Assembly (NCBI GenBank): GCA_963737905.1
Contig: CAVTUQ010000034.1
Location: 32,001 to 96,000, forward strand
Direction of reading: 5' to 3'
Length of the DNA: 64,000 bases
From: an uncultured delta proteobacterium
GTDB lineage: Bacteria; Desulfobacterota; Binatia; UBA9968
Below the pieces are notes generated by a model. That model was not told the origin of the DNA and made no database searches. It saw nothing but the letters and a program-made list of their open reading frames with translations. The first letter of the stretch is position 1, and each line of letters begins with the position of its first letter. A program made the translations under genes and the position numbers. Below are positions 1-64,000 of this stretch, piece by piece.

Positions 1-326
1 CGCCACGCGCAAGGTCGACGGCAACGATCCATGGGACGTTTATCATTCCGCGCGCTGGGCGCGCGCCACCGCCTTGAGCGGCCAGGCGGTTTTTCTCGAT
101 TGCATCACCTTTCGCAGCGGCACCTACAGTTCCCATTTCGGTGAGACCCGTCCAGAAATCGAAAAAGATCTGGCCGAGTGGGAGAAGCGGGACCCGTTAA
201 AGAGAATGGGTGACTGGTTGATCGGCCGTGGCCTGGCATCGGCCGAAGACTTGGGGCGAGTGGGGCGAGAGGAAGCAACAGCGGATCGAAGAAGCCTTCA
301 ACCAGGTTCTCGGAGAGTTGAAATAG
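1..326 (+). CDS. TPP-dependent dehydrogenase E1 alpha subunit, C-terminal part (runs off the window start; apparent frameshift near 275)
   Basis: VDGNDPWDV...FLDCITFR...H...W..RDPL pattern typical of the E1-alpha C-terminus; the shifted frame continues QQRIEEAFNQVLGELK* to TAG at 324-326; followed by E1 beta. Confidence 0.75.
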
Positions 327-401
327 GAAGGCACTTTCATAGCTCAGAAATCGATGCGAATGATGATTATCGTCTTGCCTGCTAAGCGGAAAAGGATTCA
401 G

Positions 402-451
402 AACCCCTACTGAATCTCCCCCTTAGCAAAGGGGGAGAAAAAGAGGGGGGT
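402..451. repeat. REP-like palindrome TCTCCCCCTTAGCAAAGGGGGAGA
   Basis: Near-perfect hairpin at 415-438; related CCCC..TT....AAAGGGGG motif at 18090-18137. Confidence 0.6.
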
Positions 452-536
452 GTGGTCGGAAGGACGTGATGATTTAACGGACGTGTAAAGGAGTGGACCT
501 AGTTTAGACGGGTAGGCAGAAAAAAGGAGGGAGAAC

Positions 537-1487
537 ATGGCGACGGTGACTTATCGAGACGCGGTCGGGAGAGCGCTTCAGGATTCATTGCGCGAGGATC
601 CGCGTTTAATCCTTATCGGCCAAAATATTGCCGGCTATACGTTGAAACAAATGGCTGAAGAATTCGGCGAAAGCCGCATCCGCGATACCAGCATCAGCGA
701 AAGCGCCATGGTGGGAATGGCGGTGGGCACGGCGATGAAAGGATGGAAGGCCGTAGTCATGATCGCCTATGCGGATATTTCGTCGGTCTGTCACAAGGCC
801 ATCGTGCAGAGCGCCGCCAAGATGCACTACCTCACCTGCGGGCGTTTGCAATGTCCCATCGTGATCCGTCTCCCCATCGCTCGTTTCCGCGGGCACGGTC
901 CCATGGGAAACGAAGTTGCCGTGTCATGGTTCTATAACGTTCCGGATCTCAATATCGCGATGCCCGGATCGGCCGATGAAGCTTACTGGTGTTTTCGCGA
1001 CGCCTTGCAGCGCCCGACGCCCACATTGTTTTTTGAGGATCGGTCGATCCACAACCGTTCGGGTGAAATCGCTGCGAACAATCCTGGCGCCAAAGCGCGC
1101 GTAACACGCTCGGGCGATGCCTTGACGATCATCGCCGCGGGGCGAACCGCGGCTCTTGCCGAAGATACGGCTGGTCATTTGGCTAAAGAGGGGAATCGCG
1201 GAGTGGTCGAAGTGGTCAGTCTAGGTTTCATCAAGCCGCTGGACAGGGAGACCATTTTGAAAGCAGTACGCAAGACGGGAAGAGTGCTTATCGTGCAAGA
1301 CGAACCGCCCTGGTCGGGGTATGCGCCTTACGTGCGTTGTTTGCTCGATGAGCTTCCATCAGGCGCCCTTGCGGTTGCGCCCCGTATCATTTCCGGTGCC
1401 GACGAATTTCTTCCCTATTGGGACGAGCGTCCGTTTCTACCCTCAATGGAAGATCTCGTTGCCGCCGCCGAGGAGCTGATGAGATAA
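537..1487 (+). CDS. 2-oxoacid/acetoin dehydrogenase E1 beta-like subunit (transketolase family)
   Basis: FGESRIRDTSISESAMVGMAVG, PTLFFE, PLDRETILKAVRKTGRVLIV motifs; RBS AGGAGG. Confidence 0.85.
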   Translation: MATVTYRDAVGRALQDSLREDPRLILIGQNIAGYTLKQMAEEFGESRIRDTSISESAMVGMAVGTAMKGWKAVVMIAYADISSVCHKAIVQSAAKMHYLTCGRLQCPIVIRLPIARFRGHGPMGNEVAVSWFYNVPDLNIAMPGSADEAYWCFRDALQRPTPTLFFEDRSIHNRSGEIAANNPGAKARVTRSGDALTIIAAGRTAALAEDTAGHLAKEGNRGVVEVVSLGFIKPLDRETILKAVRKTGRVLIVQDEPPWSGYAPYVRCLLDELPSGALAVAPRIISGADEFLPYWDERPFLPSMEDLVAAAEELMR

Positions 1488-1628
1488 TCAATCGGAGACG
1501 ACCTGGCGTTGCTGTGGGACGCGCTGTATGCTCTGTGAGTTTTTGAACGAATAAACGAAGTATGAAGCGGTTGACAACCTGGGGTCGATGAAGCTAAACG
1601 CAAGGCTATATTTTGCAGAGGAGATCTT

Positions 1629-2366
1629 ATGAAATCACACCGTGAACAGATCAGAGTGGATAATAGTTCTATGAACCTTTATATCAGCCAACCGGATGGC
1701 AGTGGCCTTGTGCCGGCCGTGGTGCTCATCCAACACCAGAACGGCGTGGACAAATTCATGGAGGAGATGACTGACCGAGTCGCGGCGGCTGGATATTTCG
1801 GCGTAACGCCGGACCTCTATCACCGCGATGGCGCGGAGTGCACAGATCCAGGGCCGACGCGGCGCACCAGGCTCCGGGACATGAACATCATTAACGACGT
1901 AAACGCGACAGTAGACTTTCTCAAGAGTCAAAAGCTCGTCAACCGAGGCAGAGTGGGAATCGTCGGCTTTTGCTTGGGAGGCCGGGTGGCCTACCTGATG
2001 GCAGCGGCGAGCCCGAGCTTTAGCGCCGCGGTCACTTATTATGGCGGCGGTATCTTCAGGTCGGGAGGCGACGGCCCGACGCCCTTTGAAAGGACCACTG
2101 AGATCAGCTGCCCGATCCAGGGCCACTTCGGTGAATTGGACAAGAATCCATCTCTAGATGACATGCGCAAGCTCGACGCCGAACTGACAAAGCACGGAAA
2201 AGCGCATGAGTTTTTCAGCTACCCCGGCGCTGATCACGCATTCATGGACCCACATCACGTTGGTCGATACAATGCAGAGGCGGACCAGTTGTCGTGGCCG
2301 CGAACTTTGGATTTTTTCCGGAAGCATCTACTCGAAGCGACTCCCGTGCGCGCCGTCGCATCGTGA
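1629..2366 (+). CDS. Dienelactone hydrolase family protein
   Basis: GFCLGG nucleophile motif, YYGG, YPGADHAF. Confidence 0.9.
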   Translation: MKSHREQIRVDNSSMNLYISQPDGSGLVPAVVLIQHQNGVDKFMEEMTDRVAAAGYFGVTPDLYHRDGAECTDPGPTRRTRLRDMNIINDVNATVDFLKSQKLVNRGRVGIVGFCLGGRVAYLMAAASPSFSAAVTYYGGGIFRSGGDGPTPFERTTEISCPIQGHFGELDKNPSLDDMRKLDAELTKHGKAHEFFSYPGADHAFMDPHHVGRYNAEADQLSWPRTLDFFRKHLLEATPVRAVAS

Positions 2367-2387
2367 AAATTCCTGGAGCGAATCCTT

Positions 2388-4280
2388 ATGGCAAATGCAT
2401 CTGATATCTTTCCAGTCCAACGCCGGACAAAACTTCCCGGCGGCTACATGGGCAAGATCCTGCGCGTCGATCTGACGACAGGATCGCTGAAAGACGAGAA
2501 TTTGCCCGAAGAGCCGCTGCTGAGAAAGTTTATCGGGGGACAGGCGCTCGCCGAATATATTTTGCTCAGGGAACTGCCCATCGAGGCGAAACCCTACGGG
2601 CCTGAAAGCAAAGTCATCATGATGACCGGGCCGCTCACAGGAACGGGTTTGACGCCTGGAGGAACCAAGGTAACGGCTGTTTTTTTGAGCCCCATGACGA
2701 ATTACTCGCTGGGGCGTGGCGCCGCCAGCGGTTTCTGGGCGGCCTATCTCAAGTCGGCCGGATACGACGGCATTATCATCGAAGGCGCTTCCAGCAAACC
2801 GACTTATCTATTCGTCAACGATGGCAAGCCGGAGTTGCGCGACGCCGGCCGATTTTGGGGGAAAGGCTCGCGACAGACTGAAGATATGTTACGGGCGGCC
2901 GTCGGGATCAAAGATGCCAGGGTGATGGGCATCGGCCCGGCAGGGGAGCATCTAGTGCACGCGGCGATGCTCTGCAACGATTACAATCACTCCGCATCGC
3001 ACAGCGGTGGCGCAATCTTCGGGTCGAAGAAGCTCAAAGCGATTGTCGTCTACGGCACCCAGCGGCCGCCGCTCCATGACAAGGCGGCTTTGATTGAAGC
3101 CGGACTTAGGTGGCGCAAGACACTGCAGGTTTATTCCGTGCAGGACCGGACCGGTGTGGGACACGCCCGGCACCTCGACGCGCTGCCCAACAACAACATG
3201 CAAAGCTCGCTCATCGCCGATCACAACCGCGGTTTCGATCAGAATCGGATTGTTCAGCGACCCTGTTTTCAATGTGCTCGCCTCTGTCCCTGGGATGTCG
3301 AGATCGGCGAGGGGCAATTCAAGGGGCACGTCGGCCACTTCAATGCGGGCGCGGAATGGCTCGATACCTTCTGGAACCTGGGTATCAAAGGTAACGACAC
3401 CCTTTATCTCGCGGAGCGGATCAATGATCTCGGCATCGAATGTGGTCACTTCTCCTTCGGCGCCGGAGTTCTCTTCGAGGCCTGGGAGAAGGGGCTCATT
3501 GGACCGCAGGATACCGACGGGATGCGTTTTGAGTGGGGGAATTTGGAAGTGATCGACCGGTTGCTCGAGATGACCGCCCGGCGAGAGGGAAAGTGGGGCA
3601 ATCTCATAGCCGATGGACCGCTCGAGGTAGCCGAGGCCATCGGCGGCGATGCTCTCAAGATGGTGGTCCACACCAAGAGAGGGGTTCCCGCCATGCATGA
3701 TTGGCGGCCGCATTTCAGTAACATGCTGCGCGAGGTTGTCGCTAGCGGCGGCATGAAGCCGCAAGGCGGAGGAACGGCGAACCCACCGCCGGATCTCAAA
3801 TACAGAGAGAAATGGGGACCCCTGGATCGAGACAAGCCCGATGGTTGGCCCCAGTCCAACGTGGTGGCCGAGCAGTACCGCCAGTTTGTCGGCCTCATGG
3901 GCGGTTGCTGGTTCGCGCAGATGCATCTCAAGCCCGACGGGCTCAACAGCGTCATAGACTCTTTCAATGCAACGACCGGTTGGAATTTTACGCTCGATGA
4001 AGCGATGCTTGCCGGTCATCGCAGCGCAATCTTGCAAAGTATCTTCGGCACGCAACGAGGCTGGGTTGCCGACCATGACTGGCAGCAGGTGGGACCGAGA
4101 TTTCTCGATCCTGTGCCGGACGGAAAGTTTCAAGGGTTTACCATAGCCAAGTGGCTGCCCGAGATGGTTCAGGAGTACTACCGTCTATCGGGACGGCACG
4201 AGAAGACCGGCAGGCCGTTCATGGATACGCTCAACAAGCTCGGTCTGGAAGAGTTCAAAGATTGGGCACAGCTGGACTGA
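2388..4280 (+). CDS. Aldehyde:ferredoxin oxidoreductase family (W/Mo) protein
   Basis: GYMGKILRVDLT, LKSAGYDGIIIEG, IGPAGE, GSKKLKAIVV, CxxCxxxC (CFQCARLC), C-terminal EYY..G....G.P. Confidence 0.9.
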   Translation: MANASDIFPVQRRTKLPGGYMGKILRVDLTTGSLKDENLPEEPLLRKFIGGQALAEYILLRELPIEAKPYGPESKVIMMTGPLTGTGLTPGGTKVTAVFLSPMTNYSLGRGAASGFWAAYLKSAGYDGIIIEGASSKPTYLFVNDGKPELRDAGRFWGKGSRQTEDMLRAAVGIKDARVMGIGPAGEHLVHAAMLCNDYNHSASHSGGAIFGSKKLKAIVVYGTQRPPLHDKAALIEAGLRWRKTLQVYSVQDRTGVGHARHLDALPNNNMQSSLIADHNRGFDQNRIVQRPCFQCARLCPWDVEIGEGQFKGHVGHFNAGAEWLDTFWNLGIKGNDTLYLAERINDLGIECGHFSFGAGVLFEAWEKGLIGPQDTDGMRFEWGNLEVIDRLLEMTARREGKWGNLIADGPLEVAEAIGGDALKMVVHTKRGVPAMHDWRPHFSNMLREVVASGGMKPQGGGTANPPPDLKYREKWGPLDRDKPDGWPQSNVVAEQYRQFVGLMGGCWFAQMHLKPDGLNSVIDSFNATTGWNFTLDEAMLAGHRSAILQSIFGTQRGWVADHDWQQVGPRFLDPVPDGKFQGFTIAKWLPEMVQEYYRLSGRHEKTGRPFMDTLNKLGLEEFKDWAQLD

Positions 4281-4304
4281 ACGTTGCTATGCGGACTGTG
4301 CTAA

Positions 4305-4530
4305 CCCGAACATTCATGCTCCGAGGAAAAGCCACGACACAGTGTCGATCAAGGGATGAGCTTGGAGGAGCGAAGGCACCGAGACGAACAGCTCAATGAC
4401 GTTTATGATGCTTGGCTGTGCGCTCGAATTTTTCCAGGTATCCGCTTCAGAACTCATGTTTGCAGGCCGCCCCAAGGTAGAGGCCCATTGCCTTCGATCC
4501 GGAGGGCTCGTCCCTTGATCGGCGTTTGCC
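4305..4530. mobile_element. Structured ~230-bp element, copy 1 (homologous to 31266-31508; right end not evident)
   Basis: Shares GTTTGCAGGCC..CAAGGTAGAG.CCCATTGCC and other blocks with 31266-31508; stems CGATCAAGGGATGAGC/GCTCGTCCCTTGATCG and CGAAGGCA/TGCCTTCG. Confidence 0.6.
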
Positions 4531-4533
4531 AGT

Positions 4534-5601
4534 TCACGCAGCCGGCGTCTGGAAGTGCGGCATTACATGGGCGGCAAAGAGTTCCAGGGTCCTGAATGCT
4601 TCGCGGTCCTTGATGCCGCCAAAATTGATCTGCATAGAGGGCTCATGCTCTCCGATCAGATCGCGGTTGAATTGCACCTGCTCGATCACCTCTGCAGGCG
4701 TTCCGACCAGCGCGGTGTGACTCTCGATCATCTTCTCCGCGGTAAGCGAGCTGATAGCGTCCACCAGCTTACTATAGCCGGCGTATTGGTTTGATTGCTG
4801 GCCCGCCCACGAGGACACCGCTTCGGCGAAGACCTCGATGTAACGCTCCACCGGGCGCTTGAACCCCTCGATCGCCTCCTGATGAGTCTCGGCGACATAG
4901 CAATGGAGTGAGGACTGAATCTGCTCGGCACCCGGGGGATGACCGGCCTCTCGCCAGGCGTCGCGGTAGCTCTGCACCAAGTCGCGGACGAGATCGAGGT
5001 TGCTGGCGAAAGGAACGATCATGATGTGATAGCCATGCCGGCCCGCCCAGATGAACGATTCCTTCGTCGCGACTGCTGCGATCCAGATCGGCGGATGAGG
5101 TTTCTGCACCGGACGGGGCATGAGCCGGACGTCCTGAAAACTCTGAAATTTTCCCTCGTAGGAAACCCGCTCCTCGGTCCAGAGACGGGTAATGATATCA
5201 ATTCCCTCTTCGAAGCGCGGTCGGCTCTCGTCCATGCTTACCCTAAAGACATCGAACTCCTTCGGGATGAAAGCGCGTCCAAAGCCCGCGTCGAGCCGCC
5301 CGTTGCTGATATTATCGAGCATCGCGAGTTCGCCGGCGAGTTTGATGGGATTGTTGAAGGCGGGTATCACCGCGCCGGTGATCAACCGGATGCGTCGGGT
5401 GCGGGCCGCGATGGCTGACAAGAGGACGATAGGATTCGGACTGTGACCGCCATAGTCGTGAAAGTAGTGCTCCACTGTTTTGATCGAGCCGTAGCCCAGC
5501 TCATCAGCGCGTTCCGACAGCCGAAGTCCCAGCGCGTAGTACTCCGCCGTGGACATGTCCTGCAAGCGAAACGACGGGAAGAAATTAAGACCGAAGCGCA
5601 T
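4534..5601 (-). CDS. LLM-class (luciferase-like) flavin-dependent oxidoreductase
   Basis: ADELGY...EHYF, LAMLDNISNGRLDAGFGR, PRPVQKPHPPIW. Confidence 0.9.
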   Translation of the reverse strand: MRFGLNFFPSFRLQDMSTAEYYALGLRLSERADELGYGSIKTVEHYFHDYGGHSPNPIVLLSAIAARTRRIRLITGAVIPAFNNPIKLAGELAMLDNISNGRLDAGFGRAFIPKEFDVFRVSMDESRPRFEEGIDIITRLWTEERVSYEGKFQSFQDVRLMPRPVQKPHPPIWIAAVATKESFIWAGRHGYHIMIVPFASNLDLVRDLVQSYRDAWREAGHPPGAEQIQSSLHCYVAETHQEAIEGFKRPVERYIEVFAEAVSSWAGQQSNQYAGYSKLVDAISSLTAEKMIESHTALVGTPAEVIEQVQFNRDLIGEHEPSMQINFGGIKDREAFRTLELFAAHVMPHFQTPAA

Positions 5602-5628
5602 CACGTTCTCTTTACGGGTCTCGCAACC

Positions 5629-6663
5629 TCAACGGCTAGGATTCGATCCTTTTCCGTAGAGCTCCGCCAGGAACCCGCTCTTCTCGATCTCCCGCAAAAA
5701 ACTCAAGTCCATGAAATCCGCCGGCTTGAGGGTCTTGGCTTTCGGATCGGTTTCGCGGTCCAGCTCTCCTTGAATGGACTCGTCTGTAGGAATCGGCAAA
5801 GCATCGGTGATATCGCGCTGGTAATCATAGAGGAAAGCGACCTGGTCGGCGGTGGCGCCGCGAAAGTACTTCTGAAGAGCCCGCAGCGAGCCTTCGCGAT
5901 TGGTCTTAAAGTAATGAACGCCTTCGACATAGGCTCGCAGGAACCTCATGACTCCCTCCCGGTCACGACTGATATGACGCTGCGTTGCACTCAGCGCGGC
6001 GCCCGACCCTGGCAATTTAAGGTCCTTGGCGCTACCCCCCGGGAGCGGTTTGGCTCGACCTTGGTGGATCAGGAGCAGCCCCGACTCGCCGGTGACTCCG
6101 GCGTCGATCTTCCCAGCCATCAGAGCGGATCCTACCTGAGGAATGCCGCCCATCTGTAGGATATTAACGTCGGCGTCCGGCTTAAGTCCGGTCCTCTTCA
6201 ACGCGTCTCTAAGGAAGGTATCCCCTTGCGAGCCATACTGCGTAACGCCTACAGTCTTGCCTTTCAAGTCTTGCAGGCGTTGGAGGGCAGAGTCAGGACG
6301 AAGCAAGATCTGCTGGCTGGAATAATTCTGCGTGGTTGCCAAAATAATCGGATCAGCCCCGCGCATGCGCGCGCGCAAAACCGATGAGGTTCCGCCAATC
6401 GCATAGTCAATGTCTCCTGCGAGGAGCGTTTGAATGATTCGGGGGCTTCCGGTTAACAGAATCACTTCGGCGTCGATGCCACGCTTGGCAAAAAGCCCGG
6501 ATTCCTTCGTAATCCACGGTATAGCTTGAGTAATGCCGGGGGCCACATAGGCCACGAGGATTTTCCGCCGCTGCTGCGCTGACGTTAGGTCGTAATTGAA
6601 AGTAAGAAATCCGAGGCCTGCGATTATGGCCACGAAGAGACAAGACAACTTGATGCGTTTCAT
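5629..6663 (-). CDS. ABC transporter substrate-binding protein (SsuA/NMT1-like)
   Basis: Signal peptide; GLFAKRGIDAEV, DLKGKTVGVTQYGS. Confidence 0.85.
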   Translation of the reverse strand: MKRIKLSCLFVAIIAGLGFLTFNYDLTSAQQRRKILVAYVAPGITQAIPWITKESGLFAKRGIDAEVILLTGSPRIIQTLLAGDIDYAIGGTSSVLRARMRGADPIILATTQNYSSQQILLRPDSALQRLQDLKGKTVGVTQYGSQGDTFLRDALKRTGLKPDADVNILQMGGIPQVGSALMAGKIDAGVTGESGLLLIHQGRAKPLPGGSAKDLKLPGSGAALSATQRHISRDREGVMRFLRAYVEGVHYFKTNREGSLRALQKYFRGATADQVAFLYDYQRDITDALPIPTDESIQGELDRETDPKAKTLKPADFMDLSFLREIEKSGFLAELYGKGSNPSR

Positions 6664-6747
6664 TTCTGCTACCTCAAGGGGTTTTTGCGTTCAACCCGAG
6701 ACCGAAACCTTAAACCTAAACGCGAAGGCGAATATGCGCCTTCGGCC

Positions 6748-8232
6748 TCACTGCCCCCTTATATATTTGGCGGCGTCCGTGCCGGCTGTGTGACCGGTGA
6801 TCGAGCCTCGCATCAGTCCGGAGCCGCTCGGGTAGTTATGATAGAAAAAGCCGCCGGTCAGTTCTCCCGCCGCCCAGAGGCCAGGGATCGGTGTTTCATC
6901 GCTCGACAGCACCCGGCATTGCGGATCGATCCGCAGTCCCCCGTACGTGAAGGTGATGCCGCATGCCACGGCGTAAGCGTGAAAGGGAGGAGAATCAAGC
7001 GGGTTCGCCCAGTTGGATTTCGGCGGATGGATACCGGTGGTTGCTTTTCCGTCTTTCTTTGAAAAATCGAACTCAGCGGAGTTAACCGACCGATTGAATT
7101 CTTCGAAGGTGCGGCGCAGCCGATAGGTGTCGATGCCGAGGTCGGCGGCCAGTTGCTCAACCGAATTCGCGACAACCGGCCGGCTTTGTAAATATTGGCT
7201 GCGCAGGAGCGGCACCGTTTTCTGATCGAAAATCTGGTAGGCGATTTGTCCCGGCTGGGCGAGGATGGTTCTGCCTGTCTTGGCGTAGGTATAAACCTGG
7301 AAGTCTTCGCCCTCATCGACGAATCGCTCTCCCTGGGTGTTGACCATGATACCGTAAGGATAAGAGTAGCGCGTGCTCTCATCGGTAGCGGCTTCGACGT
7401 TGGCGCCGTCAGCATCGATGACAGAAGCGTGACAGCCGCTCCAGTGACCGAAGGGGAGCGCACCAACATCCAAAGCCATACGGATGCCGTCGCCGGTGTT
7501 GTAGCGAGTGCCCCGCACCTTGACGAGATCCCAGTTCTGTCCCAGATAACGGGCCCGCATTTCCGGATTCGCTTCAAAGCCGCCGCAGGCCAGAATCACG
7601 GCGTTGGTCATAATCTTTTGCCTTCCGGCCGGCGATGCGATCAATACGCCCTCGATGGCGCCGCTCTGATCCACCAGCAACTCCAGGGCGCGTGCGGAAT
7701 AGATTACCTCGAGACCGCGCTTTTCCACGGTGGCAAAATGCATTTCCATCAGTCCCTTGCCGCCCTCGCGCGCGGCGACGGGAATGGTTCCGGTGCGCCA
7801 CACCAGTTTCCCTTTGACTCTCGCGCAATGGCTCATGTGCAATTCCCAGATTACGCCGTGCTGTGCCATCCATGTGACGACGTCTTGAGATCTTTCCACG
7901 AGCAACTCTGTCAGGATAGGATCGGCCAAGCCCTCCGTAACCCGCATCAGGTCGCCATAGAAGCGATCCTTCGGATAGGGTTCTACCTCGACGTTTTTGA
8001 ATTCCGTGCCGGCGGTCTCCTTGACAATACTTTTGATTTGCTCGAAGTCGGGAAACGCAAAGCGGAAGAGACCTCCGGAAAAAGCGGAATTACCGCCGCG
8101 CCGTTCCTTCGGTGCACGCTCCAAGAGCACAACCTTGGCTCCTAGATCATGGGCAGCAAGAGCTGCCACTGAAGCTGCATTGCCGGCGCCAATCACGACC
8201 ACGTCCGTTTGCAGCGCCCTTGTAGCTTCCAT
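6748..8232 (-). CDS. tcuA: FAD-dependent tricarballylate dehydrogenase TcuA-like protein
   Basis: GAGNAA, RGGNSAFSGG, ACGGFEANPEMRARYLG..WDLVKVRGTRYNTGDG, GELTGGFFYHNYPSGSGL. Confidence 0.75.
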   Translation of the reverse strand: MEATRALQTDVVVIGAGNAASVAALAAHDLGAKVVLLERAPKERRGGNSAFSGGLFRFAFPDFEQIKSIVKETAGTEFKNVEVEPYPKDRFYGDLMRVTEGLADPILTELLVERSQDVVTWMAQHGVIWELHMSHCARVKGKLVWRTGTIPVAAREGGKGLMEMHFATVEKRGLEVIYSARALELLVDQSGAIEGVLIASPAGRQKIMTNAVILACGGFEANPEMRARYLGQNWDLVKVRGTRYNTGDGIRMALDVGALPFGHWSGCHASVIDADGANVEAATDESTRYSYPYGIMVNTQGERFVDEGEDFQVYTYAKTGRTILAQPGQIAYQIFDQKTVPLLRSQYLQSRPVVANSVEQLAADLGIDTYRLRRTFEEFNRSVNSAEFDFSKKDGKATTGIHPPKSNWANPLDSPPFHAYAVACGITFTYGGLRIDPQCRVLSSDETPIPGLWAAGELTGGFFYHNYPSGSGLMRGSITGHTAGTDAAKYIRGQ

Positions 8233-8557
8233 TCGCGATTCTCCTTTGTGTTGTGAGCTTAAAAAACTTCCCTCTGCCGCGCTCAGTTATTGCTTGAGCA
8301 TCTTGGTCAGCTCAGCCCTAAACTCGAGAATCCTCGGAAACGGTGAGCCCGAGACCCAGCTGAACGAGTTGAGAGCAAAATAGGGCAGGGTGCGCAGGCG
8401 CGTCAAGTGGAAAAAGGGAAGATTTGGCCGTTCTGTTTCCGCAAAAACCTGATCCACCGCTCAGGAAAGATCGGCCAGCTTGCCTCTTGTCAGGCAGGCT
8501 CGAAGATTTCGTAGGATGCCATTCGCCGAGAGTAGATCGTAAGGAGGAAGAAAAACC

Positions 8558-8925
8558 ATGGCGCGCATCAGGCATCTTGCCATTCTCACAGAAGACGTGG
8601 AGAAACTGGTCAAGTTTTACACCTCAGCCTTCGGTTTAAAATCGTGAAGGGAATAGGTACCGCGACCTATCTGTCCGATGGGCATATCAACCTGGCAATC
8701 ATACCCATCGAGCCGGAGCGCAAGATTGAAGGTCCGCAATTGAAGCCCGGGTTATACCATTTCGGTTTCGAAGTCGAGGATGTCGCCGGCCTGCGGGAGG
8801 CATGTAAAGAACTCAACGCCACGACTGGCATCGACAAAAGACCGCCAAACCGTGAAGCCGAATACCGGGTTCACGATCCCGACGGCAATCCCATCGATCT
8901 CTCGCAACACGGTTGGCCGATTTAA
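8558..8925 (+). CDS. VOC/glyoxalase family protein (frameshift in A-run near 8638)
   Basis: RBS AAGGAGG, MARIRHLAILTEDVEKLVKFY joins YLSDGHINLA...YHFGFEV...DPDGNPIDLS. Confidence 0.8.
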
Positions 8926-9139
8926 CTTTTAACCTCAATCCGACATTCTTTTAGTATTGACAATCGTACAGAGACGCGCGCGGCGGGACCGGAGACGATA
9001 AAGAGAATGATGAGCCCTTCATCCCCCGCAAGGGGGTAACAATTGTCGATCCTTCAACTTGACACCTTGCGGATGCCTTGGTACGGTTCGCCGCGTTGGA
9101 CTCGTGAGCGGCATGCCAGACTTACAGTGACGTCTACCT

Positions 9140-9910
9140 ATGGCTGATGGCACTAAGATCGTCGTTGATCACGCCAGTAAGCTTTTCCTCGAAGGAACAG
9201 TCGTCGCCTTTCGCAACGTTGAGCTGAATGTAAGAAGCAACGAGGTTCTCTGCATCGTCGGTCCGTCAGGCTGCGGTAAGACAACCTTGCTCCGCTGCAT
9301 CGGCGGATTGCTAGCGCCGAGCTCCGGACAAGTCCTGATCGACGGCCGGATCGTAAGTTCTCCCTGTCCGGGAGTCGCGATCGTCTTTCAACATTTCGGC
9401 TTATTACCGTGGAAAACGGTGGTGGGCAACGTCGCCTTTGGGCTCAAGATCGCCGGCGCGCCTCAAGGGCTCATCACCGAGCGCCTTGAGCACTACATCC
9501 GTCTGGTCGGGCTCGCCGGCTTCGAAAGCCATTATCCCTACCAACTCAGCGGTGGCATGCAGCAACGCGTCGGTCTAGCGCGCGCCCTCGCGATCGATCC
9601 CGAGGTACTCTTAATGGATGAGCCGTTCGCTTCGGTGGATGCGCAAACACGAGAGGTGTTGCAGGAAGAGCTGCTTCAACTCCATGAGCGCGAGCGCAAG
9701 ACGATGATTTTTATTACCCATTCGATCGACGAAGCGATTATTCTAGGTGACCGGGTGGCGGTCATGGCGGCTCGCCCCGGCCGGGTCAAAGAAGTATTAC
9801 GAGTAGATTTTCGCCGGCCGCGCGATCCTGCCGCGGTGCGGGCTGAATCTCGCTATACCGAGCTACGAAACCATATTTGGGAAGAGCTGCGGCCGTCGGT
9901 GGTCATGTGA
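9140..9910 (+). CDS. ABC transporter ATP-binding protein (SsuB/TauB-like)
   Basis: GPSGCGKT, LSGGMQQR, LLMDEPF. Confidence 0.95.
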   Translation: MADGTKIVVDHASKLFLEGTVVAFRNVELNVRSNEVLCIVGPSGCGKTTLLRCIGGLLAPSSGQVLIDGRIVSSPCPGVAIVFQHFGLLPWKTVVGNVAFGLKIAGAPQGLITERLEHYIRLVGLAGFESHYPYQLSGGMQQRVGLARALAIDPEVLLMDEPFASVDAQTREVLQEELLQLHERERKTMIFITHSIDEAIILGDRVAVMAARPGRVKEVLRVDFRRPRDPAAVRAESRYTELRNHIWEELRPSVVM

Positions 9911-10785
9911 TGAGCATCAGCAATACTGAAGAAGGGGCGACGGCGGGGCTGACCCTTGCCGCCCACGAAGAGCTTGCCGCGGAGCAGCAAGCGGCCCGTG
10001 AGCGGGCACGCGCCGTCCAGCGCCGCTGGACGACTGTGCAGATAGCCATTCGGATCATCTCCCTGATCGTGGTGCTCGGCGCCTGGGAGTACGTGGGCAG
10101 GCAAATCAATCCCGTCCTGTTTACGTATCCTACGGCGGTGGCGTCCGCCGCTGCCAAGATGATCGCCACCGGCGAGCTGTGGAAATATCTTTCCCAGAGC
10201 CTCATTGTGCTGTTCGTCGGGCTCGCTCTGGCCTCGATTTTCGGTATCTGCCTGGGACTCATCATGGCGCGCGTTTGGGTCATCGATGTCGCCCTGGACA
10301 CTTACATTACGGCGCTCTATTCGATTCCCTCGGTCGCTCTGGTCCCGGTATTGGTGCTCTGGTTTGGCTTCGAGACCACGGCCAAGATCGCCGTGGTGTT
10401 TCTTTTTACTTTCTTCCCGATCGTGATCAATACGTACCAGGGAGTAAAAAACGTTGACAGTCATCTGACGGAAGTGGGACGAGCTTTCCGCTGCAGCGAG
10501 AGACAACTTTGGATTCATATCGTATTGCCGGCGGCGGTGCCCTACATCGTGACGGGTCTGAGGCTCGCGATCGGCCGCGGCTTGATTGGCATGGTGCTCG
10601 CGGATCTTTATACAGCCATCACCGGCATCGGCTACCTGATCTCGCGCTACGCCAGCATCTATCGCACCGATGCGATGTTCGTGCCCATCGCAACGTTAGG
10701 TGTTTTGGGCATTACCTTGACCGGGTTGCTGCGTTTCGTCGAGAGGCGGGTGGCGCCCTGGATGCAACAGCCCGGGCAAGAATGA
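9910..10785 (+). CDS. ABC transporter permease (SsuC/TauC-like)
   Basis: Multiple TM segments, EAA-like loop, IVLPAAVPYIVTGLRLAIG; overlaps the stop of the ATPase gene. Confidence 0.9.
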   Translation: MSISNTEEGATAGLTLAAHEELAAEQQAARERARAVQRRWTTVQIAIRIISLIVVLGAWEYVGRQINPVLFTYPTAVASAAAKMIATGELWKYLSQSLIVLFVGLALASIFGICLGLIMARVWVIDVALDTYITALYSIPSVALVPVLVLWFGFETTAKIAVVFLFTFFPIVINTYQGVKNVDSHLTEVGRAFRCSERQLWIHIVLPAAVPYIVTGLRLAIGRGLIGMVLADLYTAITGIGYLISRYASIYRTDAMFVPIATLGVLGITLTGLLRFVERRVAPWMQQPGQE

Positions 10786-10807
10786 GGCATTTTTTAGGAG
10801 GTGGAAT

Positions 10808-11878
10808 ATGATCAGTGAATGTATTCGTAGCCGTTCTCTTTTCACAAGACCCACGGCGCTCCGATTGTTGATCGCTCTGTTGGCGGTCGTTTTTAGCAGT
10901 GATCCCGCAGGGGCTCAATCGAAGGCGCCATGCAAGGAAATGCGCAAAGTCAAATTCGGAGTGTCGGTTTCACCGCCCAATGTGGTGCACACGCCGATCT
11001 ATGTGGCGCGCGATCTTGGGATCTTCGCGAAACATTGCATCGACGCCGAGGTCGTCGAGTTTGAAGGTGGCGCCTCGGCGGCAAATTTAGCGGCGGTGGC
11101 TCAGGGCCGCGCCTTAGCCACGATAAACGCGACCGCCATCGCGCAGGGTCTCAAGGCGAAACAATTCTGGGGTATGGCGCCCCGTTTGCCGCAAGCTTAT
11201 GTGGTGAGCGAAGAGATCAAGACGGCGGCGGACTTGAAAGGAAAGCGCCTAAGCGCCACGGGCGGCGGTGTAGGTGGGTTCAACTGGGTGATGGGCCGCG
11301 AAGTGCTAAAAACCGCCGGCCTTAAAGTCGACGATGTCCAGTTCGTATCGCAGGCGACCGCGGGCAGGCTTCCAGGGCTCCTCGCGGGCCAGCTCAATGG
11401 CGTGGCGCTCCATCCGGAAGATGTCTACTTAGCTCAGAAGCAAAAACCCGGGCTGCACGTCCTGGTGGAACTCGCCCAGTTGATGCCGAAGTATTTCTTC
11501 AACGCCTATGGCGCGGCGGACAGCATTCTGTCTAAGGACCCAGTCATGGTGCGCGACGTGGCGACAGCGCTCATCGAGACCAATCGCATGATTTATAATC
11601 AAAAAGAAAAAGTGATCCCGATCATGGTGGAAGCCACCAAGAAGCCTCAGGACGCAGTCAGCTTTTCCTATGACTACCTTGTGAAAAATTGCGTGTGGAG
11701 CGTCAACACCGGCTTTTCCAAGGAACGGACCGAGTGGTCGATTGAGAACGGCATCGAGAACGGCGATATCCAGGCGGACAAAAAGCCGACCTACGAACAG
11801 GTTGTCGACGTCAAGCTCGGCGAGGAGGCATTAAAAGCAGCAGGCGGGCCGACCAAGATTCGCGGCTGCGCGGATTAA
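10808..11878 (+). CDS. ABC transporter substrate-binding protein (SsuA/NMT1-like)
   Basis: Signal peptide, DLKGKRL; same operon as the ATPase and permease. Confidence 0.85.
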   Translation: MISECIRSRSLFTRPTALRLLIALLAVVFSSDPAGAQSKAPCKEMRKVKFGVSVSPPNVVHTPIYVARDLGIFAKHCIDAEVVEFEGGASAANLAAVAQGRALATINATAIAQGLKAKQFWGMAPRLPQAYVVSEEIKTAADLKGKRLSATGGGVGGFNWVMGREVLKTAGLKVDDVQFVSQATAGRLPGLLAGQLNGVALHPEDVYLAQKQKPGLHVLVELAQLMPKYFFNAYGAADSILSKDPVMVRDVATALIETNRMIYNQKEKVIPIMVEATKKPQDAVSFSYDYLVKNCVWSVNTGFSKERTEWSIENGIENGDIQADKKPTYEQVVDVKLGEEALKAAGGPTKIRGCAD

Positions 11879-11927
11879 TATCGCCGTTTCGAGTTTGGAG
11901 TTTAATGTTTCGCATTAAGACAAAACT

Positions 11928-12208
11928 CACCACGAAGGACGCGAAGAGCACGAAGATGAGAATTGGTTTAACCACAAAGAACGCAAAGGTCAGAAAGAAA
12001 AATTCTTTGTGTCCTTCGTACTAACATGCTCAAGAGCTTTTATAGTTTAAGCAAATTTTCTGAATGGAAGCGGCACTTGACGAAAGCCATTCTCACCACG
12101 GAGAACGCGAAGGCCACGAAGTAGGGCGGGTTTGAAACCTGCCCCCCTACATTTTTGTGTCCTTTGAGTTCTTTGCGGTTACATTCTTTCTTCGTGCCCT
12201 TCCTGGTG
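11928..12208. repeat. Nested cluster of palindromic 9-mer-unit elements with an internal GTAG-type REP
   Basis: Outer CACCACGAAG.../...CTTCCTGGTG, inner AACCACAAAGAAC.../...GTTCTTTGCGGTT, REP GTAGGGCGGGTTTGAAACCTGCCCCCCTAC at 12121-12150. Confidence 0.7.
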
Positions 12209-12237
12209 GATAAAACGAAATAGAAAGCGAGAACGTA

Positions 12238-13513
12238 ATGCCAGGCTACTCATTTTCCGAGATCAAGAATCGGCTCGACGATTGGCGGGTCTTCAACAAC
12301 ATGGTTGATTCGCCATACTACCGCGACGCGGTGTACGAGCGGTTTTCCGATAAAGAGTACGAGCGGCGCTACAGAGCGCTGCGGGCCAAGATGCGAGAGC
12401 GGGGTCGGGACTGCGTCATTGTGCCGGGCGGGCCGAACCATTGGAGTTTCGGCGGCGGGATGCTCTGGCTCTCCGGCCATTGGGAGTGGCACGCGATGGC
12501 CAACTACGTTGTTTTTCCTCTCGAAGGCGAGCCCACCTTGATCTACTCGATGGGCGGCACGCACATCGAGGCGACTCGAAGGGAGAGCGCCATCAAAGAC
12601 GTGCGGCCGTCGCGTGGCGGACGCTTTGCCGAGGTGATGATCGAGCGGATCAAAGAGCTGGGGCTTGATCGCGGCAAGATCGGTATCCTGGAAGTGGACC
12701 CGCGTTTTCACGACTACATGCCCGTGAACCAATACATGGCGCTCAGGGAGGCATTGCCGAACGCGGCTTTCAGCTTTGAGCCAGGTTGGATGCATGAATT
12801 GGTTTATCGGAAGAGCACGGAGGAGCTTGATTGCATTCGCAAAGCGGGTCAACTCTGTGAAGCTGCGATGCAGGCTCTAGTGGCTCGTTGCCGGCCCGGT
12901 GTGACCGAATATCAGCTCAAAGCCGCCGTAGCCGGCGCTATTTTGGAAGGAGGAGGAGATCTCGACTTCGCGATCATCGGCTCGACGCCCATGAAAAATC
13001 CGGCGCTGATCTTCGGCAACCCCCGGCCCTCGGGCCGCATGCTCAAAGACGGCGACATCGTGATGATGGAACTTGCCGCAGGCTACCGGGGCTACAGCGC
13101 GCAGATCGGCTCGCCGGTTTGTATGGGCGAACCGCCGACAGAGGTGCGACGCTTTTTCGATGAGATCGTGCTGCCGGGCTTCAAGCGCATGGTGGATGTG
13201 GCGCGAGCAGGCCATCATTTGAACGAGCTGGTCGAGGCCGCTCGCTTTTATCGCGAGCACGGCGTCCAATCGCGACCCATCCACATTCACGGCATCGATT
13301 TCGTCAGCTCGGAGCCGCATATCTTCACCGATCATGTCCAAGCGCGAAGAATATGAGCAGGTGCTTCAGCCTGGGATGGTGCTGGTGATCGAACCCAACG
13401 CCGTGACCGCCGACGGCCAGTTCGGTATCTTCTTCGGTCACACCTTCATTATCACCGAGGGAGAGCCGGAGTGCGTTGATAATTATCCGTGGGAACTTAC
13501 GGTGATTCGATAG
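12238..13513 (+). CDS. M24 / Xaa-Pro peptidase-creatinase family protein (frameshift near 13345)
   Basis: Creatinase-like N-domain, KSTEELDCIRKA, RPGVTEYQL, GDIVMMEL; shifted frame LQPGMVLVIEPN...FGHTFIIT ends TAG at 13513. Confidence 0.8.
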
Positions 13514-13599
13514 CAGGACAATGGCTGTTTGTGATTCCTTGACATTCGTACGGTGGCTCACTCTTCAAGAAGTTTCGTATTGAGATTCGTTGAGTACTA

Positions 13600-13776
13600 C
13601 CGTGCTATACCGCGGGCTGATATCTGGATACACCGCCCCAGGTGCAGCGTTTGTCGGGAGAAGAGATTGACAAGGCGGCGCTTGTTGGCGGATATTGCAG
13701 CCGTTTTTGCTCTTCCTCGATTGCGGGTTCCTGGATATCCCGCAGGAAGAGCCCGCAGTTCACTTAATAGTTAGCC
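13600..13776 (+). promoter_or_regulatory. 177-bp leader, copy 1: Pc-like promoter, hairpin and putative attI-like site
   Basis: TTGACA (13667)-18 bp-GATATT; hairpin GCTCTTCC..TGCGGG..CCCGCA GGAAGAGC; ends CACTTAATA/GTTAGCC; about 93% identical to 36859-37035. Confidence 0.7.
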
Positions 13777-13822
13777 TCATACTCAGTGCGGGAAATACCT
13801 TAGCATGTCCTAAACGGTCATT

Positions 13823-14888
13823 TTGAAAGGGGCTAGCAAGAGCAGAGGAGGGACAAAGACGCAGACCTATTTCGAGTGGCTGAGCCAGGCATCGCCCGAC
13901 GTCCAGCTTCAGCTGTTGGTCTCGGGCCACTGGATCGCGCAGGCGATCGCGGTCGCCGCCGAGCTTGGTATCGCGGATCTTCTCGCGGATGGCCCTCGAT
14001 CGAGTGACGATCTGGCGCAAGCGGCGGGCTGTCACTCTGATGCGCTCTACCGACTTCTGCGAGCGCTGGCGGGCCTGGGAATTTTTACCGAGGTCGAACC
14101 GAAGAGGTTCGCGCTCACGCCGATGGCAGAAACGCTCGGCGCCGACGCGCCGGCTTCACTTCGTAACTGGGCGATGCATGCCTGCGGTGACGCGCAGTGG
14201 CGCACCTGGGGCCGGCTGGGTAATAGCGTCCGGACAGGGCAGCATCCTTCAAGCACGTCCATGGCATGGACAACACACAGTATCGTGCACAACATCCTGC
14301 TGCCGCTGCGCTTTTCGATGCCGGCATGACTAGCCTCGCTACTCAAGTGGCCAACGCAGTAGTGGAGGCGTATGACTTCTCCGCGCTAGGCACTATAGTT
14401 GATGTGGGTGGTGGCCACGGCGCGCTGCTCATCGCCATCCTGAGCGCCAATCCGGAGCTGCGCGCGGTGCTGTTTGACCTACCCCGCGTGGTTGAGGGTG
14501 CGCGGGAGCCACTGTTGGCGGCCGGAATACTTGACCGCTGCGAGATCGTTGGCGGAGATATGTTCGATACGGTGCCGCTGGCGGCGACGTCTATGTGCTC
14601 TCGCGAGTCATCCATGGTTGGTATGACGATCGCTCGGTGGTTATCCTCGCGAACTGCCGCCGCGTAATGGAACGACAGAGCAAACTCCTCCTGGTCCAAG
14701 AAGTCATCCCTCCAGGAGACTCGTTTGCCTACGGTAAGCTGAGCGATCTCAACATGCTGGTCTCGCCTGGTGGGCAGGAGCGCACTGAGGCCGAATATCG
14801 CGCGCTCTACGCTGCGGCAGGTTTCACACTGACACGCGTCATTCCGACGCGGTCGCGCATTAACGTCATTGAGGGTACGCCGGTCTAA
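13823..14888 (+). CDS. SAM-dependent O-methyltransferase with dimerisation domain (gene cassette; two frameshifts near 14240 and 14580; start uncertain)
   Basis: AAELGIADLL..GP, LYRLLRAL, IVDVGGGHG, VLFDLP, GGDMF, LSRVIHGW, GGQERT..EY across three frames. Confidence 0.8.
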
Positions 14889-14947
14889 CTTGACCGATGG
14901 CAGAAAAAAGAAACGGAAGGAAAAAATCGGGGCTCGTGAATTGTCTG

Positions 14948-15005
14948 GCCTAACCATCTGCTTCAGACCGACGCAGACTAAGCGCCGCTGAGCATGGCGT
15001 TAGCT
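14948..15005 (+). mobile_element. attC site (58 bp)
   Basis: R'' GCCTAAC ... R' GTTAGCT with imperfect internal palindrome CCAT..GCTTCAG / CTGAGCATGG. Confidence 0.8.
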
Positions 15006-15039
15006 TCGGCGAATGGTTGTTTGCTAAACTGGTAAAGTC

Positions 15040-15511
15040 ATGCCGTCTTCGTCTACGTTGAGACCTCGGTCATCAGCTATTACACAGCTCGGCGAGCTGA
15101 GATATAGTGACTGCGGCCCGGCAGACGCTCACGCAAGAATGGTGGGACGAGCCGAGGCAGGTTTGATCTTTACGTCTCTGTGCTCGTGGTGGAGGAGGCT
15201 AAGGGCGGTGGTGCTGAAGCAGCCAAAGGCGTCTGGCAGCGATTTCAGGGCTCCCAATTTTGGAGATAATGACGCTGCAGAGAAATTGGGCAGGCGCTTG
15301 TTGGATGAGGGAGCTATCCCGTCATCGAGAGCTGAAGACGCACTGCATATTTCACTCGCAACGTACACGGAATGGATTTTCTCTTGACGTGGAATTTCCG
15401 TCATATCAACAACGCCGAAATGAAAGCACGAATCAGGACTATCATTGAGGCGGCAGGGTACGAGAGCCTGTTATATGTTCACCCGAAGAGTTAGGAGGTG
15501 GCGAGCTATGA
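15040..15511 (+). pseudogene. PIN-domain (VapC-like) toxin, multiply frameshifted, in a cassette
   Basis: VYVETSVISYYTAR, EDALHISLA, MDFLLTWNFRHINNA, CSPEEL in shifting frames. Confidence 0.7.
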
Positions 15512-15677
15512 AACCAGATCCCATAGTGGAAGAAGTTCGCAAGGTCAGGGAAGCCACGCGGCGAAGTTAACTACGATCTCTCAGCTATTTGTGCTGACCT
15601 AAGAAGAAAGAAAAAGATTCGGTTACGTGGTGGTGTCTCGTCGACCGAAGCTGCGGCTGAAGCCTACCGGAAGCTAA
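15508..15677 (+). pseudogene. Small PIN-associated protein (putative antitoxin), frameshifted
   Basis: MKPDPIVEEVRKVRE start; ATGA overlap with the PIN gene; RBS GGAGG. Confidence 0.55.
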
Positions 15678-15730
15678 CCGTTGGGTTGAGAAGGACGCGG
15701 CGGACCGCGCCTCTCACCTTAGCGTTAGCG
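15672..15730 (+). mobile_element. attC site (59 bp)
   Basis: R'' AGCTAAC ... R' GTTAGCG; internal TGAGA..GCGG/CCGC..TCTCA; core shared with the attC at 42357. Confidence 0.85.
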
Positions 15731-15795
15731 CGAAGCAAAAGCGATGATAAAGAGCGAGTAAAGAATAAGTAAATGGGGTCAGAGAACTTTTTTTT

Positions 15796-15850
15796 GTCCA
15801 ACTCGCGTTGAGCATTGGGCACTCGGTGCTGGCATGCTCTTAGCTTAGGC
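15796..15850 (+). mobile_element. Degenerate attC
   Basis: GTCCAAC ... GAGCAT/ATGCTC stem ... AGCTTAGGC (G of the GTT core missing). Confidence 0.45.
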
Positions 15851-16149
15851 GGCTTTGAGGCGCGACGGGACGGTTTGATAACGAGCCGAACACGCACACC
15901 AGGCGGGCGAGCATGTCGATGAGTGCGTCGGTGCTGAACAGATCAATCCGGCTCGAAGCAGGTCACTTACCCGAGGCTGGGTCACGCGGAGAATCTTGCC
16001 ACTTCGGCCTGCTTGAGACGTCGGGCCGCGATTAGCTTCTGGACTTTAATCAGCAGGTCCGAACGAACGAGCAGGTGCTCGGCTTCGTCCGGAGGAAAAC
16101 TCAGATCTCGGAACACATTGCCGCTTGATCGAGTTATCTTATTTTTCAT
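15845..16149 (-). pseudogene. XRE/HigA-like HTH antitoxin, frameshifted, with a short upstream toxin remnant; 3' end approximate
   Basis: ITRSSGNVFRDL..PPDEAE.LLVRSDL...KQAEVA then RIDLFSTDALIDMLARLG; inverted orientation is common for TA cassettes. Confidence 0.7.
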
Positions 16150-16477
16150 CTTGAACCTACCTTCCAATGGTGTCCGGCACGGTTTCTTATGCAAGTATTA
16201 GTATATCTGTCAAGCCGGACGAAAAAAGAGGATGACTCCAATCATCGGCACAGTCGCCTAATAGCTGCAGAGTCGAACGCCAAGTTCGGACGGTGCGTGT
16301 CTGCCGATGCAGATGACGACGAGATCGAGTATGGAAAGACCGTTGGCTGGTCGTTGCTCCGCCGTCGTACTGTTCATTGCGGTGTTGATCGCTGAACGCT
16401 GATAGTCCGGTCGCGGCAAAACGTTCACGGGCAACGTCGTTGTAACCATAAGCGTTAACATCACAGAGGAGGCAAGA

Positions 16478-16853
16478 ATGACTGAGCAAACAAAGAGTCT
16501 TTATACTCGGCTCGGTGGCTACGATGCGATTACTGCCGTTGTGGAGGATCTTCACCCCGGCTCGTGAACGATGCGCAGCTGGGGCGATTCTGGCAAAACC
16601 GGGGTGCGGATGGAATGCGCCGTGAGAAACAGCTCTTGATCGATTTACTTTGTGCCAGCGCCGGGGGACCGTCATATTACACCGGGAGGGATATGGGGTT
16701 ATCTCACAAGGGGATGAAAATCAGTGGGAGTGATGGGCGGCCTTCATACGTCATGTGAATGCTACTCTGGACGCGTTCCAAGTTCTTCAGCAGGAACGGG
16801 GCGAGGTGCTGGGTTTTATAGAAAGCACCAAGGCGGACATTGTCGAGGTCTAG
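16478..16853 (+). pseudogene. Group 1 truncated hemoglobin, frameshifted
   Basis: KSLYTRLGGYDAITAVV, LIDLLCASAGGP.YYTGRDM..SHKGMKIS; preceded by GTTAACA (16454) and RBS GAGGAGG. Confidence 0.75.
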
Positions 16854-16885
16854 AGGTGGGGGCAGCCGAAATAAGGAGGAATAAA

Positions 16886-17990
16886 ATGTTGCCCAAACAT
16901 CCAGATCCGACCGTTGATCATGTTTTAAAAACCTGGGCGCCGCGGATGATTGTTCAGGGAATCGATTACAACGACTTCATGACGACCGGCGCGCGCATTC
17001 GTGTGTGGGACGAGTGGTGCCGCGAGTGGTGCGTGACTGCGGCCGGCCACGAAACGTTTGCGCGGGAGAACGAAGCGAAGGGCAACCGGGAAAGCGCAAC
17101 TGAGGCTTATCTTCTGGCTTCTATGGCCTATCACTTCGCGTGCAACAACTCTCCTCAAAATCTTGACGAGTATATTCCAGCGGCGAAAAAGCGCGTCGAG
17201 TGCTACGCGAAGGCCGCGCCTTATCTCGATCCGCCGGCCGAGCGCCATGAAGTGCCGTTCGAAAACTTCCGCATGCCGGCTTATCTGCGAGTGCCGCCGG
17301 GAATTCAAACGACCGCCGGTGGTGGTGATCATCTCCGGACTCGAATCGACCAAGGAGGAAGCTCGTACAATGGAGGATGGCTTTCTGCGACGCGGGATGG
17401 CGACCTTTACTTTTGATGGTCCCGGCCAAGGCGAGACGTGGTTTCAAGGCGGCATGATCGTCGATTTCGAGCGCGCGACATCGGCGGTGATCGACTACCT
17501 TGAAAAAATTGCTCAAGTCGACACAAAAAGGCTTGGCGTTTTTGGGCCGAGCCTGGGAGGTTATCTCGCGCCACGATCGGCGGCCTGCGATTCGCGCATC
17601 AAAGCCTGCACTTTCGCTGGCGGTATGTACGACCGGACGCAGGTGGCGAACCGCTTGGAAGATCCATTCGAATACGCCCGCATCGCTCACATCTGGAAGG
17701 TATATGACAAACAGAAGCTGATCGAGCTGCACAGCCGCTGTACTCTGGCAGGATTGGCTTCGAAAATCCGCTGCCCGCTATTAGTGGTCCACGGCACCAA
17801 AGACTTTGTACCGGTCGAACAGGCGAAACGGACCTATGAGGAAGCCGCGGGCCCCAAGGAATGGGTCTTACTTGAGGGCGGCAATCACGTCTGCAATAAC
17901 ATGCCCTTCCGCTACCGCCCGCTGATCGGAGATTTTCTCGCCAAGCATTTAGAGGCGGAAAGAGTCCGACAATTTAAGGTAGATTCTTAG
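16886..17990 (+). CDS. Alpha/beta hydrolase (2,6-dihydroxypseudooxynicotine hydrolase-like; frameshift near 17305)
   Basis: GLESTKEE, FDGPGQGE, GPSLGG, LVVHGTKD, GGNHVCNN. Confidence 0.8.
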
Positions 17991-18001
17991 ACTTCGAGTC
18001 T

Positions 18002-18212
18002 GAGTATTTATCTCTAACACTTTATGCTGCTAACCATGCTGATAAAAGACGTTATCGCACCAAGACGCCAAGCACGCAAAGAGATCTAGAAATCCCCCTT
18101 TCATCCCCGCTTTGTCAAAGGGGGAAAGAGGGGATTTGATGAACCTTGGCGCCCTTTGCGCCTTTGCGCGAGACATTGTTGTTCGATCTCTTTTCAATTC
18201 AGAGTTTCAAAT
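18002..18212 (+). repeat. Composite palindromic element (inverted homolog of 30045-30246) with a nested hairpin at 18090-18137
   Basis: TCGCACCAAGACGCCAAGCACGCAAAG ... CTTGGCGCCCTTTGCGCCTTTGCGCGA around AAATCCCC...GGGGATTT. Confidence 0.65.
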
Positions 18213-18223
18213 ACCGGGCAGCA

Positions 18224-18366
18224 TTTTAGATTTTCGATTGATCTAAAATAAAGCATCGTAAAGTCGTCATCCTGGCCAAGCGAGCCCATCGGGAAGCTTA
18301 AGCCTGGATTCCCGCTTTCGCGGGAAAGACGCGTAAGACGAACGACTTGGCACTCTCAAAATCTAG
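18224..18366. repeat. Palindromic remnant containing CTGGATTCCCGCTTTCGCGGGAAAGAC
   Basis: TTCCCGC/GCGGGAA hairpin at about 18309-18326, flanked by TTTTAGATTTTCGATT and CAAAATCTA. Confidence 0.5.
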
Positions 18367-18456
18367 TTTGATCCCTTCTCCTGTCTGAGGTTGACACGGA
18401 CAAAATTGCAATGTTATTCGCTAGAAGCATTCGAACCGGGAAGAAAGGATTGGTTC

Positions 18457-19236
18457 ATGGCCACAGAGAGAAAATATATTCTTGTTGAAAAGCGTGGCGC
18501 CGTCGCGAAAATCACTATCAACCGTCCGGAGAAAAGAAATGCTTTGAGCCGGGATACGATTCGTGAAGTGTTGAGCGCTTTCGAAGAGCTACGAAGCGAC
18601 GACTCCATCGCAGTGGTCCTGACGACGGGCGCCGGCGATGTCGCCTACTGCGCGGGCCGCGATCTATCAGAGTTTCCCACTGAAGGCGGGAAGAATCGAG
18701 GCACAGACCGGCGCTCCGAGCCGCGCGCTTACCATGTTGCTGAAGTGATCCGTACCTTTCCCAAAGTCACTATTGCTGTCATCAACGGTTATTGCCTGGG
18801 CGGCGGGATTACTCTTTTGCTGCCGCACGATCTTGCCATCGCGTCCGATAAGGCTCAGTTCGGCTTGCCGGAGATCATGCGCGGGTTCTTGCCCTATCCG
18901 ATCATCGCGACGATGTTCAAGACACTAATTCCGACTAAATTGGCTTTCGAGATGATCCTTACCGGTAAGAATTGGGACGCGCAGAAATCAATGGAAGCAG
19001 GATTGATCAATCGCGTTGTGCCGCACGAGCAGTTGCAGGAAGCGGCGTGGCAGTGGGGCGAAGAGATCGGCCAGTTCGACAAAGTGACTTTGAAATATTG
19101 CAAAATGGCCGCCCATACTTCGATGGAAGCCGCCAGCGTGCCGGCAGCGGCGGAAATCGCGTGGCTAATGCAAGAAGAGCATGCTTTGGTCAATCCGCGG
19201 GCGTACGCCGGGACGCGCGAGTTCCAGAAGCATTAA
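18457..19236 (+). CDS. Enoyl-CoA hydratase/isomerase family protein
   Basis: ITINRPEKRNAL, YCAGRDL, NGYCLGGG, FGLPEI. Confidence 0.9.
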   Translation: MATERKYILVEKRGAVAKITINRPEKRNALSRDTIREVLSAFEELRSDDSIAVVLTTGAGDVAYCAGRDLSEFPTEGGKNRGTDRRSEPRAYHVAEVIRTFPKVTIAVINGYCLGGGITLLLPHDLAIASDKAQFGLPEIMRGFLPYPIIATMFKTLIPTKLAFEMILTGKNWDAQKSMEAGLINRVVPHEQLQEAAWQWGEEIGQFDKVTLKYCKMAAHTSMEAASVPAAAEIAWLMQEEHALVNPRAYAGTREFQKH

Positions 19237-19390
19237 GGGTCTTCGGGCTTTCTGTGGAACAGGCTCGGAGATTGCACCGCAGAGACGCGGAGGACGCGGA
19301 GTAAAACTTTCTTGATTAAAAAATTCGCCGAACTCTGCGAGCTCGGCGCCTCTGTGGTGAATACCTTTTCGTAGGAAACCCGGAGTAGCC
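19237..19390. mobile_element. 154-bp MITE-like element (empty form)
   Basis: Imperfect terminal inverted repeats GGGTCTTCGGGCTTTCTGTGGAA / TTTTCGTAGGAAACCCGGAGTAGCC; internal CACCGCAGAG..CTCTGTGGTG palindrome; second copy at 22615-22933. Confidence 0.7.
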
Positions 19391-19433
19391 AAAATAAATA
19401 GCCCAAAGAAAAAGAGGTGAAAGGAATAAACCG

Positions 19434-19874
19434 TTGACGACGGATCGTCTCTCGGGAGGAGTCCTGGTTCTCTTTGCGCTTCTGGTGATTTTGGAAAGCC
19501 GCCATTATCCACTCGGAACATTCCGTCTCCCCGGACCCGCATTCGTACCGGTCCTACTCGCCTCGCTACTTCTGATCTTCGGAGTTTTGCTCGTGTTCAC
19601 GTCCAGCCGCGCTCCACGGCTCTCCTCGGTTAGCTGGACCGAGTGGCGCCATGCGTTAGCGATTTTGGCAGCATGCGTGTTTGCTGTTTTTGCAACCGAA
19701 CGACTTGGCTACCGCCTCACGGTTTTGCTCATGCTGGGCTTTCTGACAAAAGTTGTGGAACATCGCGGTTGGGTGCAGACCCTACTGTTTGCTTTTGGCC
19801 TGGCGTTTGGGTCGTTCTTCTTGTTCTATACCTTGCTTCGAGTGCCGCTGCCTGAAGGGCCCTTCGGTTTCTGA
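19434..19874 (+). CDS. tctB: Tripartite tricarboxylate transporter small membrane subunit TctB
   Basis: 4 TM segments, PGPAFVP, ERLGY, F...LRVPLPEG; upstream of tctA. Confidence 0.85.
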   Translation: MTTDRLSGGVLVLFALLVILESRHYPLGTFRLPGPAFVPVLLASLLLIFGVLLVFTSSRAPRLSSVSWTEWRHALAILAACVFAVFATERLGYRLTVLLMLGFLTKVVEHRGWVQTLLFAFGLAFGSFFLFYTLLRVPLPEGPFGF

Positions 19875-19890
19875 AAGGGAACGAATCAAG

Positions 19891-19929
19891 AACGTTTTGA
19901 ACGGCTTGAACGATTTAAACGGCTTGAAC
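19891..19929. repeat. Tandem 9-mer repeat (TTGAACGGC-like)
   Basis: TTGAACGGC TTGAACGAT TTAAACGGC TTGAAC; same unit at 45911-45981. Confidence 0.6.
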
Positions 19930-19948
19930 CTTTTCTGTCGAAACGCCT

Positions 19949-21484
19949 ATGGCCGAAACTCTGCACAATCTATATATCGGGTTTTCGGTCGCGCTGTCGC
20001 CGAACGTCCTGCTCTACGCGTTTGTCGGTTGTGTCATCGGCACTCTCGTGGGAGTCCTGCCGGGGGTAGGTCCGCTCGCGGGCATCAGTTTGCTCCTTCC
20101 CGCCTCCTTCGGTATGGACGCGACATCCGCAATGGTTCTACTGGCTGGTATTTACTACGGCGCCATGTACGGCGGATCGACGACATCGATCCTGATGCGC
20201 ATTCCCGGCGAGGCGGCCTCCGTTATGACCTGCATCGACGGATACGAAATGACGCGCAATGGCCGAGCCGGAGCGGCTTTGGCCATAGCAGCGGTAGGCT
20301 CCTATGTTGCCGGGACGGTTAGTGTTGTGGCCCTCATGCTTTTGGCGCCACCCCTGGCAAGCTTCGCTCTGCGTTTCGGGCCGCCCGAATATTTCGCTCT
20401 TTTGCTACTAGGTCTCCTAGCGCTCGCCTACATGAGCGGCGGCTCGATCCTCAAGTCTCTGGCCATGGCAGCGTTGGGTCTTCTCCTGGGTATGATCGGC
20501 ATCGATCCTATGACGGGCTTTTTTCGTTTTAGTTATGGGCTGGTGGAGTTGGGCGACGGGATTGGAATCGTTCCAGTGGCGGTGGGACTGTTTGGTCTTT
20601 CGGAAATCTTGCTGACCGCCGGACAACCGACTCCGCCTGAAATCAAGAAGCCCGGGTTGAGAGAGCTTCTCCCTTCGCGTGAAGAATGGCGCGATTCGCT
20701 TTGGCCCATAGGTCGGGGAACCGTTCTTGGCTTTTTGATCGGCATCATACCCGGCTCTGCCCACATCATATCGTCTTTCGTCTCATATGCGGTGGAGCGG
20801 CGGCTTTCCAAGCATCCCGAGCGCTTTGGAAAAGGCGCGATAGAGGGGGTCGCCGGTCCGGAATCGGCCAACAACTCGGCGACCTCGGGAGCCTTTGTTC
20901 CGATGCTTGCGCTGGGCGTCCCGTCCGGTCCCATCCCGGCCGTGATGATCGCGGCCATGATGGTCCACGGAATCTCGCCGGGACCTCTTTTGATCGCTCA
21001 ACAACCGGAGCTTTTCTGGGGTTTCATCGCGAGCATGTACGTGGGAAACGTGGTGCTGTTGATCCTCAATCTTCCGTTGGTAGGGATTTTCGTCAATGTT
21101 CTGAAAGTTCCGTATCCACTGCTTTATCCGGCGATTCTGATGTTTTGCGTTCTCGGCGTCTATGCCGTCAACGGGAGCGTTGTCGACATCGGGATCATGA
21201 CGGTGATGGGCGCACTCGGCTACGTGCTCCGCAAGTTTGACTTTGAGACCGCGCCGGTAGTATTGGGGCTGATATTGGCGCCGATGATGGAGATGAGCTT
21301 TCGCCAGTCCCTTTCGATGTCCTCGGGCAGCTATAGCATTTTCTTCAATCGCCCCATCGCGTTGGTGATGTTGATGGTGGCGCTGGCACTTCTCTTATTG
21401 AGCGTTGCGCCTTGGCTCATGAAAACGTTGGATTGGCGGCAAAGATTCGGACTTGCGAGTGGGCAGGAGAAGGAAGGCATGTGA
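19949..21484 (+). CDS. tctA: Tripartite tricarboxylate transporter permease TctA
   Basis: GTLVGVLPG.G, YYGAMYGGS, IPGEAASVMTCIDGY, GVAGPESANNS. Confidence 0.95.
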   Translation: MAETLHNLYIGFSVALSPNVLLYAFVGCVIGTLVGVLPGVGPLAGISLLLPASFGMDATSAMVLLAGIYYGAMYGGSTTSILMRIPGEAASVMTCIDGYEMTRNGRAGAALAIAAVGSYVAGTVSVVALMLLAPPLASFALRFGPPEYFALLLLGLLALAYMSGGSILKSLAMAALGLLLGMIGIDPMTGFFRFSYGLVELGDGIGIVPVAVGLFGLSEILLTAGQPTPPEIKKPGLRELLPSREEWRDSLWPIGRGTVLGFLIGIIPGSAHIISSFVSYAVERRLSKHPERFGKGAIEGVAGPESANNSATSGAFVPMLALGVPSGPIPAVMIAAMMVHGISPGPLLIAQQPELFWGFIASMYVGNVVLLILNLPLVGIFVNVLKVPYPLLYPAILMFCVLGVYAVNGSVVDIGIMTVMGALGYVLRKFDFETAPVVLGLILAPMMEMSFRQSLSMSSGSYSIFFNRPIALVMLMVALALLLLSVAPWLMKTLDWRQRFGLASGQEKEGM

Positions 21485-21509
21485 TTATCCGGCACGCGGG
21501 AGGTGAAAA

Positions 21510-22544
21510 ATGAGAGAGATCTACCGTCAAGATGCGCTGTGGCTACATAGACAGATCTATTTTATCCTGGCTCTACTGAGTGTAATTATTTTACTTTTCA
21601 GCCTCACCGCTGAATCTTTTGGACAAGAGAGCTATCCCAACCGTCCGATCACGATTGTCGCTCCGTTTCCTCCCGGTGGGGTCGCCGACCTGACGGCACG
21701 ACCCGTCGCAGCAGCGATGGAGAAGGTGCTGAAAAATCCTGTCGTGGTCGTCAACAAGACCGGAGCTGCGGGCGCGGTGGGGATGTCATATGTGGCGAAC
21801 AGCAAACCCGACGGCTACACCCTCCTGATGGCACTTTCCAGCATCTCGATCATTCCTGAAGCGGACAAGCTCTTCGACCGTAAGCCCGCGTACACCATGG
21901 AGCAGCTCATTCCGATCGGGCTGATTTCCGCTGATCCTACGATATTCGTGGTCAATGCGGATCGTCCGTGGAAAAACGTGAAGGAGTTCGTCGAAGACGC
22001 GAAGAAACGTCCGGGCGAGATTTCATACTCGTCCTCCGGCGTGTATGGCACGTTGCATATGGCGATGGAGATGTTTTCTCATGCCGCAGGGATTAATCTG
22101 AAGCACGTGCCGTACGCAGGAGCGGGTCCGGCTCTCACGGCAATCCTGGGTGGTCATGTGGACACGCTGGCATCCGGACCAGCCGTGGTCATCCCCCATA
22201 TCAAAGCCGGGAAGCTACGGCCCTTGGCGGGATGGGGCGCAAAACGGGTCGCTTCTCTCCCCGACGTTCCTACCTTCAAGGAGCTGGGATACGACATCGA
22301 GTTTTATATCTGGGCAGGCCTGTTTGCGCCGCGAGGAACACCCGCTCCGGTGATGCAAAAAGCCCGAGAATCCGTCAAGCAGGCAGTGAACACTCCGGAA
22401 TTCAAGTCAGCTATGGAAAAACTAGAGACCCCGATTGCCTATCTTGATGCGCCCGAGTTCCAGAAATTTTGGCAGAAGGACGCAAAGATGCTCGCCGATG
22501 CGATCAAGCGCGTAGGAAAAGTCGAGATCCCGGTAGCAAAATGA
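21510..22544 (+). CDS. tctC: Tripartite tricarboxylate transporter substrate-binding protein (TctC/Bug)
   Basis: YPNRPITIVAPFPPGG..D, NKTGAAG, KPDGYTLL, HVPYAG, LPDVPTFKELG. Confidence 0.9.
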   Translation: MREIYRQDALWLHRQIYFILALLSVIILLFSLTAESFGQESYPNRPITIVAPFPPGGVADLTARPVAAAMEKVLKNPVVVVNKTGAAGAVGMSYVANSKPDGYTLLMALSSISIIPEADKLFDRKPAYTMEQLIPIGLISADPTIFVVNADRPWKNVKEFVEDAKKRPGEISYSSSGVYGTLHMAMEMFSHAAGINLKHVPYAGAGPALTAILGGHVDTLASGPAVVIPHIKAGKLRPLAGWGAKRVASLPDVPTFKELGYDIEFYIWAGLFAPRGTPAPVMQKARESVKQAVNTPEFKSAMEKLETPIAYLDAPEFQKFWQKDAKMLADAIKRVGKVEIPVAK

Positions 22545-22614
22545 AGCATTGGAGCAATTGTCGAAAGGCTCAGCCGGTTGAACGCATGGGTGTTTTTCTG
22601 TGCATGTTAGGTTG

Positions 22615-22933
22615 GGGTCTTCAGGCTTTGACGTGAAACAGGCTCGGAGATTGCACCGCGGAGGCGCGGAGGACGCGGAGTAATGAGTTCTTGGTTAAAA
22701 AATTTTCCGATCTCTGCGAGCTCCGTACTACTATGCTGCGAAATTTTCGCGGCTTGCGCAAATTTTCTATCAGAGGGATTAACCACAAAGAACGCATAGA
22801 ACACAAAAAAGATAATTGTTCTTTCCTGCGACCTTTGTGTTCTTTGCGGTTAAATCTCTCCTTTACTTTGGTTGCGGCTTCGCCGCGCTGGGCCTCTGTG
22901 GTGATACTTTTTCACAGGAAACCCGGAATAACC
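22615..22933. mobile_element. Filled copy of the 19237-19390 element with a ~165-bp insertion at about 22726-22890
   Basis: Flanks align with 19237-19390; insert starts TACTACTATGCTGCG, ends TTTGGTTGCGGCTTCGCCGCGCTG, and contains its own AACCACAAAG..CTTTGCGGTT palindrome. Confidence 0.75.
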
Positions 22934-22954
22934 GTAGGTCAAGCGAGGTATAAG

Positions 22955-24229
22955 ATGACTCTTGATCGAGTTTACAAACAGATGACCATGAAGCGGATCT
23001 GGATCCTCGTAGCCTCATTTTGGTTGTTGCTAGCAAATAACGCTGGGGCTGCGACTAAGGGCGGCGTACCGCTCCGCGTGGCGTACAGCTCGATTTCGGG
23101 AGCTGGCATTGTGACATGGCTCGCCGTCGATAGAGGTTTATTTGCGAAAAACAATCTGGACGTCGAATTGATTTACGTCGCCGGCTCCCAGGCGATGCAG
23201 TCGCTGCTCGGCGGCACGACGCCGATCGGCATCCAGGGTATCGAGCCGGTCTTTCGAGTAAACGCCCACGGCAACGACACGGTAATGATCCTGGGGATGG
23301 TGACCAAGCCGCCCTTTTCGATCATCGTGCGCCCCGAGATCAAGGACTACCGCGAGCTCAAGGGCAAGCCCATGGGCATCACTCGTTACGGTTCGTCAAC
23401 GGATATGCTTCTCCGCCTGTCGCTGGAAAAATGGGGATTCAAGCCCGAGGTTGACGTGCCGATTCTGCAAATGGGCGGGGTGCCGCCGATCTTGGCCGGG
23501 ATGGAGTCGCGGAAAATTTTCGGCGGGCCGCTGTCCCTACCGACGTTAGCGCGGGCGAAGCAGGAAGGATACCGCGAGCTGGCTGACGTGGCGGATCTGG
23601 TTCCGGACTATCAGGTGGCCGGAGTGGTTACCCGGCGAGCGTTTATCAAACAGAACCCCGAAGTCGTTCGGGGTTTTGTCAAAGCGATCGCGGAGGCGAT
23701 GGCGTTATTCAGAAAAGATCCCGAGTCCGTAAGGAAGGTAATGAAAGAGCGGCTCAAGATCGACGATTCAGTAGTTATCGAGGAAACGCAGAAGGACTAT
23801 CCGCGCTATATGCCTAAAGTTCCCTACCCCAGCCGGGCCGGCATCGCGGTGATCAAAGCGTTCTTGGATAAGAACGAGCCGGCCGTGCGTTCGCTGGCGA
23901 TCGACGATCAGATCGACAATCAGTTCGTGCGCGAGCTTGAACAGAGTGGGTTTTTTAACAGTCCCATACGCCAAGTGACGGGGCGCAGAAAACACACTCT
24001 TCCGCCAACTCTTTCTCTCCCTTCAGGCAAAATCCGCTTCACGGATAGAAATATCGCGTGCGAAGAAGTCGCCGAACCCGCTTCGCCTTTGCGAGCCTGT
24101 GAATCAGCTTCGATTGTCAGCCCTATTGATAATAGGCAGCCCAGCTTTTGTCGTCCCGCTACGCTTCAAAGAATCCTTGACATCTACTTGTCGGAGCAGG
24201 AAAATCCCGATGGCTCATTCAAATTTTAG
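22955..24229 (+). CDS. SsuA/NMT1-like substrate-binding protein; recognisable domain ends near 23960 and the ORF reads on into non-homologous DNA
   Basis: Signal peptide, GLFAKNNLDVELIY, LKGKPMGITRYGS, FVRELEQSGFF, then about 90 aa with no family resemblance. Confidence 0.75.
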   Translation: MTLDRVYKQMTMKRIWILVASFWLLLANNAGAATKGGVPLRVAYSSISGAGIVTWLAVDRGLFAKNNLDVELIYVAGSQAMQSLLGGTTPIGIQGIEPVFRVNAHGNDTVMILGMVTKPPFSIIVRPEIKDYRELKGKPMGITRYGSSTDMLLRLSLEKWGFKPEVDVPILQMGGVPPILAGMESRKIFGGPLSLPTLARAKQEGYRELADVADLVPDYQVAGVVTRRAFIKQNPEVVRGFVKAIAEAMALFRKDPESVRKVMKERLKIDDSVVIEETQKDYPRYMPKVPYPSRAGIAVIKAFLDKNEPAVRSLAIDDQIDNQFVRELEQSGFFNSPIRQVTGRRKHTLPPTLSLPSGKIRFTDRNIACEEVAEPASPLRACESASIVSPIDNRQPSFCRPATLQRILDIYLSEQENPDGSFKF

Positions 24230-24267
24230 GATCGTACTAGGTTGAACAACAGACTCAATAGTTAGGC
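24177..24267 (+). promoter_or_regulatory. Second type of Pc-like promoter with putative attI-like site
   Basis: TTGACA-17 bp-GAAAAT, then GACTCAATA/GTTAGGC, compared with CACTTAATA/GTTAG in the 177-bp leaders. Confidence 0.55.
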
Positions 24268-24277
24268 AATATGAAAA

Positions 24278-25216
24278 GTGAACATTTTTGAGAAATATCC
24301 CGGTAGCACCTTCCTGAAAAATCTTCCCGACGATTCGGAATTCTTTCCTCTCCGTGAAAGAATCGTTGACCTTTTTCGATTCCTCGACGGCCTCGAAGAT
24401 CGTCATTTCGAGCAACAACTCGACCGAGATCCGCACGCGCGATTGTGGGAAATGATGTTGGCGATGGTATTGAAATCTGAAGGCTATGAACTAAAGAGTA
24501 CCGATCACGGACCAGATTTTGTCATCGAAAAAAAGGGCAACCGGGTTTTCATAGAGGCCGTTTGTCCGGGGCCAGGAGACGAGAGCAATCCTAACTCGGT
24601 TCCGCCAATAGTCCACGGAGCGCCAATAGCTCAGGAAGTCCCTGTACCACAGATCGTCTTGCGTATTCGCAGCGCACTTGAGGACAAGAAGCGGAAATAT
24701 AAAAACTATATCGAACAAGGAATCGTATCTTCGGACGACTGTTGTGTTATCGCGCTCAGCTCATCGAAACTCAGCCCCAGGGCCAAATCGTGGCCACCGA
24801 CAATCATGAGGGCAACCCACGGTTTGGGAAATCCATATGTGATATTTGGCAAGGGTGAAGGAGTTGTCGGTGAAGGCATTGAATCATGTGAGAGCATTTC
24901 GAAGGTCAGCGGGGAGGACATCGACACGAGGTTTTTTCTATCTGAGGAGAATGGTTTAATCTCAGCGGTGTTGTATTCAGACTGCTCATTTTTTTCTTTG
25001 GTCTTCGACGTGTTTGAAGAATCGATGTTTATCCACAATCCAAAAGCACGTGTGCCCGTCCCTCAGGGGCTTGTCAAAGGAATAAAAGAGATTTGGACAA
25101 TACGTTGCCACGACAGTTCAGAGTGGCGGGCATACAGAATAAGGGATGCCCAACAAACGGCTGAGGCAACGGCGAAAACACCGTGCCTCAGCCTTAGCGT
25201 TAGACAATTGCGATGA
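24278..25216 (+). CDS. Hypothetical cassette protein, possible PD-(D/E)XK nuclease-like fold
   Basis: Visibly more AT-rich than its neighbours; WE...GPDF.....FIEA pattern; ORF reads through the attC. Confidence 0.6.
   Translation: MNIFEKYPGSTFLKNLPDDSEFFPLRERIVDLFRFLDGLEDRHFEQQLDRDPHARLWEMMLAMVLKSEGYELKSTDHGPDFVIEKKGNRVFIEAVCPGPGDESNPNSVPPIVHGAPIAQEVPVPQIVLRIRSALEDKKRKYKNYIEQGIVSSDDCCVIALSSSKLSPRAKSWPPTIMRATHGLGNPYVIFGKGEGVVGEGIESCESISKVSGEDIDTRFFLSEENGLISAVLYSDCSFFSLVFDVFEESMFIHNPKARVPVPQGLVKGIKEIWTIRCHDSSEWRAYRIRDAQQTAEATAKTPCLSLSVRQLR
25148..25205 (+). mobile_element. attC site (58 bp)
   Basis: R'' GCCCAAC, GGCTGAGGCA.CGG / CCGTGCCTCAGCC stem, R' GTTAGAC. Confidence 0.85.
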
Positions 25217-25359
25217 AATCATCGACTACTGCCACGCTTGGCGGCCTCGTGGGACGCCTGTTTTTGCGGCCGGTCGGGTCGAGTCGACCGGCGGCCATCA
25301 TAGCTTGGTGGGAGAGGCGGCGAATTGCTTACAACCTCATTGTCGGCCTGGTGGGCGCC

Positions 25360-25464
25360 GTCACCCATACGTATCATGGAGAAGCGGAACAGAGTGCACG
25401 AGTACGGCTGATATCAGCGCGAAAAGCAACAAAGAATGAAAAGAAGCAATACCAGAGGAAATAA
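25360..25464 (+). pseudogene. BrnT-like toxin C-terminal fragment fused to an unrelated cassette remnant
   Basis: VTHTY...RVRLISARKATKNEKKQY motif. Confidence 0.65.
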
Positions 25465-25467
25465 AAT

Positions 25468-25668
25468 ATGAGACGAGAATATGATTTTTCGAAAGCCGTT
25501 CGAGGAAAATTTTATCGGAAAGGCGCCGAACTGCGGTTACCCATTTATCTCGACCCTAAACTGCAGAGCAAACTGGAGCGCATTGCTCGCAGGAAAGGCA
25601 AGGATGTCACCGAGATGGTCAATCAGTTGCTGCGGAAAGACATCGAGTTTCTTGAAGAACTGACCTGA
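25468..25668 (+). CDS. BrnA/CopG-like antitoxin
   Basis: MRREYDFSKAVRGKFY...IYLD...VNQLL; directly after the BrnT fragment. Confidence 0.7.
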   Translation: MRREYDFSKAVRGKFYRKGAELRLPIYLDPKLQSKLERIARRKGKDVTEMVNQLLRKDIEFLEELT

Positions 25669-25680
25669 ACCAACTTGCAG

Positions 25681-25761
25681 CCCTAACCAGCGGCTTGAGA
25701 AAGACATGCGGCCCCCCTCGCAAAGCTCGCGGACCGTCGCTTCTCAGCCTTCGCGTTAACC
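25681..25761 (+). mobile_element. attC site (81 bp)
   Basis: CCCTAAC, GGCTTGAGAA / TTCTCAGCC stem with a bulged base, GTTAACC. Confidence 0.75.
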
Positions 25762-25825
25762 CGGAGATTGAATTGAATCCTTTATCTCTCCAACCTTTTT
25801 TGTGATCAGTTCGCGACGGGTCTTG

Positions 25826-26773
25826 TCACCGGCCGACGGGCGCAAAGAGATCGCTAAGCTTCGGCCGATAGGGGATATATCCCTGTTCTTCCGCGTACTG
25901 GACGAATTTTTCCAGCACGACCTGGTTCTCCGGAGTTAAGCCGTGCGCCCAGGGATTGTCACCGAAAACTTCTTCCTCTTCTTCCAGGATCAATACCGCG
26001 CTCGGAAACGCTGAGCGCTTGGCGTAGTCATAGGATTTTCGGCAAAGCTTCTCTGCCTCACCGAACGCGTTCAAGAGGCTGGACACGATCCATGGATGCT
26101 GGTCGAAGAGGGACTGCCGCACGACCAGAGTATGAGTGATCGGAAAAATTCTTCGTCTTGCGAAAGTATTCGTTTACCGTGGCCCGCGGGTCCTTGAAGA
26201 CACGGCGAATGCGGGGATCTTTCGCTCGAAACGATGGCACGATGTTGGGCGGAATCAGCGCGTCGATTTCGCCACGCAGCAGTAGCGCCTCGGTGGGCTC
26301 GTCCACAACGGTTATGTTGACACCCGCCGGCGGTTCATAACCGGCTCGTTCGGGCGCCGAGGTGAACCACTTGCAGTCTTCCGGCCGCACCCCGTGATAT
26401 TCCCGGAGAATTCCTCTAGCCCAAAGGCCCACGGTCAAGCGGTACTCATCCATGCCGATTTTCTTGCCTTTGAGATCCTCTGGCCGCTCGATTCCCGAGG
26501 AAGCCGAGCAAAAAATGTAAGGGTGAATCTGCATGCGCAGCGGAAAAATCGGCAGCGCGATGACCGGCTCGTTGCGGCAGCGCGCCATCATGTACCAGGA
26601 GAGCGACATCTCGGCGATGTCGAATTCTTCGTAGACCGGGCGCATGCACGCTTCGCCGGATTCGGCGCGTCGCGGCTGAAGCCGTATGCCCTCAGCCGAA
26701 ACTTCGCCAGAGAGGAGGGGCCGTGTCCGATGATAATCCGCGAGCATGAGCGTCAGTTCGAGATCTGTGCCAT
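25826..26773 (-). CDS. 4,5-dihydroxyphthalate decarboxylase-like protein (frameshifts near 26768 and 26148)
   Basis: EFDIAEMSLS, IALPIFP, DLKGKKIG..EY..T.GLWARGIL...HGV, FPITHTLV, PWAHGL. Confidence 0.75.
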
Positions 26774-26825
26774 GGTGGTTCCTCCGAACAGTTGTCGGTA
26801 AGTGATTCTGTTTTCGTCACATTGG

Positions 26826-26882
26826 TTTCAGGTTTCGGGTTTCAGTCGGGAAGGCACCGAGACCTGAAACCTGAAACCCGAA
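26826..26882. repeat. Hairpin of inverted 7-mer arrays
   Basis: TTTCAGG TTTCGGG TTTCAG ... CCTGAAA CCTGAAA CCCGAA. Confidence 0.6.
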
Positions 26883-26888
26883 GCCTTT

Positions 26889-27872
26889 TCATCGGCTCTG
26901 GCCGAGCGCTTTCAGTAAAAACTGCCGGGTGAAAAACTTTTCCGCACCACCGAGTTTTTTTGCTTCCGTCTCGATGCGCGTGGCGGCGATCAGGGACTCG
27001 ACATCGTCTTTGGTGATTGAAATCGAGTACAGCCCGGCAAACTGGTTGATCACTTTGCGCACCGTTGCCGGATCGCCGAAGGTGTTTTTCTTGATCACGG
27101 CATCTGCGACTTTGTCAGGATTCTTCTTGAGAAAATCCAGCCCCCGATTGATGGCCCGCAAGAGCGCGACTGCGCCCTCGGGATCGCTTTCGATTTTCTC
27201 TTTGCCGGAAACAATGACCACGAATGGGAAGCCGGGCATGACGCTGCCGATGTCGAAGAGGACGGGAAAGCCTTTTTTTTCAAGCTCCAACCTTTCCAAA
27301 AAAGAAAACGGGGAGGCCTGAATCTTGCCCGTTTCCAACGCCTGGGCGCGCGCCGGACTGTTGCCGACGCCGTAGAGAATCTTATAATCCCGGTCGCGCA
27401 CCAGTCCTTTCTTGGCGAGGCCTTCCACAGCAGCAAACTCCGCGATGCCGCCGGGACCCGTTACGCCGACCACTTTGCCTTTCAGATCGCCCACGCCGGT
27501 CATCCCTTTGGCGCCGACCAAGGTGTAATCCATATACGGTTGGATGCCGCTAATGATGATCATGGGCGCGTTTTGCGCGATCGCCCGAACCGCCGCGATT
27601 CCGGCGACGAAAATATAATCCACACCGCCGCCGACGAGGGCGGCCATAGCCGTCGGTCCGCCTCTGATAAAGACCGTTTTAACTTCCAAACCTTCGGCGG
27701 CGAAGAAGCCAAAATCCTGAGCAACAACGATGGCCAGCGTCCCGCTCAAGGTCGGGGTGTTATAAGCGAAGGTTACGGGCTTCGCCATAGCATGGACTGG
27801 CCAACCCAAGCAGATCAAAATTAAAATTAGAATCAGCCGGTTGTTTCTCCTGGCAGCACTCCAATATTCCAT
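26889..27872 (-). CDS. SsuA/NMT1-like substrate-binding protein
   Basis: Signal peptide, GFFAAEGLEVK, DLKGKVVGVTGPG. Confidence 0.85.
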   Translation of the reverse strand: MEYWSAARRNNRLILILILICLGWPVHAMAKPVTFAYNTPTLSGTLAIVVAQDFGFFAAEGLEVKTVFIRGGPTAMAALVGGGVDYIFVAGIAAVRAIAQNAPMIIISGIQPYMDYTLVGAKGMTGVGDLKGKVVGVTGPGGIAEFAAVEGLAKKGLVRDRDYKILYGVGNSPARAQALETGKIQASPFSFLERLELEKKGFPVLFDIGSVMPGFPFVVIVSGKEKIESDPEGAVALLRAINRGLDFLKKNPDKVADAVIKKNTFGDPATVRKVINQFAGLYSISITKDDVESLIAATRIETEAKKLGGAEKFFTRQFLLKALGQSR

Positions 27873-27895
27873 TACTCCAATACTCCAATCGTCTC

Positions 27896-28909
27896 TTACA
27901 GATCGAGGGTACTTTCCGCGAAAAGTTCTTCCACCTTCATCTTCTTGGAGGTGAGGCCTTGTTCGTGAGAGAAATCGATCAGCGTCTCGAGCATTTTACG
28001 GTTGGCTTTGACGCCGTAAGGGTATGGGTCGGTGCCGAACATCTCCTGGGTCCGGGCCAGATATTCGCGGCCGAAGAACAGCGCTGACGGAATGCTGTCA
28101 ACGAGCTTTGCGTTGAAGTGCTCCTTCGCCTTGACGAAGCCCGTGTACAGATTAAAGGCCACCCAGGGATATTTCTTGTAGACATCGCCGCGAATCGTGT
28201 AGGCGTGATTGACCGGAAGAAAACCCCACTTCTTGAAGAAACGCGCGCCCTCCGCCATGCGGTCGGGAAAAAGTAGTTTGACTTTACTCCAGTCGCCTTC
28301 CGCTCCCGGAATGCGATGTGACCGGCCGATGATGTCGGGAATGTTTTTCCAAGGGCTGTTTATGGCGGCGGCGTCCAGCTCGTTGTTCACTAGCATCGAC
28401 GCCATGCTTTTGTCCGTCGGAATGCGCTGAAACGAGATCCCCGGCGGCGGCGTGAAGCCGGTGGCGCCGCCGTGGCTCAACTCTTCGGTCCTCTCCATGT
28501 ACCAATGGACTTTGTATTGCGACACGCCAAAGTCGTGTTCGAGTAATCCTCGCTGCCACAATGCAGCGGTTTGTTGGTATTCCCCCACGCCGATGCGTTT
28601 GCCGACGAGGTCGCCCGGCTGTTTAATGCCGGAGTCCGTGTTATAGGAAACCTCGGTATGGAACAAGCGCCGGCTGGGAAAAACCGGGAGCGCGATCATG
28701 TCGAAGCCGCGCTCGCGAGCGATTAAATACGAGGACATCGACATTTCGCCGACCTCGAACTCCTGAAACTTGAGCTGCCGCCAGAAGGTTTCTGATGGAT
28801 GTGAGTAAGTCGGGACAATTTCGATGCCTTCAGCCTGCACAACTCCTTTCATTAACGGGTCGACTCTTTCGTTAAACGCGGAAATGAAGCTCAATCTGAG
28901 TTTGGGCAT
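27896..28909 (-). CDS. 4,5-dihydroxyphthalate decarboxylase-like protein, paralog
   Basis: FWRQLKFQEFEVGEMSMSS, ALPVFPSR, GVGEYQQTAALW.RG.L, PVNH, DPYPYGVKANR; no signal peptide. Confidence 0.8.
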   Translation of the reverse strand: MPKLRLSFISAFNERVDPLMKGVVQAEGIEIVPTYSHPSETFWRQLKFQEFEVGEMSMSSYLIARERGFDMIALPVFPSRRLFHTEVSYNTDSGIKQPGDLVGKRIGVGEYQQTAALWQRGLLEHDFGVSQYKVHWYMERTEELSHGGATGFTPPPGISFQRIPTDKSMASMLVNNELDAAAINSPWKNIPDIIGRSHRIPGAEGDWSKVKLLFPDRMAEGARFFKKWGFLPVNHAYTIRGDVYKKYPWVAFNLYTGFVKAKEHFNAKLVDSIPSALFFGREYLARTQEMFGTDPYPYGVKANRKMLETLIDFSHEQGLTSKKMKVEELFAESTLDL

Positions 28910-28966
28910 CGTGTCTCCTTTTGATGTGATTCCACGCAGCTTGCTGCGGGATTCATTAGACCGCCA

Positions 28967-29980
28967 TCATAAATCCAGGGTCTCTTTGGCGAACAACTCT
29001 TCCACTTTCATCTTGCGCGGCGTGAGCCCTTGTTCCTGGGAAAAGCCGATAAGCGTTTCGAGCATCGCCGAGTTGGCTTTCACGCCGTAAGGGAACGGAT
29101 CATCGCCCAAAATGCCCTGTGTCGTCGCGAGATATTCAGCGCCGAAAAAGAGCGCAGCCGGTATCCGCTCCGGCAGAGTTTTTGTCGCGTACGCTTTTGC
29201 AGCAACGAAAGCGTCGTACAATTTGAGCGTGACTCCCGGATGCTCCCGATAGACGTCACCGCGAATGATGTAAGCGTGGTTGACCGGAACAAAACCGTAC
29301 TTCCCGACGAAGCGTTTGGCTTCTGCGATCGGATCGGGGAATAAAGGTTTGACTTTGCTCCAGTCGCCTTCGCTGCCGCGTATGTGAGTCGAGCGATCGA
29401 TGACGTTCACCGCCCGTGAAAGGTGTCCGGCAATGGGCGCGGCGTCGATTTCGTGATTCACCAGCATGGTTGCCATGCTCTTGTCCGGCGGTATGCGATG
29501 CAATGATATTCCCGGGGGCGGTGTGAATCCCGTGGCGCCGCCGTGGCTCAACTCGTCGGTTCGTTCCATGTACCAGTCGACTTTGTACTGCGACACGCCG
29601 AAGTCGTGGTCCAATATACCGCGCGCCCAGAGGGCTGCGGTCTGCTGGTACTCGCCGACGCCGATGCGCTTATCCAAGAGGTCGCCGGGCTTCGTGACGC
29701 CGGAGTCGACATGATAGGAAAGGTCGGTATGGAAAAAACGGCGGCTTGGAAAAACGGGAAGCGCAATCATGTCCACGCCGCGCGAGCGCGCGATCAAGTA
29801 GGAGGACATGGACATTTCCGCCACTTGAAATTCTTGGAACTTGAGCTGGCGCCAAAAAGTCTCCGAAGGGTGAGAATAGGTCGGGATGATATCGATACCG
29901 TCGGCTTTGATGGTCCCGTCCATGAGCGGTTCAACGCGCTCGTTGAAATTGGAGACGAAGCTCAAAGTTAAGTCTGGCAT
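28967..29980 (-). CDS. 4,5-dihydroxyphthalate decarboxylase-like protein, paralog
   Basis: Same motifs; colinear with 27896-28909. Confidence 0.8.
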   Translation of the reverse strand: MPDLTLSFVSNFNERVEPLMDGTIKADGIDIIPTYSHPSETFWRQLKFQEFQVAEMSMSSYLIARSRGVDMIALPVFPSRRFFHTDLSYHVDSGVTKPGDLLDKRIGVGEYQQTAALWARGILDHDFGVSQYKVDWYMERTDELSHGGATGFTPPPGISLHRIPPDKSMATMLVNHEIDAAPIAGHLSRAVNVIDRSTHIRGSEGDWSKVKPLFPDPIAEAKRFVGKYGFVPVNHAYIIRGDVYREHPGVTLKLYDAFVAAKAYATKTLPERIPAALFFGAEYLATTQGILGDDPFPYGVKANSAMLETLIGFSQEQGLTPRKMKVEELFAKETLDL

Positions 29981-30044
29981 CCTTTGATCTCTTTCTAACC
30001 CACGCTTTGGCGCGCCGGCATTTTCTTGGCTGAAACGAGGAAAG

Positions 30045-30246
30045 ATTTGACCTTTGAGTTGTTTTTACTGAATCGAAAAGAAGAATACTCGCGCAAAGCA
30101 TGTCCTGAGCGGTGTCGAAGGGACGCAAAGCACGCCAAGTTCGGATAAACAAGAAAAAGGTCTTTTTCTTTTGCGCCTTGGCGTCTTGGCGCGATCAATT
30201 TTCTTGCCGTGGGTTTGTTGAACATAAAAAAAGGTAGAATTTACTC
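30045..30246 (-). repeat. Composite palindromic element with a 23-bp mini-insert at 30099-30121
   Basis: TCGCGCAAAG[CATGTCCTGAGCGGTGTCGAAGG]GACGCAAAGCACGCCAAG ... TTGCGCCTTGGCGTCTTGGCGCGA; reverse complement aligns loosely with 18002-18212. Confidence 0.6.
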
Positions 30247-31256
30247 TACAAATCGAGCGTGCTTTCAGCGAATAATTCTTCGACGGTCATTCTTCTCGGT
30301 GTCAGCCCTTGCTCGTGAGAAAATGCAATGATCGTGTCGAGCATCGCCTTGTTGGCCTTGATGCCGTAAGGAAAGGGGTCGTCGCCGAGCATTTCGCGTG
30401 TCATCGCAGCATACTCCGGCGCGAAGAAAAGCGCCGTCGGAATACGCTCGATCAGTTTCTCACGAACGAGCGCCTTGGCCTTGACGAAGCCGGTGTAGAG
30501 ATTAAACGCGACCCAGGGATATTTTTTGTAGATGTCCCCGCGAATAATGTACGCATGGTTGACCGGTAAAAATCCGTGTTGTTTATAGAAACGCGCACCT
30601 TCTGCCATGCGATCCGGAAACAGCGGTTTGATTTTGCTCCAATCTCCTTTGCCGGCGATACGACTGGAGCGATCCAGCGCATTGGCTTGGAGCACCCAGG
30701 GGCTCGCCACATGGGCGACGTCCAATTCGTTTTCGAGTAGGGTCGATGCCAGGCTCTTGTTTGCCGCGATACGGTTAAATGATATGCCGGGAGGCGGCTT
30801 GAAACCTGTAGCGGCGCCGTGGCTCATCTCCTCGCTTCGTTCCATATACCAGTGAATCTTGTACTGGGAGACGCCAAAGTCATGTTCCAAAATGCCCCGT
30901 ATCCAAAGCGCCGCCGTTTGTTGATACTCCGCCACGCCCAGGCGTTTGTCGGCAAGGTCTTGGGGTTTCCTGATCCCCGAGTCGACGTGATAGGAAAGCT
31001 CGGTTTGAAATAAACGCCGGCTTGGAAAAACCGGCAGCGCGATCATATCGGCGCCCTGGGAGCGGGCGATTAGAAAGGAAGACATCGACATCTCCGCCAC
31101 TTCGAATTCGCCAAACTTAAGCTGCCGCCAGAACGTCTCTGCGGGATGGGAGTATGTCGGAATCAGTTCGATGCCCTCGGCCTGGACTGCTCCGTTCATC
31201 AGAGGCTCGACCCGCTCGTTGAACGCGGAAATGAATCCTAACGTAAGCTTCGACAT
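30246..31256 (-). CDS. 4,5-dihydroxyphthalate decarboxylase-like protein, paralog
   Basis: Same motifs; colinear with the two downstream copies. Confidence 0.8.
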   Translation of the reverse strand: MSKLTLGFISAFNERVEPLMNGAVQAEGIELIPTYSHPAETFWRQLKFGEFEVAEMSMSSFLIARSQGADMIALPVFPSRRLFQTELSYHVDSGIRKPQDLADKRLGVAEYQQTAALWIRGILEHDFGVSQYKIHWYMERSEEMSHGAATGFKPPPGISFNRIAANKSLASTLLENELDVAHVASPWVLQANALDRSSRIAGKGDWSKIKPLFPDRMAEGARFYKQHGFLPVNHAYIIRGDIYKKYPWVAFNLYTGFVKAKALVREKLIERIPTALFFAPEYAAMTREMLGDDPFPYGIKANKAMLDTIIAFSHEQGLTPRRMTVEELFAESTLDL

Positions 31257-31265
31257 GACTCTTAG

Positions 31266-31508
31266 CCCAGATTATTCACCATACGAAGCAAAAGCATGAC
31301 AGAGTTTAGAGCGAGGAGTGAGCCTCGAAGCGAGCGGGCACAGGAGCGTAAAGCCCGCTGACTTAAGGGGTCCTTGGCTAAAAGCTCGCGTTTCTTACGC
31401 ATCGTATGCTTCACCACCCAAGTTTGCAGGCCTTCTCAAGGTAGAGACCCATTGCCCGCGACCGGAGAGGCTTACTCCTCGGTTGTTTTGCCCCCTGAAT
31501 AATGCGGG
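31266..31508. mobile_element. 243-bp MITE-like element with terminal inverted repeats and a long internal rod structure
   Basis: Ends CCCAGATTATTCA / TGAATAATGCGGG; flanks CTTAG / TTTAG; stems CGAGGAGTGAGCCT/AGGCTTACTCCTCG and GCGGGCA/TGCCCGC. Confidence 0.7.
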
Positions 31509-31521
31509 TTTAGGATCCCCG

Positions 31522-32220
31522 CTAAAATCCGTCGATCGACCAAATATCGTAGAGCAACTCCATGCGCCGAAAAGTATGCTTCCTTGTTTGCTCCTGAAGG
31601 TGCGGCGAAGCGATATAACGCACGGCGATTTCTTCGGCGAGGCTGCTGTGCTCTTCATCCGCTTCCGAGTGCACGGTGAAAAACCGGACGTCGTCGGGCT
31701 TCATGTTGTATTGTTTGATAAATCCATGCCCCAACGCTGCCGCCGCCGGGCCGAAGGTTCCCTCCGCGCCGATCTGGATCGCCATGACAACAAACCACGG
31801 CAAGGTGTGGATGATCAATTCGACATAGTAGAGGTGGGCCGCTGTGGAAGGCCGCAGTACGGCGTCTTCGAGTTGTTGCTTTGTCAGACCGATGGACTCG
31901 GCGAATCGGATCGCCAGTTCATTATGGCCGGCGCTGCCGGTGTCCATGCCGCGGGTTTCTTCCTCGACGACACCCCACAATTTCTGAGCGATCTCGGGGT
32001 CGGTGCAGGCCAGGTAGCGCAACATCGCAATGCGCGGCACTGCCGCACGGAACTGATAGTCCTGGATCGCCCAGGCGCGGATTTGATCCATGGTGGCCGT
32101 GCCTGCGCACACGGCTTTTAGGAATGGATGCTTGATGCGAATCTTGGGAAATGCCTGTATCTCTTTCTTGAGTTGTTCTACGAACTGCGCTGATGAAATG
32201 TTTTGCGACTGCGTAGTCAT
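31522..32220 (-). CDS. Heme-oxygenase-like diiron (TenA/PqqC/CADD-fold) redox enzyme
   Basis: HPFL, EEE...H.EL..RFA..IG, E, FF.VHSEADEEH ligand pattern. Confidence 0.8.
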   Translation of the reverse strand: MTTQSQNISSAQFVEQLKKEIQAFPKIRIKHPFLKAVCAGTATMDQIRAWAIQDYQFRAAVPRIAMLRYLACTDPEIAQKLWGVVEEETRGMDTGSAGHNELAIRFAESIGLTKQQLEDAVLRPSTAAHLYYVELIIHTLPWFVVMAIQIGAEGTFGPAAAALGHGFIKQYNMKPDDVRFFTVHSEADEEHSSLAEEIAVRYIASPHLQEQTRKHTFRRMELLYDIWSIDGF

Positions 32221-32321
32221 TGTGGTTCCTCCTGTTTTCCAGCCTGGGTCTATGCCAGGGGAAACGCCTTCCTGTGCTTTAACCGTTTTGAGTTTCTAAT
32301 ACAAACATTGAAAGCACCGAG

Positions 32322-33434
32322 CTAATCAACGGGCATCCAACTTCCCGCTCCAGCCGACTGCTCCACGGCATCCAGCACTTTCTGTGCTTCCAGTCCATCG
32401 CGGAAGCTGGGAGCAGGCTGCTCTCCCGTTCTAATACCATGAGCGAGTCGACGGGTTAAATTGGCAAAAATAGCTTCTCTCGGCATACGCCTCGATCCCG
32501 AGAGGTTCAAATTCTCTGTCAATCGTTCAGGGATAGGTACAGGCTGAGTATTCCCGTCACCCTGTGCGCCCCAAAGCTCACCGATCATCCAGTCAGGCTT
32601 TGCCCGATTCACTTGAGCTCGCAACATGCCGTCGTTACCCAAGATTCGAATCTCTTGATAAGCGCTGCCACGCGCCGCCGCATTCGCTGTAAAGGAAACT
32701 AATCCTCCTCCGGTCAGTTCCCCGATGAAGAGTGCGCAATCCTCCACCGTGACTTCGCGTTTTCCAGAACCATCGGCGACCGGTCTTGCCTTGGTAAATA
32801 TCGCTTGCTGGCCGCACACCCGTTTGAAGTCACCGGCGAGCCAACGCACCAAATCAACCAAGTGGACTCCCACGTCGCCCATGGCCCCAAAACCCACTAC
32901 TTCCTTCTGATCGCGCCACGCGAACGGCAGGTTGGGATCGGCCCGCCGCTCCGTAAACCAACTAGCTTCCACGTGGAGGACACGACTCCCGATGTACCCT
33001 TCTTGAATAAGCTCTTTCATCCGGTAAAAGGCCGGGACAAAGCGAAAATTAAAGGAAGTCATGTGAATCAGGCGCGCTTCTTCGGCCCGCTGCAACATCG
33101 CCGCCGCCTCTTCCTTGTTCATCGCCAGCGGTTTTTCGCATAGAACCGAGACACCGTGATCAAAGGCTTCACGCGCCATGGCGAGATGAACGTTGGTCGG
33201 CGTGGTCAAGCTCACGGCATCAAGATCTGCGTGTGAAAACATCTCCCGGTAATCGGTGAACACGTGCGGGATGCCAAATTCCCGCGCGACTCTCTCGGCA
33301 CTGGCCTGTGTGCGCTGGCAGAATGCCGTAACCTCTACCCCCGGGGTTGCCTGGTACGCCAATATGTGAGTCCGGCCAAAACCGCCACCGACAACACCTA
33401 CCTTGATAGTTCTCTCTTGGCTTATTTGTGCCAT
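32322..33434 (-). CDS. Gfo/Idh/MocA family oxidoreductase
   Basis: VGVVGGGFG, VLCEKPLA, GAMGDVGVH. Confidence 0.9.
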   Translation of the reverse strand: MAQISQERTIKVGVVGGGFGRTHILAYQATPGVEVTAFCQRTQASAERVAREFGIPHVFTDYREMFSHADLDAVSLTTPTNVHLAMAREAFDHGVSVLCEKPLAMNKEEAAAMLQRAEEARLIHMTSFNFRFVPAFYRMKELIQEGYIGSRVLHVEASWFTERRADPNLPFAWRDQKEVVGFGAMGDVGVHLVDLVRWLAGDFKRVCGQQAIFTKARPVADGSGKREVTVEDCALFIGELTGGGLVSFTANAAARGSAYQEIRILGNDGMLRAQVNRAKPDWMIGELWGAQGDGNTQPVPIPERLTENLNLSGSRRMPREAIFANLTRRLAHGIRTGEQPAPSFRDGLEAQKVLDAVEQSAGAGSWMPVD

Positions 33435-33699
33435 CGCAATCCTTTCCCCCGAATCTATTTGGTCGCGCCTAATTCTTTTCGGGCATTGTTTAGGAAGCTA
33501 CAAAAAAAACCCATCGCGCGCACCCACCCGGTGATAGCGGGCCTCGATTTGATGACCGCCTCCCGTGTGAGCGCGCCGACGCAACAGAATGCTTTTCTCC
33601 GCTATTTGAATCGTGGCCGGGAATTGCGCTGGAGCCAACGCCTTCTGCTCATCAGCTTCCACGTGCTCCAGCGGAGTTTAGAGGTCTTGCGGTTGTTAT

Positions 33700-34563
33700 T
33701 TAAGAACCGACTGCGGCTCGAAGCGGCGCGGGCTGCTCGGAAAATCCTTGCTTCAGCCACCACTCCGCGATCTCGATGCCGGTTGCGAACCAAACGCCCT
33801 GATGTCCCTTCATGTATTCGATCATTTCTCGCAACGCGCTGGTCCGTCCAGCTCTGCTGGATACATAGGGATGTAACTGAAACGTGGTGAAAGTGGGCGC
33901 TATCGAAGATTCCCGATAAAGCTCGTCGAAGAAACGCTTCCACAGTGCCAACGCGTTATCCGGATGATCGCCGGCTCGGTTCTGGTGGCCATAGAGCCTG
34001 CCGTCGCCAAAAGGTTGGCGCGGAAGCTCGACTAACCTCGATTGCCCGTTCTCCCAGACGAAAGGAAAATCGTCGGCGAACGAATTGCTGTTCCAGATAA
34101 AGCCTTCCTCCATGAGAATCTCTACCGTATTGACGCTTTGAGTACAGGTGCGCCAACCCAGCGGACGTTTCCCGGTCCGCTTGATCAGCATGTCCGTTGT
34201 GCGCCGGGTCACCTCTTTTTCTTCCTGTCTGGACAAATCGCGGGCGATCTCGTGATGGTAACCATGGCCGGCAATTTCATGCCCCTGTTCGGCGATCGCT
34301 TTCATTGCATCTGGATATCTTTCAGCGATGCCGCCGCAGGTCAAAAAAGTCGTCTTGACTTTGACTTCGTCCAACATTCTGAGAATCCGCCAGATGCCGG
34401 TTTTCGGTCCGTACTCGGCCTCGGCATAATCCTCGTTGTTCATTTTGCCGCTGGCAAGAGGCCTGACGGGCTCTCCACCTTGAAAATCGAAAGTTATCGC
34501 CACCGTCATCCGACGATTTTCCGGCCAGAATATTTTTCCCTTTGCGTGATTCTCTGTGATCAT
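33700..34563 (-). CDS. Polysaccharide deacetylase family protein (PuuE-like)
   Basis: VAITFDF, EYGPKTGIWRIL, GHEIAGHGY.H, LHPYVS. Confidence 0.85.
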   Translation of the reverse strand: MITENHAKGKIFWPENRRMTVAITFDFQGGEPVRPLASGKMNNEDYAEAEYGPKTGIWRILRMLDEVKVKTTFLTCGGIAERYPDAMKAIAEQGHEIAGHGYHHEIARDLSRQEEKEVTRRTTDMLIKRTGKRPLGWRTCTQSVNTVEILMEEGFIWNSNSFADDFPFVWENGQSRLVELPRQPFGDGRLYGHQNRAGDHPDNALALWKRFFDELYRESSIAPTFTTFQLHPYVSSRAGRTSALREMIEYMKGHQGVWFATGIEIAEWWLKQGFSEQPAPLRAAVGS

Positions 34564-34713
34564 CCTTTGATCTCCTTTTAAATTCCTCGACGAAGTTTCC
34601 TACCACTATTTTGGAACATATTACTCTCATTCAAGACATGTCAACAACCGAGTTCTTACTAAACATCGCCATAGAGACTCGAATTTCGAGGCGAGCCAAT
34701 TTTGCCTCCACAA

Positions 34714-35430
34714 CTACGGACGGTCTTTAAGCCGACTCAGGTAATATTCCCAGCCGCGCATGGGAAAACGCTGGTCGGCGTTGTAGACTTCCAACTCTTC
34801 GGCAGTCAGATACTTCGGTTGGCCATGAAGCAACGCCAGGTGATTCCATTCACCGAGCATGGCGAGCCGGGTCGTGCGCTCGATAACCTGCTCGATGCTC
34901 GCGCCGACCACCGAATCGCCGTGAGCGCGCATTAAAACCACCGGCCCGTCGCCCAAAGACGCGGCCAGCTCGTTGCCGCGCTCCACTGTGCGGACGAGTC
35001 CGATGCCCTGATACACCGGAGGCCCATCGGCGGAGAGAAACTTGCCATAGTGGTGCATAGGCTTTAGCTTGATCGGCAGCACGCTGAAAATCGTGCTCCA
35101 CTTCGAGTGTGTATGCGCCACGCTGTCCACGTCGGGACGCGCCTTTAGAATGCACGCATGAATCGGCCATTCGTTAGGCGGTGTCTTCGCGCCGCCCAGA
35201 TAGTTGCCGTCGAAATCTTGCATAATCAGCCGGTCCATGGTCACGCAGCCCGGGCTGACATTGGCGATGGTGATAAATGCATCCACTCCAGGCACACGCA
35301 CGCTGATATGGCCATAACCGTCGGTCACTCCTTCGTGATCGAGAATGTGACAGGCGGTGATCAATTTTTGCGTCAACTCTTTTAGTTCCGATGAATCTAA
35401 AGCGGGTACATTCGCTCGATTTGCTACCAT
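34714..35430 (-). CDS. Class II aldolase/adducin family protein
   Basis: GYGHISVR, EWPIHACI..ARPDV..VAHTH, LMRAHG. Confidence 0.85.
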   Translation of the reverse strand: MVANRANVPALDSSELKELTQKLITACHILDHEGVTDGYGHISVRVPGVDAFITIANVSPGCVTMDRLIMQDFDGNYLGGAKTPPNEWPIHACILKARPDVDSVAHTHSKWSTIFSVLPIKLKPMHHYGKFLSADGPPVYQGIGLVRTVERGNELAASLGDGPVVLMRAHGDSVVGASIEQVIERTTRLAMLGEWNHLALLHGQPKYLTAEELEVYNADQRFPMRGWEYYLSRLKDRP

Positions 35431-35566
35431 GAACACTCCTTCGGTATGGACGAATCTAGTTATGCGGCAATCTATTTGCGCACTCTGAGGCTGTCAAGCG
35501 TACGCGCGAGCTGTGTGCAGCCGACTTTACTTTTATTGACATCGAAAAACGAAGCCCCTATCCTTA

Positions 35567-35776
35567 ATGCGCATGATCTACATTCGCATCGCAGAAAAGC
35601 ACGATGCCAAGGGTTTTCTCCTGCTGGCAAAGAGCGGCGCTTCCATCACTTGCCTGCCTGATAATATTTACGGAGCAGCTCCTGAACACATCCGGATACT
35701 GAAGCGAAATCGGATTCCTTTCAAAAAATTGCCTCCCAAAAGCGTGCACCTTCCTAAGTCTTCTCTCGCTGCATGA
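35567..35776 (+). CDS. Small hypothetical protein
   Basis: 69-aa ORF filling the gap between the two aldolase paralogs, on the opposite strand. Confidence 0.5.
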   Translation: MRMIYIRIAEKHDAKGFLLLAKSGASITCLPDNIYGAAPEHIRILKRNRIPFKKLPPKSVHLPKSSLAA

Positions 35777-35852
35777 AAAAGTATGAGATCTTCGCACGAT
35801 TTAGTTAATGAGTCTAGTGAGTCTAATTCCGGCTAATCTGCTGCGCTGCGAA

Positions 35853-36572
35853 TCAAGAGCGGCGCTCCCGCGCTCTGCTTAAATAATATTCCCACGGGCG
35901 AGCTGGGAAAGCCTGGTCGGCGGAGAAAGTCGCCAGTTCCTCTTCGGTCATGTAAAGCGGCTCGCCATGGGCCACGGCCATATGCGCAAGCTCGCCAAGA
36001 AAAGCAAGTTGAATAGTGCGCAGGATCGCTTGCTCGAGGCTAGCACCGACCACCGCGTCACCGTGCGCCCGCATCAAGACCGCCGCGCTGGCTTCCAAAG
36101 CGGCTGCCAGCGCTTCTCCACGTTCGACAGTGCCGATGAGTCCCGATCCCGGGTAGATGGGCGGACCTGCGGCGGGAAGAAATTTCGCGTACATGTGGAC
36201 GGGGCGAAGGCCGCCTTTCAAGACGCTGAAAAGCGAGCTCCATTTCGAGTGGGTGTGGCAAACGCTCATCACGTCCGGACGAGCGCGCATGATACACGCG
36301 TGAATCGGCCACTCGTAAGGCGGCGATTTTTCTCCGCCGAGATAACGGCCGTCGAAGTCGAGCATGACGAGCCGATCCAAAGTCGCACAGCCGGGGCTTA
36401 CGCCGGCCAGGGTAAGAAAAGCTTCGGTTCCTGGAATGCGCACGCTCACGTGACCGAAGCCATCGGTGATGCCTTCGTGATCGAGAATGTGAGAGCCATC
36501 GACCAGTTTCTCCTTGAGTGCTTTGAGTTCGCTGGAATCGAAAGCGGGTACATTTGAGTTGAAGCTGTCCAT
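35853..36572 (-). CDS. Class II aldolase/adducin family protein, paralog
   Basis: GFGHVSVR, EWPIHACI, VCHTH, LMRAHG. Confidence 0.85.
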   Translation of the reverse strand: MDSFNSNVPAFDSSELKALKEKLVDGSHILDHEGITDGFGHVSVRIPGTEAFLTLAGVSPGCATLDRLVMLDFDGRYLGGEKSPPYEWPIHACIMRARPDVMSVCHTHSKWSSLFSVLKGGLRPVHMYAKFLPAAGPPIYPGSGLIGTVERGEALAAALEASAAVLMRAHGDAVVGASLEQAILRTIQLAFLGELAHMAVAHGEPLYMTEEELATFSADQAFPARPWEYYLSRARERRS

Positions 36573-36858
36573 GCAAGCTCCTTATGGTTGGTTGATCGTT
36601 TACTTGGTTCTATTGGCCGACCATCGAGGTGTCAAGGCAACGATTGTTTTGTGTAACGATTGTTTTGAAAAGCGGCACGCCCTCCCCCAACTCCTTGCTG
36701 CAGTCTGCGCTCTGCGCCTTCTGGTCGAACTGGAAGGATCTGTTGAATACTGAAATTATTTGCGATCAACATGCTTGTTGCATGTGAGGACGGTTCGTCT
36801 TTCTTTGAGAAAGGCCGTGTCAAAAAAGAGTTTATCGGCAAGGATTTGGTAACCGCTG

Positions 36859-37035
36859 CCGTGCTACACCGCGGGCTGATATCTGGATACACCGCCCCAC
36901 AGGCAGCGTTTGTCGGGACAAGAGATTGACAAGGCGACGCTTGTTGGCGGATATTGCAGCTGTTTTTGCTCTTCCTCGATTGCGGGTTCCTGGATACGCC
37001 GCCGGAAGAGCCGGCAGTTCACTTAATAGTTAGGC
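36859..37035 (+). promoter_or_regulatory. 177-bp leader, copy 2: Pc-like promoter, hairpin and putative attI-like site
   Basis: About 12 substitutions versus 13600-13776; TTGACA at 36926; ends CACTTAATA/GTTAGGC. Confidence 0.7.
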
Positions 37036-37058
37036 GGCCGAAAGTCAGGAGGACGCCG

Positions 37059-37918
37059 ATGATGGATCCGATCAGACGCAAGATACTGAAAACGGGCGCC
37101 GCGGCGACGGCGATGGCCGCGGCGCCGCGCGTGTTTGCTCAGCAGACCGGGCAGGGAGGAGCTGCCATGTCCTTCTACGAAAAGGGCCCCGTTCGCATCC
37201 ACTATGAGGAGGCCGGTTCCGGCTTCCCGTTGTTGCTCATCGCCGGCGGGGGACTGAACTCGACGATCTCCGGCTTGACCACCGCCCTTTCAACCCGATC
37301 GAGGAGTTCAAGGGAGAGTACCGCTGCATCGCGGCGGACCTGCGCAACGCCAATGCCGGCCAGTCCTCCGGCCCGCTCGAGATCGACCGGCCGTGGGATT
37401 CATACACCGATGACCATCTCGGCCTGATGGATCACCTGGGCATCGACAAGTTCATGGTGATGGGTTTCTGCATTGGCGGCCCCTTCATCTGGAACCTCTT
37501 GAAGCGGGCGCCCGATCGTGTTGTCGCGGCCGTGCTGGCGCAGCCCGTCGGGTTCCGGCCGGAGATGCCCAACGTCCTCTACGACAGCAGCATGACCGGC
37601 TGGGGTCCGGAACTGGTCAAGCGCCGGCCCGAGATCACGATGGAGATGGTCGAGAAATTTCTGACCAAGATGTACCGCACCAACCCCGACTTCGTCTTCA
37701 CCGTGACGCGCGATTTCGTGCGCAATTGCCAGACGCCCGTCCTGATCCTGCCGGACGATATCCCGGCGCATCCGTACGCCGTCGCCATGGAGGCCGCGAT
37801 GCTCGCGCCGAAGGCCGAAGTGAGCATGTTCCCGTGGAAGGAGCCCAAGGAGCGGATTCCCCTGGCGGTGCGCCAGATACGTTCCTTCCTCCGGGCGCAT
37901 CGGCCTGCTTCTGCTTAG
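37059..37918 (+). CDS. Alpha/beta hydrolase with a twin-arginine-like leader (cassette; frameshift near 37285)
   Basis: IRRKILK..., IHYEEAGSGFPLLLI, DHLGIDKFMVMGFCIGG. Confidence 0.8.
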
Positions 37919-37980
37919 ACGGTGGTGTCTATACGATAAGGGGCTGACGCGCGGTGACCGCGTTGCACCTTGCTCATGCC

Positions 37981-38034
37981 GTATAACCTTGCGCCGCAGC
38001 CGACGGCGGCCGGTGCATCGCACCGCCGTTAGAC
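37981..38034 (+). mobile_element. attC site (54 bp, probably internally deleted)
   Basis: R'' GTATAAC ... R' GTTAGAC; internal ACGGCGG/CCGCCGT stem. Confidence 0.7.
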
Positions 38035-38149
38035 AGCAGAGAAGTCTTCAATGAACAATTCCGAGGACACAATGTTCGAGAGGTGTTGGACGGCTGGAGT
38101 GGGAATCGGCGATATTCTTGCTGGTTTCTTTGTCCCAACGGAGAAGTCG

Positions 38150-38564
38150 ATGGACGAAACAGCTGTAAGTTTGGCGAAAGCCCATCTGCGGGTGGCACGC
38201 CCCACGGACAACTTGAGGGAAGTCGTCCAGTTCTACCGCGATGGACTCGGCTTTGAAGTGCTGTGTGAGTTTAACGACCATAACGGCTTCGACGGCATCA
38301 TGCTCGGACACAAAGGAGCAACCTATCACTTAGAGTTCACGCATAAGCGCGGGCATACAGCCGGGAGGGGCACCAACTGAAGACAATCTCTTAGTGTTCT
38401 ACCTTCCCGATGAAACTGAATGGCAGCAAGCGGTACAGCGGTTAGAGAGCCGTGGATATAAACCTGTCAAGGCATTCAACCCGTATTGGGACAAACAGGG
38501 CAAGACGTTCGAAGATCCAGATGGATATCGGGTAGTGTTGCAAAACGCGCGTTGGTTTCCGTGA
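38150..38564 (+). CDS. VOC family protein, YycE-like (frameshift in G-run near 38368)
   Basis: LRVARPTDNL..V..FYRDGLG, HLEFT, PTEDNLLVFYLPD, NPYW...G.TFEDPDGYRVVLQN. Confidence 0.85.
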
Positions 38565-38570
38565 GGGAGT

Positions 38571-38641
38571 TGTGAACAAGGGCTGTGCCGTCGCTCCACG
38601 TCTTTTACAGCTCGCAAGGAGTTCAGCTTGAAGCGTTCTGA
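38571..38641 (+). mobile_element. Degenerate attC-like site
   Basis: TGTGAAC AAGGGCTG ... CAGCTTGAAGC GTTCTGA lying between two genes. Confidence 0.4.
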
Positions 38642-38658
38642 ACGGAAAGGAGAAAGCG

Positions 38659-39549
38659 ATGCACGTCGGCTTCGTAGGCACCGGTAACATGGGAGAACCC
38701 ATGGCGACCAATATCCTCAAGGCGGGCCACCAGCTCACTGTGTTCGACGTGCGGGCGGAGGCAACCGCGCCGCTTGAGAAGCTCGGGGCGCGCCGCGCGC
38801 CCGACCTCGCTACACTCGCGGCGGCGGTCGAGGTGACGCTGACGAGCTTGCCGAACGACGCTATGGTGGAGGAGGTACTATTCGGCTCCGCGGGGACGTC
38901 GGGTCTGGTGGCCGGCGCTTGCGCCGGCCACGTGGTATTCGACCTGAGCACCGTGAGCCCCGACACGACGCGGCGGCTGGCGGTCCGAGCCGCGGAGCGC
39001 GCGGTTCGGCTCATCGACGCGCCCGTGAGCGGTAGCGTCAGCGGCGCTGTTGCCGGCACGCTAGCGGTGATGATCGGCGCGCCCGCCCCCGACGTTGCGC
39101 TCTACGAGAGCGTCCTGCGCGCGATCGGCAATAACCTCTTCTTCCTGGGCGAGACCGGCCGGGGCAACATCTTGAAGCTCCTGAACAACTACGTGGCGCT
39201 CACCAACCAGGCGGCGCTCTGTGAGGCGATGGCGCTTGCCGATCGCTTGGGCGTCGACCGGCAGACTGTTGGCGCGGTGCTCAGCCACGCTTCGGGCGCG
39301 AGCTTCATCCTGGAGCGCAAGCTCTCCACCCTTGTCGCCCACGACTATCGGGCCGGCTTTTTCGTGGACCTCGCCTGGAAGGACCTGCGTCTGGCCCTCG
39401 AGTTGGCCGAGCGCGCGGGCGCCCGCACCGAAGTCGCAAGGCAGGCCTGGGAGCTTTATGGAGAAGCGAGCCGAGCCGGCTTCGGACGGCTTGACAGCTC
39501 AGGATTGCTCAACCTCCTCGAGCTGTCGCCGGGGCCTAAGCCGGCCTGA
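38659..39549 (+). CDS. NAD(P)-dependent beta-hydroxyacid dehydrogenase (3-hydroxyisobutyrate dehydrogenase family)
   Basis: VGFVGTGNMG, DLSTVSP, DAPVSG, KLLNN, KDL.LA. Confidence 0.9.
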   Translation: MHVGFVGTGNMGEPMATNILKAGHQLTVFDVRAEATAPLEKLGARRAPDLATLAAAVEVTLTSLPNDAMVEEVLFGSAGTSGLVAGACAGHVVFDLSTVSPDTTRRLAVRAAERAVRLIDAPVSGSVSGAVAGTLAVMIGAPAPDVALYESVLRAIGNNLFFLGETGRGNILKLLNNYVALTNQAALCEAMALADRLGVDRQTVGAVLSHASGASFILERKLSTLVAHDYRAGFFVDLAWKDLRLALELAERAGARTEVARQAWELYGEASRAGFGRLDSSGLLNLLELSPGPKPA

Positions 39550-39720
39550 TGTTCGAAGCGGCGCGACGGCCAACCTGCGCTTCAGCGGCATTTGGTAGTG
39601 AGTTGGGCCGCGGATCAGCACCGCTCGTAGCGCGCATCTGTCATTCCCTCGCTCGGCGCGGTCAAATGGTGTAGTTGTAGAGCCTGGATAGGCGCGCAGA
39701 TCGATAGCTTGAGAGCGCGA

Positions 39721-41496
39721 ATGTTGGCCAGAACAGAAACCATCGCGACGATTGTGGACCATTGGCTCACGCAGTTCGAAAGGGCTCTAGCGGAACCCGA
39801 CGACGTTCTGCTCAAGACTCTGTTTCATCCTGATAGCCATTGGCGCGATGTACTGGCCCTGACTTGGCGCATCAGTACGGTCAACGGCTTGGACGCGATT
39901 CTTGAAGAACTGAAAGCGCATATCGGCCGAGCCCATCCGACTGGTTTCAGGACGGATCCGCATCGGACTGCGCCCCGCTATGTGACGCGCGCGGGCACTC
40001 GCGCGATCGAGGCGATCTTCAGATTTGAAACCGCCGAGGGCCGCGGCAGCGGAGTCCTACGGCTGACCCCCGATGCCAACGATGGCAATACGCTGAGAGC
40101 GTGGACCTTGCTCACAGCGCTCGACGAAATAAAGGGGTTCGAGGAACAGGTCGGGAGATCGCGCCCCAAGGGCACGTCCTATTCGCGCGATTTTCGAGGC
40201 CCGAACTGGCTCGACCTCAGGAGATCGGCCGCCGAGTATATCGAGAGGGATCCGGTTGTGCTGGTCGTCGGCGGGGGGCAGGCCGGGCTCTCGATCGCCG
40301 CACGCTTGACTCAATTGCAGGTCGATACACTGATTGTGGACCGCGAACAGCGCATCGGTGACAACTGGCGCAACCGCTATCACGCGCTGACCCTGCACAA
40401 CCAGGTGCACGTCAACCACCTTCCCTACATGCCTTTTCCACCGAGCTGGCCGACCTACATTCCCAAAGACAAACTGGCCGGCTGGTTCGAGGCCTACGTG
40501 GAAGGCATGGAGCTCAACTACTGGACGGGCACGGAATTCGAGGGCGGGGCATACAATGAGACAGAAGAGCGTTGGTCCGTTGTGCTGCGTCGGGCGGACG
40601 GCACCAAGCGGGAGATGCGTCCGCGACACGTCGTGATGGCCACCGGAGTCAGCGGCATTCCGAACCTTCCGGATATTCCGACGTTGCGCAACTTCGGCGG
40701 CAAGATTCTGCACTCCAGCCAATACGACGACGGCGAGGCATGGAAAGGCAGGAACGTCCTCGTCATCGGCACCGGCAACAGCGGCCATGATATTGCGCAG
40801 GACCTGTACTCGAGCGGGGCAAAGGTCACTCTCGTTCAACGCCATTCGACCCTGATCGTCAATATCGAGCCGAGCGCGCAACTTCCCTACGCGTTGTATG
40901 ACGAAGGACCTCCTCTGGAGGACTGCGACCTCATCACGACGTCCATCCCGCTTCCACTCTTAAGGAAAACTCACATCCTGTTGACCGAACGAGCGAAGAA
41001 TCTGGACAGGGAACTCCTCGATGGGCTGGAGCGCGTGGGGTTCAAGCTTGATTTCGGGGAAGACGGAACGGGCTGGCAGTTCAAGTACCTCACCCGCGGC
41101 GGCGGTTACTACTTCAATGTCGGCTGTTCCGATTTGATCGTTGAAGGTGAGATCGGACTGGTGCAATTTTCCGATATCGCAGCGTTCGTCGCAGAGGGAG
41201 CGCGGATGGGCACCGGCGAAACGCTTGCCGCCGATTTGATCGTGTTGGCGACCGGCTACAAGGGACAGGAATATCTGGTTCGCAAGCTGTTTGGCGATGA
41301 TGTTGCCGCCCGCGTTGGCCCCATCTGGGGATTCGGCGATGAACAGGAGTTGCGCAACATGTTCACGCGCACCGCGCAGCCGGGCCTGTGGTTTATCGCC
41401 GGCAGTCTGGCCCAGTGCCGCATCTACTCTAAATATCTCGGCCTGCAGATAAAGGCCTGCGAGGTAGGGCTGCTACCCCGAAACAAATTTAAATGA
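39721..41496 (+). CDS. Flavin-containing monooxygenase (class B) with an N-terminal SnoaL-like domain
   Basis: GGGQAG, GDNWRNRYHAL.LH, FGGKILHSSQY, GTGNSGHDIA, VLATGY. Confidence 0.9.
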   Translation: MLARTETIATIVDHWLTQFERALAEPDDVLLKTLFHPDSHWRDVLALTWRISTVNGLDAILEELKAHIGRAHPTGFRTDPHRTAPRYVTRAGTRAIEAIFRFETAEGRGSGVLRLTPDANDGNTLRAWTLLTALDEIKGFEEQVGRSRPKGTSYSRDFRGPNWLDLRRSAAEYIERDPVVLVVGGGQAGLSIAARLTQLQVDTLIVDREQRIGDNWRNRYHALTLHNQVHVNHLPYMPFPPSWPTYIPKDKLAGWFEAYVEGMELNYWTGTEFEGGAYNETEERWSVVLRRADGTKREMRPRHVVMATGVSGIPNLPDIPTLRNFGGKILHSSQYDDGEAWKGRNVLVIGTGNSGHDIAQDLYSSGAKVTLVQRHSTLIVNIEPSAQLPYALYDEGPPLEDCDLITTSIPLPLLRKTHILLTERAKNLDRELLDGLERVGFKLDFGEDGTGWQFKYLTRGGGYYFNVGCSDLIVEGEIGLVQFSDIAAFVAEGARMGTGETLAADLIVLATGYKGQEYLVRKLFGDDVAARVGPIWGFGDEQELRNMFTRTAQPGLWFIAGSLAQCRIYSKYLGLQIKACEVGLLPRNKFK

Positions 41497-41514
41497 CCAA
41501 TAGAGAAAGCACGA

Positions 41515-41658
41515 AATTCGAAATCCGAAACAAATTCAAATGTTCAAAAAACTAAAATTCAAAACAAATGCGATTCGGATTCGGGGTTTTGGATTTTCTG
41601 ACTTTTAGGATTCTTTTGTGCTCACTTGATACGAATTTCGATATTCGGATTTCGAATT
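41515..41658. repeat. AT-rich long inverted repeat built from 7-mer units
   Basis: AATTCGAAATCCGAAA ... TTTCGATATTCGGATTTCGAATT. Confidence 0.7.
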
Positions 41659-41732
41659 ATCGCGCAGGGTGGTGCCAGTAAAATTTGTTGAAGTCGTTCT
41701 GCTTAACATTCGAAAGGGAAGAGTCAAATGGC

Positions 41733-42248
41733 ATGATCTACATGGTGGAGATGGCGCTGCTCGAGACCGCGCGGCGCGCCGAGTGGGACGCCTGGTACTT
41801 CGCCCACCAGCATCGGCTGCTGTCCATCCCGGGATTCCGCGCCAGTCAGCGCTTCGAGACAATCCACACGGTGGAATCGCCCTTTGTGGCGCTGCACGAG
41901 GTTGACTCGCCCGAGATCTTCTCTAGCCCCGCATATCGTGCGAACGGAGGACCGAGCAACACGGGTGAGTGGCAGGCGAAGATGGGTCACTGGCACCGTA
42001 ACCTGTTCGGCGCGGAACATACCCCGGATGTGCCCATGGAGGCACGTCTGGTAGTCGTCGAGGAGGGTAGCGACCCGGCGTTGCCGGACCACGTGTCGGT
42101 GCGGTGGATGGAGGCAGTCGGGCTGGATCGCAGCGTGCCACGGCGCGGGCTCGCGGTGCTGCCGCCCGCGACGGCGGACCCGCTCGTCGGCACGCCCGGC
42201 ATCCGCGTTCTGAAACCGATCGGCGCGCGCCTCCGCGGCAAAGGCTGA
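41733..42248 (+). CDS. Hypothetical protein (EthD/dimeric alpha-beta barrel-like)
   Basis: WDAWY..H...LLSIPGF...QRF, FSSPAYR. Confidence 0.6.
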   Translation: MIYMVEMALLETARRAEWDAWYFAHQHRLLSIPGFRASQRFETIHTVESPFVALHEVDSPEIFSSPAYRANGGPSNTGEWQAKMGHWHRNLFGAEHTPDVPMEARLVVVEEGSDPALPDHVSVRWMEAVGLDRSVPRRGLAVLPPATADPLVGTPGIRVLKPIGARLRGKG

Positions 42249-42356
42249 CGCGAGCAAAGGAGCACGCGATGGAGGGGATCGTCGAGGTGGTACACCGGAG
42301 TGCGTCATACACTCAAAGGGAAGAAAAGGGGATAAAGGCCGGTTATTGACGGTGTT

Positions 42357-42411
42357 GCCTAACCTTTGGGAAGGACGCGGCGGACAGCGCCTCTCACCAA
42401 AATCGTTAGGC
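42357..42411 (+). mobile_element. attC site (55 bp)
   Basis: R'' GCCTAAC exactly complementary to R' GTTAGGC; shares GAAGGACGCGGCGGAC.GCGCCTCTCACC with the attC at 15672. Confidence 0.8.
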
Positions 42412-42434
42412 GGGGGAAGTGGAGACGCGCGTTG

Positions 42435-43400
42435 ATGCTGCTTTCCATAGGTCTCATCGCCCTGGGTATTATCCTGCTCGTGGCGGGCGGTGAAACGCTC
42501 CTTCGCGGAGCAGTCGGTCTCGCCACACTTCTGCGGCTGACGCCCGCTGTCATCGGTCTGACGGTCGTCGCCGCCGGGACGTCCGTACCCGAACTCGCGG
42601 TCAGCGCTGTCGCCGCCTACCAGGGGAAGGTGGATATCGCGGTCGCCAACGTGATTGGCTCGAATATCTTTAACATCACGGTCATCCTGGGACTTTGTGC
42701 CCTGATCCGTCCGTTCGCTCTCACCGGCAACACGATCAAGCTCGAATATCCGGTCCTCGCGCTCGTAACGCTCCTTTGTCTGGTCGTCGCCCAGGACGGT
42801 GAGATCAACCGGTTGGACGCCTCGCTGTTCTTGGCTGTTTACGTCGGCTTCACTGCGTATCTCGTAAGCCTGGTTCGCCAGCAGGTGACGGCCGCCGAGA
42901 CCCGGGAACTGAATGCCGAGGTCAAGGAACTCACGCCGGCCGAGAATCGGCCGCGCGCCTGGGTTTGCCTCGCGCTCGTCGTGGCCGGTGCCTTGCTATT
43001 GGCAGGAGGCGCTCACGCGACGGTAACGGGCGCAGCCGAACTAGCTCGCCTCTTTGGCTGGTCGGAGCGGCTCATTGGGCTGACGGTCGTTTCCGTCGGG
43101 ACGGGGCTTCCGGAAGTCGTCGCGTCCCTAGTGTCGAGTGTTCGCGGCCGGAGCGACGTGGCCCTCGGCAACGTCATCGGCTCAAACCTGTTCAATATCC
43201 TTGCCGTCCTCGGCCTGAGCGCGATGGCATCGCCGCTGCCAGTTCAACCAGCGCTGATGGCTAGTGACAGCTGGTGGATGCTGGGGGTGACGCTGCTACT
43301 GTTCCCGATCTTGTTCACGGGATTGCGGGTGAGACGCGGGGAGGGCGGCCTGCTTCTGGTTGTGTATTGCGTGTACCTTGGGTTGTTGCTGAGTGGGTAG
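42435..43400 (+). CDS. Calcium/sodium antiporter (CaCA family, YrbG-like)
   Basis: Two alpha repeats GTSVPE...NVIGSNIFN and GTGLPE...NVIGSNLFN. Confidence 0.9.
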   Translation: MLLSIGLIALGIILLVAGGETLLRGAVGLATLLRLTPAVIGLTVVAAGTSVPELAVSAVAAYQGKVDIAVANVIGSNIFNITVILGLCALIRPFALTGNTIKLEYPVLALVTLLCLVVAQDGEINRLDASLFLAVYVGFTAYLVSLVRQQVTAAETRELNAEVKELTPAENRPRAWVCLALVVAGALLLAGGAHATVTGAAELARLFGWSERLIGLTVVSVGTGLPEVVASLVSSVRGRSDVALGNVIGSNLFNILAVLGLSAMASPLPVQPALMASDSWWMLGVTLLLFPILFTGLRVRRGEGGLLLVVYCVYLGLLLSG

Positions 43401-43490
43401 CCGCATCAACACGACGTTCCTTGCGGCGACCGTTTTTAAGCCTGGGGGCAGTAGCGCGGATCAACGGGCAGCCGTGAGCCCAGGGTTATT

Positions 43491-44492
43491 TCACTTTGGC
43501 AGCCGCGGTGGAACGATTTCGATGAGCACGGCTTCGGGGTCCGCGCCCCAGCGCCAGGGAAGTCCCACGCTGCCGAGACCGCGTGAGACAACAAGCAGCG
43601 ATGAGCCAAATGCGAAATTGCCCTCGTCGAGACAAAAACGGCTCTGGCGAAGTATTGGCGAGCCATAGGGCAGACGTATTTGGCCACCATGAGTGTGGCC
43701 TGAAAGGGTCAGCGGTATCCGGTGGGACGCAGCCTCGTAAAAAAAATCTGGGTTGTGCGCCAGAAGAAGATGCGGAGCCCCGTGTGGCGACAACATTTTT
43801 TCCCAATCCGGCGCACCCATGATGCGGTCGTCGATCCCGCCGAGAACAAAAGTCCCTCTGCCATGCCTGAGGAGCACGGAGTCATTTTGGAGAGTTGTGA
43901 TTCCGATCGACTTCAGATTTTTTCGAATGTCCGCCGGATCGCCACCGAAATAGTCGTGGTTGCCGTAGCAATACCACGCGCCTAGAGGGGCTCGGGATAA
44001 GAGACTCAAGATGTCCAGGTATTTGCTTACTTCGCTTGAATGGCCTGTGACAATATCACCGCTGATGGCTACCAAGTCTGGTTTTAGCTCCATCAACGAC
44101 GCACTGATTTTCGCTAGCGGTTCCGGTTTGAGGAAGATGCCGCAATGAATGTCGGAGATTAACAGTACCCTCAGGGGATCCAGTTCCGCCGGCCAACCCT
44201 GCGGCGAGAGCGAAGTCTCCGCCAGGGCAAAGCGTCTTTCGAGCAGCCAACTATACGGATTCCACACAGCGGCGAGATGCGGATATAGAAAACGCGATAG
44301 GGCCATGTCCGTGTTGCGTTCCAGGAGCTTTAGAATCCCTTTGTTGGGATTGATCCATCGCCGCTCCTTCCCGCTCATCACACGCGGCGGTGAAAGTTGT
44401 CGTGTTTTTAGGGTTGTGGTTGTGGATTTCCTTGTCATCGCTGGAGATACTATCTCATGCACCTTGGAGAGATCCGTCTTTGAGATCGACAT
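43491..44492 (-). CDS. Metallophosphoesterase (YkuE/YaeI-like)
   Basis: ISDIH, GDIV, GNHD, LLAHNPD, SGHTHGGQ. Confidence 0.9.
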   Translation of the reverse strand: MSISKTDLSKVHEIVSPAMTRKSTTTTLKTRQLSPPRVMSGKERRWINPNKGILKLLERNTDMALSRFLYPHLAAVWNPYSWLLERRFALAETSLSPQGWPAELDPLRVLLISDIHCGIFLKPEPLAKISASLMELKPDLVAISGDIVTGHSSEVSKYLDILSLLSRAPLGAWYCYGNHDYFGGDPADIRKNLKSIGITTLQNDSVLLRHGRGTFVLGGIDDRIMGAPDWEKMLSPHGAPHLLLAHNPDFFYEAASHRIPLTLSGHTHGGQIRLPYGSPILRQSRFCLDEGNFAFGSSLLVVSRGLGSVGLPWRWGADPEAVLIEIVPPRLPK

Positions 44493-44608
44493 ATCCTGAT
44501 ATTGTGACTTAATCTGCCGACCTGAACAACCTCACGCGTTGACAAATTAGTCCGTGGAGCACTAAAGTTGCCGTTGGGTCGGATACATTCGCGCAAGAGA
44601 AATTTCAA

Positions 44609-45889
44609 ATGCAGTTGAAGCTTGCAATCCATCGAATATCAGCGATCTGCTTCGGAACCGTTACCTCCTTAGACGGAACGACACTGGTTGTGGACGCCGA
44701 AGAGTTGCGTCGCCTGGTGTTGGAAGATCCGTCTCTCTCAGGCGTCAAATTTGAGATTGTGCAGCCAGGTGAAAGCTGCCGGGCGGGACCGGTTTTCGAC
44801 ATTATCGAGCCCAGAGCAAAAGGACCGGATTCGAGCCCGGACTTCCCCGGCATTTTAGGGCCGCCGCAAACCGCGGGCATGGGCACGACGCATGTTCTGG
44901 AAGGGATGGCGGTAACCGTACTGAAAGAGACAGGTGCGGGCGACTCGCGCGGAGCGCCAGGATATATCCTGGAGATGAGCGGCGGCCCGGCTGACGGAAC
45001 GAAGTATGCCTCGCTGCATCATCTGGTCGTGATCCCATACACCAAGCCTGGACTGCCGGGCCATGCGCAGCAAAAAGCCTACCGTTTGGCAGGGCTAAAA
45101 GCCGCGGTTTATTTGGCGCGAGCGGCGATGAACGAAACACCGGTCTCGACGCAAACGTTCGAATCTATCGGACCTGCGGAAGGGGATCGGGATGGGCTGC
45201 CGCGGGTCGCCTACATCGGTCAAATTTTTTCGCGTCAGCGAAAGCCGCAGTCGGGCGAGCAGATCTTATATGGCGCGGGTACGGATGGTATGCTGCCCGT
45301 CGTGCTTCACCCCGACGAATGGCTCGACGGAGCGCTGGTCCCCTCCTACCATAACTCGCTAGGAGGCGTGGAGACCTATTTCTATCAGAATCATCCGGTG
45401 ATCGGTGAACTTTACCGGCGCCATCATGCGCGCGAGCTTAACTTCGTCGGCACGGTTGCGACGATTGCCGCGGCGGATAATTTTGACCGCGACCGTAACT
45501 GCCGATTCGCCGCCAATCTCGTCCGCTGGTCATTGAAAGCGAACGCCGCGGTGTTGACCAAGTTCGGTGGCGGCGTGCCCCACGCCGATCTGGCGGAAAC
45601 GGCGCGCCTGCTGGAGGGCATGGGCACCAAGACCGCGGTTCAGGTGACTGATCTCGCTCGGGACCGAAGGTTGGAGTCGGCGTTGCTATTTAATTTTCCC
45701 GAGGTCAACGCCATTGTCTGCATCGGCGGCAACAGCACGACATGGGAGGCGTCTCGCCTCGATCGAGTGATAGCAGCGAGCCCCGAGATGGTCGAGCGGC
45801 TGCGCGGCCCGTTTGAGCTTGAAGCGATGAGCGTCATCGGCGTATCCAATCAGCAGGGGATATCCCGGCTGAGGGCGATGATCTATTAA
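44609..45889 (+). CDS. Glycine/sarcosine/betaine reductase component B partner subunit (GrdE/GrdI-like)
   Basis: DIIEPRAK, G.THVLEG, AYRLAGLKAAVYLA, LPRVAYI, LHPDEWLDGA, TY.YQNHP. Confidence 0.8.
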   Translation: MQLKLAIHRISAICFGTVTSLDGTTLVVDAEELRRLVLEDPSLSGVKFEIVQPGESCRAGPVFDIIEPRAKGPDSSPDFPGILGPPQTAGMGTTHVLEGMAVTVLKETGAGDSRGAPGYILEMSGGPADGTKYASLHHLVVIPYTKPGLPGHAQQKAYRLAGLKAAVYLARAAMNETPVSTQTFESIGPAEGDRDGLPRVAYIGQIFSRQRKPQSGEQILYGAGTDGMLPVVLHPDEWLDGALVPSYHNSLGGVETYFYQNHPVIGELYRRHHARELNFVGTVATIAAADNFDRDRNCRFAANLVRWSLKANAAVLTKFGGGVPHADLAETARLLEGMGTKTAVQVTDLARDRRLESALLFNFPEVNAIVCIGGNSTTWEASRLDRVIAASPEMVERLRGPFELEAMSVIGVSNQQGISRLRAMIY

Positions 45890-45910
45890 CGCAAGGGTAT
45901 GCGATACGAA

Positions 45911-45981
45911 TGGAACGGCTGGAACGACTTGAACATAAGGCGCTGCTCGTTCAAGCGGTTCAAAACGTTCAAGCCGTTCAA
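45911..45981. repeat. Inverted 9-mer arrays between the two grd genes
   Basis: TGGAACGGC TGGAACGAC TTGAAC ... GTTCAAGCG GTTCAAAAC GTTCAAGCC GTTCAA. Confidence 0.7.
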
Positions 45982-46003
45982 CTAGATTCAAAGAGGAGCG
46001 CAC

Positions 46004-47284
46004 ATGCGAGTTGTACATTATCTGAATCAGTTTTTCGGCGGTCTTGGCGGAGAAGATAAGGCGGGTGTCCCGCTAGAAGCGCGTGAGGGCGCCGTGGGTC
46101 CAGGTCTGCTGCTGGAGCAATTGCTCGGCAACGATGCAAAAGTGGTCATCACCCTCGTTTGCGGCGATAACTATGCCGTCGAAAAGCAGGAGGCGATGAT
46201 TGACGCGGCCCTCGAAAAAATCCGCGAGGTCAAACCAGATCTATTTGTTGCAGGTCCTTGCTTTCAAGCCGGCCGCTATGGGATGGCGGCGGCAGCGCTC
46301 TGTTCTGCGGCGCAGTCGAAACTAGGGATTCCCGTTGTCACGGGCATGAGCGAAGAAAACCCCGGGGCCGATCTCTATCGCGAGGGACTTTACATCATCG
46401 ACTCCGGCACGAGTGCTGCCAGAATGCGCGACGTGCTCGTCAAGATGGCAAGCTTGGCGATGAAGCTGGTGAGCAAAGCGGAAATCGGCCTGCCGGCGGA
46501 AGAGAGCTACTTGACGCGTGGCTTGATACGGGATCAATTCGTTGAGCAAACAGCCGCGCAGCGGCTGGTGGATATGGTTTTGGCGAAGGTCAAAGGCGAG
46601 CCGTTTGAGTCGGAGATGATGCCGACTGCATTTGCGCCCATTCCGATGGCGCCGCCGCTCAAGGATCTATCGAAAGCCAGAGTGATGCTGATTACGGATG
46701 GTGGTTTGGTGCCGAAGGGAAACCCGGATCGGATTCAAGGCTCGGCTGCCACCCGGTGGGGTTCATACAAGATCGAAGGCTGCGACGATCTCAAAGCCGA
46801 AGATTACGAAATCTCCCACGGCGGCTATGATCCGCAATTCGTTCGGCAGGACCCCGATCGCTTGGTGCCGCTCGACACCATGCGCGAACTGGAGCGGGAA
46901 GGCGTCATCGGCAAGCTGCACGATGAATTCATCTCGACTTCGGGGTTGGCCAATCCGCTTTCCAATACGCGGCGCATGGGCCGCGAGATGGCTGAACGAG
47001 TGAAACAGCTCGGCATTGATGCAGTTATCCTTACGTCCACGTGAGGAACCAGCACCCGCAGCGGCGCTGCGATCACAACGGAATTGGAAAAGGCCGGGAT
47101 TCCGACGGTTCAAATTACAGCAGCTCTCCCGATCGCAAAGATGGTGGGCTCCAACCGCACCGTGTTGGGCAATGGCATCGTTCACGTCGTTGGCGATGCC
47201 AACCTTTCACCGGAGCAAGAAAAAGAAGTGCGCCGCAAACTGGTGGAAAAGGCGTTGGAGACGCTTAAGTCGGAAAGAAGCTAA
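46004..47284 (+). CDS. grdB: Glycine/betaine/sarcosine reductase selenoprotein B-like; Sec at TGA 47042-47044
   Basis: VVHYLNQFFGG.GGED, CGDNY, AGPCFQAGRYG, EENPG, GGLVPKGNPDRI, HGGYD, ILTST-UGA-GTSTRSG continuing in frame to EKAGIP...VGSNR. Confidence 0.9.
47057..47071 (+). promoter_or_regulatory. Putative bacterial SECIS hairpin
   Basis: CGCAGC-GGC-GCTGCG stem-loop; G-containing loop starts 18 nt after the UGA. Confidence 0.6.
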
Positions 47285-47360
47285 TCCTCAAGGCCACGAC
47301 CTCTTTGATCTCCGGCCTGGCATAAATCGAGAATGCATGAGTGGGAACCGGCATGCCGGG

Positions 47361-47519
47361 TTAGATCAGATCGGCGCCGCTCAGCATCGCAAATAGCGAC
47401 GCCGCCTCTGCGCGCGTCACCACTAGGAACAGCTGCACGGCGAGCACCAATAGCAAACCGAAAAACGCTATCAGAAGCAATCGAAGAACCGGAAGAACTT
47501 TTTCATCGTTGTCAGACAT
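47361..47519 (-). CDS. Small membrane protein
   Basis: RBS GGAGG, MSDNDEKV followed by one hydrophobic helix. Confidence 0.45.
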   Translation of the reverse strand: MSDNDEKVLPVLRLLLIAFFGLLLVLAVQLFLVVTRAEAASLFAMLSGADLI

Positions 47520-47831
47520 GAGCTTTCCTCCCGTGTTTCTCGAACGAATCTCGTAACGGACATTGCCGTTAGACACTCGCTGGTGTTAACTCAGGCGTTG
47601 GCATTTATTTCGCTAGCCTCGCAGAGGCCTATATAAAAAATGGGGTTTTTGCAACCACCCGGATCAAACGTATTGGGCGCGGACGTACTTGGAAATAATT
47701 GACACGGCGTCAAGCCGTTGTTAGGGTCGGTGGCAACCGACGACGGAGAAACGCCAGGCTATCGATCCAAAACAGGCTTGAGACTGTTCGTTGAGTCGCT
47801 CAACGCCTTTGGGTCAACAACTCATTGGAAC

Positions 47832-48560
47832 ATGGAACAAATTAAAGCGCTCTTTTGGATTTATAAGACCTGTCTAGTTCGCACGGTGGAGCTGGTTCGA
47901 AACAATCTGGGAATCATTTTTGCGCCGATAGCCTACGGATTGGTGTTGTCTGCCGCCGCGTTGCTGCTCGCGCCCTTTGGTTTCATCGGCGGGATGGTTC
48001 TTGGGGCGGTATTGGCGGCGTGCGCGAGTTCCGCGCTTTATCTTATTGATAATGTCGTTCGAATGGGCAAAGCAACTTTCCAGGACTTCGCCAGAGGGTT
48101 CACAGTTTATATATGGGACATACTCACTCTAGCGTTCATCTTCTGGATCCCGATGAGGCTCCTGGCCCAATTCGCCTATACAACCCCAAATGGTCCGTTG
48201 CTCTATCTGGGAGTTCAGATTCTCTTGTACGTCATCTTCAACGCTGTGCCCGAGCTGATATACCAGGGCCGTGTGTCAGGCTTGGCGGTTTTGTCGGCCA
48301 GCTATCAATTCATCGTGGAGAACTGGATCGAGTGGTTGTTGCCGAATCTCCTGGTTGGAGTGGCGGGTTACTTGCTAAGAGATTTGGTATACAGCGCGGT
48401 TGCGCGCTTGCCTTTTTTTCTTCAGTATTTCTTTGTCGAAGCTGCCTTTGGCCTTTTCCTCACTTTCTTGATGATTTTTCGCGGCCTGCTTTTTTCAGAG
48501 CTCAACGGTACTACGCGGCGCAGCCGAGTTTATCGCTACAAAGCGCGCTCATCGCAGTGA
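47832..48560 (+). CDS. Hypothetical integral membrane protein
   Basis: About 6 hydrophobic segments; FNAVPELIYQ...FIVENWIEWLLPN. Confidence 0.7.
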   Translation: MEQIKALFWIYKTCLVRTVELVRNNLGIIFAPIAYGLVLSAAALLLAPFGFIGGMVLGAVLAACASSALYLIDNVVRMGKATFQDFARGFTVYIWDILTLAFIFWIPMRLLAQFAYTTPNGPLLYLGVQILLYVIFNAVPELIYQGRVSGLAVLSASYQFIVENWIEWLLPNLLVGVAGYLLRDLVYSAVARLPFFLQYFFVEAAFGLFLTFLMIFRGLLFSELNGTTRRSRVYRYKARSSQ

Positions 48561-48615
48561 AAATGTCCGTTGTCGGAGATGAGGCCGCTGAACGTAATGT
48601 TCTGGCACGGCCGTC

Positions 48616-49821
48616 TCAACGGTAGAGCAGCACTGATTCCCGCTCTTCAAGCCAGGAATTTTCGTCGGGCTTTGCCAGCGCGTCGAGATCGGCGGGCAGG
48701 GCGGTAGGTTCATCGATCCACTGACGCAACAGCGCGCTTCCATTGATCAGATCGATGGCGAGTCGATCTTGTTCGTACTCATAGGGGAAGTCCCGCCAAA
48801 GATCATAGTCGGGTCGTAAAATCCGCAGGGACTTAAGCGCCAGCGCGATGAGCCGCCACGGCCGAAAGCCGGCGTGATCGTAGCGAGTGTCATCGACGTG
48901 GATCTGTATTCCTGCGCAAAGTTTGCCTCCGTGTTTGTGAAACGTCGGCTCGAACCAACAATCCCGCAGCCGGCAGCCAAGCATCCAGTCAGGCGCCAGG
49001 GATTCCATCTTAGCCACCAACGCGCGAGGCTCAAGATCCGGCGCACCGAAGAGCTCCAATGGACGAGTCGTGCCGCGTCCCTCGGAAAGAGTGGTGCCTT
49101 CCAGCATCACGGTTCCGGAATAACAGCGCGCCATCCACAGATTCGATGCGTTTGGACTCGGATTTACCCACGTGCGCTCGCCGAGGGGCCAACCGCACCC
49201 GGGTGCCCTCGACGGCGCCCAACCATCCATCGTCACAACTTTACATTCCACGTGGAGGCCCAGCGTGCTCACGAACCAACTCGCGATCTCTCCTAGAGTG
49301 AGACCGTGACGCATGGGCAGCGGTCCCGCGCCCACAAAGCTTTCCCAACCGGGGCGGAGGCGCAGACCTTCCACGGGACGTCCCACCGGATTGGGGCGGT
49401 CGAGAACCCAGACGGTCTTGCCGTGTTCCGCAGCCGCTTCGAGAACGTAACGCAGGGTTGTGATAAAGGTGTAAACGCGGCAGCCCACGTCCTGAAGATC
49501 GACGAGCAAAACATCGAAGCTGCCCATCATCGCTGCTGTCGGCCGGCGTACCTCGCCGTAGAGACTAAAGACCGGAATCCCATGCACGGAGTCACGGAAG
49601 TCAAGCGACTCGATCATGTTATCTTGCTTGTCGCCCCGGAGACCGTGCTGGGGACCGAAAGCCGCGACCAGCTCGATGTCTTTTAGCGCTCGGAGCGCGT
49701 CCAGGGAGTGGACCAAGTCGCGGGTCACTGAAGCCGGGTGTGCAAGCAGCGCGACACGTCGTCCTTCCAGCGGTTTTCTGAGCGCGGGTTCTTCCAGAAG
49801 ACGATCGATTCCTAACTTCAT
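48616..49821 (-). CDS. DUF1343 / exo-beta-N-acetylmuramidase NamZ-like protein
   Basis: FGPQHGLRG, FSLYG..RRPT, DLQDVGCRVYTF, LDRPNP, SEGRGTTRP. Confidence 0.85.
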   Translation of the reverse strand: MKLGIDRLLEEPALRKPLEGRRVALLAHPASVTRDLVHSLDALRALKDIELVAAFGPQHGLRGDKQDNMIESLDFRDSVHGIPVFSLYGEVRRPTAAMMGSFDVLLVDLQDVGCRVYTFITTLRYVLEAAAEHGKTVWVLDRPNPVGRPVEGLRLRPGWESFVGAGPLPMRHGLTLGEIASWFVSTLGLHVECKVVTMDGWAPSRAPGCGWPLGERTWVNPSPNASNLWMARCYSGTVMLEGTTLSEGRGTTRPLELFGAPDLEPRALVAKMESLAPDWMLGCRLRDCWFEPTFHKHGGKLCAGIQIHVDDTRYDHAGFRPWRLIALALKSLRILRPDYDLWRDFPYEYEQDRLAIDLINGSALLRQWIDEPTALPADLDALAKPDENSWLEERESVLLYR

Positions 49822-50447
49822 CGATTGCCAGTATAAGCAGGATCGTTGAAGGCATCCATATCAGAGGAGGGCTTGAGATCCAAAGTGAAGGCATCGGGGT
49901 GGTGAAAGTCAGGTTTGCCTGGCGGGTGCTTGAGCGCCCAATAGGAGAGCATACGGTCTTCGTCTTCGATCACCGCAGAAAGCGCGAGCTGCAACCACGC
50001 GCGCGGCGGTATCGCCGGCAAACGATCCACGCGAATGATGGCATCGAGATCAAGCCGGTCAGGCACGTTACGCGCCGTAACCCGAGGCGCCAGCTTGATA
50101 TCCCCAAGCCGTGTCCCATCGCGATAGCGCGAAAAGCTATAAGCAGCCCACTGCCCGGAGGGAGCGAAATTGAACTCGTAGTATTCCGCTTTGCCTTTCA
50201 CGGAGACGAAAGCTTCAAAGCAGGTGTGTTGCCACAGGCGGTCCGCTTTGCGGGGCGGCCGAGGCGGCGGAATCCGAAGACGCGTCAAGTCTCCCTTGAG
50301 AGTATAAGTAAGAGCCAGCGCGCCATCCCGAGTCCAACCCACACGGGCTTCGAGTCCGTGGACGGCCCGGCTGTATGTCTCGGGATGACAGGTGAGCTGG
50401 GTCGTATACGGTATACCGGGCATCGTCATAGTGCGCGCTTGCACCAT
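49818..50447 (-). CDS. DOMON-like domain protein
   Basis: LWQHTCFEAF, YYEFNFAPSGQWAAY, LSAVIE...SYWAL.H...PDFH. Confidence 0.8.
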   Translation of the reverse strand: MVQARTMTMPGIPYTTQLTCHPETYSRAVHGLEARVGWTRDGALALTYTLKGDLTRLRIPPPRPPRKADRLWQHTCFEAFVSVKGKAEYYEFNFAPSGQWAAYSFSRYRDGTRLGDIKLAPRVTARNVPDRLDLDAIIRVDRLPAIPPRAWLQLALSAVIEDEDRMLSYWALKHPPGKPDFHHPDAFTLDLKPSSDMDAFNDPAYTGNR

Positions 50448-50563
50448 TGTACTCGATGTTGGTGACGAACATCCAGAATAGTGTCGCGGAAATTGGTCTA
50501 TTAAGGTTGCTACCCGGATTCATTCAGCGATCCAGGGCTAGCTTGCCGAGGCAATGGGCCTCC

Positions 50564-50626
50564 TTCAAGGTTCAAGGTTGACGAGAACTGCCTGTCTCTT
50601 TGAACTTTGAACCTGGAACATTGAAC
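50564..50626. repeat. Inverted 7-mer arrays
   Basis: TTCAAGG TTCAAGG TT ... TTTGAAC TTTGAAC CTGGAAC ATTGAAC. Confidence 0.55.
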
Positions 50627-50636
50627 TTGCGCCTCG

Positions 50637-51710
50637 CTAGCGTGCCAGTACCGTTGAGAGCTGCACCAACTCTTGGTACCGGCTGCCCCATTTGTCGGCG
50701 TCGGGGACAAGTGTGTTGCGATTGCCAACGTCATCGGGACCGCCGGTAGCGAGTTCCTTGAAGGCAGGCCAGCGTTTTTGCCGGAAGGCTAGCTCTTGTC
50801 CCTTCTTGGACAACATGAAATCCACCAATAAGGCCGCGGCATGAGGATGGGGTGGTTCTGATGACATCACAAACGCTGAAACCGACTTAACCGGGATGAA
50901 TGGCTCGGGAAAGATGTAATCGACGGGTGCTCCTGCTTGGCGTAGCGACACCGCTTCGTGGTGATGGGCATCGATCTGCACGGGAAACTCGCCAGCCGCC
51001 ACCAGTTGGGAAACCAAGGTGCGCCCCTTTCTGATGTTTAAGTTTTGTCCTCCCAGGCTGCGCGCTACCTGTTTCCCCTTTTCGTCGCCATAGTAATCCA
51101 ATAGTGCCGCGAGCCAATCGTCGGCATCTTGATCCATCCCTAATTTTCCTTTCCACTGGGGTTGCAAGAGATCGTCGATGGATTTCGGTGCCTGTGCGCG
51201 AGTGACCTGCTTGGTATTGAAAAGATAAACAAGCAAAGAAGCCCAGATCCCGTTGAAGTAGCCTTCCTTGTCATAGAATCCAGCGCGGAGCCCTCTTCGG
51301 TAAGGTGTGTCGTAGCGGATAATAGCGTTGGCTTTTTTGAGCGTGTAGAGCGCGGAGCTCCGGATATTCAAAGTGTCATAGTTGTATTTGCCGGCGCGAT
51401 GTTCGGTCAAAATACGATTCAATAAACTCTGCGGGCCCGAAGTCAGCACTTCGACCTTTAGGAAGGGGTACTCGGCTTCGAAACCGCTGGTGAACTGGCG
51501 TAGATCTTCCCGGTTCATGGGCGCGTACCACACGACGGTCTTTTCGTTTTTCGCGCCCTTCACCAGGGCCGCTTGCCGCTCCGCCGGCGGTAGCCGGTTA
51601 ATTTTGGCTAGAATTTCTTCGGGCGTGGCGGCGCCGACAGCCGAAGCTTGGAAAACAAAAAACACCGGAACCGCGAGCATCCTCGAGCAAAGTCGGATCC
51701 ATCTCAACAT
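50637..51710 (-). CDS. Extracellular solute-binding protein (Fe3+/thiamine-type ABC)
   Basis: Signal peptide, DLLQPQWKGK, PHPHAAALLVDFMLS..GQ. Confidence 0.85.
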   Translation of the reverse strand: MLRWIRLCSRMLAVPVFFVFQASAVGAATPEEILAKINRLPPAERQAALVKGAKNEKTVVWYAPMNREDLRQFTSGFEAEYPFLKVEVLTSGPQSLLNRILTEHRAGKYNYDTLNIRSSALYTLKKANAIIRYDTPYRRGLRAGFYDKEGYFNGIWASLLVYLFNTKQVTRAQAPKSIDDLLQPQWKGKLGMDQDADDWLAALLDYYGDEKGKQVARSLGGQNLNIRKGRTLVSQLVAAGEFPVQIDAHHHEAVSLRQAGAPVDYIFPEPFIPVKSVSAFVMSSEPPHPHAAALLVDFMLSKKGQELAFRQKRWPAFKELATGGPDDVGNRNTLVPDADKWGSRYQELVQLSTVLAR

Positions 51711-51737
51711 GGTTCACCTCCGGCTTACAACGATTTT

Positions 51738-52238
51738 CTAGATCGGTCCATCGAGCCGAAAAGTTTTCCCCGCCAATCGCGCCACGGGGGGCGCCTGATC
51801 GTCAACGTAAGATGCGAGGGCCTCGCCAACGAATAGAAACAAGCCTTCCAACGCTATTGTGTTAACGACGCGGCATTCCACGTTGGCATGGCAACCCGCA
51901 ACCAAAGGCGCTTGCACGTGTTTTGCCGGCAGAGTGTCTAAGCCGAGAGCGACGAACTTGTCCTCGACGTTGCGCCCTGAAAGATCCCGGCTTCGATCCA
52001 CGGCATGAAGCTGATCCTGCGAGCAGACGTTGACGACGAACTCTCCGCTTTTTTGGATCATGTCGCGGCTGAAGTTCTTGTCCTGGATACCGATGACAAG
52101 CAGCGGCGGCTCATCGGAGATTCCTAGCGCGCGGAAGGCAAACTGTACGTTGCGCTTTCCCTGCCAAGCCGTGGAAATGAGATAGAGACCGGTGAGAGTC
52201 GTGCGATAGGCCTGCGGCAGCGCGACTTCACGTAGCAT
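51738..52238 (-). CDS. Flavin reductase family protein
   Basis: PPLLVIG, GEFVVNV, SGRNVEDKF, ANVECRV. Confidence 0.85.
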   Translation of the reverse strand: MLREVALPQAYRTTLTGLYLISTAWQGKRNVQFAFRALGISDEPPLLVIGIQDKNFSRDMIQKSGEFVVNVCSQDQLHAVDRSRDLSGRNVEDKFVALGLDTLPAKHVQAPLVAGCHANVECRVVNTIALEGLFLFVGEALASYVDDQAPPVARLAGKTFRLDGPI

Positions 52239-52352
52239 TTGACCTCCTCGCGATCACTGCGCGTGCATATCCAAATTTCTGTACCAACGCTTTACCCCCC
52301 TGACCGTCCTTTTGATGGCTGCAATAATTCTGTTCCGTGACCTGAAACCGAC

Positions 52353-53186
52353 CTACTCCATACCGTCGGTGATAAATTGGATTACGTAGCCCGCCGGATC
52401 GTCCATATAGGTTCCTCCCTGGCCTTCATGCCGTTCTTTAGCCGCGCCACGGTCGCCGTTGGGAATTTTTAACTCTTCCAGGCGTATAAGCGCGTCGCGC
52501 CATTTTGCGGCCGGCACGTAAAACGCGATATGGGGACCGGGTACCTTGCGGCTCATCACCAGACCCTTGGATGAAAAAGGCGCTTGGGTAAGCATCAAAG
52601 TTTGTCCACTGGTCATCCTCATGGTTGCCTGGGACTGTGGAGCTTCGCTCCGACTTTGCATTTCAAAGCCAAGCACCTTTTCGTAGAAGTGGACGGACGC
52701 TGCTACATCGGGCGCTTCCAACTCGAGGTAGCCGACTCCGGTCATCCGGCCGTCCGCAACCCTCGAAGCTGCCGCGGAGTTTTGCGGCGTATAGACCGCA
52801 TAATGATTGCCCGCTGGATCGGTGAGAAAGAGCGTCTGCTTGGCAAAGGAGTGAGCATTCTGAACCGGCCCGTCGAAATGCGCACCCAGATCGTTCAAGT
52901 CTTTTGCTATTTCTTCGAGCCCGTGCTCCGTTGTCGTGAAGGAATAGGTGGGTACGCCCCGCGCGCTGGCGGACCGTGGACGTTCTTCGCTCTGGAGATA
53001 CACGCCCATTCGCTTGCCACCGATTTGAATAAACGTGTGCGGTACCGCCCCGCGCCTGCGCTGGCGAACATTCAATCCATTGCGACGTGCAACTCGGCCA
53101 CCGAAAACTCTGATATAAAATTCTTCGGCGATGACCAGGTCATCCACGGGAACAACGAAATGATCCAACGATTGGGCTACCGTCAT
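52353..53186 (-). CDS. Two-domain VOC family protein
   Basis: LDHFVVPV, DPAGN, HIAFYV, DDPAG. Confidence 0.8.
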   Translation of the reverse strand: MTVAQSLDHFVVPVDDLVIAEEFYIRVFGGRVARRNGLNVRQRRRGAVPHTFIQIGGKRMGVYLQSEERPRSASARGVPTYSFTTTEHGLEEIAKDLNDLGAHFDGPVQNAHSFAKQTLFLTDPAGNHYAVYTPQNSAAASRVADGRMTGVGYLELEAPDVAASVHFYEKVLGFEMQSRSEAPQSQATMRMTSGQTLMLTQAPFSSKGLVMSRKVPGPHIAFYVPAAKWRDALIRLEELKIPNGDRGAAKERHEGQGGTYMDDPAGYVIQFITDGME

Positions 53187-53255
53187 AAACCAGTAAACCT
53201 CCGTCTGTCTAGATTGAATTTTCTATCAAGCGCGCTCTTTTGCTGTCAAGGTAGA

Positions 53256-54287
53256 TTAATCCAAGCCGTAAAAGCGCGCCGGATTGGCAAATAGAATCTT
53301 GTCGATGACCTTCGGATCGATCTCGCCGTTTTCTTTGAGCCGCGCCAGGGCCAGCAGCTCGCTGGCGTTGTCGGCATGGCCGTAATCCGAGCCGATCATG
53401 AGACAGTTCTCACCGGCGTACTTGAGCACGTAGGGGAGGTCATCGTCGGTCTGGCAAGCGACGAACAACTGATTGCTGCCGCTGAGCACGTCGGGCCTCG
53501 CCTGCTTGCCCTCAAGTTTGGGAAATCGCAGGTTGAGGTCGTGAACCAAATAGGGGACCCACTGCGCGGCGACTTCGATAGCACCGATGCGGATCTTGGG
53601 GAAACGCTCCGGAATCCCATTCAAAATCATAGAATGAAAACCGCCGATCACCATGAGCTTCGCCACGCGGAATGGCTCACCGTTGAGGATCTCGTTGACC
53701 GTGAAGTTGCCAATGCCAGAATGAATCCCGATGGGCAAGTTGAGCCGGCTCGCTTCTTCATACAAGGGAAAGAAATAGGGATCGTGCAGGGTGTGGTTGG
53801 TTTCGATCCCGCGCATGAACACCGCGCAGGCTCCGTTGCCACGCGCCCAACGGAGCTCCTCCAGCGACTTATCCATGGTCATCAACGGTAGTTGCACCGC
53901 CCAGCGCAAGCGGTCTTTAGCCTTCGACCAGATATCCGCCATCCAGCGATTGTAAGAACGGCAGAGAGCGAGCTCGATCCGAGGATTGTCCGTGACCGGG
54001 CGCAAGAAAAGGGTAGGATAGAGGACTTGAACACTCGTGCCGATTTCGTCCATGTGTTTGAGGCGCGAGTCGATATTCGCCATTTCGCGGGACTCCTTCG
54101 ACGTGTCCTGACCGATATTGTCACGCCCGCCGATCAAACGTCCGCCGATGATCCAAAAATTCTGTGTCTTGCCGGAGGGCATATCAACGGTGATGGGCAC
54201 TGGCCGGTAACGGCGGTCGCTGCCTTCCAAGTAGTCCCAGGTTTTCTCCGTTTCGATGACGTGGGCGTCGGCATCTATCGATAACAT
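53256..54287 (-). CDS. Amidohydrolase family protein (amidohydro_2)
   Basis: IDADAHVIE, QVLYPT, YNRWMAD, IGIHSG, GSDYGH.D. Confidence 0.9.
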   Translation of the reverse strand: MLSIDADAHVIETEKTWDYLEGSDRRYRPVPITVDMPSGKTQNFWIIGGRLIGGRDNIGQDTSKESREMANIDSRLKHMDEIGTSVQVLYPTLFLRPVTDNPRIELALCRSYNRWMADIWSKAKDRLRWAVQLPLMTMDKSLEELRWARGNGACAVFMRGIETNHTLHDPYFFPLYEEASRLNLPIGIHSGIGNFTVNEILNGEPFRVAKLMVIGGFHSMILNGIPERFPKIRIGAIEVAAQWVPYLVHDLNLRFPKLEGKQARPDVLSGSNQLFVACQTDDDLPYVLKYAGENCLMIGSDYGHADNASELLALARLKENGEIDPKVIDKILFANPARFYGLD

Positions 54288-54323
54288 CGGCAAACCTCCA
54301 GAAACAAAATTTTACGAGTGGAT

Positions 54324-55343
54324 CTACAGCGCATACAGGGCCCGTGGATTGTCATCGAGAATCTTGTTGATGACATGCGGAGCCAAATTGCCTTCACGTC
54401 TGAGCTTGCGCAGCGCCTCGATCTCGCTGGCGTTGTCGGAATGACCATAGTCGGTACCGATGACGAGCGCATCTTCCCCCGCATAGCCGAGGATGTAATC
54501 GAGGTCGTCATCGGTCTGGCAGGTGACCCAAACCCGTTTGTCCTTTAGGACACTTTTGCTCAACTGCTTGCCTCGTCGCGCATGGCGGCGAGCCAAGTCA
54601 TGAATCGCATAGGGGATCCATTGGGCGCTGACTTCGATGATGCCGATGCGCAACTGGGGAAACCGCTCCGGGATGCCGTCATTGACGAGCGAATGAAACG
54701 CGCCCACCACGGCGAGCTTGAATTTGCAAAAGCCCGGCTCATCGAGAAAAAAGTCGTGCGACTCAATGCTTCCGTTCGCCGAGTGAACGCAGATCGGCAA
54801 ATCGAGTTTGCTCGCTGCTTGATACAAAGGGTAGAAATAGGAATCGCTGAGCCGCCGGTCGGCTTCAAGCCCTCTCAGATAGACCCCGCAGGCCCCGTGC
54901 TCTTTACCGAAGTTTAACTCTTCAAACACGCGATCCATGTTGAGCAGCGGCGGAACCACCACCCAGCGAAAGCGGTCCGGCGCTTGCTTGACGATGTCGG
55001 CCATCCAGCGGTTATAGCTGCGACAGAGTGCCAGATCGACCTCAGGACGCCGGGCCGTGGGAAAGATAAAGATCGTCGGATAGATCACCTGGATATCGAT
55101 GCTCAGCTCGTCCATATGGTTGATCCGGATACTGAGATCGCTCATGTTCCGGGCGGGCTCTGGTAGTGTTTTTTCCACATTGCTGCGCGGCATGAGCCTG
55201 CCGTCGATAAACCAGTAATCCACGGTAGGATCGCCGTTGGTCGCGCCGACGATTCTTGGGCGAAACTGGCGCTCCGACTCGAGCATATAGTCCCAGGCGG
55301 ACTCGTTCTCGATCACATGCGCATCGGCATCAATGACTGGCAT
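54324..55343 (-). CDS. Amidohydrolase family protein, paralog
   Basis: IDADAHVIE, QVIYPT, YNRWMAD, GTDYGHSD. Confidence 0.9.
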   Translation of the reverse strand: MPVIDADAHVIENESAWDYMLESERQFRPRIVGATNGDPTVDYWFIDGRLMPRSNVEKTLPEPARNMSDLSIRINHMDELSIDIQVIYPTIFIFPTARRPEVDLALCRSYNRWMADIVKQAPDRFRWVVVPPLLNMDRVFEELNFGKEHGACGVYLRGLEADRRLSDSYFYPLYQAASKLDLPICVHSANGSIESHDFFLDEPGFCKFKLAVVGAFHSLVNDGIPERFPQLRIGIIEVSAQWIPYAIHDLARRHARRGKQLSKSVLKDKRVWVTCQTDDDLDYILGYAGEDALVIGTDYGHSDNASEIEALRKLRREGNLAPHVINKILDDNPRALYAL

Positions 55344-55384
55344 CGCTTACACCTCCGTTTTTAGCAATATGTCTCCAGCGCTCC

Positions 55385-56155
55385 TCATCCTTCTCGTGGA
55401 AGCTCGTTTACCAATTGGCCATCTTGATATGCGACACACTGGCCACTCTTTTCCATGGGGAGCTCGGCCGCCAGCACAAACGCGTTCCCAAGAACGTCCG
55501 GGCCCGGCAAACGTTTGAATGCTTCCTCCGGAGCCGTTTCGGTCACGATCGGGACGCGGGGTGAAAAAGTGACCACGCAGATATTTGAATCCCTGACTTC
55601 CTCCGCCACATACCGCGTAAAGGTGCGAATCGCGTCCTTAGTCGCCATGTAAGTGCAAGCGCCGCCCGGTTTCACGCCGCCGCCACCGTAAAGGTTGATA
55701 ATATGCCCGGTCTTTCTCTTCTCCATGTGAGGCATCACGTGCTTCGTCCCTAGAAAAGTCCCGTAAAGATTGGTTTGCACCACCCGATTCCAGAAATCCA
55801 TCGGCATCTCACTGATGCGCGGCCAGCGCGGAATGCCCCAGGCAAAGTGCGGCACGATGGCGGCGTTGTTGATGTGCACATCGATTTGGCCGAATCTGTT
55901 GATGACCTGGTCAACCATCCGTTTCATGCTATCTTCATCGCGAACGTCGACCCGCAACGCGAGGGTTTCAGCCAGCTTGCCGAGTTCTGCGGCGGTTTTC
56001 TTGGCATTCTCTTCGTTGAAATCCGCGATGACAACCTTAGCTCCCTCTTGAGCAAATGTTTTGGCGGCATGCTTGCCGATGCCCTGCGCGCTGCCTGTGA
56101 CGATCACTATTTTATCCTTAAGCACAATCGAACCTCCTTCTGTGTTGCTTTGCAA
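55385..56155 (-). CDS. SDR family oxidoreductase
   Basis: TGSAQGIG, NNAA, YMATK. Confidence 0.9.
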   Translation of the reverse strand: MQSNTEGGSIVLKDKIVIVTGSAQGIGKHAAKTFAQEGAKVVIADFNEENAKKTAAELGKLAETLALRVDVRDEDSMKRMVDQVINRFGQIDVHINNAAIVPHFAWGIPRWPRISEMPMDFWNRVVQTNLYGTFLGTKHVMPHMEKRKTGHIINLYGGGGVKPGGACTYMATKDAIRTFTRYVAEEVRDSNICVVTFSPRVPIVTETAPEEAFKRLPGPDVLGNAFVLAAELPMEKSGQCVAYQDGQLVNELPREG

Positions 56156-56197
56156 ACAAAGTATTGGATAAGCCGTTTTTCTGTCAATCCGATCTGC

Positions 56198-58426
56198 CTA
56201 CGTCTTAAGAGCGCGATAGATTTTTTCGGCGGTCACCGGTAGCTCAAAAAGACGCACTCCAACCGCGTCCGCGACCGCGTTGGCGATGGCAGCTGGCGGT
56301 CCATTGTTGGCAAATTCTCCGATGGGCTTCGCATCCAAAGGTCCGACGCCACCCGTGGATTTAACAAGAACGGTTTCGAGATCCGGAATGTCCTTTGCCG
56401 TCGGCATCTTGTAGTCGCCGAGATTGCTGTTAATCACCCGCCCGTTTTCCATGACCAATTCTTCCATGATTCCTTGGCCGACTCCCATGACCGTGGCACC
56501 GTCGATCTGGCCTTGATGGGTGAGGGGATTGATGACGGTGCCCACGTCATGGGCGCTGACGACGCGGTTTACGCGCACCGCGCCCGTTTCCGGGTCCACT
56601 TCGACTTCGGCCACCTGGGCGCAAACATAAGAGATGTCCTCAGGGTAGGGATAATCCTCATAAACTGAGACAGAAAGCGGCCCGGTTGCCTGGCCAACCA
56701 CACGTCGCAGAGCGACTTGTTGCCCGGGATCTTGGCGCAGCCAAAATTTTGAGTCCCCGAACTCGATCTCTTCGGCGTTGCACTCCAACATTCGTGCCGC
56801 CTGCTCCAAAAGCTGTTGCCGTAATTTCTCACTGGCTTGTACCACGGCATTGCCGGCAACGTAGGTCACACGGCTCGCGCGCACACCACCATCGCGCGGT
56901 GTGACGTCCGTATTGCCAATGACCACGCGTATCTGCTCGACGGGCACGCGCATTTCTTCGGCCACCAGTTGGCGGAGGATCGTGTGCGTGCCCGAGCCTT
57001 GATCGATGGTCGGGCTGAGGACCGTGAAACTGCCGTCAGGCTCTGCTGTAAGAACAAGACCCGTGTCCCCACCGCTGATGTGGCGCCCGGACAGCGCAAT
57101 GCCGCGGCCGAAGTGGGGGCCCGGCTTCGGCTTTTTCCAGTTTGCGCTGTCCAACGCGGCTTGAAGCACCTCGCGAAAGCGCACATGGTGCAGTCGATGA
57201 CCGACCGCGTCTTCCTCTCCTTCCGCGATAAAGTTCTTCAGGCGAAACTCGCCGGGGTCCATTTTTAATTCTTTGGCGATCATGTCCGTGTGGGAGTCGA
57301 CGGCGAAGGCGGTCGCCACGGCGCCGGGACTGCGATAATAGCCGCCCGGGACAGTATTGGTGTAAATCTGAAGAAACTCGAAGGCGGCGTGGTCGACGCG
57401 ATACTGTCCGCCCGCATAATGCCACGTTGCCAGAGAAGCATTGGATTTGAGCGCGCCATAGGCGCCACTGGCATGAACCGCGCGAAGCGAGCGTGCCACG
57501 ATGCGGCCATTCTTTTTCACGCCGCTCCGAATGGTGATTACTGTCGGATGCGCGGGATTACTCGCAGTCAATTCTTCGGCGTAGGTCATGACTATTTTGA
57601 CCGGGCATCCCGACTCCCGCGCGAGAAAGTAAGCTACGGGCAAGTCACTGGCGTCGCCCTTGCCGCCGAACTCGCCGCCGACATTGACGACATTGATGCG
57701 GATGCGTTCCTCCGGTAAACGCAACGCCTTGGCGAGCTGACCGCGAATCCCGAAGGGATTTTTTGCCGACACCGAGACCTGGATGCGGCCTTCGCCATCG
57801 ATGGCAACGACGGCAGCATGGGGCTCGAGGTATCCTTGGTGGCGAGCGGGAATGCGAAACGTGTGTTCCAGGACAACATCCGCCGCGCGAAAGCCCTGCT
57901 CCACGTCACCCTTACGCCAGGCCAGTCGTGTCAATCCGTTATGCACGTCCAGCGCGAGCAAGTCTTTGGGGCCGCCTTCATAAGCGGCCACGTCCGAATG
58001 CAAGTGCGGCGCGCTGGGTTTCATTGCTTCGAGAGGATCGAAGACTGCTGGCAACTGCTCATATTCCAGTTCGATGAGAGCCACGGCCTCTTCGGCGGCG
58101 TCGACCGTTTCTGCGGCCACCGCGGCGACGCGATCGCCGACGAAGCGTACGGTATCCCAGCAAAGAACCGGCATGTCGCGAATCTGTTTGCCGAAGTAAA
58201 GGCCGCGCGTGTCTTCACCGGTGACGATCGCCTTCACGCCGGGAACTTTGCGAGCTTTCGCGGCGTCTATGCGACGAATGCGGGCGTGGGGGTGAGGACT
58301 GCGTAGAATTTTTCCCCAAAGCGCCCCCGGTAAATTGACGTCAGCCGCATAAAGAGTGCGACCGACAACCTTATCCGCGCCTTCAGCCCGCGGAACAGAA
58401 CTACCGACTACCTTGAAGTCAGCCAT
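56198..58426 (-). CDS. Xanthine dehydrogenase family molybdopterin-binding subunit
   Basis: LRSPHPHARI, YLEPH, GGEFGGKG, DQGSG, VEVDPETG, HDVG.VINP...GQ..G, KPIGE; start at MADFKVVG. Confidence 0.9.
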   Translation of the reverse strand: MADFKVVGSSVPRAEGADKVVGRTLYAADVNLPGALWGKILRSPHPHARIRRIDAAKARKVPGVKAIVTGEDTRGLYFGKQIRDMPVLCWDTVRFVGDRVAAVAAETVDAAEEAVALIELEYEQLPAVFDPLEAMKPSAPHLHSDVAAYEGGPKDLLALDVHNGLTRLAWRKGDVEQGFRAADVVLEHTFRIPARHQGYLEPHAAVVAIDGEGRIQVSVSAKNPFGIRGQLAKALRLPEERIRINVVNVGGEFGGKGDASDLPVAYFLARESGCPVKIVMTYAEELTASNPAHPTVITIRSGVKKNGRIVARSLRAVHASGAYGALKSNASLATWHYAGGQYRVDHAAFEFLQIYTNTVPGGYYRSPGAVATAFAVDSHTDMIAKELKMDPGEFRLKNFIAEGEEDAVGHRLHHVRFREVLQAALDSANWKKPKPGPHFGRGIALSGRHISGGDTGLVLTAEPDGSFTVLSPTIDQGSGTHTILRQLVAEEMRVPVEQIRVVIGNTDVTPRDGGVRASRVTYVAGNAVVQASEKLRQQLLEQAARMLECNAEEIEFGDSKFWLRQDPGQQVALRRVVGQATGPLSVSVYEDYPYPEDISYVCAQVAEVEVDPETGAVRVNRVVSAHDVGTVINPLTHQGQIDGATVMGVGQGIMEELVMENGRVINSNLGDYKMPTAKDIPDLETVLVKSTGGVGPLDAKPIGEFANNGPPAAIANAVADAVGVRLFELPVTAEKIYRALKT

Positions 58427-58719
58427 TTTATTTCCCCTTGATGAGTTGCTCTTCTCGAAGTCCCCACATCGTTGATTCCGATTTCCAATCCTACCACGAT
58501 CCTGCTGAGGCTTCGCGCATGCAATAATCGACCAAGCGCCAAGTGAATCAAAAAAATGAACAGGCTTGCTGATCAAGCTTTCTTCATTGAACGACTTAGT
58601 ACGGTAGAGTATAAGGCGTCAAGCGGTCTTAAAGGGAAACACGGTTCTTTACTTGTTTCAGCAATTTGCGTTGAGTCATTGTTCGATTCGGGGCCCATCT
58701 ACTGCTACACTGGAGAGAC

Positions 58720-59163
58720 ATGGACTGGAATGAAAATCTTATCGACAGCCCTTCGGATATTCGTGACTTGATCCGGCACACCCAACGAATTGCCGTTCTG
58801 GGTATTAAGACGGAAGCGCAGGCAGATCAGCCGGCCTTCTACGTGTCGAAATATCTTGTAAGCGCAGGATTCGAGGTGATCCCGGTGCCTGTCTATTATC
58901 CGGAGGTCACGGAGATTCTCGGTAAGCGAGTCTATCGTCGCCTGATGGACATTCCCGGTGTCATCGATCTGGTGGATGTCTTTCGCCGCTCTCAGGATAT
59001 CAACGGTCACGTCGAAGACATCCTGGCCAAGAAGCCAACGGCGGTTTGGTTTCAGTCGGGCATACGCAACGACGCCGCAGCCGAGATGCTGGCCAAAGCG
59101 GGCATCAAGGTGGTGCAAGATCGCTGCTTGATGGTCGAGCACAGAATCGTAGCAAAGGGATAG
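58720..59163 (+). CDS. CoA-binding protein (YccU-like)
   Basis: RIAVLG, VIPVP, IDLVDVFRRS, VWFQSGI, VVQDRCL. Confidence 0.9.
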   Translation: MDWNENLIDSPSDIRDLIRHTQRIAVLGIKTEAQADQPAFYVSKYLVSAGFEVIPVPVYYPEVTEILGKRVYRRLMDIPGVIDLVDVFRRSQDINGHVEDILAKKPTAVWFQSGIRNDAAAEMLAKAGIKVVQDRCLMVEHRIVAKG

Positions 59164-59210
59164 CATCAGAGTGAAAGCAAGTTCTTTGATGAACCACCGG
59201 GGACGATGCA

Positions 59211-59726
59211 GTGTGGGAATACCGAGGCCAAGAGCGACCCTCTTTTGCTAAGGAGCCAAAGCCGGGGCAAGAGTCGGTCTGGGATTATCCTCGGCCGCCG
59301 GCAATGGGTGTTGACCAGCGGCGGGTCGAAGTTCGCCTCGGAGATTTGGTCATTGCCGATTCGCGCCAGAACTACCGGATCCTGGAGACCGCGAGCCCCC
59401 CGACATTTTACATTCCGCCTCATACTGTCCACACACAGCTCCTGGAGCCGTGCCCGGGAAGTTCCGTTTGTGAGTGGAAAGGCGTCGCCCAATACTGGGC
59501 GTTGAGAGACCAACCGCATGCGCCGCAAGCGATCGGCTGGAGCTATCCAAATCCCAATCGGCCGTTCGAAGCGATGGCCGGTTATTTCTCTTTCTATCCG
59601 GCCTTGGTGGAATGCTTTGTTGATGGCGAGCGAGTGCGGCCGCAACCGGGTGAATTCTATGGCGGCTGGGTGACCAGCGAGATCGTCGGGCCTTTCAAAG
59701 GTGAGCCAGGCACCGGGCAATGGTAG
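59211..59726 (+). CDS. DUF427 domain protein
   Basis: QESVWDYPRPP, LETASPPTFYIP, CEWKG.A.YW, FYGGWVT. Confidence 0.85.
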   Translation: MWEYRGQERPSFAKEPKPGQESVWDYPRPPAMGVDQRRVEVRLGDLVIADSRQNYRILETASPPTFYIPPHTVHTQLLEPCPGSSVCEWKGVAQYWALRDQPHAPQAIGWSYPNPNRPFEAMAGYFSFYPALVECFVDGERVRPQPGEFYGGWVTSEIVGPFKGEPGTGQW

Positions 59727-59844
59727 AAGCTAGCGGCGAGTTTGGCGAAACTTTTCCCAGGCGTCAATCCCGGCCTTGACGGCACGCACGATGCGCTACT
59801 ATCAGCCGATTAGGTCTTTAGGTTCGCCGTCGTACACGGCGCGC

Positions 59845-59882
59845 TGTCAACTAAGTCTACAACTTTGTTAGCGATGTCTACA
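59845..59882 (+). promoter_or_regulatory. Tandem candidate enhancer-binding-protein sites (TGT-N11-ACA twice)
   Basis: TGTCAACTAAGTCTACA and TGTTAGCGATGTCTACA, 21 bp apart, about 180-215 bp upstream of a sigma54 motif. Confidence 0.55.
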
Positions 59883-60059
59883 ATTAAAAAATCCCGCTAC
59901 TTAGCGGCCTTGTGGCCCAATATACTAACTAATCTGAGACAGTGTGAACAGCGCTGGACGGATTGGTCTTTTATGTCGCTTGACCGATCATGACATTCGG
60001 CGTTGAGAATTCTTCCGCCATTCAGCTACTTACGTTAGGTTGTTTGGGTCTTGCAAGAG

Positions 60060-60075
60060 TGGCACTGGGCTTGCT
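60060..60075 (+). promoter_or_regulatory. Sigma54 (-24/-12) promoter
   Basis: TGGCAC-TGGGC-TTGCT matches TGGCAC-N5-TTGCW. Confidence 0.7.
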
Positions 60076-60220
60076 CATCTCGTTGTCGTGTCTCAACCAG
60101 TTTGGAGAAAACGTTCCTTATCGACAACCGACGGAAAATAGCTGTGATAGGCGGTCATAATGATATTTGATGCCGCGGCGGTAATTTTATGCCCGGTGAC
60201 CGGACGGACAGAAGGCGATC

Positions 60221-60931
60221 ATGAAATCAGGACTGGCAGACCAAATTCTAGCCCTACAACAGGGTGATCATCTCTGTTTACTCTATGATAGAGATCCTGC
60301 CGAACAGATGCCCGCACTGATCCCTTTTATCCAAGACGGGCTCTCCAGAAATGAGCAGTTTATTTATATCGCCGATGATCAGACTGTCGATGAGCTGGCG
60401 GCCCGGCTGGAGCAGGGGGGCGTTAAGGTTGGGCAAGAATCGGACCGGGGTGCGCTCAAACTTTGGACACGACGAGAATGGCGTCAGCCGGGCGAATTTT
60501 CTTCGGCCAATAAATTTTTTCAGGTTTCGCAGTTTATCGAGGCGGCTTCCAAGTCCGGTTTCAAAGGCATCAGATTCGCGGTCGAAATGACGTGGACTCT
60601 AGGGCCTGACATCAGCGCCGAGCAGGTCGAACATTGGGAGGCCAGCATCAACACCATTTTTGTCCCGCAGTTTCCAGGACGAATCGTTTGTCAATACAAT
60701 CGCAGCCGTCTCGATCCAAAGGTAACGCTTGGGGCGTTATACACCCACCCGCTGGTCATTGTGGGCGATCATATTCATTTTAACTTGTTCTATGAAGCGC
60801 CTCTGATCCTCGACGCCGGCGTCAGGGGAAAATTAAGCGCGACGAAACTGGAGTGGATGGTCTCTCAATTGAAGCGGGCTCGCGCCGTCGAAGAAGAACG
60901 CGAGGCGCGGCTCAAGCAACGAGTTTCTTGA
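60221..60931 (+). CDS. Stand-alone MEDS sensory domain protein
   Basis: GDHLCLLY, FIQDGL..NE...YIAD, IRFAVEMTW, CQYNR.R......L.THP. Confidence 0.8.
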   Translation: MKSGLADQILALQQGDHLCLLYDRDPAEQMPALIPFIQDGLSRNEQFIYIADDQTVDELAARLEQGGVKVGQESDRGALKLWTRREWRQPGEFSSANKFFQVSQFIEAASKSGFKGIRFAVEMTWTLGPDISAEQVEHWEASINTIFVPQFPGRIVCQYNRSRLDPKVTLGALYTHPLVIVGDHIHFNLFYEAPLILDAGVRGKLSATKLEWMVSQLKRARAVEEEREARLKQRVS

Positions 60932-60973
60932 TGGTGAACCCAAGGAAGGTTGAAGAGATCTTGTCGCGAATGG

Positions 60974-62557
60974 CTATTTGCTCGGCTCGAAGAAGGCGTC
61001 CTCGCGATGAACGTAACCGCTAATCGGTTCCCTGTCCTTGTCTAAAGAGCGAACCCGGAAATAGTCGCCCGTTTTACTCTGCACCTTGATACGGGTACCA
61101 GGTTCTAGCATGCCCGTGATGTTGGCATCGGAGCGCGGTTTGTCTCGGACAAAGGAGGCATCGAAAACTCTGAAGGTCCCGGGTAACGATGCTCGCTCTT
61201 TCGGTTTGGCCTTGGTGTCGGGGGGTTGAGCTTGATTGTCGGTCTTCGCTGACGTCGCGATTGGTGTTTCGCTTTTTATATTTTGGCTGTCCGCTCTAGT
61301 TGAAGCAGTTTGGGTGTCCCCGGATTCTTTCTTTGCAGGAACGATCACGCCGTCTCCATTTGGGGTGTCTACTAGAACCTCGGAAACTCGAGACGCGGCA
61401 ACTTGAAAATGAGGCCTTTGTAGTTGAGCGACTTCGTCTTGTGCGACATTATCCAGGGTCTGGGTCTGGGCGGGATTTTTCCAGCGTACACCCACAAGAC
61501 CATCGATATTGACACCCAAAGCGGCAAGGGAACCGCTTTGTTGGGAATAGAGTATAGTGCTAGCCAGGACGATCACCGCCAGCACGATTGCCACTCCCAC
61601 CCCTGTCCAGCTCCGTTTTTCGTGGAGGCCGCTCGACGATGGTTCCAGGGCCGTTGGAAGTTCTTCAACGTCCGACCGCCGACGTTTATCGTCATCGTGT
61701 GCCCGGCGGGAACTTTGCTTTCGCGCCTCTGCCACTTTGACTTGAGACGGCTCTACGAGTTGGAGGTCGCGCGCCACCTCATCGATAATCTTTGCCGAAA
61801 CTTTGCTCTGGGAGGTCGCGTAGGCGATCAGCAGGGCATTATCGCAAATCACATTGATGAGCCGGGGGATTCCCTTCGAGTACAGAGCTATTTTCTGAAC
61901 CGACCCAAGATCGAACAGCTCCTTGCCCTCATAACCGACGGTATCAAGTCTAGAGTTAATGTAAGAAGCCACCTCGTCGCTTCTCAGGGGAGCCAGCCGG
62001 CAGCGAACGGCCACCCGCTGCTTGAGTTGCCGAAGTTCCGGCTGATCGAGCTTTCGTTCCAGCTCGGGTTGACCCATCAAGACAATTTGGATCAGCTTGG
62101 CCCTGTCGGTTTCCAGATTGGAGAGCAGTCTCAGCTCTTCAAGCATCGCATCACTTAAATCCTGGGCCTCATCGACCAGCACGGAGACGACGTGGTCTTT
62201 ATGGAGTTGCTCGATCAAATAGTCATTGAGCTGCGCCATCAGTGTCAGTTTGTCACGTGCGGAGTTTACTACCCCCAGATCGTTCAAGACCAGTCGGAGC
62301 AACTCGGTGACATCGAGATGAGTGTTAAAAATAAAGGCCGTATGGACGGTGGCCTCCACAGTGCGCATGAGCCTTCTGAGCAGTGTCGTCTTGCCGGTTC
62401 CCGCCTCGCCGGTAATGACGATAAAGCCTTTGCGAGCCTCGATGCCGTAGCGCAAAGTGGCGAATGCTTCCCGATAAAGAGAGTTGGAATACGAGAAGCG
62501 AGGATCGGGAGTGACGCTAAAGGGTAGCTCTACCAATCCAAAATATTTGCCGTACAT
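60974..62557 (-). CDS. ExeA/GspA-like AAA ATPase with a TM helix and C-terminal SH3-like domain
   Basis: MY..YFGL...PFSVTPDPRF, GEAGTGKT, VDEAQ, LMGQPEL, GIPRLINVICDNALL, VRDKP...GYVH. Confidence 0.9.
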   Translation of the reverse strand: MYGKYFGLVELPFSVTPDPRFSYSNSLYREAFATLRYGIEARKGFIVITGEAGTGKTTLLRRLMRTVEATVHTAFIFNTHLDVTELLRLVLNDLGVVNSARDKLTLMAQLNDYLIEQLHKDHVVSVLVDEAQDLSDAMLEELRLLSNLETDRAKLIQIVLMGQPELERKLDQPELRQLKQRVAVRCRLAPLRSDEVASYINSRLDTVGYEGKELFDLGSVQKIALYSKGIPRLINVICDNALLIAYATSQSKVSAKIIDEVARDLQLVEPSQVKVAEARKQSSRRAHDDDKRRRSDVEELPTALEPSSSGLHEKRSWTGVGVAIVLAVIVLASTILYSQQSGSLAALGVNIDGLVGVRWKNPAQTQTLDNVAQDEVAQLQRPHFQVAASRVSEVLVDTPNGDGVIVPAKKESGDTQTASTRADSQNIKSETPIATSAKTDNQAQPPDTKAKPKERASLPGTFRVFDASFVRDKPRSDANITGMLEPGTRIKVQSKTGDYFRVRSLDKDREPISGYVHREDAFFEPSK

Positions 62558-62834
62558 ACTAGCTCATCTATCGTGGCATGAGGCCCACTGAATCACTCTA
62601 GTTGTTTGGTTTAAACAGAAAACCGTTTTAGTCAATATCACAAGAGCGACCTTAACGGAAGAGCTTTTTCAAAAGAAATTTATCGTTGTCGTGGGCTGTT
62701 TGTAATTGCGCTTCCCCCTTCTTCTAACCCGGCGTTCACCGCAATCCGATTAAGCTAAAAACCCGGTAGTCTCTCAGCTGAATGGTGTCCTTTTAGGTCG
62801 TGAACCCTGATCTAAAGGCAAGATCCGGCCCAAA

Positions 62835-64000
62835 TTATAATTCTTTCAACGTATTCTTAGCCGTGGTCCCCATGTGATCGGAAGAGTTGATGCTGCTTTT
62901 CGCTTTCATGTTGTTTGCTTCCGTTGGCGGCGCAGGCGGGTTTTCCACATTCTCGGTCTTTACACCGACGAGTCTATTCTGGTTCAGATTTAACGCCGAC
63001 AACTCTGGCACCTGGACAGCGGGCACTTGCTCCTGAGACTCTTCAGTCGCAAATCTTCTTTCGTCGGTAACACTCTCCCCGAACAGAGTCCCGGCTGGTT
63101 TGACCTGGATATGTGGGGGATTTTTCCAGCTGACGTCGACCAGGTCATCGACATTGACACCCAAAGCGGCAAGCGAACCCCTTTGTTGCGAGTAGAAGAT
63201 GGCGCCGGCCAGAACAATCACGGCCAGCCCGATAGCGATTGTCACTCCCGCCCAACTGCGCTTGTCCTGGGGGCCGCTCGACGGTGGTTTTAACCCAGCC
63301 GGAAATTTCGCAACCTCCGACTGCCAGCGTTCATTTTCATAGCCCGCCTGCCGGGAAGCAAACGTTCGGTCCTCCGTTGCTTTGACGGGAGACGGCTCTA
63401 CGAGTTGGAGGTCGCGCGCCACCTCATCGATGATCTTTGCCGAGACTTTACTCTGGGAGATCGCATAGGCGATCAGCAGAGCGTTATCACAAATCACATT
63501 GATGAGCCGGGGGATTCCCTTCGAGTACAGAGCTATTTTCTGAACCGACCCAAGATCGAACAGCTCTTTGCCCTCATAACCAACGGTCTGAAGCCTCGAA
63601 TTAATGTAAGGAGCCACCTCATCGCTTCTCAGGGGAGCCAGGCGGCAGCGAACAGCCACCCGCTGCTTGAGTTGCCGAAGTTCCGGCTGATCGAGCTTTC
63701 GCTCCAGCTCGGGTTGGCCCATCAAGACAATTTGGATCAGCTTGGCCCTGTCGGTTTCCAGATTGGAGAGTAACCTCAGCTCTTCGAGCATCTCATCACT
63801 TAAACCTTGAGCCTCATCGACCAGCAGGGAGACGATGTGGTCTTCATGGAGTTGCTCGATCAAATAATCATTGAGCTGTGCTATCAAGGTCAGCCGGTCG
63901 TTTGTAGCAGAATGGGCTACTCCGAGATCGCTCAAGACCAACCGGAGCAACTCGGTGAAAGCGAGATGTGTGTTAAAAATAAAGGCCGTATGGACGGTGG
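62835..64000 (-). CDS. ExeA/GspA-like AAA ATPase, paralog (5' end outside the window)
   Basis: ATPase region nearly identical to 60974-62557, with a different and shorter C-terminus. Confidence 0.85.
   Translation of the reverse strand, partial: TVHTAFIFNTHLAFTELLRLVLSDLGVAHSATNDRLTLIAQLNDYLIEQLHEDHIVSLLVDEAQGLSDEMLEELRLLSNLETDRAKLIQIVLMGQPELERKLDQPELRQLKQRVAVRCRLAPLRSDEVAPYINSRLQTVGYEGKELFDLGSVQKIALYSKGIPRLINVICDNALLIAYAISQSKVSAKIIDEVARDLQLVEPSPVKATEDRTFASRQAGYENERWQSEVAKFPAGLKPPSSGPQDKRSWAGVTIAIGLAVIVLAGAIFYSQQRGSLAALGVNVDDLVDVSWKNPPHIQVKPAGTLFGESVTDERRFATEESQEQVPAVQVPELSALNLNQNRLVGVKTENVENPPAPPTEANNMKAKSSINSSDHMGTTAKNTLKEL

What the first reader, a model, noticed from the sequence alone, without database searches (positions are those of the whole stretch)
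13600..37035. Dispersed, integrase-less attI/promoter platform: the same 177-bp leader heads two unrelated cassette arrays
Seen: 13600-13776 and 36859-37035 differ at only about 12 positions by manual count. Both carry TTGACA-N18-GATATT and a GCTCTTCC...GGAAGAGC hairpin, and both end in CACTTAATA-GTTAG, where similarity stops. Upstream flanks are unrelated housekeeping-type genes, and each leader is followed by a different gene ending in an attC. Established: integron cassettes insert at G/TT of a GTTRRRY core in attI and are expressed from Pc, normally next to intI. Inference: this is a non-coding Pc+attI module copied to several chromosomal sites that captures cassettes using an integrase in trans, i.e. 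a distributed integron rather than one array. How the module itself moves is unexplained, since no TIR or TSD is evident.
Basis: partly seen in the sequence, partly recalled or inferred. Interest (0 to 1): 0.88.

Follow-up and report, generated by a model that had tools for sequence, protein, structure and literature searches.

The report
Integrase-less integron heads driving cassettes
The repeated 177-bp sequence is the promoter-plus-insertion-site "head" of this bacterial family's integrons, here detached from its integrase gene yet still heading mobile gene cassettes, which shows how gene-capture platforms can persist and apparently keep working without a neighbouring integrase.

Summary
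The repeat is real: 94% identity over 175 nt. It is not an IS end, an intron or a known RNA.

In relatives the same unit lies directly 3' of an integron integrase gene, on the same strand. Its homology always stops at AATAGTT, followed by an RRRY-like tetramer. Different genes follow, usually closed by an attC. It is therefore the attI + Pc head of this family's "inverted" integrons.

The window's contig has no intI.
- Copy A is followed by two canonical cassettes.
- Copy B is followed by a hydrolase cassette that elsewhere in the genome sits between attCs. Its own attC is degenerate.

Orphan heads are the rule:
- 0 of 17 further copies have an IntI upstream.
- Only 10 of 20 head-bearing relatives encode an IntI.
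- The heads are under purifying selection.

At one orthologous orphan head, four genomes carry four different first cassettes. One differs by a precise 716-bp cassette insertion at G/TT.

Capture with IntI in trans is inferred, not shown. How heads multiply is unresolved. I rate this a new variant of a known kind.

The parts
13568..13772 (+). Head A: orphan attI-Pc unit. 13568-13599 is a remnant of the intI-unit spacer. 13600-13772 is the conserved unit, ending in GTT.
   Evidence: 94% identical to copy B. The upstream 35 nt are shared with copies L020 and L017. Homologous to 21-40 copies in relatives.
13603..13660 (+). 5' conserved module of head A (TACACCGCGGGCTGATATCTGGATACACCGCC, an imperfect GC hairpin, then GTTTGTCGG). 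Function unknown.
   Evidence: This is the most widely conserved piece. In relatives it lies 12-16 nt or more after the intI stop codon. The scan tool calls no terminator here.
13667..13696 (+). Putative Pc promoter of head A: -35 TTGACA at 13667-13672, an 18-nt spacer, -10 GATATT at 13691-13696.
   Evidence: 10 of 12 matches and the only site in the region. Both hexamers are near-invariant in the 21-copy alignment. One RNA-library contig ends at 13705, which is only a weak hint.
13709..13752 (+). Leader inverted repeat GCTCTTCC...GGAAGAGC with an inner GCGG(G)...(C)CCGC stem.
   Evidence: Read from the sequence. 80% of cells pair, against 39-54% when partners are slid, but covariation is not above shuffles.
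13770..13776 (+). attI core of head A, GTTAGCC. The inferred crossover lies between G13770 and T13771.
   Evidence: Homology among all copies ends at AATAGTT. An RNA-library contig carries the same unit end joined to a different sequence after 13774.
13771..15005 (+). Cassette A1: O-methyltransferase gene (about 13823-14888) plus attC at 14948-15005.
   Evidence: Pfam Dimerisation and Methyltransf_2. attC scores 61 and 59.9 bits. The same gene is first after a head in another genus, G091c, at 74% over 1141 nt. The frameshifts are assembly errors: other contigs carry an extra C at 14242 and 14574.
15000..15730 (+). Cassette A2: ORFs of unknown family plus attC at 15672-15730.
   Evidence: attC scores 60.3 and 68.5 bits. 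The 115-aa ORF has no Pfam hit.
25148..25758 (+). Two further attC sites (25148-25205 and 25684-25758), same strand, 9.4 kb beyond cassette A2.
   Evidence: 49.7 and 38.3 bits for the first, 27.3 bits for the second. Whether they belong to array A is open.
36780..37031 (+). Head B: orphan attI-Pc unit with its full spacer. Promoter at 36926-36955.
   Evidence: 90% over 252 nt to the C25 copy, whose spacer starts at the stop codon of an intI remnant. Promoter scan.
37029..37035 (+). attI core of head B, GTTAGGC. The inferred crossover lies between G37029 and T37030.
   Evidence: The hydrolase cassette's homology to its copies behind attC sites on C19 and C26 begins right after GTT.
37030..38035 (+). 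Cassette B1: Tat-signal alpha/beta hydrolase (37059-37919) plus a degenerate attC at about 37976-38035.
   Evidence: Pfam Abhydrolase_1. An 84%-identical copy lies between two attCs at C19:195262-196331. A 92%-identical copy follows an attC in the decayed integron on C26. The attC here is not detected by model R2.
42357..42411 (+). Degenerate attC, closely related to the attC at 15672-15730 but lacking part of the L box.
   Evidence: 24.9 bits with R1, E 0.002-0.004. The 45.8 bits with R2 is inflated because the site was in R2's training set. D9 repeat; sequence.

Best explanation
**What it is.** The unit is the head of the chromosomal integrons of this bacterial family. The closest IntI loci in the named collection are titled Candidatus Binatia or 'delta proteobacterium' MAGs.

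**Architecture.** These integrons have the 'inverted' layout: intI, head and cassettes all read the same way. The head runs 5' to 3' as follows:
1. A conserved module of unknown role just after the intI stop codon.
2. A sigma-70-type promoter (TTGACA-N18-GATATT) that reads into the cassettes, i.e. Pc.
3. A roughly 75-nt leader with an inverted repeat.
4. The attI core, where cassettes are inserted between G and TT of GTTRRRY.

**State in the window.** Both heads have lost their integrase gene.
- Head A still drives two attC-bounded cassettes: a methyltransferase and an unknown gene.
- Head B drives a hydrolase cassette that is itself multi-copy and mobile in this genome.

**How it works.**
- Shown: position, sharp GTT boundary, attC-bounded genes downstream, absence of intI, sequence constraint on orphan copies, and different cassettes at an orthologous orphan head.
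- Inferred: the promoter is active; IntI recognises the core; and cassette gain or loss at orphan heads is catalysed by an IntI supplied in trans, from another locus or from a transient mobile element.

**How heads became orphans.** Most likely by deletion of intI. In this co-directional layout, that deletion leaves Pc and attI intact. Heads that multiply within a genome probably do so by duplication, gene conversion or repeated acquisition. This last step is the least certain.
For: **1. Adjacency to intI in relatives**
- A full-length IntI (aa 6-353, 72% identical to this genome's IntI) is followed after 15 nt by the unit on the same strand in L026.
- A near-full IntI precedes the unit in L030.
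- IntI C-terminal fragments precede the unit or its 5' module in L003, L020, L031, L034, L035, L036 and L045.

**2. Inverted layout**
- In the 7-contig relative G032, five attC hits with E <= 1e-3 and two weaker ones (E 0.057 and 0.23) lie downstream of the intact intI on its strand.
- Across 80 IntI loci from many phyla, 11 of 12 attC hits lie downstream on the intI strand.

**3. Sharp right end**
- In the 21- and 23-copy alignments, homology ends at AATAGTT.
- The next four bases fit or nearly fit RRRY. After that the sequences are unrelated.

**4. Cassettes follow**
- A start codon lies 3-30 nt after the core in most copies.
- attC sites were seen by eye and by model after the first ORF in L017, L021, L026, L040, L042, L052, L054, L055 and L056.
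- In 17 further loci, all 10 attC hits are downstream and on the unit's strand.

**5. The window itself**
- No TIGR02249 match on contig C34. The genome has one intact IntI, at C7:226384-227478, scoring 456 bits against a cut-off of 265.
- Two canonical attCs follow head A.
- B's hydrolase cassette recurs after attCs on C19 and C26, with homology starting right after GTT.

**6. Constraint on orphan copies**
- Differences among the three close copies of this genome fall in 3 of 94 family-conserved columns, against 17 of 78 variable columns (Fisher p = 1.8e-4).
- At the orthologous aldo-keto-reductase locus, the unit is 92-95% identical across three genera while the flanking genes are 74-80%.

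**7. Cassette turnover at an orphan head**
- G003a, G105, G005 and G025b share the upstream flank (msrB, a CBS-domain gene, an aldo-keto reductase) and the head. Their first cassettes are all different.
- G025b equals G005 plus one 716-bp cassette (a 212-aa ORF and its attC), placed exactly between the attI GTT and the shared TPMT cassette.
- A further 2.5 kb downstream is shared again at 80.7%.
- None of G005, G025 or G105 has an IntI over the cut-off.

**8. Population hints**
- One RNA-library contig runs from 13705, about 9 nt after the -10, through the core into a different cassette.
- In a DNA run and an RNA run, the attC at 14958-15003 is joined to other sequences.
Against: - No experiment shows that IntI binds or recombines this site, or that the promoter fires.
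- The RNA evidence is one low-depth contig. Contigs cannot define transcript ends. Another contig from the same run (13652-13737) also covers DNA upstream of the -35.
- The only intact IntI in this genome is followed by a differently sequenced head. BLAST finds no match to the unit. A similar layout (GTTTGTCGG, TTTACA...GGTTA) is my own reading.
- attI sites are reported to be recognised only by their cognate integrase (PMC2095811; start of the abstract seen in the listing).
- Of 20 head-bearing relatives tested, 10 lack any IntI over the cut-off. Three of these are 97-99% complete. Present-day capture cannot operate in those genomes from resident genes.
- B's first cassette has no functional-looking attC.
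- Among 80 IntI loci of the named species collection, none carries the unit downstream. The link to intact intI therefore rests on few loci (L026 and L030, plus a diverged form after G028's intI).
- The hairpins show no covariation beyond shuffles.
- My attC models are home-made and insensitive. Several attCs score only E 0.07-3.5.
Confidence: 0.72

Rival explanations
1. Pure fossils. The heads are leftovers of decayed integrons and now serve only as fixed promoters for domesticated cassettes. No cassette has been inserted or excised at them since intI was lost. Differences between orthologous heads come from homologous replacement of the whole array, or predate the loss.
For: - 10 of 20 head-bearing relatives have no IntI over the cut-off.
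- intI 3' remnants with frameshifts or stops lie beside some heads.
- B's attC and the attC at 42357 are degenerate.
- The arrays are short, and only 23 attC hits at E <= 0.1 occur in 6.7 Mb.
- Xanthomonas shows the same erosion, with stable arrays after intI inactivation (10.1101/2025.06.18.660453, passages read).
Against: - The flank-head junction is shared by G003a and G105, which are different genera. Orphaning is therefore older than the cassette differences. The G025b/G005 difference is a single cassette placed exactly at G/TT.
- The attI core and leader, not only the promoter, are conserved in orphans.
- Replacement by homologous recombination would still need a donor in which the same orphan locus had gained the cassette.
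Confidence: 0.2
2. The unit is itself a mobile promoter module. It spreads on its own or as a passenger, for example carried along by the IS91-family element with a tyrosine recombinase that targets the attI core. It only secondarily sits beside intI.
For: - Copies cluster by genome: G000 A/B/C25 are 91-93% identical to each other, G091a/b 96%, G028a/b 89%. They nevertheless lie in different flanks.
- Many orphans start within a few nt of the same point, about q78-86.
- At the aldo-keto-reductase locus the unit starts about 12 nt after a housekeeping stop codon.
- The IS91-family element abuts heads in G000 C25, G009, G032 (twice) and G091 (twice).
- IS91/ISCR elements are known to carry adjacent DNA along (recalled, not checked here).
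Against: - The left ends are in fact heterogeneous: q1, q44, q64-69, q76-86 and q104-160. The q76-86 cluster coincides with the edge of sequence conservation.
I did not search for them.
- The window's two copies have no IS nearby.
- The IS's own left end excludes the unit. It is also found at two non-head sites.
- No match in 72,556 plasmid or 50,697 phage records.
Confidence: 0.12
3. The conserved part downstream of the promoter is a cis-regulatory RNA leader (riboswitch-like or attenuator), or the unit encodes a small RNA. The GTT boundary would then be incidental.
For: - A promoter followed by a conserved 75-nt leader with an inverted repeat lies upstream of diverse genes.
- 80% of cells pair, against 39-54% in slid controls.
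Against: - No Rfam family at gathering score in 64 kb. At E <= 5 there are only two unrelated weak hits, both outside the unit.
- RNAalifold finds no consensus structure.
- Covariation is not above shuffles: 114 of 500 shuffles reach the observed score.
- The downstream genes are functionally unrelated. They are bounded by attC sites, which a regulon leader would not explain.
Confidence: 0.04

Closest known systems
attI site plus Pc promoter of integrons (class 1 attI1/Pc, Vibrio chromosomal integrons)
   Same: - Lies between intI and the first cassette.
- The homology boundary is at G/TT of a GTTRRRY core.
- A promoter reads into otherwise promoter-less cassettes that end in attC sites.
   Different: - No sequence likeness to the class 1-3 sites. 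[quoted passage not shown]
- intI and the cassettes are co-directional.
- About 177 bp are conserved across at least 12 genera, including a 5' module of unknown role.
- Most copies have no intI beside them.
[quoted passage not shown] 2016, PMC4889954)
   Same: - attC-bounded cassettes with no nearby intI.
- That paper finds 95% of CALINs not near an intI pseudogene. It speculates about mobilisation by integrases elsewhere and states that CALIN expression is unknown (passages read).
   Different: - Each array here begins with a conserved attI-Pc head. This indicates origin by loss of intI rather than by splitting of an array, and it supplies a promoter.
- Array A meets the criterion of at least 2 attC sites. 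Array B does not with my model.
Xanthomonas chromosomal integrons and CALINs at conserved loci (bioRxiv 10.1101/2025.06.18.660453; Gillings 2005 as cited there)
   Same: - An ancestral platform with repeated lineage-specific inactivation of intI.
- CALINs at conserved chromosomal positions without intI.
- The statement that CALINs 'can be mobilized in trans' (passages read).
   Different: - In Xanthomonas the platform stays at one locus (ilvD) with recognisable intI pseudogenes, and arrays become static after inactivation.
- No attI-Pc head is described for the dispersed CALINs in the passages I read.
- Here several heads occur per genome, intI is fully gone, and first cassettes differ at an orthologous orphan head.
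Inverted integron-integrase group (Treponema and others)
   Same: intI is transcribed towards attI and the cassettes (PMC4889954 passage; the Treponema details are recalled).
   Different: A different lineage. I know of no report that heads are orphaned there, and I did not search for one specifically.
Cassette insertion outside att sites (attG; bioRxiv 10.1101/2022.09.11.507474)
   Same: Cassettes are found away from a complete integron. IntI acts on genomic sites in trans (only the start of the abstract was seen, in the listing).
   Different: Insertion here is not at arbitrary genomic sites. It is behind a conserved 177-bp head that is homologous to the intI-adjacent region.
IS91/ISCR elements beside integrons; IS1111-attC and group IIC-attC elements that target integron sites
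   Same: A mobile element sits at an integron recombination site. Here it is an IS91-family element (Y2_Tnp + Zn_Tnp_IS91 with a Phage_integrase ORF), inserted exactly at the attI crossover in 4 of 6 mapped insertions.
   Different: The target is the attI core, not attC. The comparison with ISCR, IS1111-attC and IIC-attC is from recall, not from a call.

Membership tests
Integron attI site | Lies next to intI, between intI and the first cassette | tested here: met
   - Met for the unit as a family: L026 (full IntI, then the unit after 15 nt), L030, and seven loci with IntI C-terminal fragments.
- Not met for the two window copies. No TIGR02249 match on contig C34.
Integron attI site | Recombination point at G/TT of a GTTRRRY core, so homology between copies ends there | tested here: met
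   - The 21- and 23-copy alignments end at AATAGTT followed by an RRRY-like tetramer.
- The hydrolase and TPMT cassettes start right after GTT, whether behind attI or behind attC.
Integron attI site | Followed by cassettes whose attC sites have the same orientation | tested here: met
   - Head A: attCs at 14948 and 15672, both on +.
- Relatives: 10 of 10 attC hits are downstream and on the same strand.
- Head B: only a degenerate attC.
Integron attI site | Bound and recombined with attC by an integron integrase | not testable with these tools
   Only comparative traces are available: the one-cassette difference at an orthologous head.
Pc cassette promoter | A promoter in or near attI that transcribes the cassettes | tested here: inconclusive
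   - The consensus-like site is conserved.
- One RNA-library contig ends at 13705 and crosses into a cassette, but contigs cannot define transcript starts.
Complete integron (IntegronFinder sense: intI plus at least one attC nearby) | intI within a few kb of the attC cluster | tested here: not met
   No intI on the 172-kb contig. The genome's intact intI is on contig C7.
CALIN | At least two attC sites within 4 kb, no intI nearby | tested here: met
   - Array A: two attCs 724 bp apart.
- 25148 and 25684 form a second pair.
- Array B has none detected within 4 kb of the head, so the criterion is not met for B.
Integron integrase (for the resident C7 gene) | TIGR02249 over the curated cut-off; extra segment inside the catalytic domain | tested here: met
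   - 456 bits against a cut-off of 265.
- The Phage_integrase profile (positions 2-169) spans 201 residues, which implies an insertion of about 33 aa.
Known RNA family, including group II intron termini | Match to an Rfam covariance model | tested here: not met
   - 0 matches at gathering score in the window.
- At E <= 5 there are two weak hits in four copy loci, neither inside the unit.
IS or MITE end | Terminal inverted repeats or target duplication, or identity to the end of an IS present in the genome | tested here: inconclusive
   - The IS91-family element that abuts the C25 copy has its boundary just outside the unit. It also occurs at two sites without the unit.
- I ran no search for TIRs or TSDs, and no ISfinder library is at hand.

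The most novel reading that the evidence does not exclude
This family runs a truly distributed integron. Several integrase-less attI-Pc heads per genome sit at fixed chromosomal loci and act as parallel expression-and-integration ports. They are conserved more strongly than the neighbouring housekeeping genes. A single IntI elsewhere in the genome, or a transient horizontally supplied one, services them. The heads multiply within genomes, possibly helped by the IS91-family element whose IntI-like tyrosine recombinase inserts exactly at the attI crossover.
Probability: 0.3. Interest if true: 0.8.

Novelty: new variant of a known kind. Interest (0 to 1): 0.62.

Why it matters
**It defines an attI-Pc region outside the clinical classes.**
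- attI sites are unknown for most integrons. Genome surveys therefore cannot tell where an array starts or whether an integrase-less array is expressed (PMC4889954, passages).
- Here one is defined by comparison for a whole uncultured soil lineage.

**It bears on the origin and expression of CALINs.**
- Most copies of this head lack intI and are still under constraint.
- That gives a concrete answer, for this family, to where CALINs come from: loss of intI from co-directional integrons. It also indicates that their first cassettes have a promoter.

**It offers a natural case for IntI acting in trans.**
- The orthologous head with four different first cassettes, in genomes without intI, makes it testable that IntI supplied in trans keeps remodelling such arrays.

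**Practical use.**
- The 177-bp unit is a search handle for finding array heads in metagenomes.

**Limits.**
- No resistance gene or pathogen is involved.

Tried and rejected
- **Hand-written attC scanners.** They were either too strict, finding only three window sites, or gave noise at shuffle level. Several genome-wide 'hits' lay inside coding genes. I replaced them with covariance models R1 and R2. These remain insensitive to attCs with long variable loops.
- **RNA structure.** RNAalifold found no consensus for the unit. My three helices are not supported by covariation beyond shuffles.
- **Known RNA families.** Rfam gave nothing relevant.
- **Terminator.** The scan found no terminator in either copy. 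I therefore dropped the idea that the 5' hairpin is the intI terminator.
- **Synteny of flanks in same-genus genomes.**
  - The peptidase gene upstream of A has no DNA-level match there.
  - The contigs syntenic with B's flank end before the head.
  - Empty-site comparison for A and B was therefore not possible.
- **Named species collection.** 0 of 80 IntI loci carry the unit downstream of intI. One locus (L096) has a 41-nt piece of the 5' module about 215 bp upstream of an intI.
- **Plasmid and phage collections.** No match.
- **Read laying.** All four runs are contigs. Stretches without cover, including most of 13615-13799 in the DNA run, say nothing. No transcript start can be claimed.
- **Literature search.** The phrases 'orphan attI', 'solo attI', 'attI sites lacking' and 'attI without' showed 0 occurrences in the 15 rows listed of 195. 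Of the 15 listed rows, 14 matched 'multiple atti...' as 'attitude' and one matched 'integrase-less'; the other 180 were not shown. One search (Binat* + integron) listed 8 of its 15 hits, all irrelevant.
- **MAFFT alignment of G005 against G025b.** It misplaced the unit. The coordinates I use come from BLAST and the printed junctions.

Full report
**1. Observation**

The two stretches align as described.
- They are 94% identical over 175 nt.
- Each has one sigma-70-like site, TTGACA-N18-GATATT, at 13667-13696 and 36926-36955.
- Each has the GCTCTTCC/GGAAGAGC inverted repeat.
- Similarity ends abruptly after CACTTAATAGTTAG.

The flanks are unrelated.
- Upstream of A is an M24 peptidase-like gene. 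Upstream of B is a divergent class II aldolase.
- Downstream are an O-methyltransferase and a Tat-signal alpha/beta hydrolase.

The genome is 6.7 Mb in 46 contigs, 87% complete. It holds two more copies that keep the promoter and the GTT end:
- C25:342303-342549, 90% over 252 nt.
- C7:414089-414211, 78%.
- There is also a 47-nt piece on C13.

Copy B and the C25 copy share about 100 further nt upstream. Copy A shares about 35 further nt with copies in two other genomes. The unit is therefore not a fixed 177 bp.

**2. What it is not**
- No Rfam family matches at gathering score in the window.
- At E <= 5 only two unrelated weak hits occur in four copy loci, both outside the unit.
- There is no match in plasmid or phage collections.
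- RNAalifold finds no consensus fold.
- The three helices I drew pair in 80% of cells, against 39-54% when slid. They show no covariation beyond shuffles.

Conservation is therefore of sequence, as expected for a double-stranded protein-binding site.

**3. Link to integron integrases**

Immediately upstream of the C25 copy lies a broken 3' remnant of an integron integrase gene, matching TIGR02249 positions 262-310 with one stop.

The genome has exactly one intact integron integrase.
- It lies at C7:226384-227478 and scores 456 bits against a cut-off of 265.
- Its Phage_integrase domain is stretched by about 33 residues.
- There is none on the window's contig.

In relatives, a 256-nt query found the unit in 23 of 61 genomes, counting G000. 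By family, without G000, the figures were 20 of 36 in the same family, 2 of 5 in a second family, and 0 of 19 in a third.

tblastn with the C7 IntI then showed the following:
- The unit sits directly 3' of intI on the same strand in L026 (full IntI, 15 nt gap) and L030.
- It, or its 5' module, sits 3' of IntI C-terminal fragments in L003, L020, L031, L034, L035, L036 and L045.

**4. Layout**

I built attC covariance models: R1 from 5 seeds and R2 from 21 matches.
- In the near-complete relative G032, the intact intI is followed on its own strand by five attC hits with E <= 1e-3, plus two weaker ones (E 0.057 and 0.23).
- The resident C7 intI is followed by two attCs.
- Across 80 IntI loci from many phyla, 11 of 12 attC hits are downstream on the intI strand.

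These are therefore 'inverted' integrons: intI, then the head, then the cassettes. This arrangement is known in other lineages (PMC4889954, passage).

**5. The right end behaves as attI**
- In alignments of 23 and 21 copies, homology ends at AATAGTT. The next four bases are AGGC, GAAC, AGCC, GGGC, AGGT and the like. After that the sequences are unrelated.
- A start codon follows within 3-30 nt in most copies.
- After the first ORF an attC-like site was found in L017, L021, L026, L040, L042, L052, L054, L055 and L056. I found these by eye and, weakly, by model with filters off.
- In 17 further copies from better assemblies, all 10 attC hits lie downstream on the unit's strand.

**6. The window's arrays**

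Head A:
- It is followed by cassette A1 (methyltransferase; attC at 14948-15005) and cassette A2 (attC at 15672-15730).
- Two more attCs lie at 25148 and 25684, and a degenerate one at 42357.
- A1 is also the first gene after a head in another genus.

Head B:
- No attC is detected after the hydrolase.
- However, the hydrolase is a bona fide cassette. An 84%-identical copy lies between two attCs on C19. A 92%-identical copy follows an attC in a decayed integron on C26.
- In all three places homology starts right after GTT.
- The genes further on, a 3-hydroxyisobutyrate-dehydrogenase-like gene and a flavin monooxygenase, are syntenic at 88-94% in relatives. They look like core genes.

The frameshifts in the window's genes are assembly errors. 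Independent DNA and RNA contigs carry an extra C at 14242 and 14574.

**7. Orphan heads are the rule**
- The 121-nt promoter-plus-core part occurs in 26 of 90 family genomes and 12 of 23 genera, with up to four copies per genome.
- Of 17 additional copies, none has an IntI within about 3 kb upstream. The only hits are 28-44% identical tyrosine-recombinase segments in three loci.
- Of 20 head-bearing relatives tested, 10 encode an IntI over the cut-off.
- Those without one include genomes reported as 97-99% complete.

**8. Constraint**
- Differences among copies A, B and C25 avoid family-conserved columns: 3 of 94 against 17 of 78 (p = 1.8e-4).
- At one locus the head is 92-95% identical across three genera, while the neighbouring genes are 74-80%.

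**9. Turnover at an orphan head**
- G003a, G105, G005 and G025b share the upstream genes (msrB, a CBS-domain gene, an aldo-keto reductase) and the head.
- In G003a and G105 the head begins about 12 nt after the reductase stop codon.
- Their first cassettes are four different genes.
- G025b differs from G005 by one 716-bp cassette (a 212-aa ORF plus attC), lying exactly between the attI GTT and the shared TPMT cassette (Pfam TPMT). The next 2.5 kb are shared again.
- In G105 TPMT-like starts lie 2.7 kb and 3.7 kb further down, each just behind an attC.

This is the product expected from attI x attC integration or excision. It happened after the head had lost intI. None of G005, G025 or G105 has an IntI over the cut-off. 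I infer an integrase acting in trans at some time. Allelic replacement from a relative with the same orphan locus only moves the event elsewhere.

**10. Caveats on 'in trans' for this genome**
- The resident IntI is followed by a head that BLAST does not match to the unit. It has a similar layout, and homology with its G032 counterpart ends at GGTTA.
- attI recognition is reported to be cognate-specific (PMC2095811; start of the abstract seen in the listing).
- The integrase type linked to the unit survives in G000 only as fragments.

**11. How heads spread**
- Copies cluster by genome in G000, G091 and G028.
- Yet A's spacer is of a different type from B's. This suggests gene conversion of the conserved part or a mosaic origin (inference).
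- Left ends are heterogeneous, and some keep intI remnants. This fits deletion of intI.
- An IS91-family element with its own tyrosine recombinase is inserted exactly at the attI crossover in G000 C25, G009 and twice in G032. It abuts heads in G091. It may rearrange or carry heads, but the window's copies have none nearby.

**12. Expression and population hints**
- One metatranscriptome contig ends at 13705, about 9 nt after the -10. It runs through the core into a different cassette.
- Another contig covers 13652-13737, including DNA upstream of the -35.
- RNA-library contigs also cover the methyltransferase gene.
- The attC at 14958-15003 is joined to other sequences in a DNA run and an RNA run.
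- All of these are contigs at low depth, so they are hints only.

**13. Comparison with what is known**
- The nearest categories are attI/Pc platforms, CALINs (PMC4889954; passages), and the eroded Xanthomonas integrons with CALINs at conserved loci (preprint passages).
- What differs here is a defined, family-wide attI-Pc head that mostly lacks intI. It occurs several times per genome, is under constraint, and shows cassette changes after orphaning.
- In four searches I saw no paper describing such heads.
- Counts include the unpublished genomes G012 and G006, and the count includes G012. No specific claim rests on them.

**14. Verdict**
- I rate it a new variant of a known kind, with interest 0.62.

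Noticed in passing
L003:1673-3172 (= G000 C25:342549 onward); also G000 C1:58689, C22:22259; L030, L061, L062, L075, L077: An IS91-family element (Y2_Tnp + Zn_Tnp_IS91 transposase, preceded by a 282-aa Phage_integrase ORF that matches the N-terminal half of the integron-integrase model). Its left end sits exactly at the attI crossover (..AATAGT|TGAAC..) in four loci of three genera, and at two non-integron sites in this genome. It looks like an attI-targeting IS.
   Followed up: partly
G000 C26:156800-159450 (minus strand): A fifth, decayed integron. It holds an intI remnant with stops, a diverged head ending CTCAATAGTT, and a RelA/SpoT-like cassette with attC. A truncated copy of the same hydrolase cassette that follows head B comes next.
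   Followed up: partly
window 13344, 14242, 14574, 14932, 15049: Single-base indels relative to independent DNA and RNA contigs (an extra C in the contigs, and one base left out at 13344). The window's many split ORFs (peptidase and methyltransferase here) look like homopolymer errors of the assembly, not pseudogenes.
   Followed up: partly
window 11923-12184, 19254-19390, 22633-22933: Palindromic REP-like repeats built on AACCACAAAGAACGCAAAGG-type units. Dozens of copies occur in same-genus genomes. One pair brackets a tctBAC-like transporter block. They can mimic attC ends (GTTTAAC ... GTTACAT) but are a separate repeat family.
   Followed up: partly
window 45910-45982; also G000 C6:1183-1255, C29:80750-80823, C34:140788-140864: Short arrays of (C/T)TTGAACG / CGTTCAAG units in inverted arrangement. 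They recur on several contigs and produced false attC candidates.
   Followed up: no
window 27897-31008 and 35081-36522: Tandem paralogues on the minus strand. Three genes of about 356-368 aa are spaced 1071 and about 1276-1279 bp apart (D1/D2 repeats, 65-78% identity). Two class II aldolase genes are 71% identical (D4).
   Followed up: no
G000 C19:195262-196925: A small integrase-less array of three attCs. It holds the hydrolase cassette and lies next to a 318-aa tyrosine recombinase gene on the opposite strand. No unit was found there.
   Followed up: no
L096:2246-2286 (a named MAG contig) = piece q76-116 of the unit: A 41-nt piece of the head's 5' module lies about 215 bp upstream of a full-length intI, instead of downstream. 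This is unexplained. It may be the tail of an older, deleted integron.
   Followed up: no
window 13624-13637 and 13731-13744 (36883-36896 and 36990-37003 in copy B): A direct repeat of CTGGATAC-CCGCC, about 107 bp apart. One copy is in the 5' module and one in the leader, and both are conserved across genera. They are candidates for accessory binding sites of the integrase or a regulator.
   Followed up: no
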